Part shown: one piece after another, positions 1-64,000 of the stretch | Layout of the letters: each line of letters opens with the position of its first letter | Position numbering within the stretch: the first letter of the stretch is position 1 | Source: Dendrobates tinctorius | Lineage: Eukaryota | DNA length: 64,000 nucleotides | Reading direction: 5' to 3' | NCBI RefSeq assembly: GCF_039654945.1 | Contig: NW_027361897.1 | Coordinates: forward strand, 9,982,001 to 10,046,000 | The notes under the pieces: generated by a model | What the model saw: only the letters and a program-made list of their open reading frames with translations | Told to the model about the DNA's origin: nothing | Database searches by the model: none | Position numbers and translations under genes: made by a program

Positions 1-302
1 AACATCTTCGTTATGTCCACAGTTATGTACTGTAAATGGTTGGTGTAGGCAGTCCCATACGCGTTGTTCATTGCCAGTGCATTGCACATCATCCAATACA
101 ATTACTCCTTGTCCTTGGCCAAATGCAGCACTGCCATTAAATGCAAGAGCTTGGCCACAATTTAACTGCCGGCATACAACTTGTGCAGCATTCAGATCAA
201 AATAATCATCACACACAGTTCCCCATGCTCCATTATAGAGGATTTCTACACGACCGTTACATTGACCATTGCCATTTACCAGTCGTAAAGACAAGTCTGA
301 AC
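1..302 (-). CDS. SRCR exon E1 (partial, 3' end outside window)
   Basis: Near-identical to the other SRCR exons; acceptor TTTTTAG ends at 303. Confidence 0.88.
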
Positions 303-937
303 CTAAAAATAAGGAGAATGGTCATTTCTAAAAACATTTTATTGTAAATTATCTTAAAAGGGAACCAGACAGGTCCCCTCTGTCTTCCCAACCACCAGCA
401 TTTATATTATTGTTACTAAATACCCTGCCTATTCAGCATTTTTTAGTGTTTAACAACTAAATACAGATTTTAAAATTTTTTTTATAAATACTGATGAGCG
501 GACATTTTCAGAAAACGTTCAACAATCTCAAATTTGGCATGAATGCAGCTCATTGGGATTTGTGTACAGATTTTCGAGCATTTTCCCTTAAACCCGGCAA
601 AATTCCGGGAACAGTTCAGTAATTGAAAGGGATTTCACTAATGCTTTGTCAGGACTTTGTCTTGAAGAGTGGTAATGAATTTTGAGTGTGGGGTCTTTAA
701 TGAGGGGATTTAATGGGGAGAGGTCAGAGGAGCGACGGCCTGTTTTTCTTTCTTTTTTAATTTTTTTTCTTCTTTATATTAACTTAATGTATGCAGATTC
801 AGGCAGCCAATTACAGCACAAATACCATCCACAATGACCAGACATAAGTGCTTCTGCTATTGGCTGCCAAAATCACATGTCCCTCTACATATAAAAAGCG
901 AGTATGTTATTTGGGTGTCGTGATTTTGTCAGTGTAA

Positions 938-1321
938 AGGTACTGTCACGCTTAGCGATGCACCAGCGATCCCGACCAGTGATATGACGGGGTCAGGATC
1001 GCTGTTGCATCGCTAAGTGGTCGCTAGTGAGCTGCCACACAGGCAGATCTCACCAGCGAGATCGATGGGGTCGGGGGTCGCTACTTACCTGTCAGACGAG
1101 GCGATGAAGACGTCCTCCTGCCCGCATCCACGCGTCGCTCGTCTCTCCACAGGAAGCGCCGCAGGAAGCTGACGACGAGAAACAGTCCTGGACGTTCTCA
1201 CGCGATCAGCGATAACCAGCGGGGGAGCGGGTCTTAGGTAAGTATCAGACATAGCAATATCGCTATAACGTCACAAGTTATAGCTATATTGCTAGTGATA
1301 TCGCTAAGTATGACAGTACCT
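938..1321. mobile_element. 384-bp MITE, PIF/Harbinger-like (copy 1)
   Basis: 22-bp TIRs AGGTACTGTCACGCTTAGCGAT / ATCGCTAAGTATGACAGTACCT (2 mismatches); flanks TAA...TAG versus empty site GTGTAACAG in B introns, consistent with a 3-bp TWA-type TSD with one mismatch. Confidence 0.85.
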
Positions 1322-1444
1322 TAGCAGTAGAGAGGCTGCTTCTATGGCTGTTGCAAGTTGTCAGATAGTTAGAAATGCAGTTTATTGTCAGCTACTTCAG
1401 TCATATAGGATCCTGTGTAAAATCAACCTTCCATCATCTAAAAT

Positions 1445-2065
1445 GATTGTGCTAATAGTTTGGTGCAGGCAGGAGGCCACATTTCCTTATCACAATAACT
1501 TGGATTAATATTGTGGTGCAGGAAGGAGGCTACATTTCCTAATGAAAATCGTTTGGACTAACATTGTGGTGCAGGCAGGTGGCCATATTTCCTAATTAAA
1601 ATTGTTTGGCCAAATATTGTGGTGCAGGCAGAAGGCCACATTTCCCAATCATGATGTTTTGGGCTAATATTGTGGTGCCAGCAATAGTCCATGTTTCCTA
1701 ATCAAACTTGTATGGGCTGAAATTTTGTGGTTCAAAAAGGAGACCACATTTCTTTATCTAAATTATTTGTGCTAATATGGTTTTACAGGCAGTTTGTCAT
1801 ATTTCATAATCTAAATCCTTTCAGCTAATAGTGTGGTCCAGACAACAGCCTACATTTTTTAATCTCAATCATTTCTTACAAAAGTTTGGTCCATACACTA
1901 AATCTTCTATTTTATTATTGCAGTGCACGCAGGAGGCAGAAGGCCACATTTCCTAATTTAAATCGTTTGTGCTAATATTCTGGTGCAGGCAGGAGGCCAC
2001 ATTTCCTAATCTAAATTGTGCTAAAATTCTAATGCAGGCAGGAGGACACATGACCTAATCTAATA
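1445..2065. repeat. Degenerate 53-bp minisatellite, type A version (present in every intron)
   Basis: TGTGGTGC recurs with its C at 1519, 1572, 1625, 1678; consensus TTGTGCTAATATTGTGGTGCAGGCAGGAGGCCACATTTCCTAATCTAAATCGT. Confidence 0.88.
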
Positions 2066-2402
2066 TTAGCTGAATATTGGTTATTAATAGTCAAACATAA
2101 CATTTATAATTATTATGTGGAATAAAACACTGTAACAGAAACCCATCAGCATCTCATTATTGTGGTTTCAATACAACTCACAAAGGCATCCTACTACCAC
2201 ATAAAACCCCTTAACATTTTGGATTTAATGGAGAAGGCACCAAAGTACCTCCAGTCCATTAAGATTTTCTTAAAACATAAAATATTTATTGTTTGAGTTA
2301 CCCTTAGTTGTAGAAAATATGAAAATGTGGATTAATTTAACATCTATGCAAACAAAATGATGTGAGATCAATGAATAAGATTTCATCATTTTGAAAATAT
2401 AC

Positions 2403-2720
2403 CTGAGCAGACAACTCCAACATCTTCATTATGTCCACAGTTATGTACTGTAAATGGTTGGTGTAGGCAGTCCCATACGCGTTGTTCATTGCCGGTGCAT
2501 TGCACATCATCCAATACAATTACTCCTTGTCCTTGGCCAAATGCAGCACTGCCATTAAATGCAAGAGCTTGGCCACAATTTAACTGCCGGCATACAACTT
2601 GTGCAGCATTCAGATCAAAATAATCATCACACACAGTTCCCCATGCTCCATTATAGAGGATTTCTACACGACCGTTACATTGACCATTGCCATTTACCAG
2701 TCGTAAAGACAAGTCTGAAC
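2403..2720 (-). CDS. SRCR exon E2 (318 nt, phase 1-1)
   Basis: 8-Cys SRCR; acceptor TTATTTTTAG|GTTCAG, donor CAG|GTATAT. Confidence 0.92.
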
Positions 2721-3359
2721 CTAAAAATAAGGAGAATGGTCATTTCTAAAAACATTTTATTGTAAATTATCTTAAAAGGGAACCAGACAGGTCCCCTCTG
2801 TCTTCCCAACCAACAGCATTTGTATTATTGTTACTAAATACCCTGCCTATTCAGCATTTTTTAGTGTTTAACAACTAAATACAGATTTTAAAATTTTTTT
2901 TATAAATACTGATGAGCGGACATTTTCAGAAAACGTTCAACAATCTCAAATTTGGCATGAATGCAGCTCATTGGGATTTGTGTACAGATTTTCGCACATT
3001 TTCCCTTAAACCCGGCAAAATTCCGGGAACAGTTCAGTAATTGAAAGGGATTTCACTAATGCTTTGTTAGGACTTTGTCTTGAAGAGTGGTAATGAATTT
3101 TGAGTGGGGGGTCTTTAATGAGGGGATTTAATGGGGAGAGGTCAGAGGAGCGACGGCCTGTTTTTCTTTCTTTCTTTTTTAATTTTTTTTCTTCTTTATA
3201 TTAACTTAATGTATGCAGATTCAGTCAGCCAATCACAGCACAAATACCATCCACAATGACCAGACATAAGTGCTTCTGCTATTGGCTGCCAAAATCACAT
3301 GTCCCTCTACATATAAAAAGCGAATATGTTATTTGGGTGTCGTGATTTTGTCAGTGTAA

Positions 3360-3743
3360 AGGTACTGTCACGCTTAGCGATGCACCAGCGATCCCGACCA
3401 GCGATATGACGGGGTCAGGATCGCTGGTGCATCGCTAAGTGGTCGCTAGGGAGCTGCCACACAGGCAGATCTCACCAGCGAGATCGATGGGGTCGGGGGT
3501 CGCTACTTATCTGTCAGATGAGGCGATGAAGACGTCCTCCTGCCCGCATCCACGCGTCGCTCATCTCTCCACAGGAAGCGCCGCAGGAAGCTGACGACGA
3601 GAAACAGTCCTGGACGTTCTCACGCGATCAGCGATAACCAGCGGGGGAGCGGGTCATAGGTAAGTATCAGACATAGCAATATCGCTATAACGTCACAAGT
3701 TATAGCTATATTGCTAGTGATATCGCTAAGTATGACAGTACCT
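3360..3743. mobile_element. MITE copy 2
   Basis: Same TIRs and homologous insertion site. Confidence 0.85.
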
Positions 3744-4826
3744 TAGCAGTAGAGAGGTTGCTTCTATGGCTGTTGCAAGTTGTCAGATAGTTAGAAATGC
3801 AGTTTATTGTCAGCTACTTCAGTTATATAGGATCCTGTGTAAAATCAACCTTCCATCATCTAAAATAATTGTGCTAATAGTTTGGTGCAGGCAGGAGGCC
3901 ACATTTCCTTATCACAATAACTTGGATTAATATTGTGGTGCAGGAAGGAGGCTACATTTCCTAATGAAAATCGTTTGGACTAACATTGTGGTGCAGGCAG
4001 GTGGCCATATTTCTTAATTAAAATTATTTGGTCAAATATTGTGGTGCAGGCAGAAGGCCACATTTCCCAATCATGATGTTTTGGGCTAATATTGTGGTGC
4101 CAGCAATAGTCCATGTTTCCTAATCAAACTTGTATGGGCTGAAATTTTGTGGTTCAAAAAGGAGACCACATTTCTTTATCTAAATTATTTGTGCTAATAT
4201 GGTTTTACAGGCAGTTTGTCATATTTCATAATCTAAATTCTTTCAGCTAATAGTGTGGTCCAGACAACAGCCTACATTTTTTAATCTCAATCATTTCTTA
4301 CAAAAGTTTGGTCCATACACACTAAATCTTCTATTTTATTATTGCAGTGCACGCAGGAGGCAGAAGGCCACATTTCCTAATCTAAATCGTTTGTGCTAAT
4401 ATTCTGGTGCAGGCAGGAGGCCACATTTCCTTATCTAAATTGTGCTAAAATTCTAATGCAGGCAGGAGGACACATGTCCTAATCTAATATTAGCTGAATA
4501 TTGGTTATTAATAGTCAAACATAACATTTATAATTATTATGTGGAATAAAACACTGTAACAGAAACCCATCAGCATCTCATTATTGTGGTTTCAATACAA
4601 CTCACAAAGGCATCCTACTACCACATAAAACCCCTTAACATTTTGGATTTAATGGAGAAGGAACCAAAGTACCTCCAGTCCATTAAGATTTTCTTAAAAC
4701 ATAAAATATTTATTGTTTGAGTTACCCTTAGTTGTAGAAAATATGAAAATGTGGATTAATTTAACATCTATGCAAACAAAATGATGTGAGATCAATGAAT
4801 AAGATTTCATCATTTTGAAAATATAC

Positions 4827-5153
4827 CTGAGCAGACAACTCCAACATCTTCATTATGTCCACAGTTATGTACTGTAAATGGTTGGTGTAGGCAGTCCCAT
4901 ACGCGTTGTTCATTGCCGGTGCATTGCACATCATCCAATACAATTACTCCTTGTCCTTGGCCAAATGCAGCACTGCCATTAAATGCAAGAGCTTGGCCAC
5001 AATTTAACTGCCGGCATACAACTTGTGCAGCATTCAGATCAAAATAATCATCACACACAGTTCCCCATGCTCCATTATAGAGGATTTCTACACGACCATT
5101 ACATTGACCATTGCCATTTACCAGTCTTAAAGACAAGTCTGAACCTAGAGAAC
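4827..5153 (-). CDS. SRCR exon E3 (327 nt; alternative acceptor at 5144)
   Basis: 8-Cys SRCR; acceptor T8AG|GTTCTCTAG|GTTCAG. Confidence 0.9.
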
Positions 5154-5335
5154 CTAAAAAAAAGGAGAATGGTCATTTCTAAAAACATTTTATTGTAAAT
5201 TATCTTAAAAAGAACCAGAAAGGTCCTCTACGTGATCACAACCACCAGCATTTGTGTTATTGTTATTAAATACCCTGCTTTTTCATCTCTTTATTGTGTA
5301 AACACCTAAATGCAGATTAAAAAAAAAATTATAAA

Positions 5336-5800
5336 TAGTGATGAGCGGACTTTTTTGGAAAACGTTCAACAATCTCAAATTTGGCCGGAAAGCAGCTCAT
5401 TTGTATTTGTGTTTAGATTTATGAGCATTTTCCCTTAAAACTTGCAATATTCCAGGAAAAGTTCAGTAAATGACCGTGATTCCGCTAATGCTTTGTTACG
5501 ACTTTTTCTTGGATAGCGGTGCTGAATTTTGAGTGGGGGGGTCTTTAATGAGGGGATTTAATGGGGAGAGGTCAGAGAAGCAACTGACTGTTTTTCATTA
5601 TTTTCTTTTTCAAATTTTTTTCTTTTTTATAATAACTTACAATGTGTAGATTCTGGCAGCCAATCACAGCACAAATACCATCCACAATGTCCAGACACAA
5701 GTGCTTCTGCAATTGGCTGCCAAAATCACATGTCCCTCTCCTTATAAAAAGTGAAGATGTTGTTGGGGGTGTCCCGATTTTGTCAGTGTAACAGAAGTGA
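5336..5800 (+). mobile_element. Probable old hAT-like element left end (relic present in every intron)
   Basis: TAGTGATGAGCG at 5336 (TACTGATGAGCG at 489 in type A) matches the young element terminus TAGAGTTGAGCG at 10/12; no right end or TSD found, so extent is approximate. Confidence 0.4.
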
Positions 5801-5914
5801 GAGGCTTCTTCTATGGCTGTTGCAAGTTGTCAGATAGTTAGAAATGCAGCTTATTGTCAGCTACTTAAGTTGTATAGAATCCTGTGTAAAATCAACCTTC
5901 CGTTATCTAAAATG

Positions 5915-6630
5915 ATTGTGCTAATAGTTAGGAGGCCACATTTCCTATTTACAATAATTTGGATTAATATTGTCGTCCAGGAAGGAGGCTACATTTCCTA
6001 ATGAACATCGTTTGGACTAACATTGTGGTGCAGGCAGGATGCCATAATTCCTAATAAAAATTCTTTGGGCTAATATTGTGGTAAAGGCAGAAGACCACAT
6101 TTCCCAGTCATGATGTTCTGGGCTAATATTGTGGTGCCAGCAAGACTCCATGTTTCCTAATCAAACTTGCTTCGGCTAAAAATTTTTGGTTTGAAAAGGA
6201 GGCCTCATTTCTTTATCTAAATTATTTGTGCTAATATGGTGTTACAGAGAGGTCTTCATATTTCAGAATCTAAATCCTTTCAGCTAATAGTGTGGTCCTG
6301 ACACCAGCCTGCACTTTTTAATCTCAATCCTTTTTGACAATAGTTTAGTTCATACACATTAAATCTTCTGTTCTATTATTGAAGTGCACGCAGGAGGCAG
6401 GAGACCATATTTTCTAATCTAAATTGTTTGTGCTACTATTGTGGTGCAGGCAGGAGGCCACATTTCCTAAACTAAATCGTTTGTGCTAATATTCTGGTGC
6501 AGGCATAATGCTACATTTCCTATTCTAAATCATTTGTGCCAATATTCTGGTGCAGTCAGGAGGCCATATTTCCTAATGTAAATTGTGCTAAAATTCTCAT
6601 GCAGGCAGGAGGACACATGTTCCAATCTAA
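5915..6630. repeat. Degenerate 53-bp minisatellite, type B version (about 2 extra units)
   Basis: Same consensus as type A. Confidence 0.85.
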
Positions 6631-6965
6631 TATTAGCTGAATATTGATTATTATTAGTCAAAAAAAACATTAATAATTATTATGTAGATTAAAACCCTGT
6701 AACAGAAACCCATCAGCATCTCATTATTGTGGTGTCAATACACCTGACAAAGGCATCCTATTACCATATAAAACCCCTTAACATTTTGGACTTAATGGGG
6801 AAGGAACCAAAGTACCTCCAGTCCATTAAGATTTTCTTACAAAAAAAACTATTGTTTGAGTTAACCTTAGTTGTAGAAAATATGAAAATGTGGATTAATT
6901 TAACATCTATGCAAACAAAATGATGTGAGATCACTGAATAAGATTTCATCATTTCGAAAATATAC

Positions 6966-7283
6966 CTGAGCAGACAACTCCAACATCTTCATTATGTCCA
7001 CAGTTATGTACTGTAAATGGTTGGTGTAGGCAGTCCCATACGCGTTGTTCATTGCCGGTGCATTGCACGTCATCCAATACAATTACTCCTTGTCCTTGGC
7101 CAAATGCAGCACTGCCATTAAATGCAATAGCTTGGCCACAATTTAACTGCCGGCATACAACTTGTGCAGCATTCAGATCAAAATAATCATCACACACAGT
7201 TCCCCATGCTCCATTATAGAGGACTTCTACACGACCGTTACATTGACCATTGCCATTTACCAGTCGTAAAGACAAGTCTGAAC
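6966..7283 (-). CDS. SRCR exon E4 (VEVL/GQAIA variant)
   Basis: 8-Cys SRCR, canonical splice sites. Confidence 0.92.
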
Positions 7284-7920
7284 CTAAAAATAAGGAGAAT
7301 GGTCATTTCTAAAAACATTTTATTGTAAATTATCTTAAAAGGGAACCAGACAGGTCCCCTCTGTCCTCCCAACCACCAGCATTTGTATTATTGTTACTAA
7401 ATACCCTGCCTATTCAGCCTTTTATAGTGTTTAACAACTAAATACAGATTTTAAAATTTTTTTTATAAATACTGATGAGCGGACATTTTCAGAAAACGTT
7501 CAACAATCTCAAATTTGGCATGAATGCAGCTCATTGGGATTTGTGTACAGATATTCGAGCATTTTCCCTTAAACCCGGCAAAATTCCGGGAACAGTTCAG
7601 TAATTGAAAGGGATTTCACTAATGCTTTGTTAGGACTTTGTCTTGAAGAGTGATAATGAATTTTGAGTGGGGGGTCTTTAATGAAGGGATTTAATGGGGA
7701 GAGGTCAGAGGAGCGACGGCCTGTTTTTTTCTTTCTTTTTTAATTTTTTTTCTTCTTTATATTAACTTAATGTATGCAGATTCAGGCAGCCAATCACAGC
7801 ACAAATACCATCCACAATGACCAGACATAAGTGCTTCTGCTATTGGCTGCCAAAATCACATGTCCCTCTACATATAAAAAGCGAATATGTTTTTTGGGTG
7901 TCGTGATTTTGTCAGTGTAA

Positions 7921-8316
7921 AGGTACTGTCACGCTTAGCGATGCACCAGCTATCTCGACCAGCGATATGACGGGGTCAGGATCGCTGGTGCAACGCTAAG
8001 TGATCGCTAGTGAGCTGCCACACAGGCAGATCTTACCAGCGAGATCGATGGGGTCGGGGGTCGCTACTTACCTGTCAGACGAGGCGATGAAGACGTCCTC
8101 CTGCCCGCGTCCACGCGTCGCTCGTCTCTCCACAGGAAGCGCCGCAGGAAGCTGACGACGAGAAACAGTCCTGGACGTTCTCACGCGATCAGCGATAACC
8201 ATCGGGGGAGCGGGTCGTAGGTACGTATCAGACATAGCAATATCGCTAGCAATATCGCTATAACGTCACAAGTTATAGCTATATTGCTAGTGATATCGCT
8301 AAGTATGACAGTACCT
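7921..8316. mobile_element. MITE copy 3 (12-bp internal duplication)
   Basis: Same TIRs; AGCAATATCGCT doubled. Confidence 0.85.
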
Positions 8317-9399
8317 TAGCAGTAGAGAGGCTGCTTCTATGGCTGTTGCAAGTTGTCAGATAGTTAGAAATGCAGTTTATTATCAGCTACTTCAGTTATA
8401 TAGGATCCTGTGTAAAATCAACCTTCCATCATCTAAAATGATTGTGCTAACAGTTTGGTGCAGGCAGGAGGCCACATTTCCTTATCACAATAACTTGGAT
8501 TAATATTGTGGTGCAAGAAGGAGGCTACATTTACTAATGAAAATCGTTTGTACTAACATTGTGGTGCAGGCAGGTGGCCATATTTCCTAATTAAAATTGT
8601 TTGGTCAAATATTGTGGTGCAGGCAGAAGGCCACATTTCCCAATCATGATGTTTTGGGCTAATATTGTGGTGCCAGCAATAGTCCATGTTTCCTAATCAA
8701 AATTGTATGGGCTGAAATTTTGTGGTTCAAAAAGAAGACCACATTTCTTTATCTAAATTATTTGTGCTAATATGGTTTTACAGGCAGTTTGTCATATTTC
8801 ATAATCTAAATCCTTTCAGCTAATAGTGTGGTCCAGACAACAGCCTACATTTTTTAATTTCAATCATTTCTTACAAAAGTTTGGTCCATACACACTAAAT
8901 CTTCTATTTTATTATTGCAGTGCACACAGGAGGCAGAAGGCCACATTTCCTAATCTAAATCGTTTGTGCTAATATTCTGGTGCAGGCAGGAGGCCACATT
9001 TCCTAATGTAAATTGTGCTAAAATTCTAATGCAGGCAGGAGGACACATGTCCTAATCTAATATTAGCTGAATATTGGTTATTAATAGTCAAGCATAACAT
9101 TTATAATTATTATGTGGAATAAAACACTTTAACAGAAACCCATCAGCATCTCATTATTGTGGTTTCAATACAACTCACAAAGGCATCCTACTACCACTTA
9201 AAACCCCTTAACATTTTGGATTTAATGGAGAAGGAACCAAAGTACCTCCAGTCCATTCAGATTTTCTTAAAACATTAAATATTTATTGTTTGAGTTACAC
9301 TTAGTTGTAGAAAATATGAAAATGTGGATTAATTTAACATCTATGCAAACAAAATGATGTGAGATCAATGAATAAGATTTCATCATTTTGAAAATATAC

Positions 9400-9726
9400 C
9401 TGAGCAGACAACTCCAACATCTTCATTATGTCCACAGTTATGTACTGTAAATGGTTGGTGTAGGCAGTCCCATACGCGTTGTTCATTGCCGGTGCATTGC
9501 ACATCATCCAATACAATTACTCCTTGTCCTTGGCCAAATGCAGCACTGCCATTAAATGCAAGAGCTTGGCCACAATTTAACTGCCGGCATACAACTTGTG
9601 CAGCATTCAGATCAAAATAATCATCACACACAGTTCCCCATGCTCCATTATAGAGGATTTCTACACGACCATTACATTGACCATTGCCATTTACCAGTCT
9701 TAAAGACAAGCCTGAACCTAGAGAAC
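9400..9726 (-). CDS. SRCR exon E5 (327 nt; linker D->G)
   Basis: 8-Cys SRCR, tandem acceptors. Confidence 0.9.
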
Positions 9727-11539
9727 CTAAAAAAAAGGAGAATGGTCATTTCTAAAAACATTTTATTGTAAATTATCTTAAAAAGAACCAGAAAGGTCCT
9801 CTACGTGATCACAACCACCAGCATTTGTGTTATTGTTACTAAATACCCTGCTTTTTCATCCCTTTATTGTGTAAACACCTAAATGCAGATTAAAAAAAAA
9901 ATATTATAAATAGTGATGAGTGGACTTTTTTGGAAAACGTTCAACAATCTCAAATTTGGCCGGAAAGCAGCTCATTTGTATTTGTGTTTAGATTTATGAG
10001 CATTTTCCCTTAAAACTTGCAATATTCCGGGAACCGTTCAGTAAATGACCGTGATTCCGCTAATGCTTTGTTACGACTTTTTCTTGGATAGCGGTGCTGA
10101 ATTTTGAGTGGGGGGTCTTTAATGAGGGGATTTAATGGGGAGAGGTCAGAGAAGCAACTGACTGTTTTTCATTTTTTTCTTTTTCAAATTTTTTTCTTCT
10201 TTATAATAACTTACAATGTGTAGATTCTGGCAGCCAATCACAGCACAAATACCATCCACAATGTCCAGACACAAGTGCTTCTGCAATTGGCTGCCAAAAT
10301 CACATGTCCCTCTCCTTATAAAAAGTGAAGATGTTGTTGGGGGTGTCCCGATTTTGTCAGTGTAACAGAAGTGAGAGGCTTCTTCTATGGCTGTTGCAAG
10401 TTGTCAGATAGTTAGAAATGCAGCTTATTGTCAGCTACTTAAGTTGTATAGAATCCTGTGTAAAATCAACCTTCCGTTATCTAAAATGATTGTGCTAATA
10501 GTTAGGAGGCCACATTTCCTAATTACAATAATTTGGATTAATATTGTCGTCCAGGAAGGAGGCTACATTTCCTAATGAACATCGTTTGGACTAACATTGT
10601 GGTGCAGGCAGGATGCCATAATTCCTAATAAAAATTCTTTGGGCTAATATTGTGGTGCAGGCAGAAGACCACATTTCCCAGTCATGATGTTCTGGGCTAA
10701 TATTGTGGTGCCAGCAAGACTCCATGTTTCCTAATCAAACTTGCTTCGGCTAAAAATTTTTGGTTTGAAAAGGAGGCCTCATTTCTTTATCTAAACTATT
10801 TGTGCTAATATGGTGTTACAGGCAGGTCTTCATATTTCAGAATCAAAATCCTTTCAGCTAATAGTGTGGTCCTGACACCAGCCTGCACTTTTTAATCTCA
10901 ATCCTTTTTGACAATAGTTTAGTTCATACACACTAAATCTTCTGTTCTATTATTGAAGTGCACGCAGGAGGCAGGAGACCATATTTTCTAATCTAAATTG
11001 TTTGTGCTACTATTGTGGTGCAGGCAGGAGGCCACATTTCCTAATCTAAATCGTTTGTGCTAATATTCTGGTGCAGGCATAATGCCACATTTCCTATTCT
11101 AAATCATTTGTGCCAATATTCTGGTGCAGTCAGGAGGCCATATTTCCTAATCTAAATTGTGCTAAAATTCTCATGCAGGCAGGAGGACACATGTTCCAAT
11201 CTAATATTAGCTGAATATTGATTATTATTAGTCAAACAAAACATTAATAATTATTATGTAGATTAAAACCCTGTAACAGAAACCCATCAACATCTCATTA
11301 TTGTGGTGTCAATACACCTGACAAAGGCATCCTATTACCATATAAAACCCCTTAACATTTTGGACTTAATGGGGAAGGAACCAAAGTACCTCCAGTCCAT
11401 TAATATTTTCTTATAAAAAAAAATATTGTTTGAGTTAACCTTAGTTGTAGAAAATATGAAAATGTGGATTAATTTAACATCTATGCAAACAAAATGATGT
11501 GAGGTCACTGAATAAGATTTCATCATTTCAAAAATATAC

Positions 11540-11857
11540 CTGAGCAGACAACTCCAACATCTTCGTTATGTCCACAGTTATGTACTGTAAATGGTTGGTG
11601 TAGGCAGTCCCATACGCGTTGTTCATTGCCAGTGCATTGCACATCATCCAATACAATTACTCCTTGTCCTTGGCCAAATGCAGCACTGCCATTAAATGCA
11701 AGAGCTTGGCCACAATTTAACTGCCGGCATACAACTTGTGCAGCATTCAGATCAAAATAATCATCACACACAGTTCCCCATGCTCCATTATAGAGGATTT
11801 CTACACGACCGTTACATTGACCATTGCCATTTACCAGTCGTAAAGACAAGTCTGAAC
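11540..11857 (-). CDS. SRCR exon E6
   Basis: 8-Cys SRCR, canonical splice sites. Confidence 0.92.
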
Positions 11858-12489
11858 CTAAAAATAAGGAGAATGGTCATTTCTAAAAACATTTTATTGT
11901 AAATTATCTTAAAAGGGAACCAGACAGGTCCCCTCTGTCTTCCCAACCACCAGCATTTATATTATTGTTACTAAATACCCTGCCTATTCAGCATTTTTTA
12001 GTGTTTAACAACTAAATACAGATTTTAAAATTTTTTTTATAAATACTGATGAGCGGACATTTTCAGAAAACGTTCAACAATCTCAAATTTGGCATGAATG
12101 CAGCTCATTGGGATTTGTGTACAGATTTTCGAGCATTTTCCCTTAAACCCGGCAAAATTCCGGGAACAGTTCAGTAATTGAAAGGGATTTCACTAATGCT
12201 TTGTCAGGACTTTGTCTTGAAGAGTGGTAATGAATTTTGAGTGTGGGGTCTTTAATGAGGGGATTTAATGGGGAGAGGTCAGAGCGACGGCCTGTTTTTC
12301 TTTCTTTTTTAATTTTTTTTCTTCTTTATATTAACTTAATGTATGCAGATTCAGGCAGCCAATTACAGCACAAATACCATCCACAATGACCAGACATAAG
12401 TGCTTCTGCTATTGGCTGCCAAAATCACATGTCCCTCTACATATAAAAAGCGAATATGTTATTTGGGTGTCGTGATTTTGTCAGTGTAA

Positions 12490-12873
12490 AGGTACTGTCA
12501 CGCTTAGCGATGCACCAGCGATCCCGACCAGTGATATGACGGGGTCAGGATCGCTGTTGCATCGCTAAGTGGTCGCTAGTGAGCTGCCACACAGGCAGAT
12601 CTCACCAGCGAGATCGATGGGGTCGGGGGTCGCTACTTACCTGTCAGACGAGGCGATGAAGACGTCCTCCTGCCCGCATCCACGCGTCGCTCGTCTCTCC
12701 ACAGGAAGCGCCGCAGGAAGCTGACGACGAGAAACAGTCCTGGACGTTCTCACGCGATCAGCGATAACCAGCGGGGGAGCGGGTCATAGGTAAGTATCAG
12801 ACATAGCAATATCGCTATAACGTCACAAGTTATAGCTATATTGCTAGTGATATCGCTAAGTATGACAGTACCT
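12490..12873. mobile_element. MITE copy 4
   Basis: Same TIRs and site. Confidence 0.85.
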
Positions 12874-13956
12874 TAGCAGTAGAGAGGCTGCTTCTATGGC
12901 TGTTGCAAGTTGTCAGATAGTTAGAAATGCAGTTTATTATCAGCTACTTCAGTTATATAGGATCCTGTGTAAAATCAACCTTCCATCATCTAAAATGATT
13001 GTGCTAACAGTTTGGTGCAGGCAGGAGGCCACATTTCCTTATCACAATAACTTGGATTAATATTGTGGTGCAAGAAGGAGGCTACATTTACTAATGAAAA
13101 TCGTTTGTACTAACATTGTGGTGCAGGCAGGTGGCCATATTTCCTAATTAAAATTGTTTGGTCAAATATTGTGGTGCAGGCAGAAGGCCACATTTCCCAA
13201 TCATGATGTTTTGGGCTAATATTGTGGTGCCAGCAATAGTCCATGTTTCCTAATCAAAATTGTATGGGCTGAAATTTTGTGGTTCAAAAAGAAGACCACA
13301 TTTCTTTATCTAAATTATTTGTGCTAATATGGTTTTACAGGCAGTTTGTCATATTTCATAATCTAAATCCTTTCAGCTAATAGTGTGGTCCAGACAACAG
13401 CCTACATTTTTTAATTTCAATCATTTCTTACAAAAGTTTGGTCCATACACACTAAATCTTCTATTTTATTATTGCAGTGCACACAGGAGGCAGAAGGCCA
13501 CATTTCCTAATCTAAATCGTTTGTGCTAATATTCTGGTGCAGGCAGGAGGCCACATTTCCTAATGTAAATTGTGCTAAAATTCTAATGCAGGCAGGAGGA
13601 CACATGTCCTAATCTAATATTAGCTGAATATTGGTTATTAATAGTCAAGCATAACATTTATAATTATTATGTGGAATAAAACACTTTAACAGAAACCCAT
13701 CAGCATCTCATTATTGTGGTTTCAATACAACTCACAAAGGCATCCTACTACCACTTAAAACCCCTTAACATTTTGGATTTAATGGAGAAGGAACCAAAGT
13801 ACCTCCAGTCCATTCAGATTTTCTTAAAACATTAAATATTTATTGTTTGAGTTACACTTAGTTGTAGAAAATATGAAAATGTGGATTAATTTAACATCTA
13901 TGCAAACAAAATGATGTGAGATCAATGAATAAGATTTCATCATTTTGAAAATATAC

Positions 13957-14283
13957 CTGAGCAGACAACTCCAACATCTTCATTATGTCCACAGTTATGT
14001 ACTGTAAATGGTTGGTGTAGGCAGTCCCATACGCGTTGTTCATTGCCGGTGCATTGCACATCATCCAATACAATTACTCCTTGTCCTTGGCCAAATGCAG
14101 CACTGCCATTAAATGCAAGAGCTTGGCCACAATTTAACTGCCGGCATACAACTTGTGCAGCATTCAGATCAAAATAATCATCACACACAGTTCCCCATGC
14201 TCCATTATAGAGGATTTCTACACGACCATTACATTGACCATTGCCATTTACCAGTCTTAAAGACAAGCCTGAACCTAGAGAAC
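13957..14283 (-). CDS. SRCR exon E7 (327 nt; linker D->G)
   Basis: 8-Cys SRCR, tandem acceptors. Confidence 0.9.
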
Positions 14284-16096
14284 CTAAAAAAAAGGAGAAT
14301 GGTCATTTCTAAAAACATTTTATTGTAAATTATCTTAAAAAGAACCAGAAAGGTCCTCTACGTGATCACAACCACCAGCATTTGTGTTATTGTTACTAAA
14401 TACCCTGCTTTTTCATCCCTTTATTGTGTAAACACCTAAATGCAGATTAAAAAAAAAATATTATAAATAGTGATGAGTGGACTTTTTTGGAAAACGTTCA
14501 ACAATCTCAAATTTGGCCGGAAAGCAGCTCATTTGTATTTGTGTTTAGATTTATGAGCATTTTCCCTTAAAACTTGCAATATTCCGGGAACCGTTCAGTA
14601 AATGACCGTGATTCCGCTAATGCTTTGTTACGACTTTTTCTTGGATAGCGGTGCTGAATTTTGAGTGGGGGGTCTTTAATGAGGGGATTTAATGGGGAGA
14701 GGTCAGAGAAGCAACTGACTGTTTTTCATTTTTTTCTTTTTCAAATTTTTTTCTTCTTTATAATAACTTACAATGTGTAGATTCTGGCAGCCAATCACAG
14801 CACAAATACCATCCACAATGTCCAGACACAAGTGCTTCTGCAATTGGCTGCCAAAATCACATGTCCCTCTCCTTATAAAAAGTGAAGATGTTGTTGGGGG
14901 TGTCCCGATTTTGTCAGTGTAACAGAAGTGAGAGGCTTCTTCTATGGCTGTTGCAAGTTGTCAGATAGTTAGAAATGCAGCTTATTGTCAGCTACTTAAG
15001 TTGTATAGAATCCTGTGTAAAATCAACCTTCCGTTATCTAAAATGATTGTGCTAATAGTTAGGAGGCCACATTTCCTAATTACAATAATTTGGATTAATA
15101 TTGTCGTCCAGGAAGGAGGCTACATTTCCTAATGAACATCGTTTGGACTAACATTGTGGTGCAGGCAGGATGCCATAATTCCTAATAAAAATTCTTTGGG
15201 CTAATATTGTGGTGCAGGCAGAAGACCACATTTCCCAGTCATGATGTTCTGGGCTAATATTGTGGTGCCAGCAAGACTCCATGTTTCCTAATCAAACTTG
15301 CTTCGGCTAAAAATTTTTGGTTTGAAAAGGAGGCCTCATTTCTTTATCTAAACTATTTGTGCTAATATGGTGTTACAGGCAGGTCTTCATATTTCAGAAT
15401 CAAAATCCTTTCAGCTAATAGTGTGGTCCTGACACCAGCCTGCACTTTTTAATCTCAATCCTTTTTGACAATAGTTTAGTTCATACACACTAAATCTTCT
15501 GTTCTATTATTGAAGTGCACGCAGGAGGCAGGAGACCATATTTTCTAATCTAAATTGTTTGTGCTACTATTGTGGTGCAGGCAGGAGGCCACATTTCCTA
15601 ATCTAAATCGTTTGTGCTAATATTCTGGTGCAGGCATAATGCCACATTTCCTATTCTAAATCATTTGTGCCAATATTCTGGTGCAGTCAGGAGGCCATAT
15701 TTCCTAATCTAAATTGTGCTAAAATTCTCATGCAGGCAGGAGGACACATGTTCCAATCTAATATTAGCTGAATATTGATTATTATTAGTCAAACAAAACA
15801 TTAATAATTATTATGTAGATTAAAACCCTGTAACAGAAACCCATCAACATCTCATTATTGTGGTGTCAATACACCTGACAAAGGCATCCTATTACCATAT
15901 AAAACCCCTTAACATTTTGGACTTAATGGGGAAGGAACCAAAGTACCTCCAGTCCATTAATATTTTCTTATAAAAAAAAATATTGTTTGAGTTAACCTTA
16001 GTTGTAGAAAATATGAAAATGTGGATTAATTTAACATCTATGCAAACAAAATGATGTGAGGTCACTGAATAAGATTTCATCATTTCAAAAATATAC

Positions 16097-16414
16097 CTGA
16101 GCAGACAACTCCAACATCTTCGTTATGTCCACAGTTATGTACTGTAAATGGTTGGTGTAGGCAGTCCCATACGCGTTGTTCATTGCCAGTGCATTGCACA
16201 TCATCCAATACAATTACTCCTTGTCCTTGGCCAAATGCAGCACTGCCATTAAATGCAAGAGCTTGGCCACAATTTAACTGCCGGCATACAACTTGTGCAG
16301 CATTCAGATCAAAATAATCATCACACACAGTTCCCCATGCTCCATTATAGAGGATTTCTACACGACCGTTACATTGACCATTGCCATTTACCAGTCGTAA
16401 AGACAAGTCTGAAC
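16097..16414 (-). CDS. SRCR exon E8
   Basis: 8-Cys SRCR, canonical splice sites. Confidence 0.92.
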
Positions 16415-17164
16415 CTAAAAATAAGGAGAATGGTCATTTCTAAAAACATTTTATTGTAAATTATCTTAAAAGGGAACCAGACAGGTCCCCTCTGTCTTCC
16501 CAACCACCAGCATTTATATTATTGTTACTAAATACCCTGCCTATTCAGCATTTTTTAGTGTTTAACAACTAAATACAGATTTTAAAATTTTTTTTATAAA
16601 TACTGATGAGCGGACATTTTCAGAAAACGTTCAACAATCTCAAATTTGGCATGAATGCAGCTCATTGGGATTTGTGTACAGATTTTCGAGCATTTTCCCT
16701 TAAACCCGGCAAAATTCCGGGAACAGTTCAGTAATTGAAAGGGATTTCACTAATGCTTTGTCAGGACTTTGTCTTGAAGAGTGGTAATGAATTTTGAGTG
16801 TGGGGTCTTTAATGAGGGGATTTAATGGGGAGAGGTCAGAGCGACGGCCTGTTTTTCTTTCTTTTTTAATTTTTTTTCTTCTTTATATTAACTTAATGTA
16901 TGCAGATTCAGGCAGCCAATTACAGCACAAATACCATCCACAATGACCAGACATAAGTGCTTCTGCTATTGGCTGCCAAAATCACATGTCCCTCTACTAG
17001 AGTTGAGCGATACCGTCCGATACTTCAAAGTATCGTATCGGATGGTATCGGCCGATCTTTAAAAAAAGTATCGGTATCGCCGATTCCGATACCGGAAGTC
17101 CCATTCAAGTCTATGGGACTTCCGGTATCGGAATAAGAAAAACCCTTTCCTGCCCTTGTACAGC

Positions 17165-17470
17165 CTCTCTGGGGTCTGTACGGGCCTTTCGGGGGGCTGT
17201 GCCGGCCTGCCAGGGGGTCTGTGCAGGCTCCGGTGGTCTGTGCCGGCCTGCCGGTGGTCTGTGCAGGCTCCGGGGGGCTGTGCCGGCCTGCCGGGGGGCT
17301 GTGCCGGCCTGCCGGGGGGCTGTGCAGGCTCCGGGGGGCTGTGCCGGCCTGCCGGGGGGCTGTGCCGGCCTGCCGGGGGGCTGTGCAGGCTCCGGGGGGC
17401 TGTGCCGGCCTGCCGGGGGGCTGTGCCGGCCTGCCGGTGGTCTGTGCAGGCTCCGGGGGTCTGTGCAGGC
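17165..17470 (+). repeat. GC-rich 20/21-bp minisatellite (left arm)
   Basis: GGGGGGCTGTGCCGGCCTGCC / GGGGGGCTGTGCAGGCTCC units. Confidence 0.9.
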
Positions 17471-17613
17471 ATCGTCCGATGGGACTACAAGTCCCATCGG
17501 GCGATGCCTGCTACCATGACAGTGATTGACACATTAGCCAATGATGGGACAGTAGTAGTCCCATCATCCGGCTAATGTGTTAAATGTAAAAAAAAAAAAA
17601 AAAAAAAAAAAAT

Positions 17614-17870
17614 TACATGCTACATACATACAACATGCATACTACATACATGCTACATTCATACTACATACTACATACATGCTACATTCATACTACATAA
17701 ATACTACATGCAACATACATACTACATATATACTACATTCATACTACATACTACATATATACTACATACATACTACATACATACTACATACATACTACAT
17801 GCATGCTACATACATACTACATGCATGCTACATACATACCACATACATACTACATACATACAATACATTC
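17614..17870 (+). repeat. Compound (CATA/CATACTA/CATGCTA) microsatellite, left arm
   Basis: Low-complexity tandem sequence following a long poly-A run. Confidence 0.9.
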
Positions 17871-18552
17871 ATACAATACATACATAGACATACAGTACAT
17901 ATAACATAGAGTAACATACTTACCAATACTTGTCACATTGTTCCCCGAAGCCATTGTCTATTCCGGGATAAATATTAACATAACAAACCACAAAAATACT
18001 CACCCACGATCCGAAGCAGTCCACGAGTGTGTCCCACGACGATCTTGGGTAGAGAACTGCAGCATCAGATGATGCTGCCGTTCTCTACGGGCTGCAGGAA
18101 TCCAATGACGGAAGGTAGGTATCCTTCCGCACTGTATTCCTCCGCCACTTAAAAAAAAAAAAGTCCCTAGTCTCACTTTATGCCATTGCTGTGTGGGAAA
18201 TTCCCACACAGCAATGGCATAAAGTGAGACTAGGGACTTTTTTTTTTTAAGTGGCGGAGGAATACAGTGCGGAAGGATACCTACCTTCCGTCATTGGATT
18301 CCTGCAGCCCGTAGAGAACGGCAGCATCATCTGATGCTGCAGTTCTCTACCCAAGATCGTCGTGGGACACACTCGTGGACTGCTTCGGATCGTGGGTGAG
18401 TATTTTTGTGGTTTGTTATGTTAATATTTATCCCGGAATAGACAATGGCTTCGGGGAACAATGTGACAAGTATTGGTAAGTATGTTACTCTATGTTATAT
18501 GTACTGTATGTCTATGTATGTATTGTATGAATGTATTGTATGTATGTAGTAT
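17848..18552. repeat. Near-perfect palindrome, ~350-bp arms, 1-nt spacer at 18200
   Basis: ...TGCCATTGCTGTGTGGGAA A TTCCCACACAGCAATGGCA...; the only arm difference seen is A12 vs T11. Confidence 0.93.
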
Positions 18553-19241
18553 ATATGTGGTATGTATGTAGCATGTAGTATGTATGTGGTATGTATGTAG
18601 CATGCATGTAGTATGTATGTAGCATGCATGTAGCATGCATGTAGCATGCATGTAGTATGTATGTAGTATGTATGTAGTATGTATGTAGCATGTATGTAGC
18701 ATGCAGTATGTATGTAGTATATATGTAGTATGTATGTAGTATATATGTAGTATGTAGTATGTATGTAGCATGCATGTAGTATATATGTAGTATGTATGTA
18801 GCATGCATGTAGTATGTATGTAGCATGTAGTATATATGTAGCATGCAGCATGTATGTAGTATGTATGTAGTATATATGTAGTATGCATGTAGTATGTATG
18901 TAGTATGTATGTAGCATGCAGTATGTATGTAGCATGTATGTAGTATGTATGTAGTATATATGTAGTATGTATGTAGCATGCATGTAGTATGTATGTAGTA
19001 TGTATGTAGCATGCAGTATGTAGCATGTATGTAGTATGTATGTAGTATGTATGTATGTAGTATGTATGTAGCATGCAGTATGTATGTAGCATGTATGTAG
19101 TATGTATGTAGTATATATGTAGTATGTATGTAGTATGTATGTAGTATGTATGTAGCATGCAGTATGTATGTAGCATGTATGTAGTATGTATGTAGTATAT
19201 ATGTAGCATGCATGTAGTATGTATGTAGCATGCATGTAGTA
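18540..19241 (-). repeat. Compound (TATG/TAGTATG/TAGCATG) microsatellite, right arm
   Basis: Reverse complement of the left-arm satellite, about 2.7x longer, followed by poly-T. Confidence 0.9.
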
Positions 19242-19272
<31 letters not shown>

Positions 19273-19384
19273 AACACATTAGCCGGATGATGGGACTACT
19301 ACTGTCCCATCATTGGCTAATGTGTCAATCACTGTCATGGTAGCAGGCATCGCCCGATGGGACTTGTAGTCCCATCGGACGATG

Positions 19385-19650
19385 CTTGCACAGACCCCCG
19401 GACATCAGCACAGCCCCCCGGCAGGCCGGCACAGCCCCCCGGCAGGCCGGTACAGACCCCCACAGGGTGCACAGACCACCGGCAGGCCGGCACAGCCCCC
19501 CGGCAGGCCGGTACAGACCCCCACAGGGTGCACAGACCACCGGCAGGCCGGCACAGCCCCCCGGCAGGCCGGTACAGACCCCGGGCAGTCCACACAGCCC
19601 CCCGGCAGGCCGGCACAGCCCCCCGGCAGGCCGGCAGAGACCCCCGGAAG
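19385..19650 (-). repeat. GC-rich minisatellite (right arm, inverted)
   Basis: CAGCCCCCCGGCAGGCCGGCA units. Confidence 0.9.
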
Positions 19651-19899
19651 GCCCGAAATGACGGCGCATCATGATGCGCACACACCGCGCATCATGATGA
19701 CGTCAGGCCGTCAATCAACTGAACTTCCGATTCCGATGCCGAATTCCGATATTGAAAAAATATCGGAAGTCGGTATCGGAATTCCGATACAGCAAGTATC
19801 GGCCGATACCCGATACTTGCGGTATCGGAATGCTCAACACTACCCTCTACATATAAAAAGCGAATATGTTATTTGGGTGTCGTGATTTTGTCAGTGTAA

Positions 19900-20283
19900 A
19901 GGTACTGTCACGCTTAGCGATGCACCAGCGATCCCGACCAGTGATATGACGGGGTCAGGATCGCTGTTGCATCGCTAAGTGGTCGCTAGTGAGCTGCCAC
20001 ACAGGCAGATCTCACCAGCGAGATCGATGGGGTCGGGGGTCGCTACTTACCTGTCAGACGAGGCGATGAAGACGTCCTCCTGCCCGCATCCACGCGTCGC
20101 TCGTCTCTCCACAGGAAGCGCCGCAGGAAGCTGACGACGAGAAACAGTCCTGGACGTTCTCACGCGATCAGCGATAACCAGCGGGGGAGCGGGTCTTAGG
20201 TAAGTATCAGACATAGCAATATCGCTATAACGTCACAAGTTATAGCTATATTGCTAGTGATATCGCTAAGTATGACAGTACCT
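19900..20283. mobile_element. MITE copy 5
   Basis: Same TIRs and site. Confidence 0.85.
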
Positions 20284-21364
20284 TAGCAGTAGAGAGGCTG
20301 CTTCTATGGCTGTTGCAAGTTGTCAGATAGTTAGAAATGCAGTTTATTGTCAGCTACTTCAGTCATATAGGATCCTGTGTAAAATCAACCTTCCATCATC
20401 TAAAATGATTGTGCTAATAGTTTGGTGCAGGCAGGAGGCCACATTTCCTTATCACAATAACTTGGATTAATATTGTGGTGCAGGAAGGAGGCTACATTTC
20501 CTAATGAAAATCGTTTGGACTAACATTGTGGTGCAGGCAGGTGGCCATATTTCCTAATTAAAATTGTTTGGCCAAATATTGTGGTGCAGGCAGAAGGCCA
20601 CATTTCCCAATCATGATGTTTTGGGCTAATATTGTGGTGCCAGCAATAGTCCATGTTTCCTAATCAAACTTGTATGGGCTGAAATTTTGTGGTTCAAAAA
20701 GGAGACCACATTTCTTCATCTAAATTATTTGTGCTAATATGGTTTTACAGGCAGTTTGTCATATTTCATAATCTAAATCCTTTCAGCTAATAGTGTGGTC
20801 CAGACAACAGCCTACATTTTTTAATCTCAATCATTTCTTACAAAAGTTTGGTCCATACACTAAATCTTCTATTTTATTATTGCAGTGCACGCAGGAGGCA
20901 GAAGGCCACATTTCCTAATCTAAATCGTTTGTGCTAATATTCTGGTGCAGGCAGGAGGCCACATTTCCTAATCTAAATTGTGCTAAAATTCTAATGCAGG
21001 CAGGAGGACACATGACCTAATCTAATATTAGCTGAATATTGGTTATTAATAGTCAAACATAACATTTATAATTATTATGTGGAATAAAACACTGTAACAG
21101 AAACCCATCAGCATCTCATTATTGTGGTTTCAATACAACTCACAAAGGCATCCTACTACCACATAAAACCCCTTAACATTTTGGATTTAATGGAGAAGGC
21201 ACCAAAGTACCTCCAGTCCATTAAGATTTTCTTAAAACATAAAATATTTATTGTTTGAGTTACCCTTAGTTGTAGAAAATATGAAAATGTGGATTAATTT
21301 AACATCTATGCAAACAAAATGATGTGAGATCAATGAATAAGATTTCATCATTTTGAAAATATAC

Positions 21365-21682
21365 CTGAGCAGACAACTCCAACATCTTCATTATGTCCAC
21401 AGTTATGTACTGTAAATGGTTGGTGTAGGCAGTCCCATACGCGTTGTTCATTGCCGGTGCATTGCACATCATCCAATACAATTACTCCTTGTCCTTGGCC
21501 AAATGCAGCACTGCCATTAAATGCAAGAGCTTGGCCACAATTTAACTGCCGGCATACAACTTGTGCAGCATTCAGATCAAAATAATCATCACACACAGTT
21601 CCCCATGCTCCATTATAGAGGATTTCTACACGACCGTTACATTGACCATTGCCATTTACCAGTCGTAAAGACAAGTCTGAAC
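21365..21682 (-). CDS. SRCR exon E9
   Basis: 8-Cys SRCR, canonical splice sites. Confidence 0.92.
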
Positions 21683-22321
21683 CTAAAAATAAGGAGAATG
21701 GTCATTTCTAAAAACATTTTATTGTAAATTATCTTAAAAGGGAACCAGACAGGTCCCCTCTGTCTTCCCAACCAACAGCATTTGTATTATTGTTACTAAA
21801 TACCCTGCCTATTCAGCATTTTTTAGTGTTTAACAACTAAATACAGATTTTAAAATTTTTTTTATAAATACTGATGAGCGGACATTTTCAGAAAACGTTC
21901 AACAATCTCAAATTTGGCATGAATGCAGCTCATTGGGATTTGTGTACAGATTTTCGCACATTTTCCCTTAAACCCGGCAAAATTCCGGGAACAGTTCAGT
22001 AATTGAAAGGGATTTCACTAATGCTTTGTTAGGACTTTGTCTTGAAGAGTGGTAATGAATTTTGAGTGGGGGGTCTTTAATGAGGGGATTTAATGGGGAG
22101 AGGTCAGAGGAGCGACGGCCTGTTTTTCTTTCTTTCTTTTTTAATTTTTTTTCTTCTTTATATTAACTTAATGTATGCAGATTCAGTCAGCCAATCACAG
22201 CACAAATACCATCCACAATGACCAGACATAAGTGCTTCTGCTATTGGCTGCCAAAATCACATGTCCCTCTACATATAAAAAGCCAATATGTTATTTGGGT
22301 GTCGTGATTTTGTCAGTGTAA

Positions 22322-22705
22322 AGGTACTGTCACGCTTAGCGATGCACCAGCGATCCCGACCAGCGATATGACGGGGTCAGGATCGCTGGTGCATCGCTAA
22401 GTGGTCGCTAGGGAGCTGCCACACAGGCAGATCTCACCAGCGAGATCGATGGGGTCGGGGGTCGCTACTTATCTGTCAGATGAGGCGATGAAGACGTCCT
22501 CCTGCCCGCATCCACGCGTCGCTCATCTCTCCACAGGAAGCGCCGCAGGAAGCTGACGACGAGAAACAGTCCTGGACGTTCTCACGCGATCAGCGATAAC
22601 CAGCGGGGGAGCGGGTCATAGGTAAGTATCAGACATAGCAATATCGCTATAACGTCACAAGTTATAGCTATATTGCTAGTGATATCGCTAAGTATGACAG
22701 TACCT
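22322..22705. mobile_element. MITE copy 6
   Basis: Same TIRs and site. Confidence 0.85.
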
Positions 22706-23788
22706 TAGCAGTAGAGAGGTTGCTTCTATGGCTGTTGCAAGTTGTCAGATAGTTAGAAATGCAGTTTATTGTCAGCTACTTCAGTTATATAGGATCCTGT
22801 GTAAAATCAACCTTCCATCATCTAAAATAATTGTGCTAATAGTTTGGTGCAGGCAGGAGGCCACATTTCCTTATCACAATAACTTGGATTAATATTGTGG
22901 TGCAGGAAGGAGGCTACATTTCCTAATGAAAATCGTTTGGACTAACATTGTGGTGCAGGCAGGTGGCCATATTTCTTAATTAAAATTATTTGGTCAAATA
23001 TTGTGGTGCAGGCAGAAGGCCACATTTCCCAATCATGATGTTTTGGGCTAATATTGTGGTGCCAGCAATAGTCCATGTTTCCTAATCAAACTTGTATGGG
23101 CTGAAATTTTGTGGTTCAAAAAGGAGACCACATTTCTTTATCTAAATTATTTGTGCTAATATGGTTTTACAGGCAGTTTGTCATATTTCATAATCTAAAT
23201 TCTTTCAGCTAATAGTGTGGTCCAGACAACAGCCTACATTTTTTAATCTCAATCATTTCTTACAAAAGTTTGGTCCATACACACTAAATCTTCTATTTTA
23301 TTATTGCAGTGCACGCAGGAGGCAGAAGGCCACATTTCCTAATCTAAATCGTTTGTGCTAATATTCTGGTGCAGGCAGGAGGCCACATTTCCTTATCTAA
23401 ATTGTGCTAAAATTCTAATGCAGGCAGGAGGACACATGTCCTAATCTAATATTAGCTGAATATTGGTTATTAATAGTCAAACATAACATTTATAATTATT
23501 ATGTGGAATAAAACACTGTAACAGAAACCCATCAGCATCTCATTATTGTGGTTTCAATACAACTCACAAAGGCATCCTACTACCACATAAAACCCCTTAA
23601 CATTTTGGATTTAATGGAGAAGGAACCAAAGTACCTCCAGTCCATTCAGATTTTCTTAAAACATAAAATATTTATTGTTTGAGTTACCCTTAGTTGTAGA
23701 AAATATGAAAATGTGGATTAATTTAACATCTATGCAAACAAAATGATGTGAGATCAATGAATAAGATTTCATCATTTTGAAAATATAC

Positions 23789-24115
23789 CTGAGCAGACAA
23801 CTCCAACATCTTCATTATGTCCACAGTTATGTACTGTAAATGGTTGGTGTAGGCAGTCCCATACGCGTTGTTCATTGCCGGTGCATTGCACATCATCCAA
23901 TACAATTACTCCTTGTCCTTGGCCAAATGCAGCACTGCCATTAAATGCAAGAGCTTGGCCACAATTTAACTGCCGGCATACAACTTGTGCAGCATTCAGA
24001 TCAAAATAATCATCACACACAGTTCCCCATGCTCCATTATAGAGGATTTCTACACGACCATTACATTGACCATTGCCATTTACCAGTCTTAAAGACAAGT
24101 CTGAACCTAGAGAAC
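23789..24115 (-). CDS. SRCR exon E10 (327 nt)
   Basis: 8-Cys SRCR, tandem acceptors. Confidence 0.9.
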
Positions 24116-25927
24116 CTAAAAAAAAGGAGAATGGTCATTTCTAAAAACATTTTATTGTAAATTATCTTAAAAAGAACCAGAAAGGTCCTCTACGTGATCA
24201 CAACCACCAGCATTTGTGTTATTGTTAATAAATACCCTGCTTTTTCATCTCTTTATTGTGTAAACACCTAAATGCAGATTAAAAAAAAAATTATAAATAG
24301 TGATGAGCGGACTTTTTTGGAAAACGTTCAACAATCTCAAATTTGGCCGGAAAGCAGCTCATTTGTATTTGTGTTTAGATTTATGAGCATTTTCCCTTAA
24401 AACTTGCAATATTCCAGGAAAAGTTCAGTAAATGACCGTGATTCCGCTAATGCTTTGTTACGACTTTTTCTTGGATAGCGGTGCTGAATTTTGAGTGGGG
24501 GGGTCTTTAATGAGGGGATTTAATGGGGAGAGGTCAGAGAAGCAACTGACTGTTTTTCATTATTTTCTTTTTCAAATTTTTTTCTTTTTTATAATAACTT
24601 ACAATGTGTAGATTCTGGCAGCCAATCACAGCACAAATACCATCCACAATGTCCAGACACAAGTGCTTCTGCAATTGGCTGCCAAAATCACATGTCCCTC
24701 TCCTTATAAAAAGTGAAGATGTTGTTGGGGGTGTCCCGATTTTGTCAGTGTAACAGAAGTGAGAGGCTTCTTCTATGGCTGTTGCAAGTTGTCAGATAGT
24801 TAGAAATGCAGCTTATTGTCAGCTACTTAAGTTGTATAGAATCCTGTGTAAAATCAACCTTCCGTTATCTAAAATGATTGTGCTAATAGTTAGGAGGCCA
24901 CATTTCCTATTTACAATAATTTGGATTAATATTGTCGTCCAGGAAGGAGGCTACATTTCCTAATGAACATCGTTTGGACTAACATTGTGGTGCAGGCAGG
25001 ATGCCATAATTCCTAATAAAAATTCTTTGGGCTAATATTGTGGTGCAGGCAGAAGACCACATTTCCCAGTCATGATGTTCTGGGCTAATATTGTGGTGCC
25101 AGCAAGACTCCATGTTTCCTAATCAAACTTGCTTCGGCTAAAAATTTTTGGTTTGAAAAGGAGGCCTCATTTCTTTATCTAAATTATTTGTGCTAATATG
25201 GTGTTACAGAGAGGTCTTCATATTTCAGAATCTAAAACCTTTCAGCTAATAGTGTGGTCCTGACACCAGCCTGCACTTTTTAATCTCAATCCTTTTTGAC
25301 AATAGTTTAGTTCATACACATTAAATCTTCTGTTCTATTATTGAAGTGCACGCAGGAGGCAGGAGACCATATTTTCTAATCTAAATTGTTTGTGCTACTA
25401 TTGTGGTGCAGGCAGGAGGCCACATTTCCTAAACTAAATCGTTTGTGCTAATATTCTGGTGCAGGCATAATGCTACATTTCCTATTCTAAATCATTTGTG
25501 CCAATATTCTGGTGCAGTCAGGAGGCCATATTTCCTAATGTAAATTGTGCTAAAATTCTCATGCAGGCAGGAGGACACATGTTCCAATCTAATATTAGCT
25601 GAATATTGATTATTATTAGTCAAAAAAAACATTAATAATTATTATGTAGATTAAAACCCTGTAACAGAAACCCATCAGCATCTCATTATTGTGGTGTCAA
25701 TACACCTGACAAAGGCATCCTATTACCATATAAAACCCCTTAACATTTTGGACTTAATGGGGAAGGAACCAAAGTACCTCCAGTCCATTAAGATTTTCTT
25801 ACAAAAAAAACTATTGTTTGAGTTAACCTTAGTTGTAGAAAATATGAAAATGTGGATTAATTTAACATCTATGCAAACAAAATGATGTGAGATCACTGAA
25901 TAAGATTTCATCATTTCGAAAATATAC

Positions 25928-26245
25928 CTGAGCAGACAACTCCAACATCTTCATTATGTCCACAGTTATGTACTGTAAATGGTTGGTGTAGGCAGTCCCA
26001 TACGCGTTGTTCATTGCCGGTGCATTGCACGTCATCCAATACAATTACTCCTTGTCCTTGGCCAAATGCAGCACTGCCATTAAATGCAATAGCTTGGCCA
26101 CAATTTAACTGCCGGCATACAACTTGTGCAGCATTCAGATCAAAATAATCATCACACACAGTTCCCCATGCTCCATTATAGAGGACTTCTACACGACCGT
26201 TACATTGACCATTGCCATTTACCAGTCGTAAAGACAAGTCTGAAC
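25928..26245 (-). CDS. SRCR exon E11 (VEVL variant)
   Basis: 8-Cys SRCR, canonical splice sites. Confidence 0.92.
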
Positions 26246-26882
26246 CTAAAAATAAGGAGAATGGTCATTTCTAAAAACATTTTATTGTAAATTATCTTAA
26301 AAGGGAACCAGACAGGTCCCCTCTGTCCTCCCAACCACCAGCATTTGTATTATTGTTACTAAATACCCTGCCTATTCAGCCTTTTATAGTGTTTAACAAC
26401 TAAATACAGATTTTAAAATTTTTTTTATAAATACTGATGAGCGGACATTTTCAGAAAACGTTCAACAATCTCAAATTTGGCATGAATGCAGCTCATTGGG
26501 ATTTGTGTACAGATATTCGAGCATTTTTCCTTAAACCCGGCAAAATTCTGGGAACAGTTCAGTAATTGAAAGGGATTTCACTAATGCTTTGTTAGGACTT
26601 TGTCTTGAAGAGTGATAATGAATTTTGAGTGGGGGGTCTTTAATGAAGGGATTTAATGGGGAGAGGTCAGAGGAGCGACGGCCTGTTTTTTTCTTTCTTT
26701 TTTAATTTTTTTTCTTCTTTATATTAACTTAATGTATGCAGATTCAGGCAGCCAATCACAGCACAAATACCATCCACAATGACCAGACATAAGTGCTTCT
26801 GCTATTGGCTGCCAAAATCACATGTCCCTCTACATATAAAAAGCGAATATGTTTTTTGGGTGTCGTGATTTTGTCAGTGTAA

Positions 26883-27278
26883 AGGTACTGTCACGCTTAG
26901 CGATGCACCAGCTATCTCGACCAGCGATATGACGGGGTCAGGATCGCTGGTGCAACGCTAAGTGATCGCTAGTGAGCTGCCACACAGGCAGATCTTACCA
27001 GCGAGATCGATGGGGTCGGGGGTCGCTACTTACCTGTCAGACGAGGCGATGAAGACGTCCTCCTGCCCGCGTCCACGCGTCGCTCGTCTCTCCACAGGAA
27101 GCGCCGCAGGAAGCTGACGACGAGAAACAGTCCTGGACGTTCTCACGCGATCAGCGATAACCAGCGGGGGAGCGGGTCGTAGGTACGTATCAGACATAGC
27201 AATATCGCTAGCAATATCGCTATAACGTCACAAGTTATAGCTATATTGCTAGTGATATCGCTAAGTATGACAGTACCT
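26883..27278. mobile_element. MITE copy 7 (12-bp internal duplication)
   Basis: Same TIRs and site. Confidence 0.85.
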
Positions 27279-28361
27279 TAGCAGTAGAGAGGCTGCTTCT
27301 ATGGCTGTTGCAAGTTGTCAGATAGTTAGAAATGCAGTTTATTGTCAGCTACTTCAGTTATATAGGATCCTGTGTAAAATCAACCTTCCATCATCTAAAA
27401 TGATTGTGCTAACAGTTTGGTGCAGGCAGGAGGCCACATTTCCTTATCACAATAACTTGGATTAATATTGTGGTGCAAGAAGGAGGCTACATTTCCTAAT
27501 GAAAATCGTTTGTACTAACATTGTGGTGCAGGCAGGTGGCCATATTTCCTAATTAAAATTGTTTGGTCAAATATTGTGGTGCAGGCAGAAGGCCACATTT
27601 CCCAATCATGATGTTTTGGGCTAATATTGTGGTGCCAGCAATAGTCCATGTTTCCTAATCAAAATTGTATGGGCTGAAATTTTGTGGTTCAAAAAGAAGA
27701 CCACATTTCTTTATCTAAATTATTTGTGCTAATATGGTTTTACAGGCAGTTTGTCATATTTCATAATCTAAATCCTTTTAGCTAATAGTGTGGTCCAGAC
27801 AACAGCCTACATTTTTTAATCTCAATCATTTCTTACAAAAGTTTGGTCCATACACACTAAATCTTCTATTTTATTATTGCAGTGCACGCAGGAGGCAGAA
27901 GGCCACATTTCCTAATCTAAATCGTTTGTGCTAATATTCTGGTGCAGGCAGGAGGCCACATTTCCTAATCTAAATTGTGCTAAAATTCTAATGCAGGCAG
28001 GAGGACACATGTCCTAATCTAATATTAGCTGAATATTGGTTATTAATAGTCAAGCATAACATTTATAATTATTATGTGGAATAAAACACTTTAACAGAAA
28101 CCCATCAGCATCTCATTATTGTGGTTTCAATACAACTCACAAAGGCATCCTACTACCACTTAAAACCCCTTAACATTTTGGATTTAATGGAGAAGGAACC
28201 AAAGTACCTCCAGTCCATTCAGATTTTCTTAAAACATTAAATATTTATTGTTTGAGTTACACTTAGTTGTAGAAAATATGAAAATGTGGATTAATTTAAC
28301 ATCTATGCAAACAAAATGATGTGAGATCAATGAATAAGATTTCATCATTTTGAAAATATAC

Positions 28362-28688
28362 CTGAGCAGACAACTCCAACATCTTCATTATGTCCACAGT
28401 TATGTACTGTAAATGGTTGGTGTAGGCAGTCCCATACGCGTTGTTCATTGCCGGTGCATTGCACATCATCCAATACAATTACTCCTTGTCCTTGGCCAAA
28501 TGCAGCACTGCCATTAAATGCAAGAGCTTGGCCACAATTTAACTGCCGGCATACAACTTGTGCAGCATTCAGATCAAAATAATCATCACACACAGTTCCC
28601 CATGCTCCATTATAGAGGATTTCTACACGACCATTACATTGACCATTGCCATTTACCAGTCTTAAAGACAAGTCTGAACCTAGAGAAC
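28362..28688 (-). CDS. SRCR exon E12 (327 nt)
   Basis: 8-Cys SRCR, tandem acceptors. Confidence 0.9.
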
Positions 28689-30498
28689 CTAAAAAAAAGG
28701 AGAATGGTCATTTCTAAAAACATTTTATTGTAAATTATCTTAAAAAGAACCAGAAAGGTCCTCTACGTGATCACAACCACCAGCATTTGTGTTATTGTTA
28801 CTAAATACCCTGCTTTTTTATCCCTTTATAGTGTAAACACCTAAATGCAGATTAAAAAAAAAATTATAAATAGTGATGAGCGGACTTTTTTGGAAAACGT
28901 TCAACAATCTCAAATTTGGCCGGAAAGCAGCTCATTTGTATTTGTGTTTAGATTTATGAGCATTTTCCCTTAAAACTTGCAATATTCCGGGAACCGTTCA
29001 GTAAATGACCGTGATTCCGCTAATGCTTTGTTACGACTTTTTCTTGGATAGCGGTGCTGAATTTTGAGTGGGGGGTCTTTAATGAGGGGATTTAATGGGG
29101 AGAGGTCAGAGAAGCAACTGACTGTTTTTCATTTTTTTCTTTTTCAAATTTTTTCTTCTTTATAATAACTTACAATGTGTAGATTCTGGCAGCCAATCAC
29201 AGCACAAATACCATCCACAATGTCCAGACACAAGTGCTTCTGCAATTGGCTGCCAAAACCACATGTCCCTCTCCTTATAAAAAGTGAAGATGTTGTTGGG
29301 GGTGTCCCGATTTTGTCAGTGTAACAGAAGTGAGAGGCTTCTTCTATGGCTGTTGCAAGTTGTCAGATAGTTAGAAATGCAGCTTATTGTCAGCTACTTA
29401 AGTTGTATAGAATCCTGTGTAAAATCAACCTTCCGTTATCTAAAATGATTGTGCTAATAGTTAGGAGGCCACATTTCCTAATTACAATAATTTGGATTAA
29501 TATTGTCGTCCAGGAAGGAGGCTACATTTCCTAATGAACATCGTTTGGACTAACATTGTGGTGCAGGCAGGATGCCATAATTCCTAATAAAAATTCTTTG
29601 GGCTAATATTGTGGTGCAGGCAGAAGACCACATTTCCCAGTCATGATGTTCTGGGCTAATATTGTGGTGCCAGCAAGACTCCATGTTTCCTAATCAAACT
29701 TGCTTCGGCTAAAAATTTTTGGTTTGAAAAGGAGGCCTCATTTCTTTATCTAAATTATTTGTGCTAATATGGTGTTACAGGCAGGTCTTCATATTTCAGA
29801 ATCAAAATCCTTTCAGCTAATAGTGTGGTCCTGACACCAGCCTGCACTTTTTAATCTCAATCCTTTTTGACAATAGTTTAGTTCATACACACTAAATCTT
29901 CTGTTCTATTATTGAAGTGCACGCAGGAGGCAGGAGACCATATTTTCTAATCTAAATTGTTTGTGCTACTATTGTGGTGCAGGCAGGAGGCCACATTTCC
30001 TAATCTAAATCGTTTGTGCTAATATTCTGGTGCAGGCATAATGCCACATTTCCTATTCTAAATCATTTGTGCCAATATTCTGGTGCAGTCAGGAGGCCAT
30101 ATTTCCTAATCTAAATTGTGCTAAAATTCTCATGCAGGCAGGAGGACACATGTTCCAATCTAATATTAGCTGAATATTGATTATTATTAGTCAAACAAAA
30201 CATTAATAATTATTATGTAGATTAAAACCCTGTAACAGAAACCCATCAGCATCTCATTATTGTGGTGTCAATACACCTGACAAAGGCATCCTATTACCAT
30301 ATAAAACCCCTTAACATTTTGGACTTAATGGGGAAGGAACCAAAGTACCTCCAGTCCATTAATATTTTCTTATAAAAAAAAATATTGTTTGAGTTAACCT
30401 TAGTTGTAGAAAATATGAAAATGTGGATTAATTTAACATCTATGCAAACAAAATGATGTGAGGTCACTGAATAAGATTTCATCATTTCGAAAATATAC

Positions 30499-30816
30499 CT
30501 GAGCAGACAACTCCAACATCTTCGTTATGTCCACAGTTATGTACTGTAAATGGTTGGTGTAGGCAATCCCATACGCGTTGTTCATTGCCGGTGCATTGCA
30601 CATCATCCAATACAATTACTCCTTGTCCTTGGCCAAATGCAGCACTGCCATTAAATGCAAGAGCTTGGCCACAATTTAACTGCCGGCATACAACTTGTGC
30701 AGCATTCAGATCAAAATAATCATCACACACAGTTCCCCATGCTCCATTATAGAGGATTTCTACACGACCGTTACATTGACCATTGCCATTTACCAGTCGT
30801 AAAGACAAGTCTGAAC
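30499..30816 (-). CDS. SRCR exon E13
   Basis: 8-Cys SRCR, canonical splice sites. Confidence 0.92.
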
Positions 30817-31451
30817 CTAAAAATAAGGAGAATGGTCATTTCTAAAAACATTTTATTGTAAATTATCTTAAAAGGGAACCAGACAGGTCCCCTCTGTCTT
30901 CCCAACCACAAGCATTTATATTATTGTTACTAAATACCCTGCCTATTCAGCATTTTTTAGTGTTTAACAACTAAATACAGATTTTAAAATTTTTTTTATA
31001 AATACTGATGAGCGGACATTTTCAGAAAACGTTCAACAATCTCAAATTTGGCATGAATGCAGCTCATTGGGATTTGTGTACAGATTTTCGAGCATTTTCC
31101 CTTAAACCCGGCAAAATTCCGGGAACAGTTCAGTAATTGAAAGGGATTTCACTAATGCTTTGTCAGGACTTTGTCTTGAAGAGTGGTAATGAATTTTGAG
31201 TGGGGGGTCTTTAATGAGGGGATTTAATGGGGAGAGGTCAGAGGAGCGACGGCCTGTTTTTCTTTCTTTTTTAATTTTTTTTCTTCTTTATATTAACTTA
31301 ATGTATGCAGATTCAGGCAGCCAATTACAGCACAAATACCATCCACAATGACCAGACATAAGTGCTTCTGCTATTGGCTGCCAAAATCACATGTCCCTCT
31401 ACATATAAAAAGCGAATATGTTATTTGGGTGTCGTGATTTTGTCAGTGTAA

Positions 31452-31835
31452 AGGCACTGTCACGCTTAGCGATGCACCAGCGATCACGACCAGCGATATG
31501 ACGGGGTCAGGATCGCTGGTGCATCGCTAAGTGGTCGCTAGTGAGCTGCCACACAGGCAGATCTCACCAGCGAGATCGATGGGGTCGGGGGTCGCTACTT
31601 ACCTGTCAGACGAGGCGATGAAGACGTCCTCCTGCCCGCATCCACGCGTCGCTCGTCTCTCCACAGGAAGCGCCGCAGGAAGCTGACGACGAGAAACAGT
31701 CCTGGACGTTCTCACGCGATCAGCGATAACCAGCGGGGGAGCGGGTCTTTGGTAAGTATCAGACATAGCAATATCGCTATAACGTCACAAGTTATAGCTA
31801 TATTGCTAGTGATATCGCTAAGTATGACAGTACCT
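31452..31835. mobile_element. MITE copy 8
   Basis: Same site; left TIR variant AGGCACTG. Confidence 0.85.
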
Positions 31836-32916
31836 TAGGAGTAGAGAGGCTGCTTCTATGGCTGTTGCAAGTTGTCAGATAGTTAGAAATGCAGTTTATT
31901 GTCAGCTACTTCAGTCATATAGGATCCTGTGTAAAATCAACCTTCCATCATCTAAAATGATTGTGCTAATAGTTTGGTGCAGGCAGGAGGCCACATTTCC
32001 TTATCACAATAACTTGGATTAATATTGTGGTGCAGGAAGGAGGCTACATTTCCTAATGAAAATCGTTTGGACTAACATTGTGGTGCAGGCAGGTGGCCAT
32101 ATTTCCTAATTAAAATTGTTTGGTCAAATATTGTGGTGCAGGCAGAAGGCCACATTTCCCAATCATGATGTTTTGGGCTAATATTGTGGTGCCAGCAATA
32201 GTCCATGTTTCCTAATCAAACTTGTATGGGCTGAAATTTTGTGGTTCAAAAAGGAGACCACATTTCTTTATCTAAATTATTTGTGCTAATATGGTTTTAC
32301 AGGCAGTTTGTCATATTTCATAATCTAAATCCTTTCAGCTAATAGTGTGGTCCAGACAACAGCCTACATTTTTTAATCTCAATCATTTCTTACAAAAGTT
32401 TGGTCCATACACTAAATCTTCTATTTTATTATTGCAGTGCACGCAGGAGGCAGAAGGCCACATTTCCTAATCTAAATCGTTTGTGCTAATATTCTGGTGC
32501 AGGCAGGAGGCCACATTTCCTAATCTAAATTGTGCTAAAATTCTAATGCAGGCAGGAGGACACATGTCCTAATCTAATATTAGCTGAATATTGGTTATTA
32601 ATAGTCAAACATAACATTTATAATTATTATGTGGAATAAAACACTGTAACAGAAACCCATCAGCATCTCATTATTGTGGTTTCAATACAACTCACAAAGG
32701 CATCCTACTACCACATAAAACCCCTTAACATTTTGGATTTAATGGAGAAGGCACCAAAGTACCTCCAGTCCATTAAGATTTTCTTAAAACATAAAATATT
32801 TATTGTTTGAGTTACCCTTAGTTGTAGAAAATATGAAAATGTGGATTAATTTAACATCTATGCAAACAAAATGATGTGAGATCAATGAATAAGATTTCAT
32901 CATTTTGAAAATATAC

Positions 32917-33234
32917 CTGAGCAGACAACTCCAACATCTTCATTATGTCCACAGTTATGTACTGTAAATGGTTGGTGTAGGCAGTCCCATACGCGTTGTT
33001 CATTGCCGGAGCATTGCACATCATCCAATACAATTACTCCTTGTCCTTGGCCAAATGCAGCACTGCCATTAAATGCAAGAGCTTGGCCACAATTTAACTG
33101 CCGGCATACAACTTGTGCAGCATTCAGATCAAAATAATCATCACACACAGTTCCCCATGCTCCATTATAGAGGATTTCTACACGACCGTTACATTGACCA
33201 TTGCCATTTACCAGTCGTAAAGACAAGTCTGAAC
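32917..33234 (-). CDS. SRCR exon E14 (T->S variant)
   Basis: 8-Cys SRCR, canonical splice sites. Confidence 0.92.
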
Positions 33235-33873
33235 CTAAAAATAAGGAGAATGGTCATTTCTAAAAACATTTTATTGTAAATTATCTTAAAAGGGAACCAG
33301 ACAGGTCCCCTCTGTCTTCCCAACCAACAGCATTTGTATTATTGTTACTAAATACCCTGCCTATTCAGCATTTTTTAGTGTTTAACAACTAAATACTGAT
33401 TTTAAAATTTTTTTTATAAATACTGATGAGCGGACATTTTCAGAAAACGTTCAACAATCTCATATTTGGCATGAATGCAGCTCATTGGGATTTGTGTACA
33501 GATTTTCGCACATTTTCCCTTAAACCCGGCAAAATTCCGGGAACAGTTCAGTAATTGAAAGGGATTTCACTAATGCTTTGTTAGGACTTTGTCTTGAAGA
33601 GTGGTAATGAATTTTGAATGGGGGGTCTTTAATGAGGGGATTTAATGGGGAGAGGTCAGAGGAGCGACGGCCTGTTTTTCTTTCTTTCTTTTTTAATTTT
33701 TTTTCTTCTTTATATTAACTTAATGTATGCAGATTCAGTCAGCCAATCACAGCACAAATACCATCCACAATGACCAGACATAAGTGGTTCTGCTATTGGC
33801 TGCCAAAATCACATGTCCCTCTACATATAAAAAGCGAATATGTTATTTGGGTGTCGTGATTTTGTCAGTGTAA

Positions 33874-34257
33874 AGGTACTGTCATGCTTAGCGATGCACC
33901 AGCGATCCCGACCAGCGATATGACGGGGTCAGGATCGCTGGTGCATCGCTAAGTGGTCGCTAGGGAGCTGCCACACAGGCAGATCTCACCAGCGAGATCG
34001 ATGGGGTCGGGGGTCGCTACTTACCTGTCAGACGAGGCGATGAAGACGTCCTCCTGCCCGCATCCACGCGTCGCTCATCTCTCCACAGGAAGCGCCGCAG
34101 GAAGCTGACGACGAGAAACAGTCCTGGACGTTCTCACGCGATCAGCGATAACCAGCGGGGGAGCGGGTCATAGGTAAGTATCAGACATAGCAATATCGCT
34201 ATAACGTCACAAGTTATAGCTATATTGCTAGTGATATCGCTAAGTATGACAGTACCT
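33874..34257. mobile_element. MITE copy 9
   Basis: Same TIRs and site. Confidence 0.85.
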
Positions 34258-35340
34258 TAGCAGTAGAGAGGTTGCTTCTATGGCTGTTGCAAGTTGTTAG
34301 ATAGTTATAAATGCAGTTTATTGTCAGCTACTTCAGTTATATAGGATCCTGTGTAAAATCAACCTTCCATCATCTAAAATAATTGTGCTAATAGTTTGGT
34401 GCAGGCAGGAGGCCACATTTCCTTATCACAATAACTTGGATTAATATTGTGGTGCAGGAAGGAGGCTACATTTCCTAATGAAAATCGTTTGGACTAACAT
34501 TGTGGTGCAGGCAGGTGGCCATATTTCTTAATTAAAATTATTTGGTCAAATATTGTGGTGCAGGCAGAAGGCCACATTTCCCAATCATGATGTTTTGGGC
34601 TAATATTGTGGTGCCAGCAATAGTCCATGTTTCCTAATCAAACTTGTATGGGCTGAAATTTTGTGGTTCAAAAAGGAGACCACATTTCTTTATCTAAATT
34701 ATTTGTGCTAATATGGTTTTACAGGCAGTTTGTCATATTTCATAATCTAAATTCTTTCAGCTAATAGTGTGGTCCAGACTACAGCCTACATTTTTTAATC
34801 TCAATCATTTCTTACAAAAGTTTGGTCCATACACACTAAATCTTCTATTTTATTATTGCAGTGCACGCAGGAGGCAGAAGGCCACATTTCCTAATCTAAA
34901 TCGTTTGTGCTAATATAATGGTGCAGGCAGGAGGCCACATTTCCTTATCTAAATTGTGCTAAAATTCTAATGCAGGCAGGAGGACACATGTCCTAATCTA
35001 ATATTAGCTGAATATTGGTTATTAATAGTCAAACATAACATTTATAATTATTATGTGGAATAAAACACTGTAACAGAAACCCATCAGCATCTCATTATTG
35101 TGGTTTCAATACAACTCACAAAGGCATCCTACTACCACATAAAACCCCTTAACATTTTGGATTTAATGGAGAAGGAACCAAAGTACCTCCAGTCCATTCA
35201 GATTTTCTTAAAACATAAAATATTTATTGTTTGAGTTACCCTTAGTTGTAGAAAATATGAAAATGTGGATTAATTTAACATCTATGCAAACAAAATGATG
35301 TGAGATCAATGAATAAGATTTCATCATTTTGAAAATATAC

Positions 35341-35667
35341 CTGAGCAGACAACTCCAACATCTTCATTATGTCCACAGTTATGTACTGTAAATGGTTGGT
35401 GTAGGCAGTCCCATACGCGTTGTTCATTGCCGGTGCATTGCACATCATCCAATACAATTACTCCTTGTCCTTGGCCAAATGCAGCACTGCCATTAAATGC
35501 AAGAGCTTGGCCACAATTTAACTGCCGGCATACAACTTGTGCAGCATTCAGATCAAAATAATCATCACACACAGTTCCCCATGCTCCATTATAGAGGATT
35601 TCTACACGACCATTACATTGACCATTGCCATTTACCAGTCTTAAAGACAAGTCTGAACCTAGAGAAC
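35341..35667 (-). CDS. SRCR exon E15 (327 nt)
   Basis: 8-Cys SRCR, tandem acceptors. Confidence 0.9.
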
Positions 35668-37477
35668 CTAAAAAAAAGGAGAATGGTCATTTCTAAAAAC
35701 ATTTTATTGTAAATTATCTTAAAAAGAACCAGAAAGGTCCTCTACGTGATCACAACCACCAGCATTTGTGTTATTGTTACTAAATACCCTGCTTTTTTAT
35801 CCCTTTATAGTGTAAACACCTAAATGCAGATTAAAAAAAAAATTATAAATAGTGATGAGCGGACTTTTTTGGAAAACGTTCAACAATCTCAAATTTGGCC
35901 GGAAAGCAGCTCATTTGTATTTGTGTTTAGATTTATGAGCATTTTCCCTTAAAACTTGCAATATTCCGGGAACCGTTCAGTAAATGACCGTGATTCCGCT
36001 AATGCTTTGTTACGACTTTTTCTTGGATAGCGGTGCTGAATTTTGAGTGGGGGGTCTTTAATGAGGGGATTTAATGGGGAGAGGTCAGAGAAGCAACTGA
36101 CTGTTTTTCATTTTTTTCTTTTTCAAATTTTTTCTTCTTTATAATAACTTACAATGTGTAGATTCTGGCAGCCAATCACAGCACAAATACCATCCACAAT
36201 GTCCAGACACAAGTGCTTCTGCAATTGGCTGCCAAAACCACATGTCCCTCTCCTTATAAAAAGTGAAGATGTTGTTGGGGGTGTCCCGATTTTGTCAGTG
36301 TAACAGAAGTGAGAGGCTTCTTCTATGGCTGTTGCAAGTTGTCAGATAGTTAGAAATGCAGCTTATTGTCAGCTACTTAAGTTGTATAGAATCCTGTGTA
36401 AAATCAACCTTCCGTTATCTAAAATGATTGTGCTAATAGTTAGGAGGCCACATTTCCTAATTACAATAATTTGGATTAATATTGTCGTCCAGGAAGGAGG
36501 CTACATTTCCTAATGAACATCGTTTGGACTAACATTGTGGTGCAGGCAGGATGCCATAATTCCTAATAAAAATTCTTTGGGCTAATATTGTGGTGCAGGC
36601 AGAAGACCACATTTCCCAGTCATGATGTTCTGGGCTAATATTGTGGTGCCAGCAAGACTCCATGTTTCCTAATCAAACTTGCTTCGGCTAAAAATTTTTG
36701 GTTTGAAAAGGAGGCCTCATTTCTTTATCTAAATTATTTGTGCTAATATGGTGTTACAGGCAGGTCTTCATATTTCAGAATCAAAATCCTTTCAGCTAAT
36801 AGTGTGGTCCTGACACCAGCCTGCACTTTTTAATCTCAATCCTTTTTGACAATAGTTTAGTTCATACACACTAAATCTTCTGTTCTATTATTGAAGTGCA
36901 CGCAGGAGGCAGGAGACCATATTTTCTAATCTAAATTGTTTGTGCTACTATTGTGGTGCAGGCAGGAGGCCACATTTCCTAATCTAAATCGTTTGTGCTA
37001 ATATTCTGGTGCAGGCATAATGCCACATTTCCTATTCTAAATCATTTGTGCCAATATTCTGGTGCAGTCAGGAGGCCATATTTCCTAATCTAAATTGTGC
37101 TAAAATTCTCATGCAGGCAGGAGGACACATGTTCCAATCTAATATTAGCTGAATATTGATTATTATTAGTCAAACAAAACATTAATAATTATTATGTAGA
37201 TTAAAACCCTGTAACAGAAACCCATCAGCATCTCATTATTGTGGTGTCAATACACCTGACAAAGGCATCCTATTACCATATAAAACCCCTTAACATTTTG
37301 GACTTAATGGGGAAGGAACCAAAGTACCTCCAGTCCATTAATATTTTCTTATAAAAAAAAATATTGTTTGAGTTAACCTTAGTTGTAGAAAATATGAAAA
37401 TGTGGATTAATTTAACATCTATGCAAACAAAATGATGTGAGGTCACTGAATAAGATTTCATCATTTCGAAAATATAC

Positions 37478-37795
37478 CTGAGCAGACAACTCCAACATCT
37501 TCGTTATGTCCACAGTTATGTACTGTAAATGGTTGGTGTAGGCAATCCCATACGCGTTGTTCATTGCCGGTGCATTGCACATCATCCAATACAATTACTC
37601 CTTGTCCTTGGCCAAATGCAGCACTGCCATTAAATGCAAGAGCTTGGCCACAATTTAACTGCCGGCATACAACTTGTGCAGCATTCAGATCAAAATAATC
37701 ATCACACACAGTTCCCCATGCTCCATTATAGAGGATTTCTACACGACCGTTACATTGACCATTGCCATTTACCAGTCGTAAAGACAAGTCTGAAC
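37478..37795 (-). CDS. SRCR exon E16
   Basis: 8-Cys SRCR, canonical splice sites. Confidence 0.92.
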
Positions 37796-38430
37796 CTAAA
37801 AATAAGGAGAATGGTCATTTCTAAAAACATTTTATTGTAAATTATCTTAAAAGGGAACCAGACAGGTCCCCTCTGTCTTCCCAACCACAAGCATTTATAT
37901 TATTGTTACTAAATACCCTGCCTATTCAGCATTTTTTAGTGTTTAACAACTAAATACAGATTTTAAAATTTTTTTTATAAATACTGATGAGCGGACATTT
38001 TCAGAAAACGTTCAACAATCTCAAATTTGGCATGAATGCAGCTCATTGGGATTTGTGTACAGATTTTCGAGCATTTTCCCTTAAACCCGGCAAAATTCCG
38101 GGAACAGTTCAGTAATTGAAAGGGATTTCACTAATGCTTTGTCAGGACTTTGTCTTGAAGAGTGGTAATGAATTTTGAGTGGGGGGTCTTTAATGAGGGG
38201 ATTTAATGGGGAGAGGTCAGAGGAGCGACGGCCTGTTTTTCTTTCTTTTTTAATTTTTTTTCTTCTTTATATTAACTTAATGTATGCAGATTCAGGCAGC
38301 CAATTACAGCACAAATACCATCCACAATGACCAGACATAAGTGCTTCTGCTATTGGCTGCCAAAATCACATGTCCCTCTACATATAAAAAGCGAATATGT
38401 TATATGGGTGTCGTGATTTTGTCAGTGTAA

Positions 38431-38814
38431 AGGCACTGTCACGCTTAGCGATGCACCAGCGATCACGACCAGCGATATGACGGGGTCAGGATCGCTGGTG
38501 CATCGCTAAGTGGTCGCTAGTGAGCTGCCACACAGGCAGATCTCACCAGCGAGATCGATGGGGTCGGGGGTCGCTACTTACCTGTCAGACGAGGCGATGA
38601 AGACGTCCTCCTGCCCGCATCCACGCGTCGCTCGTCTCTCCACAGGAAGCGCCGCAGGAAGCTGACGACGAGAAACAGTCCTGGACGTTCTCACGCGATC
38701 AGCGATAACCAGCGGGGGAGCGGGTCTTTGGTAAGTATCAGACATAGCAATATCGCTATAACGTCACAAGTTATAGCTATATTGCTAGTGATATCGCTAA
38801 GTATGACAGTACCT
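38431..38814. mobile_element. MITE copy 10
   Basis: Same site; left TIR variant AGGCACTG. Confidence 0.85.
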
Positions 38815-39895
38815 TAGGAGTAGAGAGGCTGCTTCTATGGCTGTTGCAAGTTGTCAGATAGTTAGAAATGCAGTTTATTGTCAGCTACTTCAGTCATATA
38901 GGATCCTGTGTAAAATCAACCTTCCATCATCTAAAATGATTGTGCTAATAGTTTGGTGCAGGCAGGAGGCCACATTTCCTTATCACAATAACTTGGATTA
39001 ATATTGTGGTGCAGGAAGGAGGCTACATTTCCTAATGAAAATCGTTTGGACTAACATTGTGGTGCAGGCAGGTGGCCATATTTCCTAATTAAAATTGTTT
39101 GGTCAAATATTGTGGTGCAGGCAGAAGGCCACATTTCCCAATCATGATGTTTTGGGCTAATATTGTGGTGCCAGCAATAGTCCATGTTTCCTAATCAAAC
39201 TTGTATGGGCTGAAATTTTGTGGTTCAAAAAGGAGACCACATTTCTTTATCTAAATTATTTGTGCTAATATGGTTTTACAGGCAGTTTGTCATATTTCAT
39301 AATCTAAATCCTTTCAGCTAATAGTGTGGTCCAGACAACAGCCTACATTTTTTAATCTCAATCATTTCTTACAAAAGTTTGGTCCATACACTAAATCTTC
39401 TATTTTATTATTGCAGTGCACGCAGGAGGCAGAAGGCCACATTTCCTAATCTAAATCGTTTGTGCTAATATTCTGGTGCAGGCAGGAGGCCACATTTCCT
39501 AATCTAAATTGTGCTAAAATTCTAATGCAGGCAGGAGGACACATGTCCTAATCTAATATTAGCTGAATATTGGTTATTAATAGTCAAACATAACATTTAT
39601 AATTATTATGTGGAATAAAACACTGTAACAGAAACCCATCAGCATCTCATTATTGTGGTTTCAATACAACTCACAAAGGCATCCTACTACCACATAAAAC
39701 CCCTTAACATTTTGGATTTAATGGAGAAGGCACCAAAGTACCTCCAGTCCATTAAGATTTTCTTAAAACATAAAATATTTATTGTTTGAGTTACCCTTAG
39801 TTGTAGAAAATATGAAAATGTGGATTAATTTAACATCTATGCAAACAAAATGATGTGAGATCAATGAATAAGATTTCATCATTTTGAAAATATAC

Positions 39896-40213
39896 CTGAG
39901 CAGACAACTCCAACATCTTCATTATGTCCACAGTTATGTACTGTAAATGGTTGGTGTAGGCAGTCCCATACGCGTTGTTCATTGCCGGAGCATTGCACAT
40001 CATCCAATACAATTACTCCTTGTCCTTGGCCAAATGCAGCACTGCCATTAAATGCAAGAGCTTGGCCACAATTTAACTGCCGGCATACAACTTGTGCAGC
40101 ATTCAGATCAAAATAATCATCACACACAGTTCCCCATGCTCCATTATAGAGGATTTCTACACGACCGTTACATTGACCATTGCCATTTACCAGTCGTAAA
40201 GACAAGTCTGAAC
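39896..40213 (-). CDS. SRCR exon E17 (T->S variant)
   Basis: 8-Cys SRCR, canonical splice sites. Confidence 0.92.
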
Positions 40214-40852
40214 CTAAAAATAAGGAGAATGGTCATTTCTAAAAACATTTTATTGTAAATTATCTTAAAAGGGAACCAGACAGGTCCCCTCTGTCTTCCC
40301 AACCAACAGCATTTGTATTATTGTTACTAAATACCCTGCCTATTCAGCATTTTTTAGTGTTTAACAACTAAATACTGATTTTAAAATTTTTTTTATAAAT
40401 ACTGATGAGCGGACATTTTCAGAAAACGTTCAACAATCTCATATTTGGCATGAATGCAGCTCATTGGGATTTGTGTACAGATTTTCGCACATTTTCCCTT
40501 AAACCCGGCAAAATTCCGGGAACAGTTCAGTAATTGAAAGGGATTTCACTAATGCTTTGTTAGGACTTTGTCTTGAAGAGTGGTAATGAATTTTGAATGG
40601 GGGGTCTTTAATGAGGGGATTTAATGGGGAGAGGTCAGAGGAGCGACGGCCTGTTTTTCTTTCTTTCTTTTTTAATTTTTTTTCTTCTTTATATTAACTT
40701 AATGTATGCAGATTCAGTCAGCCAATCACAGCACAAATACCATCCACAATGACCAGACATAAGTGGTTCTGCTATTGGCTGCCAAAATCACATGTCCCTC
40801 TACATATAAAAAGCGAATATGTTATTTGGGTGTCGTGATTTTGTCAGTGTAA

Positions 40853-41236
40853 AGGTACTGTCATGCTTAGCGATGCACCAGCGATCCCGACCAGCGATAT
40901 GACGGGGTCAGGATCGCTGGTGCATCGCTAAGTGGTCGCTAGGGAGCTGCCACACAGGCAGATCTCACCAGCGAGATCGATGGGGTCGGGGGTCGCTACT
41001 TACCTGTCAGACGAGGCGATGAAGACGTCCTCCTGCCCGCATCCACGCGTCGCTCATCTCTCCACAGGAAGCGCCGCAGGAAGCTGACGACGAGAAACAG
41101 TCCTGGACGTTCTCACGCGATCAGCGATAACCAGCGGGGGAGCGGGTCATAGGTAAGTATCAGACATAGCAATATCGCTATAACGTCACAAGTTATAGCT
41201 ATATTGCTAGTGATATCGCTAAGTATGACAGTACCT
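40853..41236. mobile_element. MITE copy 11
   Basis: Same TIRs and site. Confidence 0.85.
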
Positions 41237-42319
41237 TAGCAGTAGAGAGGTTGCTTCTATGGCTGTTGCAAGTTGTTAGATAGTTATAAATGCAGTTTAT
41301 TGTCAGCTACTTCAGTTATATAGGATCCTGTGTAAAATCAACCTTCCATCATCTAAAATAATTGTGCTAATAGTTTGGTGCAGGCAGGAGGCCACATTTC
41401 CTTATCACAATAACTTGGATTAATATTGTGGTGCAGGAAGGAGGCTACATTTCCTAATGAAAATCGTTTGGACTAACATTGTGGTGCAGGCAGGTGGCCA
41501 TATTTCTTAATTAAAATTATTTGGTCAAATATTGTGGTGCAGGCAGAAGGCCACATTTCCCAATCATGATGTTTTGGGCTAATATTGTGGTGCCAGCAAT
41601 AGTCCATGTTTCCTAATCAAACTTGTATGGGCTGAAATTTTGTGGTTCAAAAAGGAGACCACATTTCTTTATCTAAATTATTTGTGCTAATATGGTTTTA
41701 CAGGCAGTTTGTCATATTTCATAATCTAAATTCTTTCAGCTAATAGTGTGGTCCAGACTACAGCCTACATTTTTTAATCTCAATCATTTCTTACAAAAGT
41801 TTGGTCCATACACACTAAATCTTCTATTTTATTATTGCAGTGCACGCAGGAGGCAGAAGGCCACATTTCCTAATCTAAATCGTTTGTGCTAATATAATGG
41901 TGCAGGCAGGAGGCCACATTTCCTTATCTAAATTGTGCTAAAATTCTAATGCAGGCAGGAGGACACATGTCCTAATCTAATATTAGCTGAATATTGGTTA
42001 TTAATAGTCAAACATAACATTTATAATTATTATGTGGAATAAAACACTGTAACAGAAACCCATCAGCATCTCATTATTGTGGTTTCAATACAACTCACAA
42101 AGGCATCCTACTACCACATAAAACCCCTTAACATTTTGGATTTAATGGAGAAGGAACCAAAGTACCTCCAGTCCATTCAGATTTTCTTAAAACATAAAAT
42201 ATTTATTGTTTGAGTTACCCTTAGTTGTAGAAAATATGAAAATGTGGATTAATTTAACATCTATGCAAACAAAATGATGTGAGATCAATGAATAAGATTT
42301 CATCATTTTGAAAATATAC

Positions 42320-42646
42320 CTGAGCAGACAACTCCAACATCTTCATTATGTCCACAGTTATGTACTGTAAATGGTTGGTGTAGGCAGTCCCATACGCGTT
42401 GTTCATTGCCGGTGCATTGCACATCATCCAATACAATTACTCCTTGTCCTTGGCCAAATGCAGCACTGCCATTAAATGCAAGAGCTTGGCCACAATTTAA
42501 CTGCCGGCATACAACTTGTGCAGCATTCAGATCAAAATAATCATCACACACAGTTCCCCATGCTCCATTATAGAGGATTTCTACACGACCATTACATTGA
42601 CCATTGCCATTTACCAGTCTTAAAGACAAGTCTGAACCTAGAGAAC
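42320..42646 (-). CDS. SRCR exon E18 (327 nt)
   Basis: 8-Cys SRCR, tandem acceptors. Confidence 0.9.
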
Positions 42647-44458
42647 CTAAAAAAAAGGAGAATGGTCATTTCTAAAAACATTTTATTGTAAATTATCTTA
42701 AAAAGAACCAGAAAGGTCCTCTACGTGATCACAACCACCAGCATTTGTGTTATTGTTAATAAATACCCTGCTTTTTCATCTCTTTATTGTGTAAACACCT
42801 AAATGCAGATTAAAAAAAAAATTATAAATAGTGATGAGCGGACTTTTTTGGAAAACGTTCAACAATCTCAAATTTGGCAGGAAAGCAGCTCATTTGTATT
42901 TGTGTTTAGATTTATGAGCATTTTCCCTTAAAACTTGCAATATTCCAGGAACAGTTCAGTAAATGACCGTGATTCCGCTAATGCTTTGTTACGACTTTTT
43001 CTTGGATAGCGGTGCTGAATTTTGAGTGGGGGGGTCTTTAATGAGGGGATTTAATGGGGAGAGGTCAGAGAAGCAACTGACTGTTTTTCATTATTTTCTT
43101 TTTCAAATTTTTTTCTTTTTTATAATAACTTACAATGTGTAGATTCTGGCAGCCAATCACAGCACAAATACCATCCACAATGTCCAGACACAAGTGCTTC
43201 TGCAATTGGCTGCCAAAATCACATGTCCCTCTCCTTATAAAAAGTGAAGATGTTGTTGGGTGTGTCCCGATTTTGTCAGTGTAACAGAAGTGAGAGGCTT
43301 CTTCTATGGCTGTTGCAAGTTGTCAGATAGTTAGAAATGCAGCGTATTGTCAGCTACTTAAGTTGTATAGAATCCTGTGTAAAATCAACCTTCCGTTATC
43401 TAAAATGATTGTGCTAATAGTTAGGAGGCCACATTTCCTATTTACAATAATTTGGAATAATATTGTCGTCCAGGAAGGAGGCTACATTTCCTAATGTACA
43501 TCGTTTGGACTAACATTGTGGTGCAGGCAGGATGCCATAATTCCTAATAAAAATTCTTTGGGCTAATATTGTGGTGCAGGCAGAAGACCACATTTCCCAG
43601 TCATGATGTTCTGGGCTAATATTGTGGTGCCAGCAAGACTCCATGTTTCCTAATCAAACTTGCTTCGGCTAAAAATTTTTGGTTTGAAAAGGAGGCCTCA
43701 TTTCTTTATCTAAATTATTTGTGCTAATATGGTGTTACAGAGAGGTCTTCATATTTCAGAATCTAAATCCTTTCAGCTAATAGTGTGGTCCTGACACCAG
43801 CCTGCACTTTTTAATCTCAATCCTTTTTGACAATAGTTTAGTTCATACACATTAAATCTTCTGTTCTATTATTGAAGTGCACGCAGGAGGCAGGAGACCA
43901 TATTTTCTAATCTAAATTGTTTGTGCTACTATTGTGGTGCAGGCAGGAGGCCACATTTCCTAAACTAAATCGTTTGTGCTAATATTCTGGTGCAGGCATA
44001 ATGCTACATTTCCTATTCTAAATCATTTGTACCAATATTCTGGTGCAGTCAGGAGGCCATATTTCCTAATGTAAATTGTGCTAAAATTCTCATGCAGGCA
44101 GGAGGACACATGTTCCAATCTAATATTAGCTGAATATTGATTATTATTAGTCAAACAAAACATTAATAATTATTATGTAGATTAAAACCCTGTAACAGAA
44201 ACCCATCAGCATCTCATTATTGTGGTGTCAATACACCTGACAAAGGCATCCTATTACCATATAAAACCCCTTAACATTTTGGACTTAATGGGGAAGGAAC
44301 CAAAGTAACTCCAGTCCATTAAGATTTTCTTACAAAAAAAACTATTGTTTGAGTTAACCTTAGTTGTAGAAAATATGAAAATGTGGATTAATTTAACATC
44401 TATGCAAACAAAATGATGTGAGATCACTGAATAAGATTTCATCAGTTCGAAAATATAC

Positions 44459-44776
44459 CTGAGCAGACAACTCCAACATCTTCATTATGTCCACAGTTAT
44501 GTACTGTAAATGGTTGGTGTAGGCAGTCCCATACGCGTTGTTCATTGCCGGTGCATTGCACGTCATCCAATACAATTACTCCTTGTCCTTGGCCAAATGC
44601 AGCACTGCCATTAAATGCAATAGCTTGGCCACAATTTAACTGCCGGCATACAACTTGTGCAGCATTCAGATCAAAATAATCATCACACACAGTTCCCCAT
44701 GCTCCATTATAGAGGACTTCTACACGACCGTTACATTGACCATTGCCATTTACCAGTCGTAAAGACAAGTCTGAAC
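44459..44776 (-). CDS. SRCR exon E19 (VEVL variant)
   Basis: 8-Cys SRCR, canonical splice sites. Confidence 0.92.
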
Positions 44777-45415
44777 CTAAAAATAAGGAGAATGATCATT
44801 TCTAAAAACATTTTATTGTAAATTATCTTAAAAGGGAACCAGACAGGTCCCCTCTGTCCTCCCAACCACCAGCATTTGTATTATTGTTACTAAATACCCT
44901 GCCTATTCAGCCTTTTATAGTGTTTAACAACTAAATACAGATTTTAAAATTTTTTTCATAAATACTGATGAGCGGACATTTTCAGAAAACGTTCAACAAT
45001 CTCAAATTTGGCATGAATGCAGCTTATTGGGACTTGTGTACAGATTTTCGAGCATTTTCCCTTAAACCCGGCAAAATTCCGGGAACAGTTCAGTAATTGA
45101 AAGGGATTTCACTAATGCTTTGTTAGGACTTTGTCTTGAAGAGTGGTAATGAATTTTGAGTGGGGGGTCTTTAATGAGGGGATTTAATGGGGAGAGGTCA
45201 GAGGAGCGACGGCCTGTTTATCTTTCTTTCTTTTTTAATTTTTTTTCTTCTTTATATTAACTTAATGTATGCAGATTCAGGCAGCCAATCACAGCACAAA
45301 AACCATCCACAATGACCAAACATAAGTGCTTCTGCTATTGGCTGCCAAAATCACATGTCCCTCTACATATAAAAAGCGAATATGTTTTTTGGGTGTCGTG
45401 ATTTTGTCAGTGTAA

Positions 45416-45799
45416 AGGTACTGTCATGCTTAGCAATGCACCAGCGATCCCGACCAGCGATATGACGGGGTCAGGATCGCTGTTGCATCGCTAAGTGGTC
45501 GCTAGGGAGCTGCCACACAGGCAGATCTCACCAGCGAGATCGATGGGGTCGGGGGTCGCTACTTACCTGTCAGACGAGGCGATGAAGACGTCCTCCTGCC
45601 CGCATCCACGCGTCGCTCGTCTCTCCACAGGAAGCGCCGCAGGAAGCTGACGACGAGAAACAGTCCTGGACGTTCTCACGCGATCAGCGATAACCAGCGG
45701 GGGAGCGGGTCGTAGGTAAGTATCAGACATAGCAATATCGCTATAACGTCACAAGTTATAGCTATATTGCTAGTGATATCGCTAAGTATGACAGTACCT
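45416..45799. mobile_element. MITE copy 12
   Basis: Same TIRs and site. Confidence 0.85.
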
Positions 45800-46831
45800 T
45801 AGCAGTAGAGAGGCTGCTTCTATGGCTGTTGCAAGTTGTCAGATAGTTAGAAATGCAGTTTATTGTCAGCTACTTCAGTCAAATAGGATACTGTGTAAAA
45901 TCAACCTTCCATCATCTAAAATGATTGTGCTAATAGTTTGGTGCAGGCAGGAGGCCACATTTCCTAATGAAAATCGTTTGGACTAACATTGTGGTGCAGG
46001 CAGGTGGCCATATTTCCTAATTAAAATTGTTTGGTCAAATATTGTGGTGCAGGCAGAAGGCCACATTTCCCAATCATGATGTTTTGGGCTAATATTGTGG
46101 TGCCAGCAATAGTCCATGTTTCCTAATCAAACTTGTATGGGCTGAAATTTTGTGGTTCAAAAAGGAGACCACATTTCTTTATCTAAATTATTTGTGCTAA
46201 TATATATTTTTACAGGCAGTTTGTCATATTTCATAATCTAAATCCTTTCAGCTAATAGTGTGGTCCAGACAACAGCCTACATTTTTTAATCTCAATCATT
46301 TCTTACAAAAGTTTGGTCCATACACACTAAATCTTCTATTTTATTATTGCAGTGCACGCAGGAGGCAGAAGGCCACATTTCCTAATCTAAATCGTTTGTG
46401 CTAATATTCTGGTGCAGGCAGGAGGCCACATTTCCTAATCTAAATTGTGCTAAAATTCTAATGCAGGCAGGAGGACACATGTCCTAATCTAATATTAGCT
46501 GAATATTGGTTATTAATAGTCAAACATAACATTTATAATTATTATGTGGAATAAAACACTGTAACAGAAACCCATCAGCATCTCATTATTGTGGTTTCAA
46601 TACAACTCACAAAGGCATCCTACTACCACATAAAACCCCTTAACATTTTGGATTTAATGGAGAAGGAACCAAAGTACCTCCAGTCCATTAAGATTTTCTT
46701 AAAACATAAAATATTTATTGTTTGAGTTACCCTTAGTTGTAGAAAATATGAAAATGTGGATTAATTTAACATCTATGCAAACAAAATGATGTGAGATCAA
46801 TGAATAAGATTTCATCATTTTGAAAATATAC

Positions 46832-47158
46832 CTGAGCAGACAACTCCAACATCTTCATTATGTCCACAGTTATGTACTGTAAATGGTTGGTGTAGGCAGT
46901 TCCATACGCGTTGTTCATTGCCGGTGCATTGCACATCATCCAATACAATTACTCCTTGTCCTTGGCCAAATGCAGCACTGCCATTAAATGCAAGAGCTTG
47001 GCCACAATTTAACTGCCGGCATACAACTTGTGCAGCATTCAGATCAAAATAATCATCACACACAGTTCCCCATGCTCCATTATAGAGGATTTCTACACGA
47101 CCGTTACATTGACCATTGCCATTTACCAGTCTTAAAGACAAGTCTGAACCTAGAGAAC
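46832..47158 (-). CDS. SRCR exon E20 (327 nt; WDC->WNC)
   Basis: 8-Cys SRCR, tandem acceptors. Confidence 0.9.
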
Positions 47159-48971
47159 CTAAAAAAAAGGAGAATGGTCATTTCTAAAAACATTTTATTG
47201 TAAATTATCTTAAAAAGAACCAGAAAGGTCCTCTACGTGATCACAACCACCAGCATTTGTGTTATTGTTAATAAATACCCTGCTTTTTCATCCCTTTATA
47301 GTGTAAACATCTAAATGCAGATTAAAAAAAAAATTATAAATAGTGATGAGCGGACTTTTTTGGAAAACGTTCAACAATCTCAAATTTGGCAGGAAAGTAG
47401 CTCATTTGTATTTGTGTTTAGATTTATGAGCATTTTCCCTTAAAACTTGCAATATTCCGGGAACAGTTCAGTAAATGACCGTGATTCCGCTAATGCTTTG
47501 TTACGACTTTTTCTTGCATAGTGGTGCTGAATTTTGAGTGGGGGAGTCTTTAATGAGGGGATTTAATGGGGAGAGGTCAGAGAAGCAACTGACTGTTTTT
47601 CATTTTTTTCTTTTTCAAATTTTTTTCTTCTTTATAATAACTTACAATGTGTAGATTCTGGCAGCCAATCACAGCACAAATACCATCCACAATGTCCAGA
47701 CACAAGTGTTTCTGCAATTGGCTGCCAAAATCACATGTCCCTCTCCTTATAAAAAGTGAAGATGTTGTTGGGGGTGTCCCGATTTTGTCAGTGTAACAGA
47801 AGTGAGAGGCTTCTTCTATGGCTGTTGCAAGTTGTCAGATAGTTAGAAATGCAGCTTATTGTCAGCTACTTAAGATGTATAGAATCCTGTGTAAAAATCA
47901 ACCTTCCGTTATCTAAAATGATTGTGCTAATAGGTAGGAGGCCACATTTCCTAATTACAATAATTTGGATTAATATTGTCGTCCAGGAAGGAGGCTACAT
48001 TTCCTAATGAACATCGTTTGGACTAACATTGTGGTGCAGGCAGGATGCCATAATTCCTAATAAAACTTCTTTGGGCTAATATTGTGGTGCAGGCAGAAGA
48101 CCACATTTCCCAGTCATGATGTTCTGGGCTAATATTTTGGTGCCAGCAAGACTCCATGTTTCCTAATCAAACTTGCTTCGGCTAAAAATTTTTGGTTTGA
48201 AAAGGAGGCCTCATTTCTTTATCTAAATTATTTGTGCTAATATGGTGTTACAGGCAGGTCTTCATATTTCAGAATCTAAATCCTTTCAGCTAATAGTGTG
48301 GTCCTGACACCAGCCTGCACTTTTTAATCTCAATCCTTTTTGACAATAGTTTAGTTCATACACACTAAATCTTCTGTTCTATTATTGAAGTGCACGCACG
48401 AGGAAGCAGACCATATTTCCTAATCTAAATTGTTTGTGCTACTATTGTAGTGCAGGCAGGAGGCCACATTTCCTAATCTAAATCGTTTGTGCTAATATTC
48501 TGGTGCAGGCATAATGCTACATTTCCTATTTTAAATCATTTGTGCCAATATTCTGGTGCAGTCATGAGGCCATATTTCCTAATCTAAATTGTGCTAAAAT
48601 TCTCATGCAGGCAGGAGGACACATGTTCCAATCTAATATTAGCTGAATATTGATTATTATTAGTCAAACAAAACATTAATAATTATTATGTAGATTAAAA
48701 CCCTGTAACAGAAACCCATCAGCATCTCATTATTGTGGTGTCAAAACACCTGACAAAGGCATCCTATTACCATATAAAACCCCTTAACATTTTGGACTTA
48801 ATGGGGAAGGAACCAAAGTACCTCCAGTCCATTAATATTTTCTTATAAAAAAAACTATTGTTTGAGTTAACCTTAGTTGTAGAAAATATGAAAATGTGGA
48901 TTAATTTAACATCTATGCAAACAAAATGATGTGAGATCACTGAACAAGATTTCATCATTTCGAAAATACAC

Positions 48972-49289
48972 CTGAGCAGACAACTCCAACATCTTCATTA
49001 TGTCCACAGTTATGTACTGTAAATGGTTGGTGTAGGCAGTCCCATACGCGTTGTTCATTGCCGGTGCATTGCACATCATCCAATACAATTACTCCTTGTC
49101 CTTGGCCAAATGCAGCACTGCCATTAAATGCAAGAGCTTGGCCACAATTTAACTGCTGGCATACAACTTGTGCAGCATTCAGATCAAAATAATCATCACA
49201 CACAGTTCCCCATGCTCCATTATAGAGGATTTCTACACGACCGTTACATTGACCATTGCCATTTACCAGTCGTAAAGACAAGTCTGAAC
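48972..49289 (-). CDS. SRCR exon E21 (CRQ->CQQ; donor GTGTAT)
   Basis: 8-Cys SRCR, AG/GT boundaries. Confidence 0.9.
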
Positions 49290-49928
49290 CTAAAAATAAG
49301 GAAAATGGTCATTTCTAAAAACATTTTATTGTAAATTATCTTAAAAGGGAACTAGACAGGTCCCCTCTGTCCTCCCAACCACCAGCATTTGTATTATTGT
49401 TACTAAATACCCTGCCTATTCAGCATTTTTTAGTGTTTAACAACTAAATACAGATTTTAAATTTTTTTTTATAAATACTGATGAGCCGACATTTTCAAAA
49501 AACGTTCAACAATCTCAAATTTGGCATGAATGCAGCTCATTGGGATTTGTGTACAGATTTTCGAGCATTTTCCCTTAAACCCGGCAAAATTCCGGGAACA
49601 GTTCAGTAATTGAAAGGGATTTCACTAATGCTTTGTTAGGACTTTGTCTTGAAGCGTGGTAATGAATTTTGAGTGGGGGGTCTTTAATGAGGGGATTTAA
49701 TGGGGAGAGGTCAGAGGAGCGACGGCCTGTTTTTCTTTCTTTCTTTTTTAATTTTTTTTCTTCTTTATATTAACTTAATGTATGCAGATTCAGGCAGCCA
49801 ATCACAGCACAAATACCATCCACAATGACCAGACATAAGTGCTTCTGCTATTGGCTGCCAAAATCACATGTCCCTCTACATATAAAAAGCGAATATGTTT
49901 TTTGGGTGTCGTGATTTTGTCAGTGTAA

Positions 49929-50312
49929 AGGTACTGTCACGCTTAGCGATGCACCAGCGATCCCGACCAGCGATATGACGTGGTCAGGATCGCTGGTGCA
50001 TCGCTAAGTGGTCGCTAGTGAGCTGCCACACAGGCAGATCTCACCAGCGAGATCGATGGGGTCGGGGGTCGCTACTTACCTGTCAGACGAGGCGATGAAG
50101 ACGTCCTCCTGCCCGCGTCCACGCGTCGCTCGTCTCTCCACAGGAAGCGCCGCAGGAAGCTGACGATGAGAAACAGTCCTGGACGTTCTCACTCGATCAG
50201 CGATAACCAGCGGGGGGGCGGGTCTTAGGTAAGTATCAGACATAGCAATATCGCTATAACGTCACAAGTTATAGCTATATTGCTAGTGATATCGCTAAGT
50301 ATGACAGTACCT
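49929..50312. mobile_element. MITE copy 13
   Basis: Same TIRs and site. Confidence 0.85.
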
Positions 50313-51396
50313 TAGCAGTAGAGAGGCTGCTTCTATGGCTGTTGCAAGTTGTCAGATAGTTAGAAATGCAGTTTTTTGTCAGCTACTTCAGTCATATAGG
50401 ATCCTGTGTAAAATCAACCTTCCATCATCTAAAATGATTGTGCTATTAGTTTGGTGCAGGCAGGAGGCCACATTTCCTTATCACAATAACTTGGATTAAT
50501 ATTGTGGTGCAGGAAGGAGGCTACATTTCCTAATGAAAATCGTTTGGACTAACATTGTGGTGCAGGCAGGTGGCCATATTTCCTAATTAAAATTGTTTTG
50601 TCAAATATTGTGGTGCAGGCAGAAGGCCACATTTCCCAATCATGATGTTTTGGGCTAATATTGTGGTGCCAGCAATAGTCCATGTTTCCTAATCAAACTT
50701 GTATGGGTCTGAAATTTTGTGGTTCAAAAAGGAGACCACATTTCTTTATCTAAATTATTTGTGCTAACATGGTTTTACAGACAGTTTGTCATATTTCATA
50801 ATCTAAATCCTTTCAGCTAATAGTGTGGTCCAGACAACAGCCTACATTTTTTAATCTCAATCATTTCTTACAAAAGTTTGGTCCATACACACTAAATCTT
50901 CTATTTTATTATTGCAGTGCATGCAGGAGGCAGAAGGCCACATTTCCTAATCTAAATCGTTTGTGCTAATATTCTGGTGCAGGCAGGAGGCCACATTTCC
51001 TAATCTAAATTGTGCTAAAATTCTAATGCAGGCAGGAGGACACATGTCCTAATCTAATATTAGCTGAATATTGGTTATTAATAGTCAAACATAACATTTA
51101 TAATTATTATGTGGAATAAAACACTGTAACAGAAACCCATCAGCATCTCATTATTGTGGTTTCAATACAACTCACAAAGGCATCCTGCTACCACATAAAA
51201 CCCCTTAACATTTTGGATTTAATGGAGAAGGAACCAAAGTACCTCCAGTCCATTAAGATTTTCTTAAAACATAAAATATTTATTGTTTGAGTTACCCTTA
51301 GTTGTAGAAAATATGAAAATGTGGATTAATTTAACATCTATGCAAACAAAATGATGTGAGATCAATGAATAAGATTTCATCATTTTGAAAATATAC

Positions 51397-51723
51397 CTGA
51401 GCAGACAACTCCAACATCTTCATTATGTCCACAGTTATGTACTGTAAATGGTTGGTGTAGGCAGTCCCATACGCGTTGTTCATTGCCGGTGCATTGCACA
51501 TCATCCAATACAATTACTCCTTGTCCTTGGCCAAATGCAGCACTGCCATTAAATGCAAGAGCTTGGCCACAATTTAACTGCCGGCATACAACTTGTGCAG
51601 CATTCAGATCAAAATAATCATCACACACAGTTCCCCATGCTCCATTATAGAGGATTTCTACACGACCATTACATTGACCATTGCCATTTACCAGTCTTAA
51701 AGACAAGTCTGAACCTAGAGAAC
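51397..51723 (-). CDS. SRCR exon E22 (327 nt)
   Basis: 8-Cys SRCR, tandem acceptors. Confidence 0.9.
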
Positions 51724-53392
51724 CTAAAAAAAAGGAGAATGGTCATTTCTAAAAAGATTTTATTGTAAATTATCTTAAAAAGAACCAGAAAGGTCCTCTA
51801 CGTGATCACAACCACCAGCATTTGTGTTATTGTTAATAAATACCCTGCTTTTTCATCCCTTAATAGTGTTTAACACCTAAATGCAGATTAAAAAAAAAAT
51901 TATAAATAGCGATGAGCGGACTTTTTTGGAAAACATTCAACAATCTCAAATTTGGCAGGAAAGCAGCTCATTTGTATTTGTGTTTAGATTTATGAGCATT
52001 TTCCCTTAAAACTTGCAATATTCCGGGAACAGTTCAGTAAATGACCATGATTCCGCTATCGCTTTGTTAGGACTTTTTCTTGAACAGCGGTGCTGAATTT
52101 TGAGTGGGGGTCTTTAATGAGGGGATTTAATGTGGAGAGGTCAGAGAAGCAACTGACTGTTTTTCATTTCTTTCTTTTTCAATTTTTTTTCTTCTTTATA
52201 TTAACTTACAATGTGTAGATTCTGGCAGCCAATCACAGCACAAATACCATCCACAATGTCCAGACACAAGTGCTTCTGCAATTGGCTGCCAAAATCACAT
52301 GTCCCTCTCCTTATAAAAAGCGAAGATGTTGTTGGGGGTGTCGCGATTTTGTCAGTGTAACAGAAGTGAGAGGCTTCTTCTATGGCTGTTGCAAGTTGTC
52401 AGATAGTTAGAAATGCAGCTTATTGTCAGCTACTTAAGTTGTATAGAATCCTGTGTAAAATCAACCTTCCGTTATCTAAAATGATTGTGCTAAGAGTTAG
52501 GAGGCCACATTTCCTAATTACAATAATTTGGATTAATATTGTCGTCCAGGAAGGAGGCTACATTTCCTAATGAACATCGTTTGGACTAACATCTTGCTTG
52601 GGCTAAAAATTTTAGGTTTAAAAAGGAAGCCTCATTTCTTTATCTAAATTATTTGTACTAATATGGTGTTACAGGCAGGTCTTCATATTTCAGAATCAAA
52701 ATCCTTTCAGCTAATAGTGTGGTCCTGACACCAGCCTGCACTTTTTAATCTCAATCCTTTTTGACAATAGTTTAGTTCATACACACTAAATCTTCTGTTC
52801 TATTATTGAAGTGCACGCAGGAGGCAGGAGACCATATTTTCTAATCTAAATTGTTTGTGCTACTATTGTGGTGGAGGCAGGAGGCCACATTTCCTAAACT
52901 AAATCGTTTGTGCTAATATTCTGGTGCAGGCATAATGCTACATTTCCTATTCTAAATCATTTGTGCCAATATTCTGGTGCAGTCAGGAGGCCATATTTCC
53001 TAATCTAAATTGTGCTAAAATTCTCATGCAGGCAGGAGGACACATGTTCCAATCTAATATTAGCTGAATATTGATTATTATTAGTCAAACAAAACATTAA
53101 TAATTATTATGTAGATTAAAACCCTGTAACAGAAACCCATCAGCATCTCATTATTGTGGTGTCAATACACCTGACAAAGGCATCCTATTACCATATAAAA
53201 CCCCTTAACATTTTGGACTTAATGGGGAAGGAACCAAAGTACCTCCAGTCCATTAAGATTTTCTTACAAAAAAAACTATTGTTTGAGTTAACCTTAGTTG
53301 TAGAAAATATGAAAATGTGGATTAATTTAACATCTATGCAAACAAAATGATGTGAGATCACTGAATAAGATTTCATCATTTCGAAAATATAC

Positions 53393-53710
53393 CTGAGCAG
53401 ACAACTCCAACATCTTCATTATGTCCACAGTTATGTACTGTAAATGGTTGGTGTAGGCAGTCCCATACGCGTTGTTCATTGCCGGTGCATTGCACGTCAT
53501 CCAATACAATTACTCCTTGTCCTTGGCCAAATGCAGCACTGCCGTTAAATGCAATAGCTTGGCCACAATTTAACTGCCGGCATACAACTTGTGCAGCATT
53601 CAGATCAAAATAATCATCACACACAGTTCCCCATGCTCCATTATAGAGGACTTCTACACGACCGTTACATTGACCATTGCCATTTACCAGTCGTAAAGAC
53701 AAGTCTGAAC
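53393..53710 (-). CDS. SRCR exon E23 (VEVL variant)
   Basis: 8-Cys SRCR, canonical splice sites. Confidence 0.92.
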
Positions 53711-54347
53711 CTAAAAATAAGGAGAATGGTCATTTCTAAAAACATTTTATTGTAAATTATCTTAAAAGGGAACCAGACAGGTCCCCTCTGTCCTCCCAAC
53801 CACCAGCATTTGTATGATTGTTACTAAATACCCTGCCTATTCAGCCTTTTATAGTGTTTAACAACTAAATACAGATTTAAAAATTTTTTTTATAAATACT
53901 GATGAGCGGACATTTTCAGAAAACGTTCAACAATCTCAAATTTGGCATGAATGCAGCTCATTGGGATTTGTGTACAGATTTTCGAGCATTTTCCCTTAAA
54001 CCCGGCAAAATTCCGGGAACAGTTCAGTAATTGAAAGGGATTTCACTAATGCTTTGTTAGGACTTTGTCTTGAAGAGTGGTAATGAATTTTGAGTGGGGG
54101 GTCTTTAATGAAGGGATTTAATGGGGAGAGGTCAGAGGAGCGACGGCCTGTTTTTTTCTTTCTTTTTTAATTTTTTTTCTTCTTTATATTAACTTAATGT
54201 ATGCAGATTCAGGCAGCCAATCACAGCACAAATACCATCCACAATGACCAGACATAAGTGCTTCTGCTATTGGCTGCCAAAATCACATGTCCCTCTACAT
54301 ATAAAAAGCGAATATGTTTTTTGGGTGTCGTGATTTTGTCAGTGTAA

Positions 54348-54730
54348 AGGTACTGTCACGCTTAGCGATGTACCAGCGATCCCGACCAGCGATATGACGG
54401 GGTCAGGATCGCTGGTGCATCGCTAAGTGGTCGCTAGTGAGCTGCCACACAGGGAGATCTCACCAGCGAGATCGATGGGGTCGGGGGTCGCTACTTACCT
54501 GTCAGACGAGGCGATGAAGACATCCTCCTGCCCGCATCCACGCGTCGCTCATCTCTCCACAGGAAGCGCCGCAGGAAGCTGACGACGAGAAACAGTCCTG
54601 GACGTTCTCATGCGATCAGCGATAACCAGCGGGGGAGCGGGTCGTAGGTAAGTATCAGACATAGCAATATCGCTATAACGCACAAGTTATAGCTATATTG
54701 CTAGTGATATCGCTAAGTATGACAGTACCT
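54348..54730. mobile_element. MITE copy 14
   Basis: Same TIRs and site (383 bp). Confidence 0.85.
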
Positions 54731-55814
54731 TAGCAGTAGAGAGGCTGCTTCTATGGCTGTTGCAAGTTGTCAGATAGTTAGAAATGCAGTTTATTGTCAG
54801 CTACTTCAGTCAAATTGGATCCTGTGTAAAATCAACCTTCCATCATCTAAAATGATTGTGCTAACAGTTTGGTGCAGGCAGGAGGCCACATTTCCTTATC
54901 ACAATAACTTGGATTAATATTGTGGTGCAGGAAGGAGGCTACATTTCCTAATGAAAATCGTTTGGACTAACATTGTGGTGCAGGCAGGTGGCCATATTTC
55001 CTAATTAAAATTGTTTGGTCAAATATTGTGGTGCAGGCAGAAGGCCACATTTCCCAATCATGATGTTTTGGGCTAATATTGTGGTGCCAGCAATAGTCCA
55101 TGTTTCCTAATCAAACTTGTATGGGTCTGAAATTTTGTGGTTCAAAAAGGAGACCACATTTCTTTATCTAAATTATTTGTGCTAACATGGTTTTACAGAC
55201 AGTTTGTCATATTTCATAATCTAAATCCTTTCAGCTAATAGTGTGGTCCAGACAACAGCCTACATTTTTTAATCTCAATCATTTCTTACAAAAGTTTGGT
55301 CCATACACACTAAATCTTCTATTTTATTATTGCAGTGCATGCAGGAGGCAGAAGGCCACATTTCCTAATCTAAATCGTTTGTGCTAATATTCTGGTGCAG
55401 GCAGGAGGCCACATTTCCTAATCTAAATTGTGCTAAAATTCTAATGCAGGCAGGAGGACACATGTCCTAATCTAATATTAGCTGAATATTGGTTATTAAT
55501 AGTCAAACATAACATTTATAATTATTATGTGGAATAAAACACTGTAACAGAAACCCATCAGCATCTCATTATTGTGGTTTCAATACAACTCACAAAGGCA
55601 TCCTGCTACCACATAAAACCCCTTAACATTTTGGATTTAATGGAGAAGGAACCAAAGTACCTCCAGTCCATTAAGATTTTCTTAAAACATAAAATATTTA
55701 TTGTTTGAGTTACCCTTAGTTGTAGAAAATATGAAAATGTGGATTAATTTAACATCTATGCAAACAAAATGATGTGAGATCAATGAATAAGATTTCATCA
55801 TTTTGAAAATATAC

Positions 55815-56141
55815 CTGAGCATACAACTCCAACATCTTCATTATGTCCACAGTTATGTACTGTAAATGGTTGGTGTAGGCAGTCCCATACGCGTTGTTCA
55901 TTGCCGGTGCATTGCACATCATCCAATACAATTACTCCTTGTCCTTGGCCAAATGCAGCACTGCCATTAAATGCAAGAGCTTGGCCACAATTTAACTGCC
56001 GGCATACAACTTGTGCAGCATTCAGATCAAAATAATCATCACACACAGTTCCCCATGCTCCATTATAGAGGATTTCTACACGACCATTACATTGACCATT
56101 GCCATTTACCAGTCTTAAAGACAAGTCTGAACCTAGAGAAC
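55815..56141 (-). CDS. SRCR exon E24 (327 nt)
   Basis: 8-Cys SRCR, tandem acceptors. Confidence 0.9.
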
Positions 56142-57809
56142 CTAAAAAAAAGGAGAATGGTCATTTCTAAAAAGATTTTATTGTAAATTATCTTAAAAAG
56201 AACCAGAAAGGTCCTCTACGTGATCACAACCACCAGCATTTGTGTTATTGTTAATAAATACCCTGCTTTTTCATCCCTTAATAGTGTTTAACACCTAAAT
56301 GCAGATTAAAAAAAAATTATAAATAGCGATGAGCGGACTTTTTTGGAAAACATTCAACAATCTCAAATTTGGCAGGAAAGCAGCTCATTTGTATTTGTGT
56401 TTAGATTTATGAGCATTTTCCCTTAAAACTTGCAATATTCCGGGAACAGTTCAGTAAATGACCGTGATTCCGCTATCGCTTTGTTAGGACTTTTTCTTGA
56501 ACAGCGGTGCTGAATTTTGAGTGGGGGTCTTTAATGAGGGGATTTAATGTGGAGAGGTCAGAGAAGCAACTGACTGTTTTTCATTTCTTTCTTTTTCAAT
56601 TTTTTTTCTTCTTTATATTAACTTACAATGTGTAGATTCTGGCAGCCAATCACAGCACAAATACCATCCACAATGTCCAGACACAAGTGCTTCTGCAATT
56701 GGCTGCCAAAATCACATGTCCCTCTCCTTATAAAAAGCGAAGATGTTGTTGGGGGTGTCGCGATTTTGTCAGTGTAACAGAAGTGAGAGGCTTCTTCTAT
56801 GGCTGTTGCAAGTTGTCAGATAGTTAGAAATGCAGCTTATTGTCAGCTACTTAAGTTGTATAGAATCCTGTGTAAAATCAACCTTCCGTTATCTAAAATG
56901 ATTGTGCTAAGAGTTAGGAGGCCACATTTCCTAATTACAATAATTTGGATTAATATTGTCGTCCAGGAAGGAGGCTACATTTCCTAATGAACATCGTTTG
57001 GACTAACATCTTGCTTGGGCTAAAAATTTTAGGTTTAAAAAGGAGGCCTCATTTCTTTATCTAAATTATTTGTACTAATATGGTGTTACAGGCAGGTCTT
57101 CATATTTCAGAATCAAAATCCTTTCAGCTAATAGTGTGGTCCTGACACCAGCCTGCACTTTTTAATCTCAATCCTTTTTGACAATAGTTTAGTTCATACA
57201 CACTAAATCTTCTGTTCTATTATTGAAGTGCACGCAGGAGGCAGGAGACCATATTTTCTAATCTAAATTGTTTGTGCTACTATTGTGGTGCAGGCAGGAG
57301 GCCACATTTCCTAAACTAAATCGTTTGTGCTAATATTCTGGTGCAGGCATAATGCTACATTTCCTATTCTAAATCATTTGTGCCAATATTCTGGTGCAGT
57401 CAGGAGGCCATATTTCCTAATCTAAATTGTGCTAAAATTCTCATGCAGGCAGGAGGACACATGTTCCAATCTAATATTAGCTGAATATTGATTATTATTA
57501 GTCAAACAAAACATTAATAATTATTATGTAGATTAAAACCCTGTAACAGAAACCCATCAGCATCTCATTATTGTGGTGTCAATACACCTGACAAAGGCAT
57601 CCTATTACCATATAAAACCCCTTAACATTTTGGACTTAATGGGGAAGGAACCAAAGTACCTCCAGTCCATTAAGATTTTCTTACAAAAAAAACTATTGTT
57701 TGAGTTAACCTTAGTTGTAGAAAATATGAAAATGTGGATTAATTTAACATCTATGCAAACAAAATGATGTGAGATCACTGAATAAGATTTCATCATTTCG
57801 AAAATATAC

Positions 57810-58127
57810 CTGAGCAGACAACTCCAACATCTTCATTATGTCCACAGTTATGTACTGTAAATGGTTGGTGTAGGCAGTCCCATACGCGTTGTTCATTGCC
57901 GGTGCATTGCACGTCATCCAATACAATTACTCCTTGTCCTTGGCCAAATGCAGCACTGCCATTAAATGCAATAGCTTGGCCACAATTTAACTGCCGGCAT
58001 ACAACTTGTGCAGCATTCAGATCAAAATAATCATCACACACAGTTCCCCATGCTCCATTATAGAGGACTTCTACACGACCGTTACATTGACCATTGCCAT
58101 TTACCAGTCGTAAAGACAAGTCTGAAC
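57810..58127 (-). CDS. SRCR exon E25 (VEVL variant)
   Basis: 8-Cys SRCR, canonical splice sites. Confidence 0.92.
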
Positions 58128-58764
58128 CTAAAAATAAGGAGAATGGTCATTTCTAAAAACATTTTATTGTAAATTATCTTAAAAGGGAACCAGACAGGTC
58201 CCCTCTGTCCTCCCAACCACCAGCATTTGTATGATTGTTACTAAATACCCTGCCTATTCAGCCTTTTATAGTGTTTAACAACTAAATACAGATTTTAAAA
58301 ATTTTTTTATAAATACTGATGAGCGGACATTTTCAGAAAACGTTCAACAATCTCAAATTTGGCATGAATGCAGCTCATTGGGATTTGTGTACAGATTTTC
58401 GAGCATTTTCCCTTAAACCCGGCAAAATTCCGGGAACAGTTCAGTAATTGAAAGGGATTTCACTAATGCTTTGTTAGGACTTTGTCTTGAAGAGTGGTAA
58501 TGAATTTTGAGTGGGGGGTCTTTAATGAAGGGATTTAATGGGGAGAGGTCAGAGGAGCGACGGCCTGTTTTTTTCTTTCTTTTTTAATTTTTTTTCTTCT
58601 TTATATTAACTTAATGTATGCAGATTCAGGCAGCCAATCACAGCACAAATACCATCCACAATGACCAGACATAAGTGCTTCTGCTATTGGCTGCCAAAAT
58701 CACATGTCCCTCTACATATAAAAAGCGAATATGTTTTTTGGGTGTCGTGATTTTGTCAGTGTAA

Positions 58765-59148
58765 AGGTACTGTCACGCTTAGCGATGTACCAGCGATCCC
58801 GACCAGCGATATGACGGGGTCAGGATCGCTGGTGCATCGCTAAGTGGTCGCTAGTGAGCTGCCACACAGGGAGATCTCACCAGCGAGATCGATGGGGTCG
58901 GGGGTCGCTACTTACCTGTCAGACGAGGCGATGAAGACATCCTCCTGCCCGCATCCACGCGTCGCTCATCTCTCCACAGGAAGCGCCGCAGGAAGCTGAC
59001 GACGAGAAACAGTCCTGGACGTTCTCATGCGATCAGCGATAACCAGCGGGGGAGCGGGTCGTAGGTAAGTATCAGACATAGCAATATCGCTATAACGTCA
59101 CAAGTTATAGCTATATTGCTAGTGATATCGCTAAGTATGACAGTACCT
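58765..59148. mobile_element. MITE copy 15
   Basis: Same TIRs and site. Confidence 0.85.
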
Positions 59149-60231
59149 TAGCAGTAGAGAGGCTGCTTCTATGGCTGTTGCAAGTTGTCAGATAGTTAGA
59201 AATGCAGTTTATTGTCAGCTACTTCAGTCAAATTGGATCCTGTGTAAAATCAACCTTCCATCATCTAAAATGATTGTGCTAATAGTTTGGTGCAGGCAGG
59301 AGGCCACATTTCCTTATCACAATAACTTGGATTAATATTGTGGTGCAGGAAGGAGGCTACATTTCCTAATGAAAATCGTTTGGACTAACATTGTGGTGCA
59401 GGCAGGTGGCCATATTTCCTAATTAAAATTGTTTGGTCAAATATTGTGGTGCAGGCAGAAGGCCACATTTCCCAATCATGATGTTTTGGGCTAATATTGT
59501 GGTGCCAGCAATAATCCATGTTTCCTAATGAAACTTGTATGGGCTGAAATTTTGTGGTTCAAAAAGGAGACCACATTTCTTTATCTAAATTATTTGTGCT
59601 AATATGGTTTTACAGGCAGTTTGTCATATTTCATAATCTAAATCCTTTCAGCTAATAGTGTGGTCCAGACAACAGCCTACATTTTTTAATCTCAATCATT
59701 TCTTACAAAAGTTTGGTCCATACACAATAAATCTTCTATTTTATTATTGCAGTGCATGCAGGAGGCAGAAGGCCACATTTCCTAATCTAAATCGTTTGTG
59801 CTAATATTCTGGTGCAGGCAGGAGGCCACATTTCCTAACCTAAATTGTGCTAAAATTCTAATGCAGGCAGGAGGACACATGTCCTAATCTAATATTAGCT
59901 GAATATTGGTTATTAATAGTCAAACATAACATTTATAATTATTATGTGGAATAAAACACTGTAACAGAAACCCATCAGCATCTCATTATTGTGGTTTCAA
60001 TACAACTCACAAAGGCATCCTACTACCACATAAAACCCCTTAACATTTTGGATTTAATGGAGAAGGAACCAAAGTACCTCCAGTCCATTAAGATTTTCTT
60101 AAAACATAAAATATTTATTGTTTGAGTTACCCTTAGTTGTAGAAAATATGAAAATGTGGATTAATTTAACATCTATGCAAACAAAATGATGTGAGATCAA
60201 TGAATAAGATTTCATCATTTTGAAAATATAC

Positions 60232-60558
60232 CTGAGCAGACAACTCCAACATCTTCATTATGTCCACAGTTATGTACTGTAAATGGTTGGTGTAGGCAGT
60301 CCCATACGCGTTGTTCATTGCCGGTGCATTGCACATCATCCAATACAATTACTCCTTGTCCTTGGCCAAATGCAGCACTGCCATTAAATGCAAGAGCTTG
60401 GCCACAATTTAACTGCCGGCATACAACTTGTGCAGCATTCAGATCAAAATAATCATCACACACAGTTCCCCATGCTCCATTATAGAGGATTTCTACACGA
60501 CCATTACATTGACCATTGCCATTTACCAGTCTTAAAGACAAGTCTGAACCTAGAGAGC
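60232..60558 (-). CDS. SRCR exon E26 (327 nt)
   Basis: 8-Cys SRCR, tandem acceptors. Confidence 0.9.
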
Positions 60559-62369
60559 CTAAAAAAAAGGAGAATGGTCATTTCTAAAAACGTTTTATTG
60601 TAAATTATCTTAAAAAGAACCAGAAAGGTCCTCTACGTGATCACAACCACCAGCATTTGTGTTATTGTTAATAAATACCCTGCTTTTTCATCCCTTTATA
60701 GTGTAAACACCTAAATGCAGATTAAAAAAAAAAATTATAAATAGTGATGAGCGGACTTTTTTGGAAAACGTTCAACAATCTCAAATTTGGCAGGAAAGCA
60801 GCTCATTGGGATTTGTGTACAGATTTTCGAGCATTTTCCCTTAAACCCGGCAAAATTCCGGGAACAGATCAGTAATTGAAAGGGATTTCATTAATGCTTT
60901 GGTAGGACTTTGTCTTGAAGAGTGGTAATGAATTTTGAGTGGGGGGTCTTTAATGGGGGGATTTAATGGGGAGAGGTCAGAGGAGCGACGGACTGTTTAT
61001 CTTTCTTTATTTTTTAAAATTTTTTCTTCTTTATATTAACTTAATGTGTGTAGATTCAGGCAGCCCATCACAGCACAAATACCATCCACAATGTCCAGAC
61101 ACAAGTGCTTCTGCAATTGGCTGCCAAAATCACATGTCCCTCTCCTTATAAAAAGTGAAGATGTTGTTGGGGGTGTCCCGATTTTGTCAGTGTAACAGAA
61201 GTGAGAGGCTTCTTCTATGGCTGTTGCAAGTTGTCAGATAGTTAGAAATGCAGCTTATTGTCAGCTACTTAAGTTGTATAGAATCCTGTGTAAAATCAAC
61301 CGTCCGTTATCTAAAATGATTGTGCTAATAGTTAGGAGGCCACATTTCCTAATTACAATAATTTGGAATAATATTGTCGTCCAGGAAGGAGGCTACATTT
61401 CCTAATGAACATCGTTTGGACTAACATTGTGGTGCAGGCAGGATGTCATAATTCCTAATAAAAATTCTTTGGGCTAATATTGTGGAGCAGGCAGAAGACC
61501 ACATTTCCCAGTCATGATGTTCTGGGCTAATATTGTGTTGCCAGCAAGACTCCATGTTTCCGAATCAAACTTGCTTCGGCTAAAAATTTTTGGTTTGAAA
61601 AGGAGGCCTCATTTCTTTATCTAAATCATTTGTGCTAATATGGTGTTACAGGCTGGTCTTCATATTTCAGAATCTAAATCCTTTCAGCTAATAGTGTGGT
61701 CCTGACACCAGCCTGCACTTTTGAATCTCAATCCTTTTTGACAATAGTGTAGTTCATACACACTAAATCTTCTCTTCTATTATTGAAGTGCACGCAGGAG
61801 GCAGGAGACCATATTTCCTAATCTAAATTGTTTGTGCTACTATTGTGGTGCAGGCAGGAGGCCACATTTCCTAATCTAAATCGTTTGTGCTAATATTCTG
61901 GCGCAGGCATAATGCTACATTTCCTATTCTAAATCATTTGTGCCAATATTCTGGTGCAGTCAGGAGGCCATATTTCCTAATCTAAATTGTGCTAAAATTC
62001 TCATGCAGGCAGGAGGACACATGTCCCAATCTAATATTAGCTGAATATTGATTATTATTACTCAAACATAACATTAATAATTATTATGTAGATTAAAACC
62101 CTGTAACAGAAACCCTTCAGCATCTCATTATTGTTTTGTCAATACACCTGACAAAGGCATCCTATTACCATATAAAACCCCTTAACATTTTGGACTTAAT
62201 GGGGAAGGAACCAAAGTACCTCCAGTCCATTAATATTTTCTTATAAAAAAAACTATTGTTTGAGTTAACCTTAGTTGTAGAAAATATGAAAATGTGGATT
62301 AATTTAACATCTATGCAAACAAAATGATGTGAGATCACTGAATAAGATTAAATCATTTTGAAAATATAC

Positions 62370-62696
62370 CTGAGCAGACAACTCCAACATCTTCATTATG
62401 TCCACAGTTATGTACTGTAAATGGTTGGTGTAGGCAGTCCCATACGCGTTGTTCATTGCCGGTGCATTGCACATCATCCAATACAATTACTCCTTGTCCT
62501 TGGCCAAATGCAGCACTGCCATTAAATGCAAGAGCTTGGCCACAATTTAACTGCCGGCATACAACTTGTGCAGCATTCAGATCAAAATAATCATCACACA
62601 CAGTTCCCCATGCTCCATTATAGAGGATTTCTACACGACCATTACATTGACCATTGCCATTTACCAGTCTTAAAGACAAGTCTGAACCTAGAGAAC
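62370..62696 (-). CDS. SRCR exon E27 (327 nt; most 5' exon in window)
   Basis: 8-Cys SRCR, acceptor T7AG|GTTCTCTAG|GTTCAG. Confidence 0.9.
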
Positions 62697-64000
62697 CTAA
62701 AAAAAGGAGAATGGTCATTTCTAAAAACATTTTATTGTAAATTATCTTTAAAAGAACCAGAAAGGTCCTCTACGTGATCACAACCACCAGCATTTGTGTT
62801 ATTGTTAATAAATACCCTGCCTTTTCATCCCTTTATAGTGTTTAACACCTAAATGCAGATTAAAAAAAAAATTATAAATAGTGATGAGCGGACTTTTTTG
62901 GAAAACGTTCAACAATCTCAAATTTGGCAGGAAAGCAGCTCATTGGGATTTGTGTACAGATTTTCGAGCATTTTCCTTTAAACCCGGCAAAATTCCGGGA
63001 ACATTTCAGTAATTGAAAGGGATTTCATTAATGCTTTGGTAGGACTTTGTCTCGAAGAGTGGTAATGAATTTTGAGTGGGGGGTCTTTAATGGGGGGATT
63101 TAATGGGGAGAGGTCAGAGGAGCGACGGACTGTTTATCTTTCTTTATTTTTTAAAATTTTTTCTTCTTTATATTAACTTAATGTGTGTAGATTCAGGCAG
63201 CCCATCACAGCACAAATACCATCCACAATGACCAGACATAAGTGTTTCTGCAATTGGCTGCCAAAATCACATGTCCCTCTCCATATAAAAAGCGAATATG
63301 TTGTGTGGGTGTCGTGATGTTGTCAGTGTAACAGTAGAGAGAGGTTGCTTCTATGGCTGTTGCAAGTTGTCAGATAGTTAGAAATGCAGTTTATTGTCAG
63401 CTACTTCAGTTATATAGGATCCTGTGTAAATTCAACCTTCCATCATCTAAAATGATTGTGCTAATAGTTTGGTGCAGGCAGGAGGCCACATTTCCTTATC
63501 ACAATAACTTGGATTAATATTGTGGTGCAGGAAGGAGGCTACATTTCCTAATGAAAATCGTTTGGACTAACATTGTGGTGCAGGCAGGTGGCCATATTTC
63601 CTAATTAAAATTGTTTGGTCAAATATTGTGGTGCAGGCAGAAGGCCACATTTCCCAATCATGATGTTTTGGGCTAATATTGTGGTGCCAGCAATAGTCCA
63701 TGTTACCTAATCAAACTTGTATCGGCTGAAATTTTGTGGTTCAAAAAGGAGACCACATTTCTTTATCTAAATTATTTGTGCTATTATGGTTTTACAGGCA
63801 GTTTGTCATATTTCATAATCTAAATCCTTATAGCTAATAGTGTGGTCCAGACAACAGCCTACATTTTTTAATCTCAATCATTTCTTACAAAAGTTTGGTC
63901 CATACACACTAAATCTTCTATTTTATTATTGCAGTGCACGCAGGAGGCAGAAGGCCACATTTCCTAATCTAAATCGTTTGTGCTAATATTCTGGTGCAGG

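What the first reader, a model, noticed from the sequence alone, without database searches (positions are those of the whole stretch)
1..62696. Giant near-clonal poly-SRCR gene: at least 27 consecutive group B domains with no spacer exons
Seen: 27 SRCR exons, all open and all phase 1-1, differing by 0-2 aa within the domain and joined only by G-S-D or G-S-L-G-S-D, each with one N-G-S sequon. Established: human DMBT1 has about 13 tandem SRCRs separated by Ser/Thr-rich SID spacers on small exons; CD163/WC1 have short linkers but diverged domains. Inference: a new architecture (DMBT1-like homogeneity, CD163-like short linkers, at least double the domain number) giving a high-avidity, probably copy-number-variable microbe-agglutinating polymer.
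Basis: partly seen in the sequence, partly recalled or inferred. Interest (0 to 1): 0.75.

Follow-up and report, generated by a model that had tools for sequence, protein, structure and literature searches.

The report
Frog gene with 27+ cloned SRCR domains
This frog DNA holds at least 27 almost identical copies of a microbe-binding protein module in one gene, joined head to tail without spacers; similar predicted genes already exist in cod, stingray and turtle, so it is a large example of a known kind.

Summary
The minus strand carries 26 complete SRCR exons and one cut by the window start. All are open, phase 1-1, with AG/GT splice sites, 8 cysteines and one N-G-S sequon. Linkers are G-S-D or G-S-L-G-S-D (G-S-L-G-S-G in two). 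Units are 2.0-2.4 kb and 96-99% identical including introns. The array runs off both window ends.

One contig from a run guessed to be RNA joins an A-exon donor (2403) directly to a B-exon acceptor (5153). No intron holds a Ser/Thr/Pro-rich micro-exon candidate. Exons differ about 1% while flanking introns differ 5-15% between the two unit types, so the exons are constrained.

The domain is DMBT1-type and keeps the cation-site residues that carry ligand binding in human DMBT1.

The "new architecture" claim does not hold. Public predicted proteins already show near-clonal SRCR runs with short or no linkers:
- polar cod: 23 domains, 99% alike
- stingray: 20 domains, 95-97%
- loggerhead turtle: 13 domains, 97%
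- an oyster: about 40 domains

Two perfectly duplicated blocks (up to five exons) could be assembly over-expansion. The gene ends, and so secreted versus membrane-bound, remain unseen.

The parts
62370..62696 (-). SRCR exon 1 of the window (B type, 327 nt, linker G-S-L-G-S-D)
   Evidence: Pfam SRCR
60232..60558 (-). SRCR exon 2 (B type)
57810..58127 (-). SRCR exon 3 (A type, 318 nt, linker G-S-D; VEVL variant)
55815..56141 (-). SRCR exon 4 (B)
53393..53710 (-). SRCR exon 5 (A; VEVL variant)
51397..51723 (-). SRCR exon 6 (B)
48972..49289 (-). SRCR exon 7 (A; R>Q variant; donor GTGTAT)
46832..47158 (-). SRCR exon 8 (B; D>N variant)
44459..44776 (-). SRCR exon 9 (A; VEVL variant)
42320..42646 (-). 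SRCR exon 10 (B)
39896..40213 (-). SRCR exon 11 (A; T>S variant)
37478..37795 (-). SRCR exon 12 (A)
35341..35667 (-). SRCR exon 13 (B)
32917..33234 (-). SRCR exon 14 (A; T>S variant)
30499..30816 (-). SRCR exon 15 (A)
28362..28688 (-). SRCR exon 16 (B)
25928..26245 (-). SRCR exon 17 (A; VEVL variant)
23789..24115 (-). SRCR exon 18 (B)
21365..21682 (-). SRCR exon 19 (A)
16998..19842 (.). 2845-bp hAT-like non-autonomous transposon (the 'foldback') inserted in the A>A intron between exons 19 and 20. It has an 8-bp target duplication CCCTCTAC and terminal inverted repeats TAGAGTTGAGC / TAGTGTTGAGC. It is not part of the coding array, but it shows that this copy is physically distinct.
   Evidence: empty sites at 31395-31402 and the matching place in the 37796-39895 intron
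16097..16414 (-). SRCR exon 20 (A)
13957..14283 (-). SRCR exon 21 (B; linker G-S-L-G-S-G)
11540..11857 (-). SRCR exon 22 (A)
9400..9726 (-). SRCR exon 23 (B; linker G-S-L-G-S-G)
6966..7283 (-). SRCR exon 24 (A; VEVL variant)
4827..5153 (-). SRCR exon 25 (B). Its acceptor at 5153 is the one seen joined to an A-exon donor in the spliced contig.
2403..2720 (-). SRCR exon 26 (A). Its donor at 2403 is the one seen joined to a B-exon acceptor in the spliced contig.
1..302 (-). SRCR exon 27 (A type), 3' end cut by the window start
8247..16997 (.). Two copies of a 4557-bp A-B dimer, 100% identical over 4194 bp. Either a very recent duplication or possible assembly over-expansion.
28262..42758 (.). Two copies of a 6979-bp A-A-B trimer with one mismatch in 7518 bp. 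Either a very recent duplication or possible assembly over-expansion.
3862..4263 (.). Example of the 53-bp minisatellite (about 3.5-7.6 copies) present in the introns. A plausible substrate for unequal exchange (inference).

Best explanation
The window is an internal piece of one very large frog gene on the minus strand. It encodes a DMBT1-type poly-SRCR glycoprotein. Each 2.0-2.4 kb unit carries one symmetric phase 1-1 exon that encodes one complete group B SRCR domain, and exons are spliced directly to each other. The protein is therefore a string of at least 27 nearly identical domains, about 2,890 residues from this window alone, joined by 3- or 6-residue Gly/Ser linkers. The array grew by recent unequal exchange of A-B dimers (about 4.4-4.6 kb) and A-A-B trimers (about 7.0 kb). 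Because every exon is phase 1-1, any gain or loss of units keeps the reading frame. Each domain keeps the residues of the two surface cation sites and a VE(V/I)LxxxxW motif. I infer that it works like DMBT1/SALSA: many equal Ca2+-dependent sites bind polyanionic surfaces (bacteria, glycosaminoglycans, mineral) with high avidity and clump or coat them. Shown: exon structure, homogeneity, exon constraint, one direct exon-exon splice, residue conservation. Inferred: ligand binding, agglutination, secretion, copy-number variation.
For: All 27 exons are open with AG/GT sites in phase 1-1. Pfam SRCR E = 2e-33. A 357-nt contig of run X8 covers 2643-2401 and then 5151-5038. It switches exactly at the predicted donor and acceptor, and X8 has next to no depth in the introns apart from a high-copy repeat. 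No open phase-1 micro-exon candidate is Ser/Thr/Pro-rich; the highest share is 0.34. Exon p-distance between A and B types is 0.013, against 0.054-0.148 in the flanking 300-nt intron blocks. Within types it is 0.003-0.009 against 0.016-0.078. Of the 14 variable exon sites, 8 are synonymous and 6 non-synonymous. The domain scores higher against solved DMBT1 SRCR domains (146-150 bits) than against the best CD163 domain (125 bits). It aligns without gaps at 64% identity to cheetah DMBT1. D31, D32, D70, D71, N93 and E98 have exactly the spacing of D1019, D1020, D1058, D1059, N1081 and E1086, the site 2 and 3 ligands of human SRCR8, where D1019A or D1020A abolish binding (PMC7043408). The unit with the hAT insertion has a target-site duplication and paralogous empty sites, so its flanks are truly contiguous.
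Against: The ends of the gene lie outside the window. No signal peptide, CUB, ZP or transmembrane exon was seen, so 'DMBT1-like secreted agglutinin' is not established. RNA support is a single contig, from a run whose RNA nature is a guess and whose organism label (D) differs from that of the best DNA holders (A). It shows only an A-to-B junction and differs from the window at 3 of 357 letters. A small run guessed RNA under organism A's label showed nothing on the exons. Only 5 of 26 domains carry the exact VEVLxxxxW motif; 21 have VEIL. One carboxylate of the buried cation site 1 (D1026 equivalent) is Ala. Two perfectly identical blocks may be assembly over-expansion.
Confidence: 0.65

Rival explanations
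1. The copy number is inflated by the assembler: a much shorter array of near-identical units was over-expanded, so the gene has far fewer than 27 domains.
For: 8247-12440 equals 12804-16997 exactly (4194 bp). 28262-35779 matches 35241-42758 with one mismatch in 7518 bp. The contig-based runs give no usable copy number.
Against: Most units differ from each other by 1-4% in their introns. They come in several length classes (1995-2434 bp) and carry copy-specific exon variants. One unit carries a private transposon insertion with a target-site duplication. Even if both perfect blocks collapsed, at least 22 exons would remain. DNA runs of at least two organism labels hold exons and introns.
Confidence: 0.1
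2. The array belongs to a membrane-anchored group B SRCR receptor of the CD163 / WC1 / CD163L1 kind, not to a DMBT1-like mucosal protein. The short linkers are those of that family, and the C-terminus outside the window would be a transmembrane segment and a tail.
For: The linker ...[13 protein letters not shown] resembles the CD163 inter-domain junctions (...ICS..ADLSLRLVDG). Xenopus tropicalis has short-linker proteins with 19-25 SRCR domains, one with a transmembrane tail (P0127, P0337).
Against: Per-domain similarity is highest to DMBT1 domains. Receptors of that family have diverged domains in a fixed order (Xenopus P0127 mean pairwise identity 0.46), whereas here identity is about 99%. 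Near-clonal arrays in other species are named DMBT1-like, and the Caretta model P0291 (82% identical to the spacer-less turtle array P0124) lists CUB and ZP among its Pfam families.
Confidence: 0.15
3. The exons are real, but mature mRNAs include only a varying subset. Since every exon is phase 1-1, any can be skipped, so the protein has far fewer domains than the genome has exons.
For: All exons are symmetric, so skipping keeps the frame. B exons carry a second in-frame AG 9 nt inside (CTCTAG|GT). Only one junction was observed.
Against: All 27 exons keep strong, nearly identical splice sites and are under constraint. In human DMBT1, protein size follows the genomic SRCR number: 8 or 13 domains give 255 or 340 kDa (PMC5435793).
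Confidence: 0.15

Closest known systems
Human DMBT1 / SALSA / gp340 / salivary agglutinin
   Same: Tandem, highly similar group B SRCR domains, one exon each. The VEVLxxxxW-type motif and the site 2 and 3 cation ligands are conserved. DMBT1 gives the highest per-domain sequence score (146-150 bits to solved DMBT1 domains). The repeat structure is prone to copy-number change.
   Different: DMBT1 has 8-13 SRCR domains separated by SID spacers, then CUB-SRCR-CUB-ZP (PMC5435793). Here there are at least 27 domains, no spacers and about 99% identity, and the C-terminal part is unseen.
Spacer-less near-clonal 'DMBT1-like' predicted proteins of other vertebrates: Boreogadus saida P0296, Gadus morhua P0308, Hypanus sabinus P0321, Caretta caretta P0124, Conger conger P0297
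   Same: Runs of 13-23 consecutive SRCR domains with linkers of 0-8 residues and 0.89-0.99 identity between neighbours. This is the same design as here.
   Different: They are computer gene models from other lineages, 59-64% identical to the frog domain, with fewer domains in the models. None is from a frog. I found no paper that describes them.
Frog canonical DMBT1 (Discoglossus pictus KAM4636964.1, P0248)
   Same: The only frog protein identified among those I looked up by name, 62% identical per domain, with SRCR domains that are highly similar to each other.
   Different: It has 15-37-residue Asn/Ser/Thr-rich spacers between domains, followed by CUB, ZP-N and ZP-C. The gene in this window lacks such spacers, so it is probably a paralogue or a derived form.
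CD163 / WC1 / CD163L1 membrane receptors
   Same: Group B domains joined by very short linkers of the same sequence pattern.
   Different: They have 9-12 (up to about 25 in Xenopus models) diverged domains in a fixed order, plus a transmembrane anchor. Per-domain scores are lower.
Oyster poly-SRCR protein (Saccostrea echinata XP_061182410.1, P0199)
   Same: 39-40 SRCR domains in a strict two-type alternation, with 7-8-residue linkers and identical every second domain. This matches the A-B dimer pattern seen here.
   Different: It is an invertebrate protein, only 35% identical, and surely an independent expansion.

Membership tests
SRCR superfamily, group B domain | Match to the SRCR profile over its full length | tested here: met
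   PF00530 E = 2e-33, profile positions 1-100 of 100
SRCR superfamily, group B domain | Eight cysteines per domain, with the whole domain on one exon | tested here: met
   8 Cys in each of 26 cores; each domain lies within one 318/327-nt exon
DMBT1 / SALSA | Tandem array of highly similar SRCR domains | tested here: met
   27 exons with pairwise aa differences of 0-3 in 105
DMBT1 / SALSA | SRCR-interspersed domains (SIDs, Ser/Thr/Pro-rich spacers on their own small exons) | tested here: not met
   A direct exon-exon junction in a spliced contig. No Ser/Thr/Pro-rich open phase-1 micro-exon candidate in any of 25 introns. Only the A-to-B junction has RNA support.
DMBT1 / SALSA | C-terminal CUB-SRCR-CUB-ZP module and N-terminal signal peptide | not testable with these tools
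   The array runs off both ends of the window, and no tool extends the window
DMBT1 / SALSA | Bacteria-binding motif VEVLxxxxW | tested here: inconclusive
   VEVLYNGAW in 5 of 26 domains and VEILYNGAW in 21. The effect of V>I is unknown.
DMBT1 / SALSA | Surface cation sites 2 and 3 (D1019, D1020, E1086; D1020, D1058, D1059, N1081) | tested here: met
   D31, D32, D70, D71, N93 and E98 at identical spacing in an ungapped alignment. The mapping to human numbering is my inference from spacing.
CD163 / WC1-type membrane receptors | Diverged domains in a fixed order, transmembrane segment and cytoplasmic tail | tested here: not met
   The domains are near-identical. The transmembrane segment and tail are not testable because they would lie outside the window.
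Spacer-less near-clonal DMBT1-like arrays (cod, stingray, turtle models) | At least 13 consecutive SRCR domains with linkers of 10 aa or less and neighbour identity of about 0.9 or more | tested here: met
   Here: at least 27 domains, linkers of 3 or 6 aa, identity about 0.99. Comparators were measured the same way.

The most novel reading that the evidence does not exclude
The array is much longer than the window (dozens to over a hundred units), is hypervariable in copy number between individuals, and is translated in full. That would give the longest homogeneous SRCR polymer known in a vertebrate. Its exons would be kept identical, even at synonymous sites, by exon-focused gene conversion while the A and B introns drift apart. 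It would be a frog-specific mucosal or skin agglutinin distinct from canonical frog DMBT1.
Probability: 0.2. Interest if true: 0.5.

Novelty: new member of a known kind. Interest (0 to 1): 0.3.

Why it matters
Tandem SRCR arrays are a textbook case of avidity set by copy number. In people, 8 versus 13 DMBT1 domains changes bacterial binding by 30-45% (PMC5435793). A frog gene with 27 or more nearly identical domains and no spacers is an extreme and clean natural example. It could matter for amphibian mucosal or skin defence, and its hierarchical repeats are a good substrate for studying unequal exchange and exon homogenisation. The design itself recurs in cod, stingray, turtle and oyster gene models. 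The value is therefore as a well-resolved example, and as a pointer that this recurrent design is scarcely described in papers, rather than as a new kind of protein.

Tried and rejected
- **Assembly artefact as the whole explanation:** rejected. Units differ by 1-4%, come in several length classes, and one carries a private transposon with a target-site duplication.
- **Foldback at 17.0-19.9 kb as a mis-join:** rejected. It is a bounded insertion with an 8-bp duplication, and paralogous introns show the empty site.
- **Hidden SID micro-exons:** scans of all introns found only hydrophobic or odd peptides with weak sites.
- **Copy number from read depth:** not usable. All four runs are stored as contigs and the tool warns against it. 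No single-copy control lies in the window.
- **Expression under the organism label of the best DNA holders:** the one small run guessed RNA (X22) showed nothing on the exons. This is no evidence of silence.
- **Rfam scan of 1-22000:** nothing found.
- **Findings search for SRCR, scavenger, zona, CUB:** no notes.
- **Paper searches for frog or teleost poly-SRCR arrays:** nothing specific. One search was badly framed and wasted.
- **Joined multi-exon protein model:** Exons were searched singly by reference, so the word search could only see proteins of 58-184 aa. Long relatives came from the representative search and from a search seeded with a database protein.
Full report
**Observation**

A stop-to-stop scan of all six frames finds 27 open segments of 107-138 codons on the minus strand, spaced about 2.0-2.4 kb apart, all beginning ...[16 protein letters not shown] and ending ...[11 protein letters not shown]. 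Read on the minus strand, every one is preceded by a pyrimidine tract and TTTTTAG and followed by GT(A/G)TAT. The last exon base, G, and the first two bases of the next exon, GT, make a Gly codon. All exons are therefore phase 1-1 and a multiple of three in length: 318 nt (A type) or 327 nt (B type).

The junction peptides are VVCS-G-SDLSL (A) and [13 protein letters not shown] (B); two B exons read SLGSG. Each core has eight cysteines and a single N-G-S sequon. There are six distinct 105-residue cores. Fifteen of 26 are identical, each differs from the majority form by 0-2 residues, and pairs differ by 0-3. Pfam SRCR matches over its whole profile at E = 2e-33.

The first exon in window coordinates (1-302) is cut by the window start, and 62697-64000 is one more intron of the same family. 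The array therefore leaves the window at both ends and 27 is a minimum. There are no N runs.

**Anatomy of the array**

In gene order, from high to low coordinates, the exon types run B B A B A B A B A B A A B A A B A B A A B A B A B A, followed by the partial A exon.

- Units from donor to donor measure 1995-2434 bp, apart from one of 5268 bp.
- Self-comparison gives blocks of 4-14 kb at 96-99% identity at offsets of about 4.4, 4.6, 7.0 kb and multiples. The array is therefore a hierarchy of A-B dimers and A-A-B trimers copied recently.
- The introns carry 53-bp minisatellites of roughly 3.5-7.6 copies.

The 5268-bp unit holds a 2845-bp insertion at 16998-19842. It is flanked by the 8-bp direct repeat CCCTCTAC and ends in TAGAGTTGAGC / TAGTGTTGAGC inverted repeats. 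The two other A>A introns show the uninterrupted site ...ATGTCCCTCTACATATAAAA. This is a hAT-like non-autonomous transposon, not a mis-join, and it marks that unit as a physically separate copy.

Two blocks are suspiciously perfect. 8247-12440 equals 12804-16997 exactly, and 28262-35779 matches 35241-42758 with one mismatch. They are either very recent duplications or assembler over-expansion. If both collapsed, five exons would go and at least 22 would remain.

**Is it a working gene?**

Exons are far more alike than the DNA around them. The p-distance between A and B types is 0.013 in the exon core, against 0.148 and 0.054 in the 300 nt upstream and downstream and 0.11-0.12 further out. Within types it is 0.003-0.009, against 0.016-0.078.

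Of the 14 variable exon sites, 8 are synonymous and 6 are not. Given about three times as many non-synonymous sites, this means purifying selection. The A and B exons differ at only two near-fixed synonymous sites.

**RNA evidence**

The run search found DNA holders under several organism labels and only guessed-RNA runs with small shares. I laid four runs on 2300-7400.

- **X8 (guessed RNA, organism D):** it has depth on exon parts and next to none in the introns, except on a very high-copy repeat at about 3326-3838.
- **The spliced contig:** one X8 contig of 357 letters covers 5038-5151 and then 2401-2643. On the gene strand this is the 3' part of an A exon up to its donor (2403) joined directly to the first bases of a B exon (5153). 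The two letters GT fit either side.
- **What it shows:** the switch falls exactly on the predicted splice sites, so the contig comes from spliced RNA. At least the A-to-B junction has no intervening exon and uses the upstream B acceptor, giving G-S-L-G-S-D.
- **Differences from the window:** the contig differs at 3 of 357 letters. One of these is a variant seen in other copies in the window. It therefore comes from another copy, another individual or a very close relative.
- **X22 (small, guessed RNA, same label as the best DNA holders):** it showed nothing on the exons, which proves nothing.
- **The two DNA runs:** both hold introns and exons. All data are contigs, so depth gives no copy number and I draw none.

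A scan of all 25 complete introns looked for open, phase-1-compatible segments of 27-180 nt with an AG, a pyrimidine tract and a GT donor. It found only weak candidates that encode hydrophobic or odd peptides. The highest Ser/Thr/Pro share was 0.34, and nothing resembles a SID.

**What the domain is like**

- Against solved structures, single DMBT1 SRCR domains score 146-150 bits, and the best single CD163 domain scores 125 bits.
- Among long database proteins, the best per-domain scores are to mammalian DMBT1 at 140-144 bits.
- The alignment to cheetah DMBT1 is ungapped at 64% identity.

In human SRCR8, site 2 is formed by D1019, D1020 and E1086, and site 3 by D1020, D1058, D1059 and N1081. 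D1019A or D1020A abolish binding to hydroxyapatite, heparin and a streptococcal protein, and binding needs Ca2+ (PMC7043408). The frog domain has D31, D32, D70, D71, N93 and E98 at exactly those spacings, a mapping I made by counting. Of the buried site 1 carboxylates, the D1023 equivalent is kept (D35) and the D1026 equivalent is Ala (A38).

The bacteria-binding motif VEVLxxxxW (Bikker et al. 2004, cited in PMC5435793) is exact in 5 of 26 domains and reads VEILYNGAW in the rest. The inference is a DMBT1-like, Ca2+-dependent, multivalent binder of polyanionic surfaces. No binding has been tested.

**Comparison with what is public**

Other agents' notes call this genome a frog. I did not verify that myself, and the best single-domain hits are only 60-65% identical across birds, fish, frogs and mammals.

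A search of 1.84 billion representative proteins with one domain ranks proteins by summed domain score. It turns up many poly-SRCR proteins: 20 domains in 2101 aa in Amia calva, 21 in another 'DMBT1-like' model, 20 in Xenopus tropicalis, 26 in Patella, and 40 in the oyster Saccostrea echinata. A second search seeded with the turtle protein added long DMBT1-like models.

I counted near-full domains, linker lengths and neighbour identity the same way for all of them:

| Species (protein) | Consecutive domains | Linkers | Neighbour identity |
|---|---|---|---|
| Boreogadus saida (P0296) | 23 | about 8 residues | 0.99 |
| Gadus morhua (P0308) | 19 | about 8 residues | 0.99 |
| Hypanus sabinus (P0321) | 20 | almost none | 0.95-0.97 |
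| Conger conger (P0297) | 22 | about 1 residue | about 0.9 |
| Caretta caretta (P0124) | 13 | two residues (G-P) | 0.97 (mean pairwise) |
| Saccostrea echinata (P0199) | 39 | 7-8 residues | 1.0 to every second domain, two types alternating |

The second search could only see proteins up to about 3150 aa, so longer models may exist. The combination of DMBT1-like homogeneity with very short linkers is thus not new. It recurs in several lineages, although I found no paper that describes it.

By contrast, the canonical DMBT1 model of the frog Discoglossus pictus (P0248) has spacers of 15-37 residues rich in Asn, Ser and Thr, followed by CUB, ZP-N and ZP-C. The gene in this window is therefore probably a spacer-less paralogue or derived form, not the canonical frog DMBT1. 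This cannot be settled without its ends.

**Verdict**

Its reading as a high-avidity SRCR polymer is reasonable and partly supported by exon constraint, one direct splice and conserved ligand-site residues. The claim of a new architecture is not supported.

Still untested:
- copy number in the individual
- variation between individuals
- the gene's termini
- the tissue of expression
- any binding activity

I class it as a new member of a known kind, of moderate to low interest. It is a very clean example for studying repeat dynamics.

**Limits and rules**

- I did not build or search a joined multi-exon protein. Exons were handled singly by reference.

Noticed in passing
window 16998-19842: The 'foldback' noted earlier is a bounded 2845-bp insertion with an 8-bp target-site duplication (CCCTCTAC), 11-bp imperfect terminal inverted repeats (TAGAGTTGAGC) and GTATCGG-type subterminal repeats. 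This points to a hAT-like non-autonomous DNA transposon. Its inside is made of inverted 21-bp GC-rich and 11-bp TACATACTACA tandem repeats. Paralogous introns show the empty site.
   Followed up: partly
window about 3326-3838 (and the matching place in other B>A and A>A introns): This interspersed repeat has enormous word depth in every run laid (summed depth over a million in the DNA runs, thousands in the guessed-RNA runs). It is probably one of the most abundant repeat families of this genome. It has no Rfam match.
   Followed up: no
window, the introns, e.g. 1452-1841, 3862-4263, 6395-6630: A 53-bp minisatellite (consensus begins CTAATATTGTGGTGCAGGCAGGAGGCCACATTTCC) is present at roughly 3.5-7.6 copies in the introns of the array, in both intron types. 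It may promote unequal exchange.
   Followed up: no
window 5145-5153 and every B-type exon start: B exons have two in-frame acceptors 9 nt apart (TTTTTTTTAG|GTTCTCTAG|GTTCAG). Use of the inner one would turn a B linker (G-S-L-G-S-D) into an A linker (G-S-D). The one spliced contig seen uses the outer one.
   Followed up: partly
P0124 (Caretta caretta CAM2117731.1): This turtle gene model starts with ZP-N/ZP-C and a furin-like site, and then runs into 13 near-clonal SRCR domains. It looks like two neighbouring genes fused by the predictor: the tail of one DMBT1-like gene and the head of the next.
   Followed up: no
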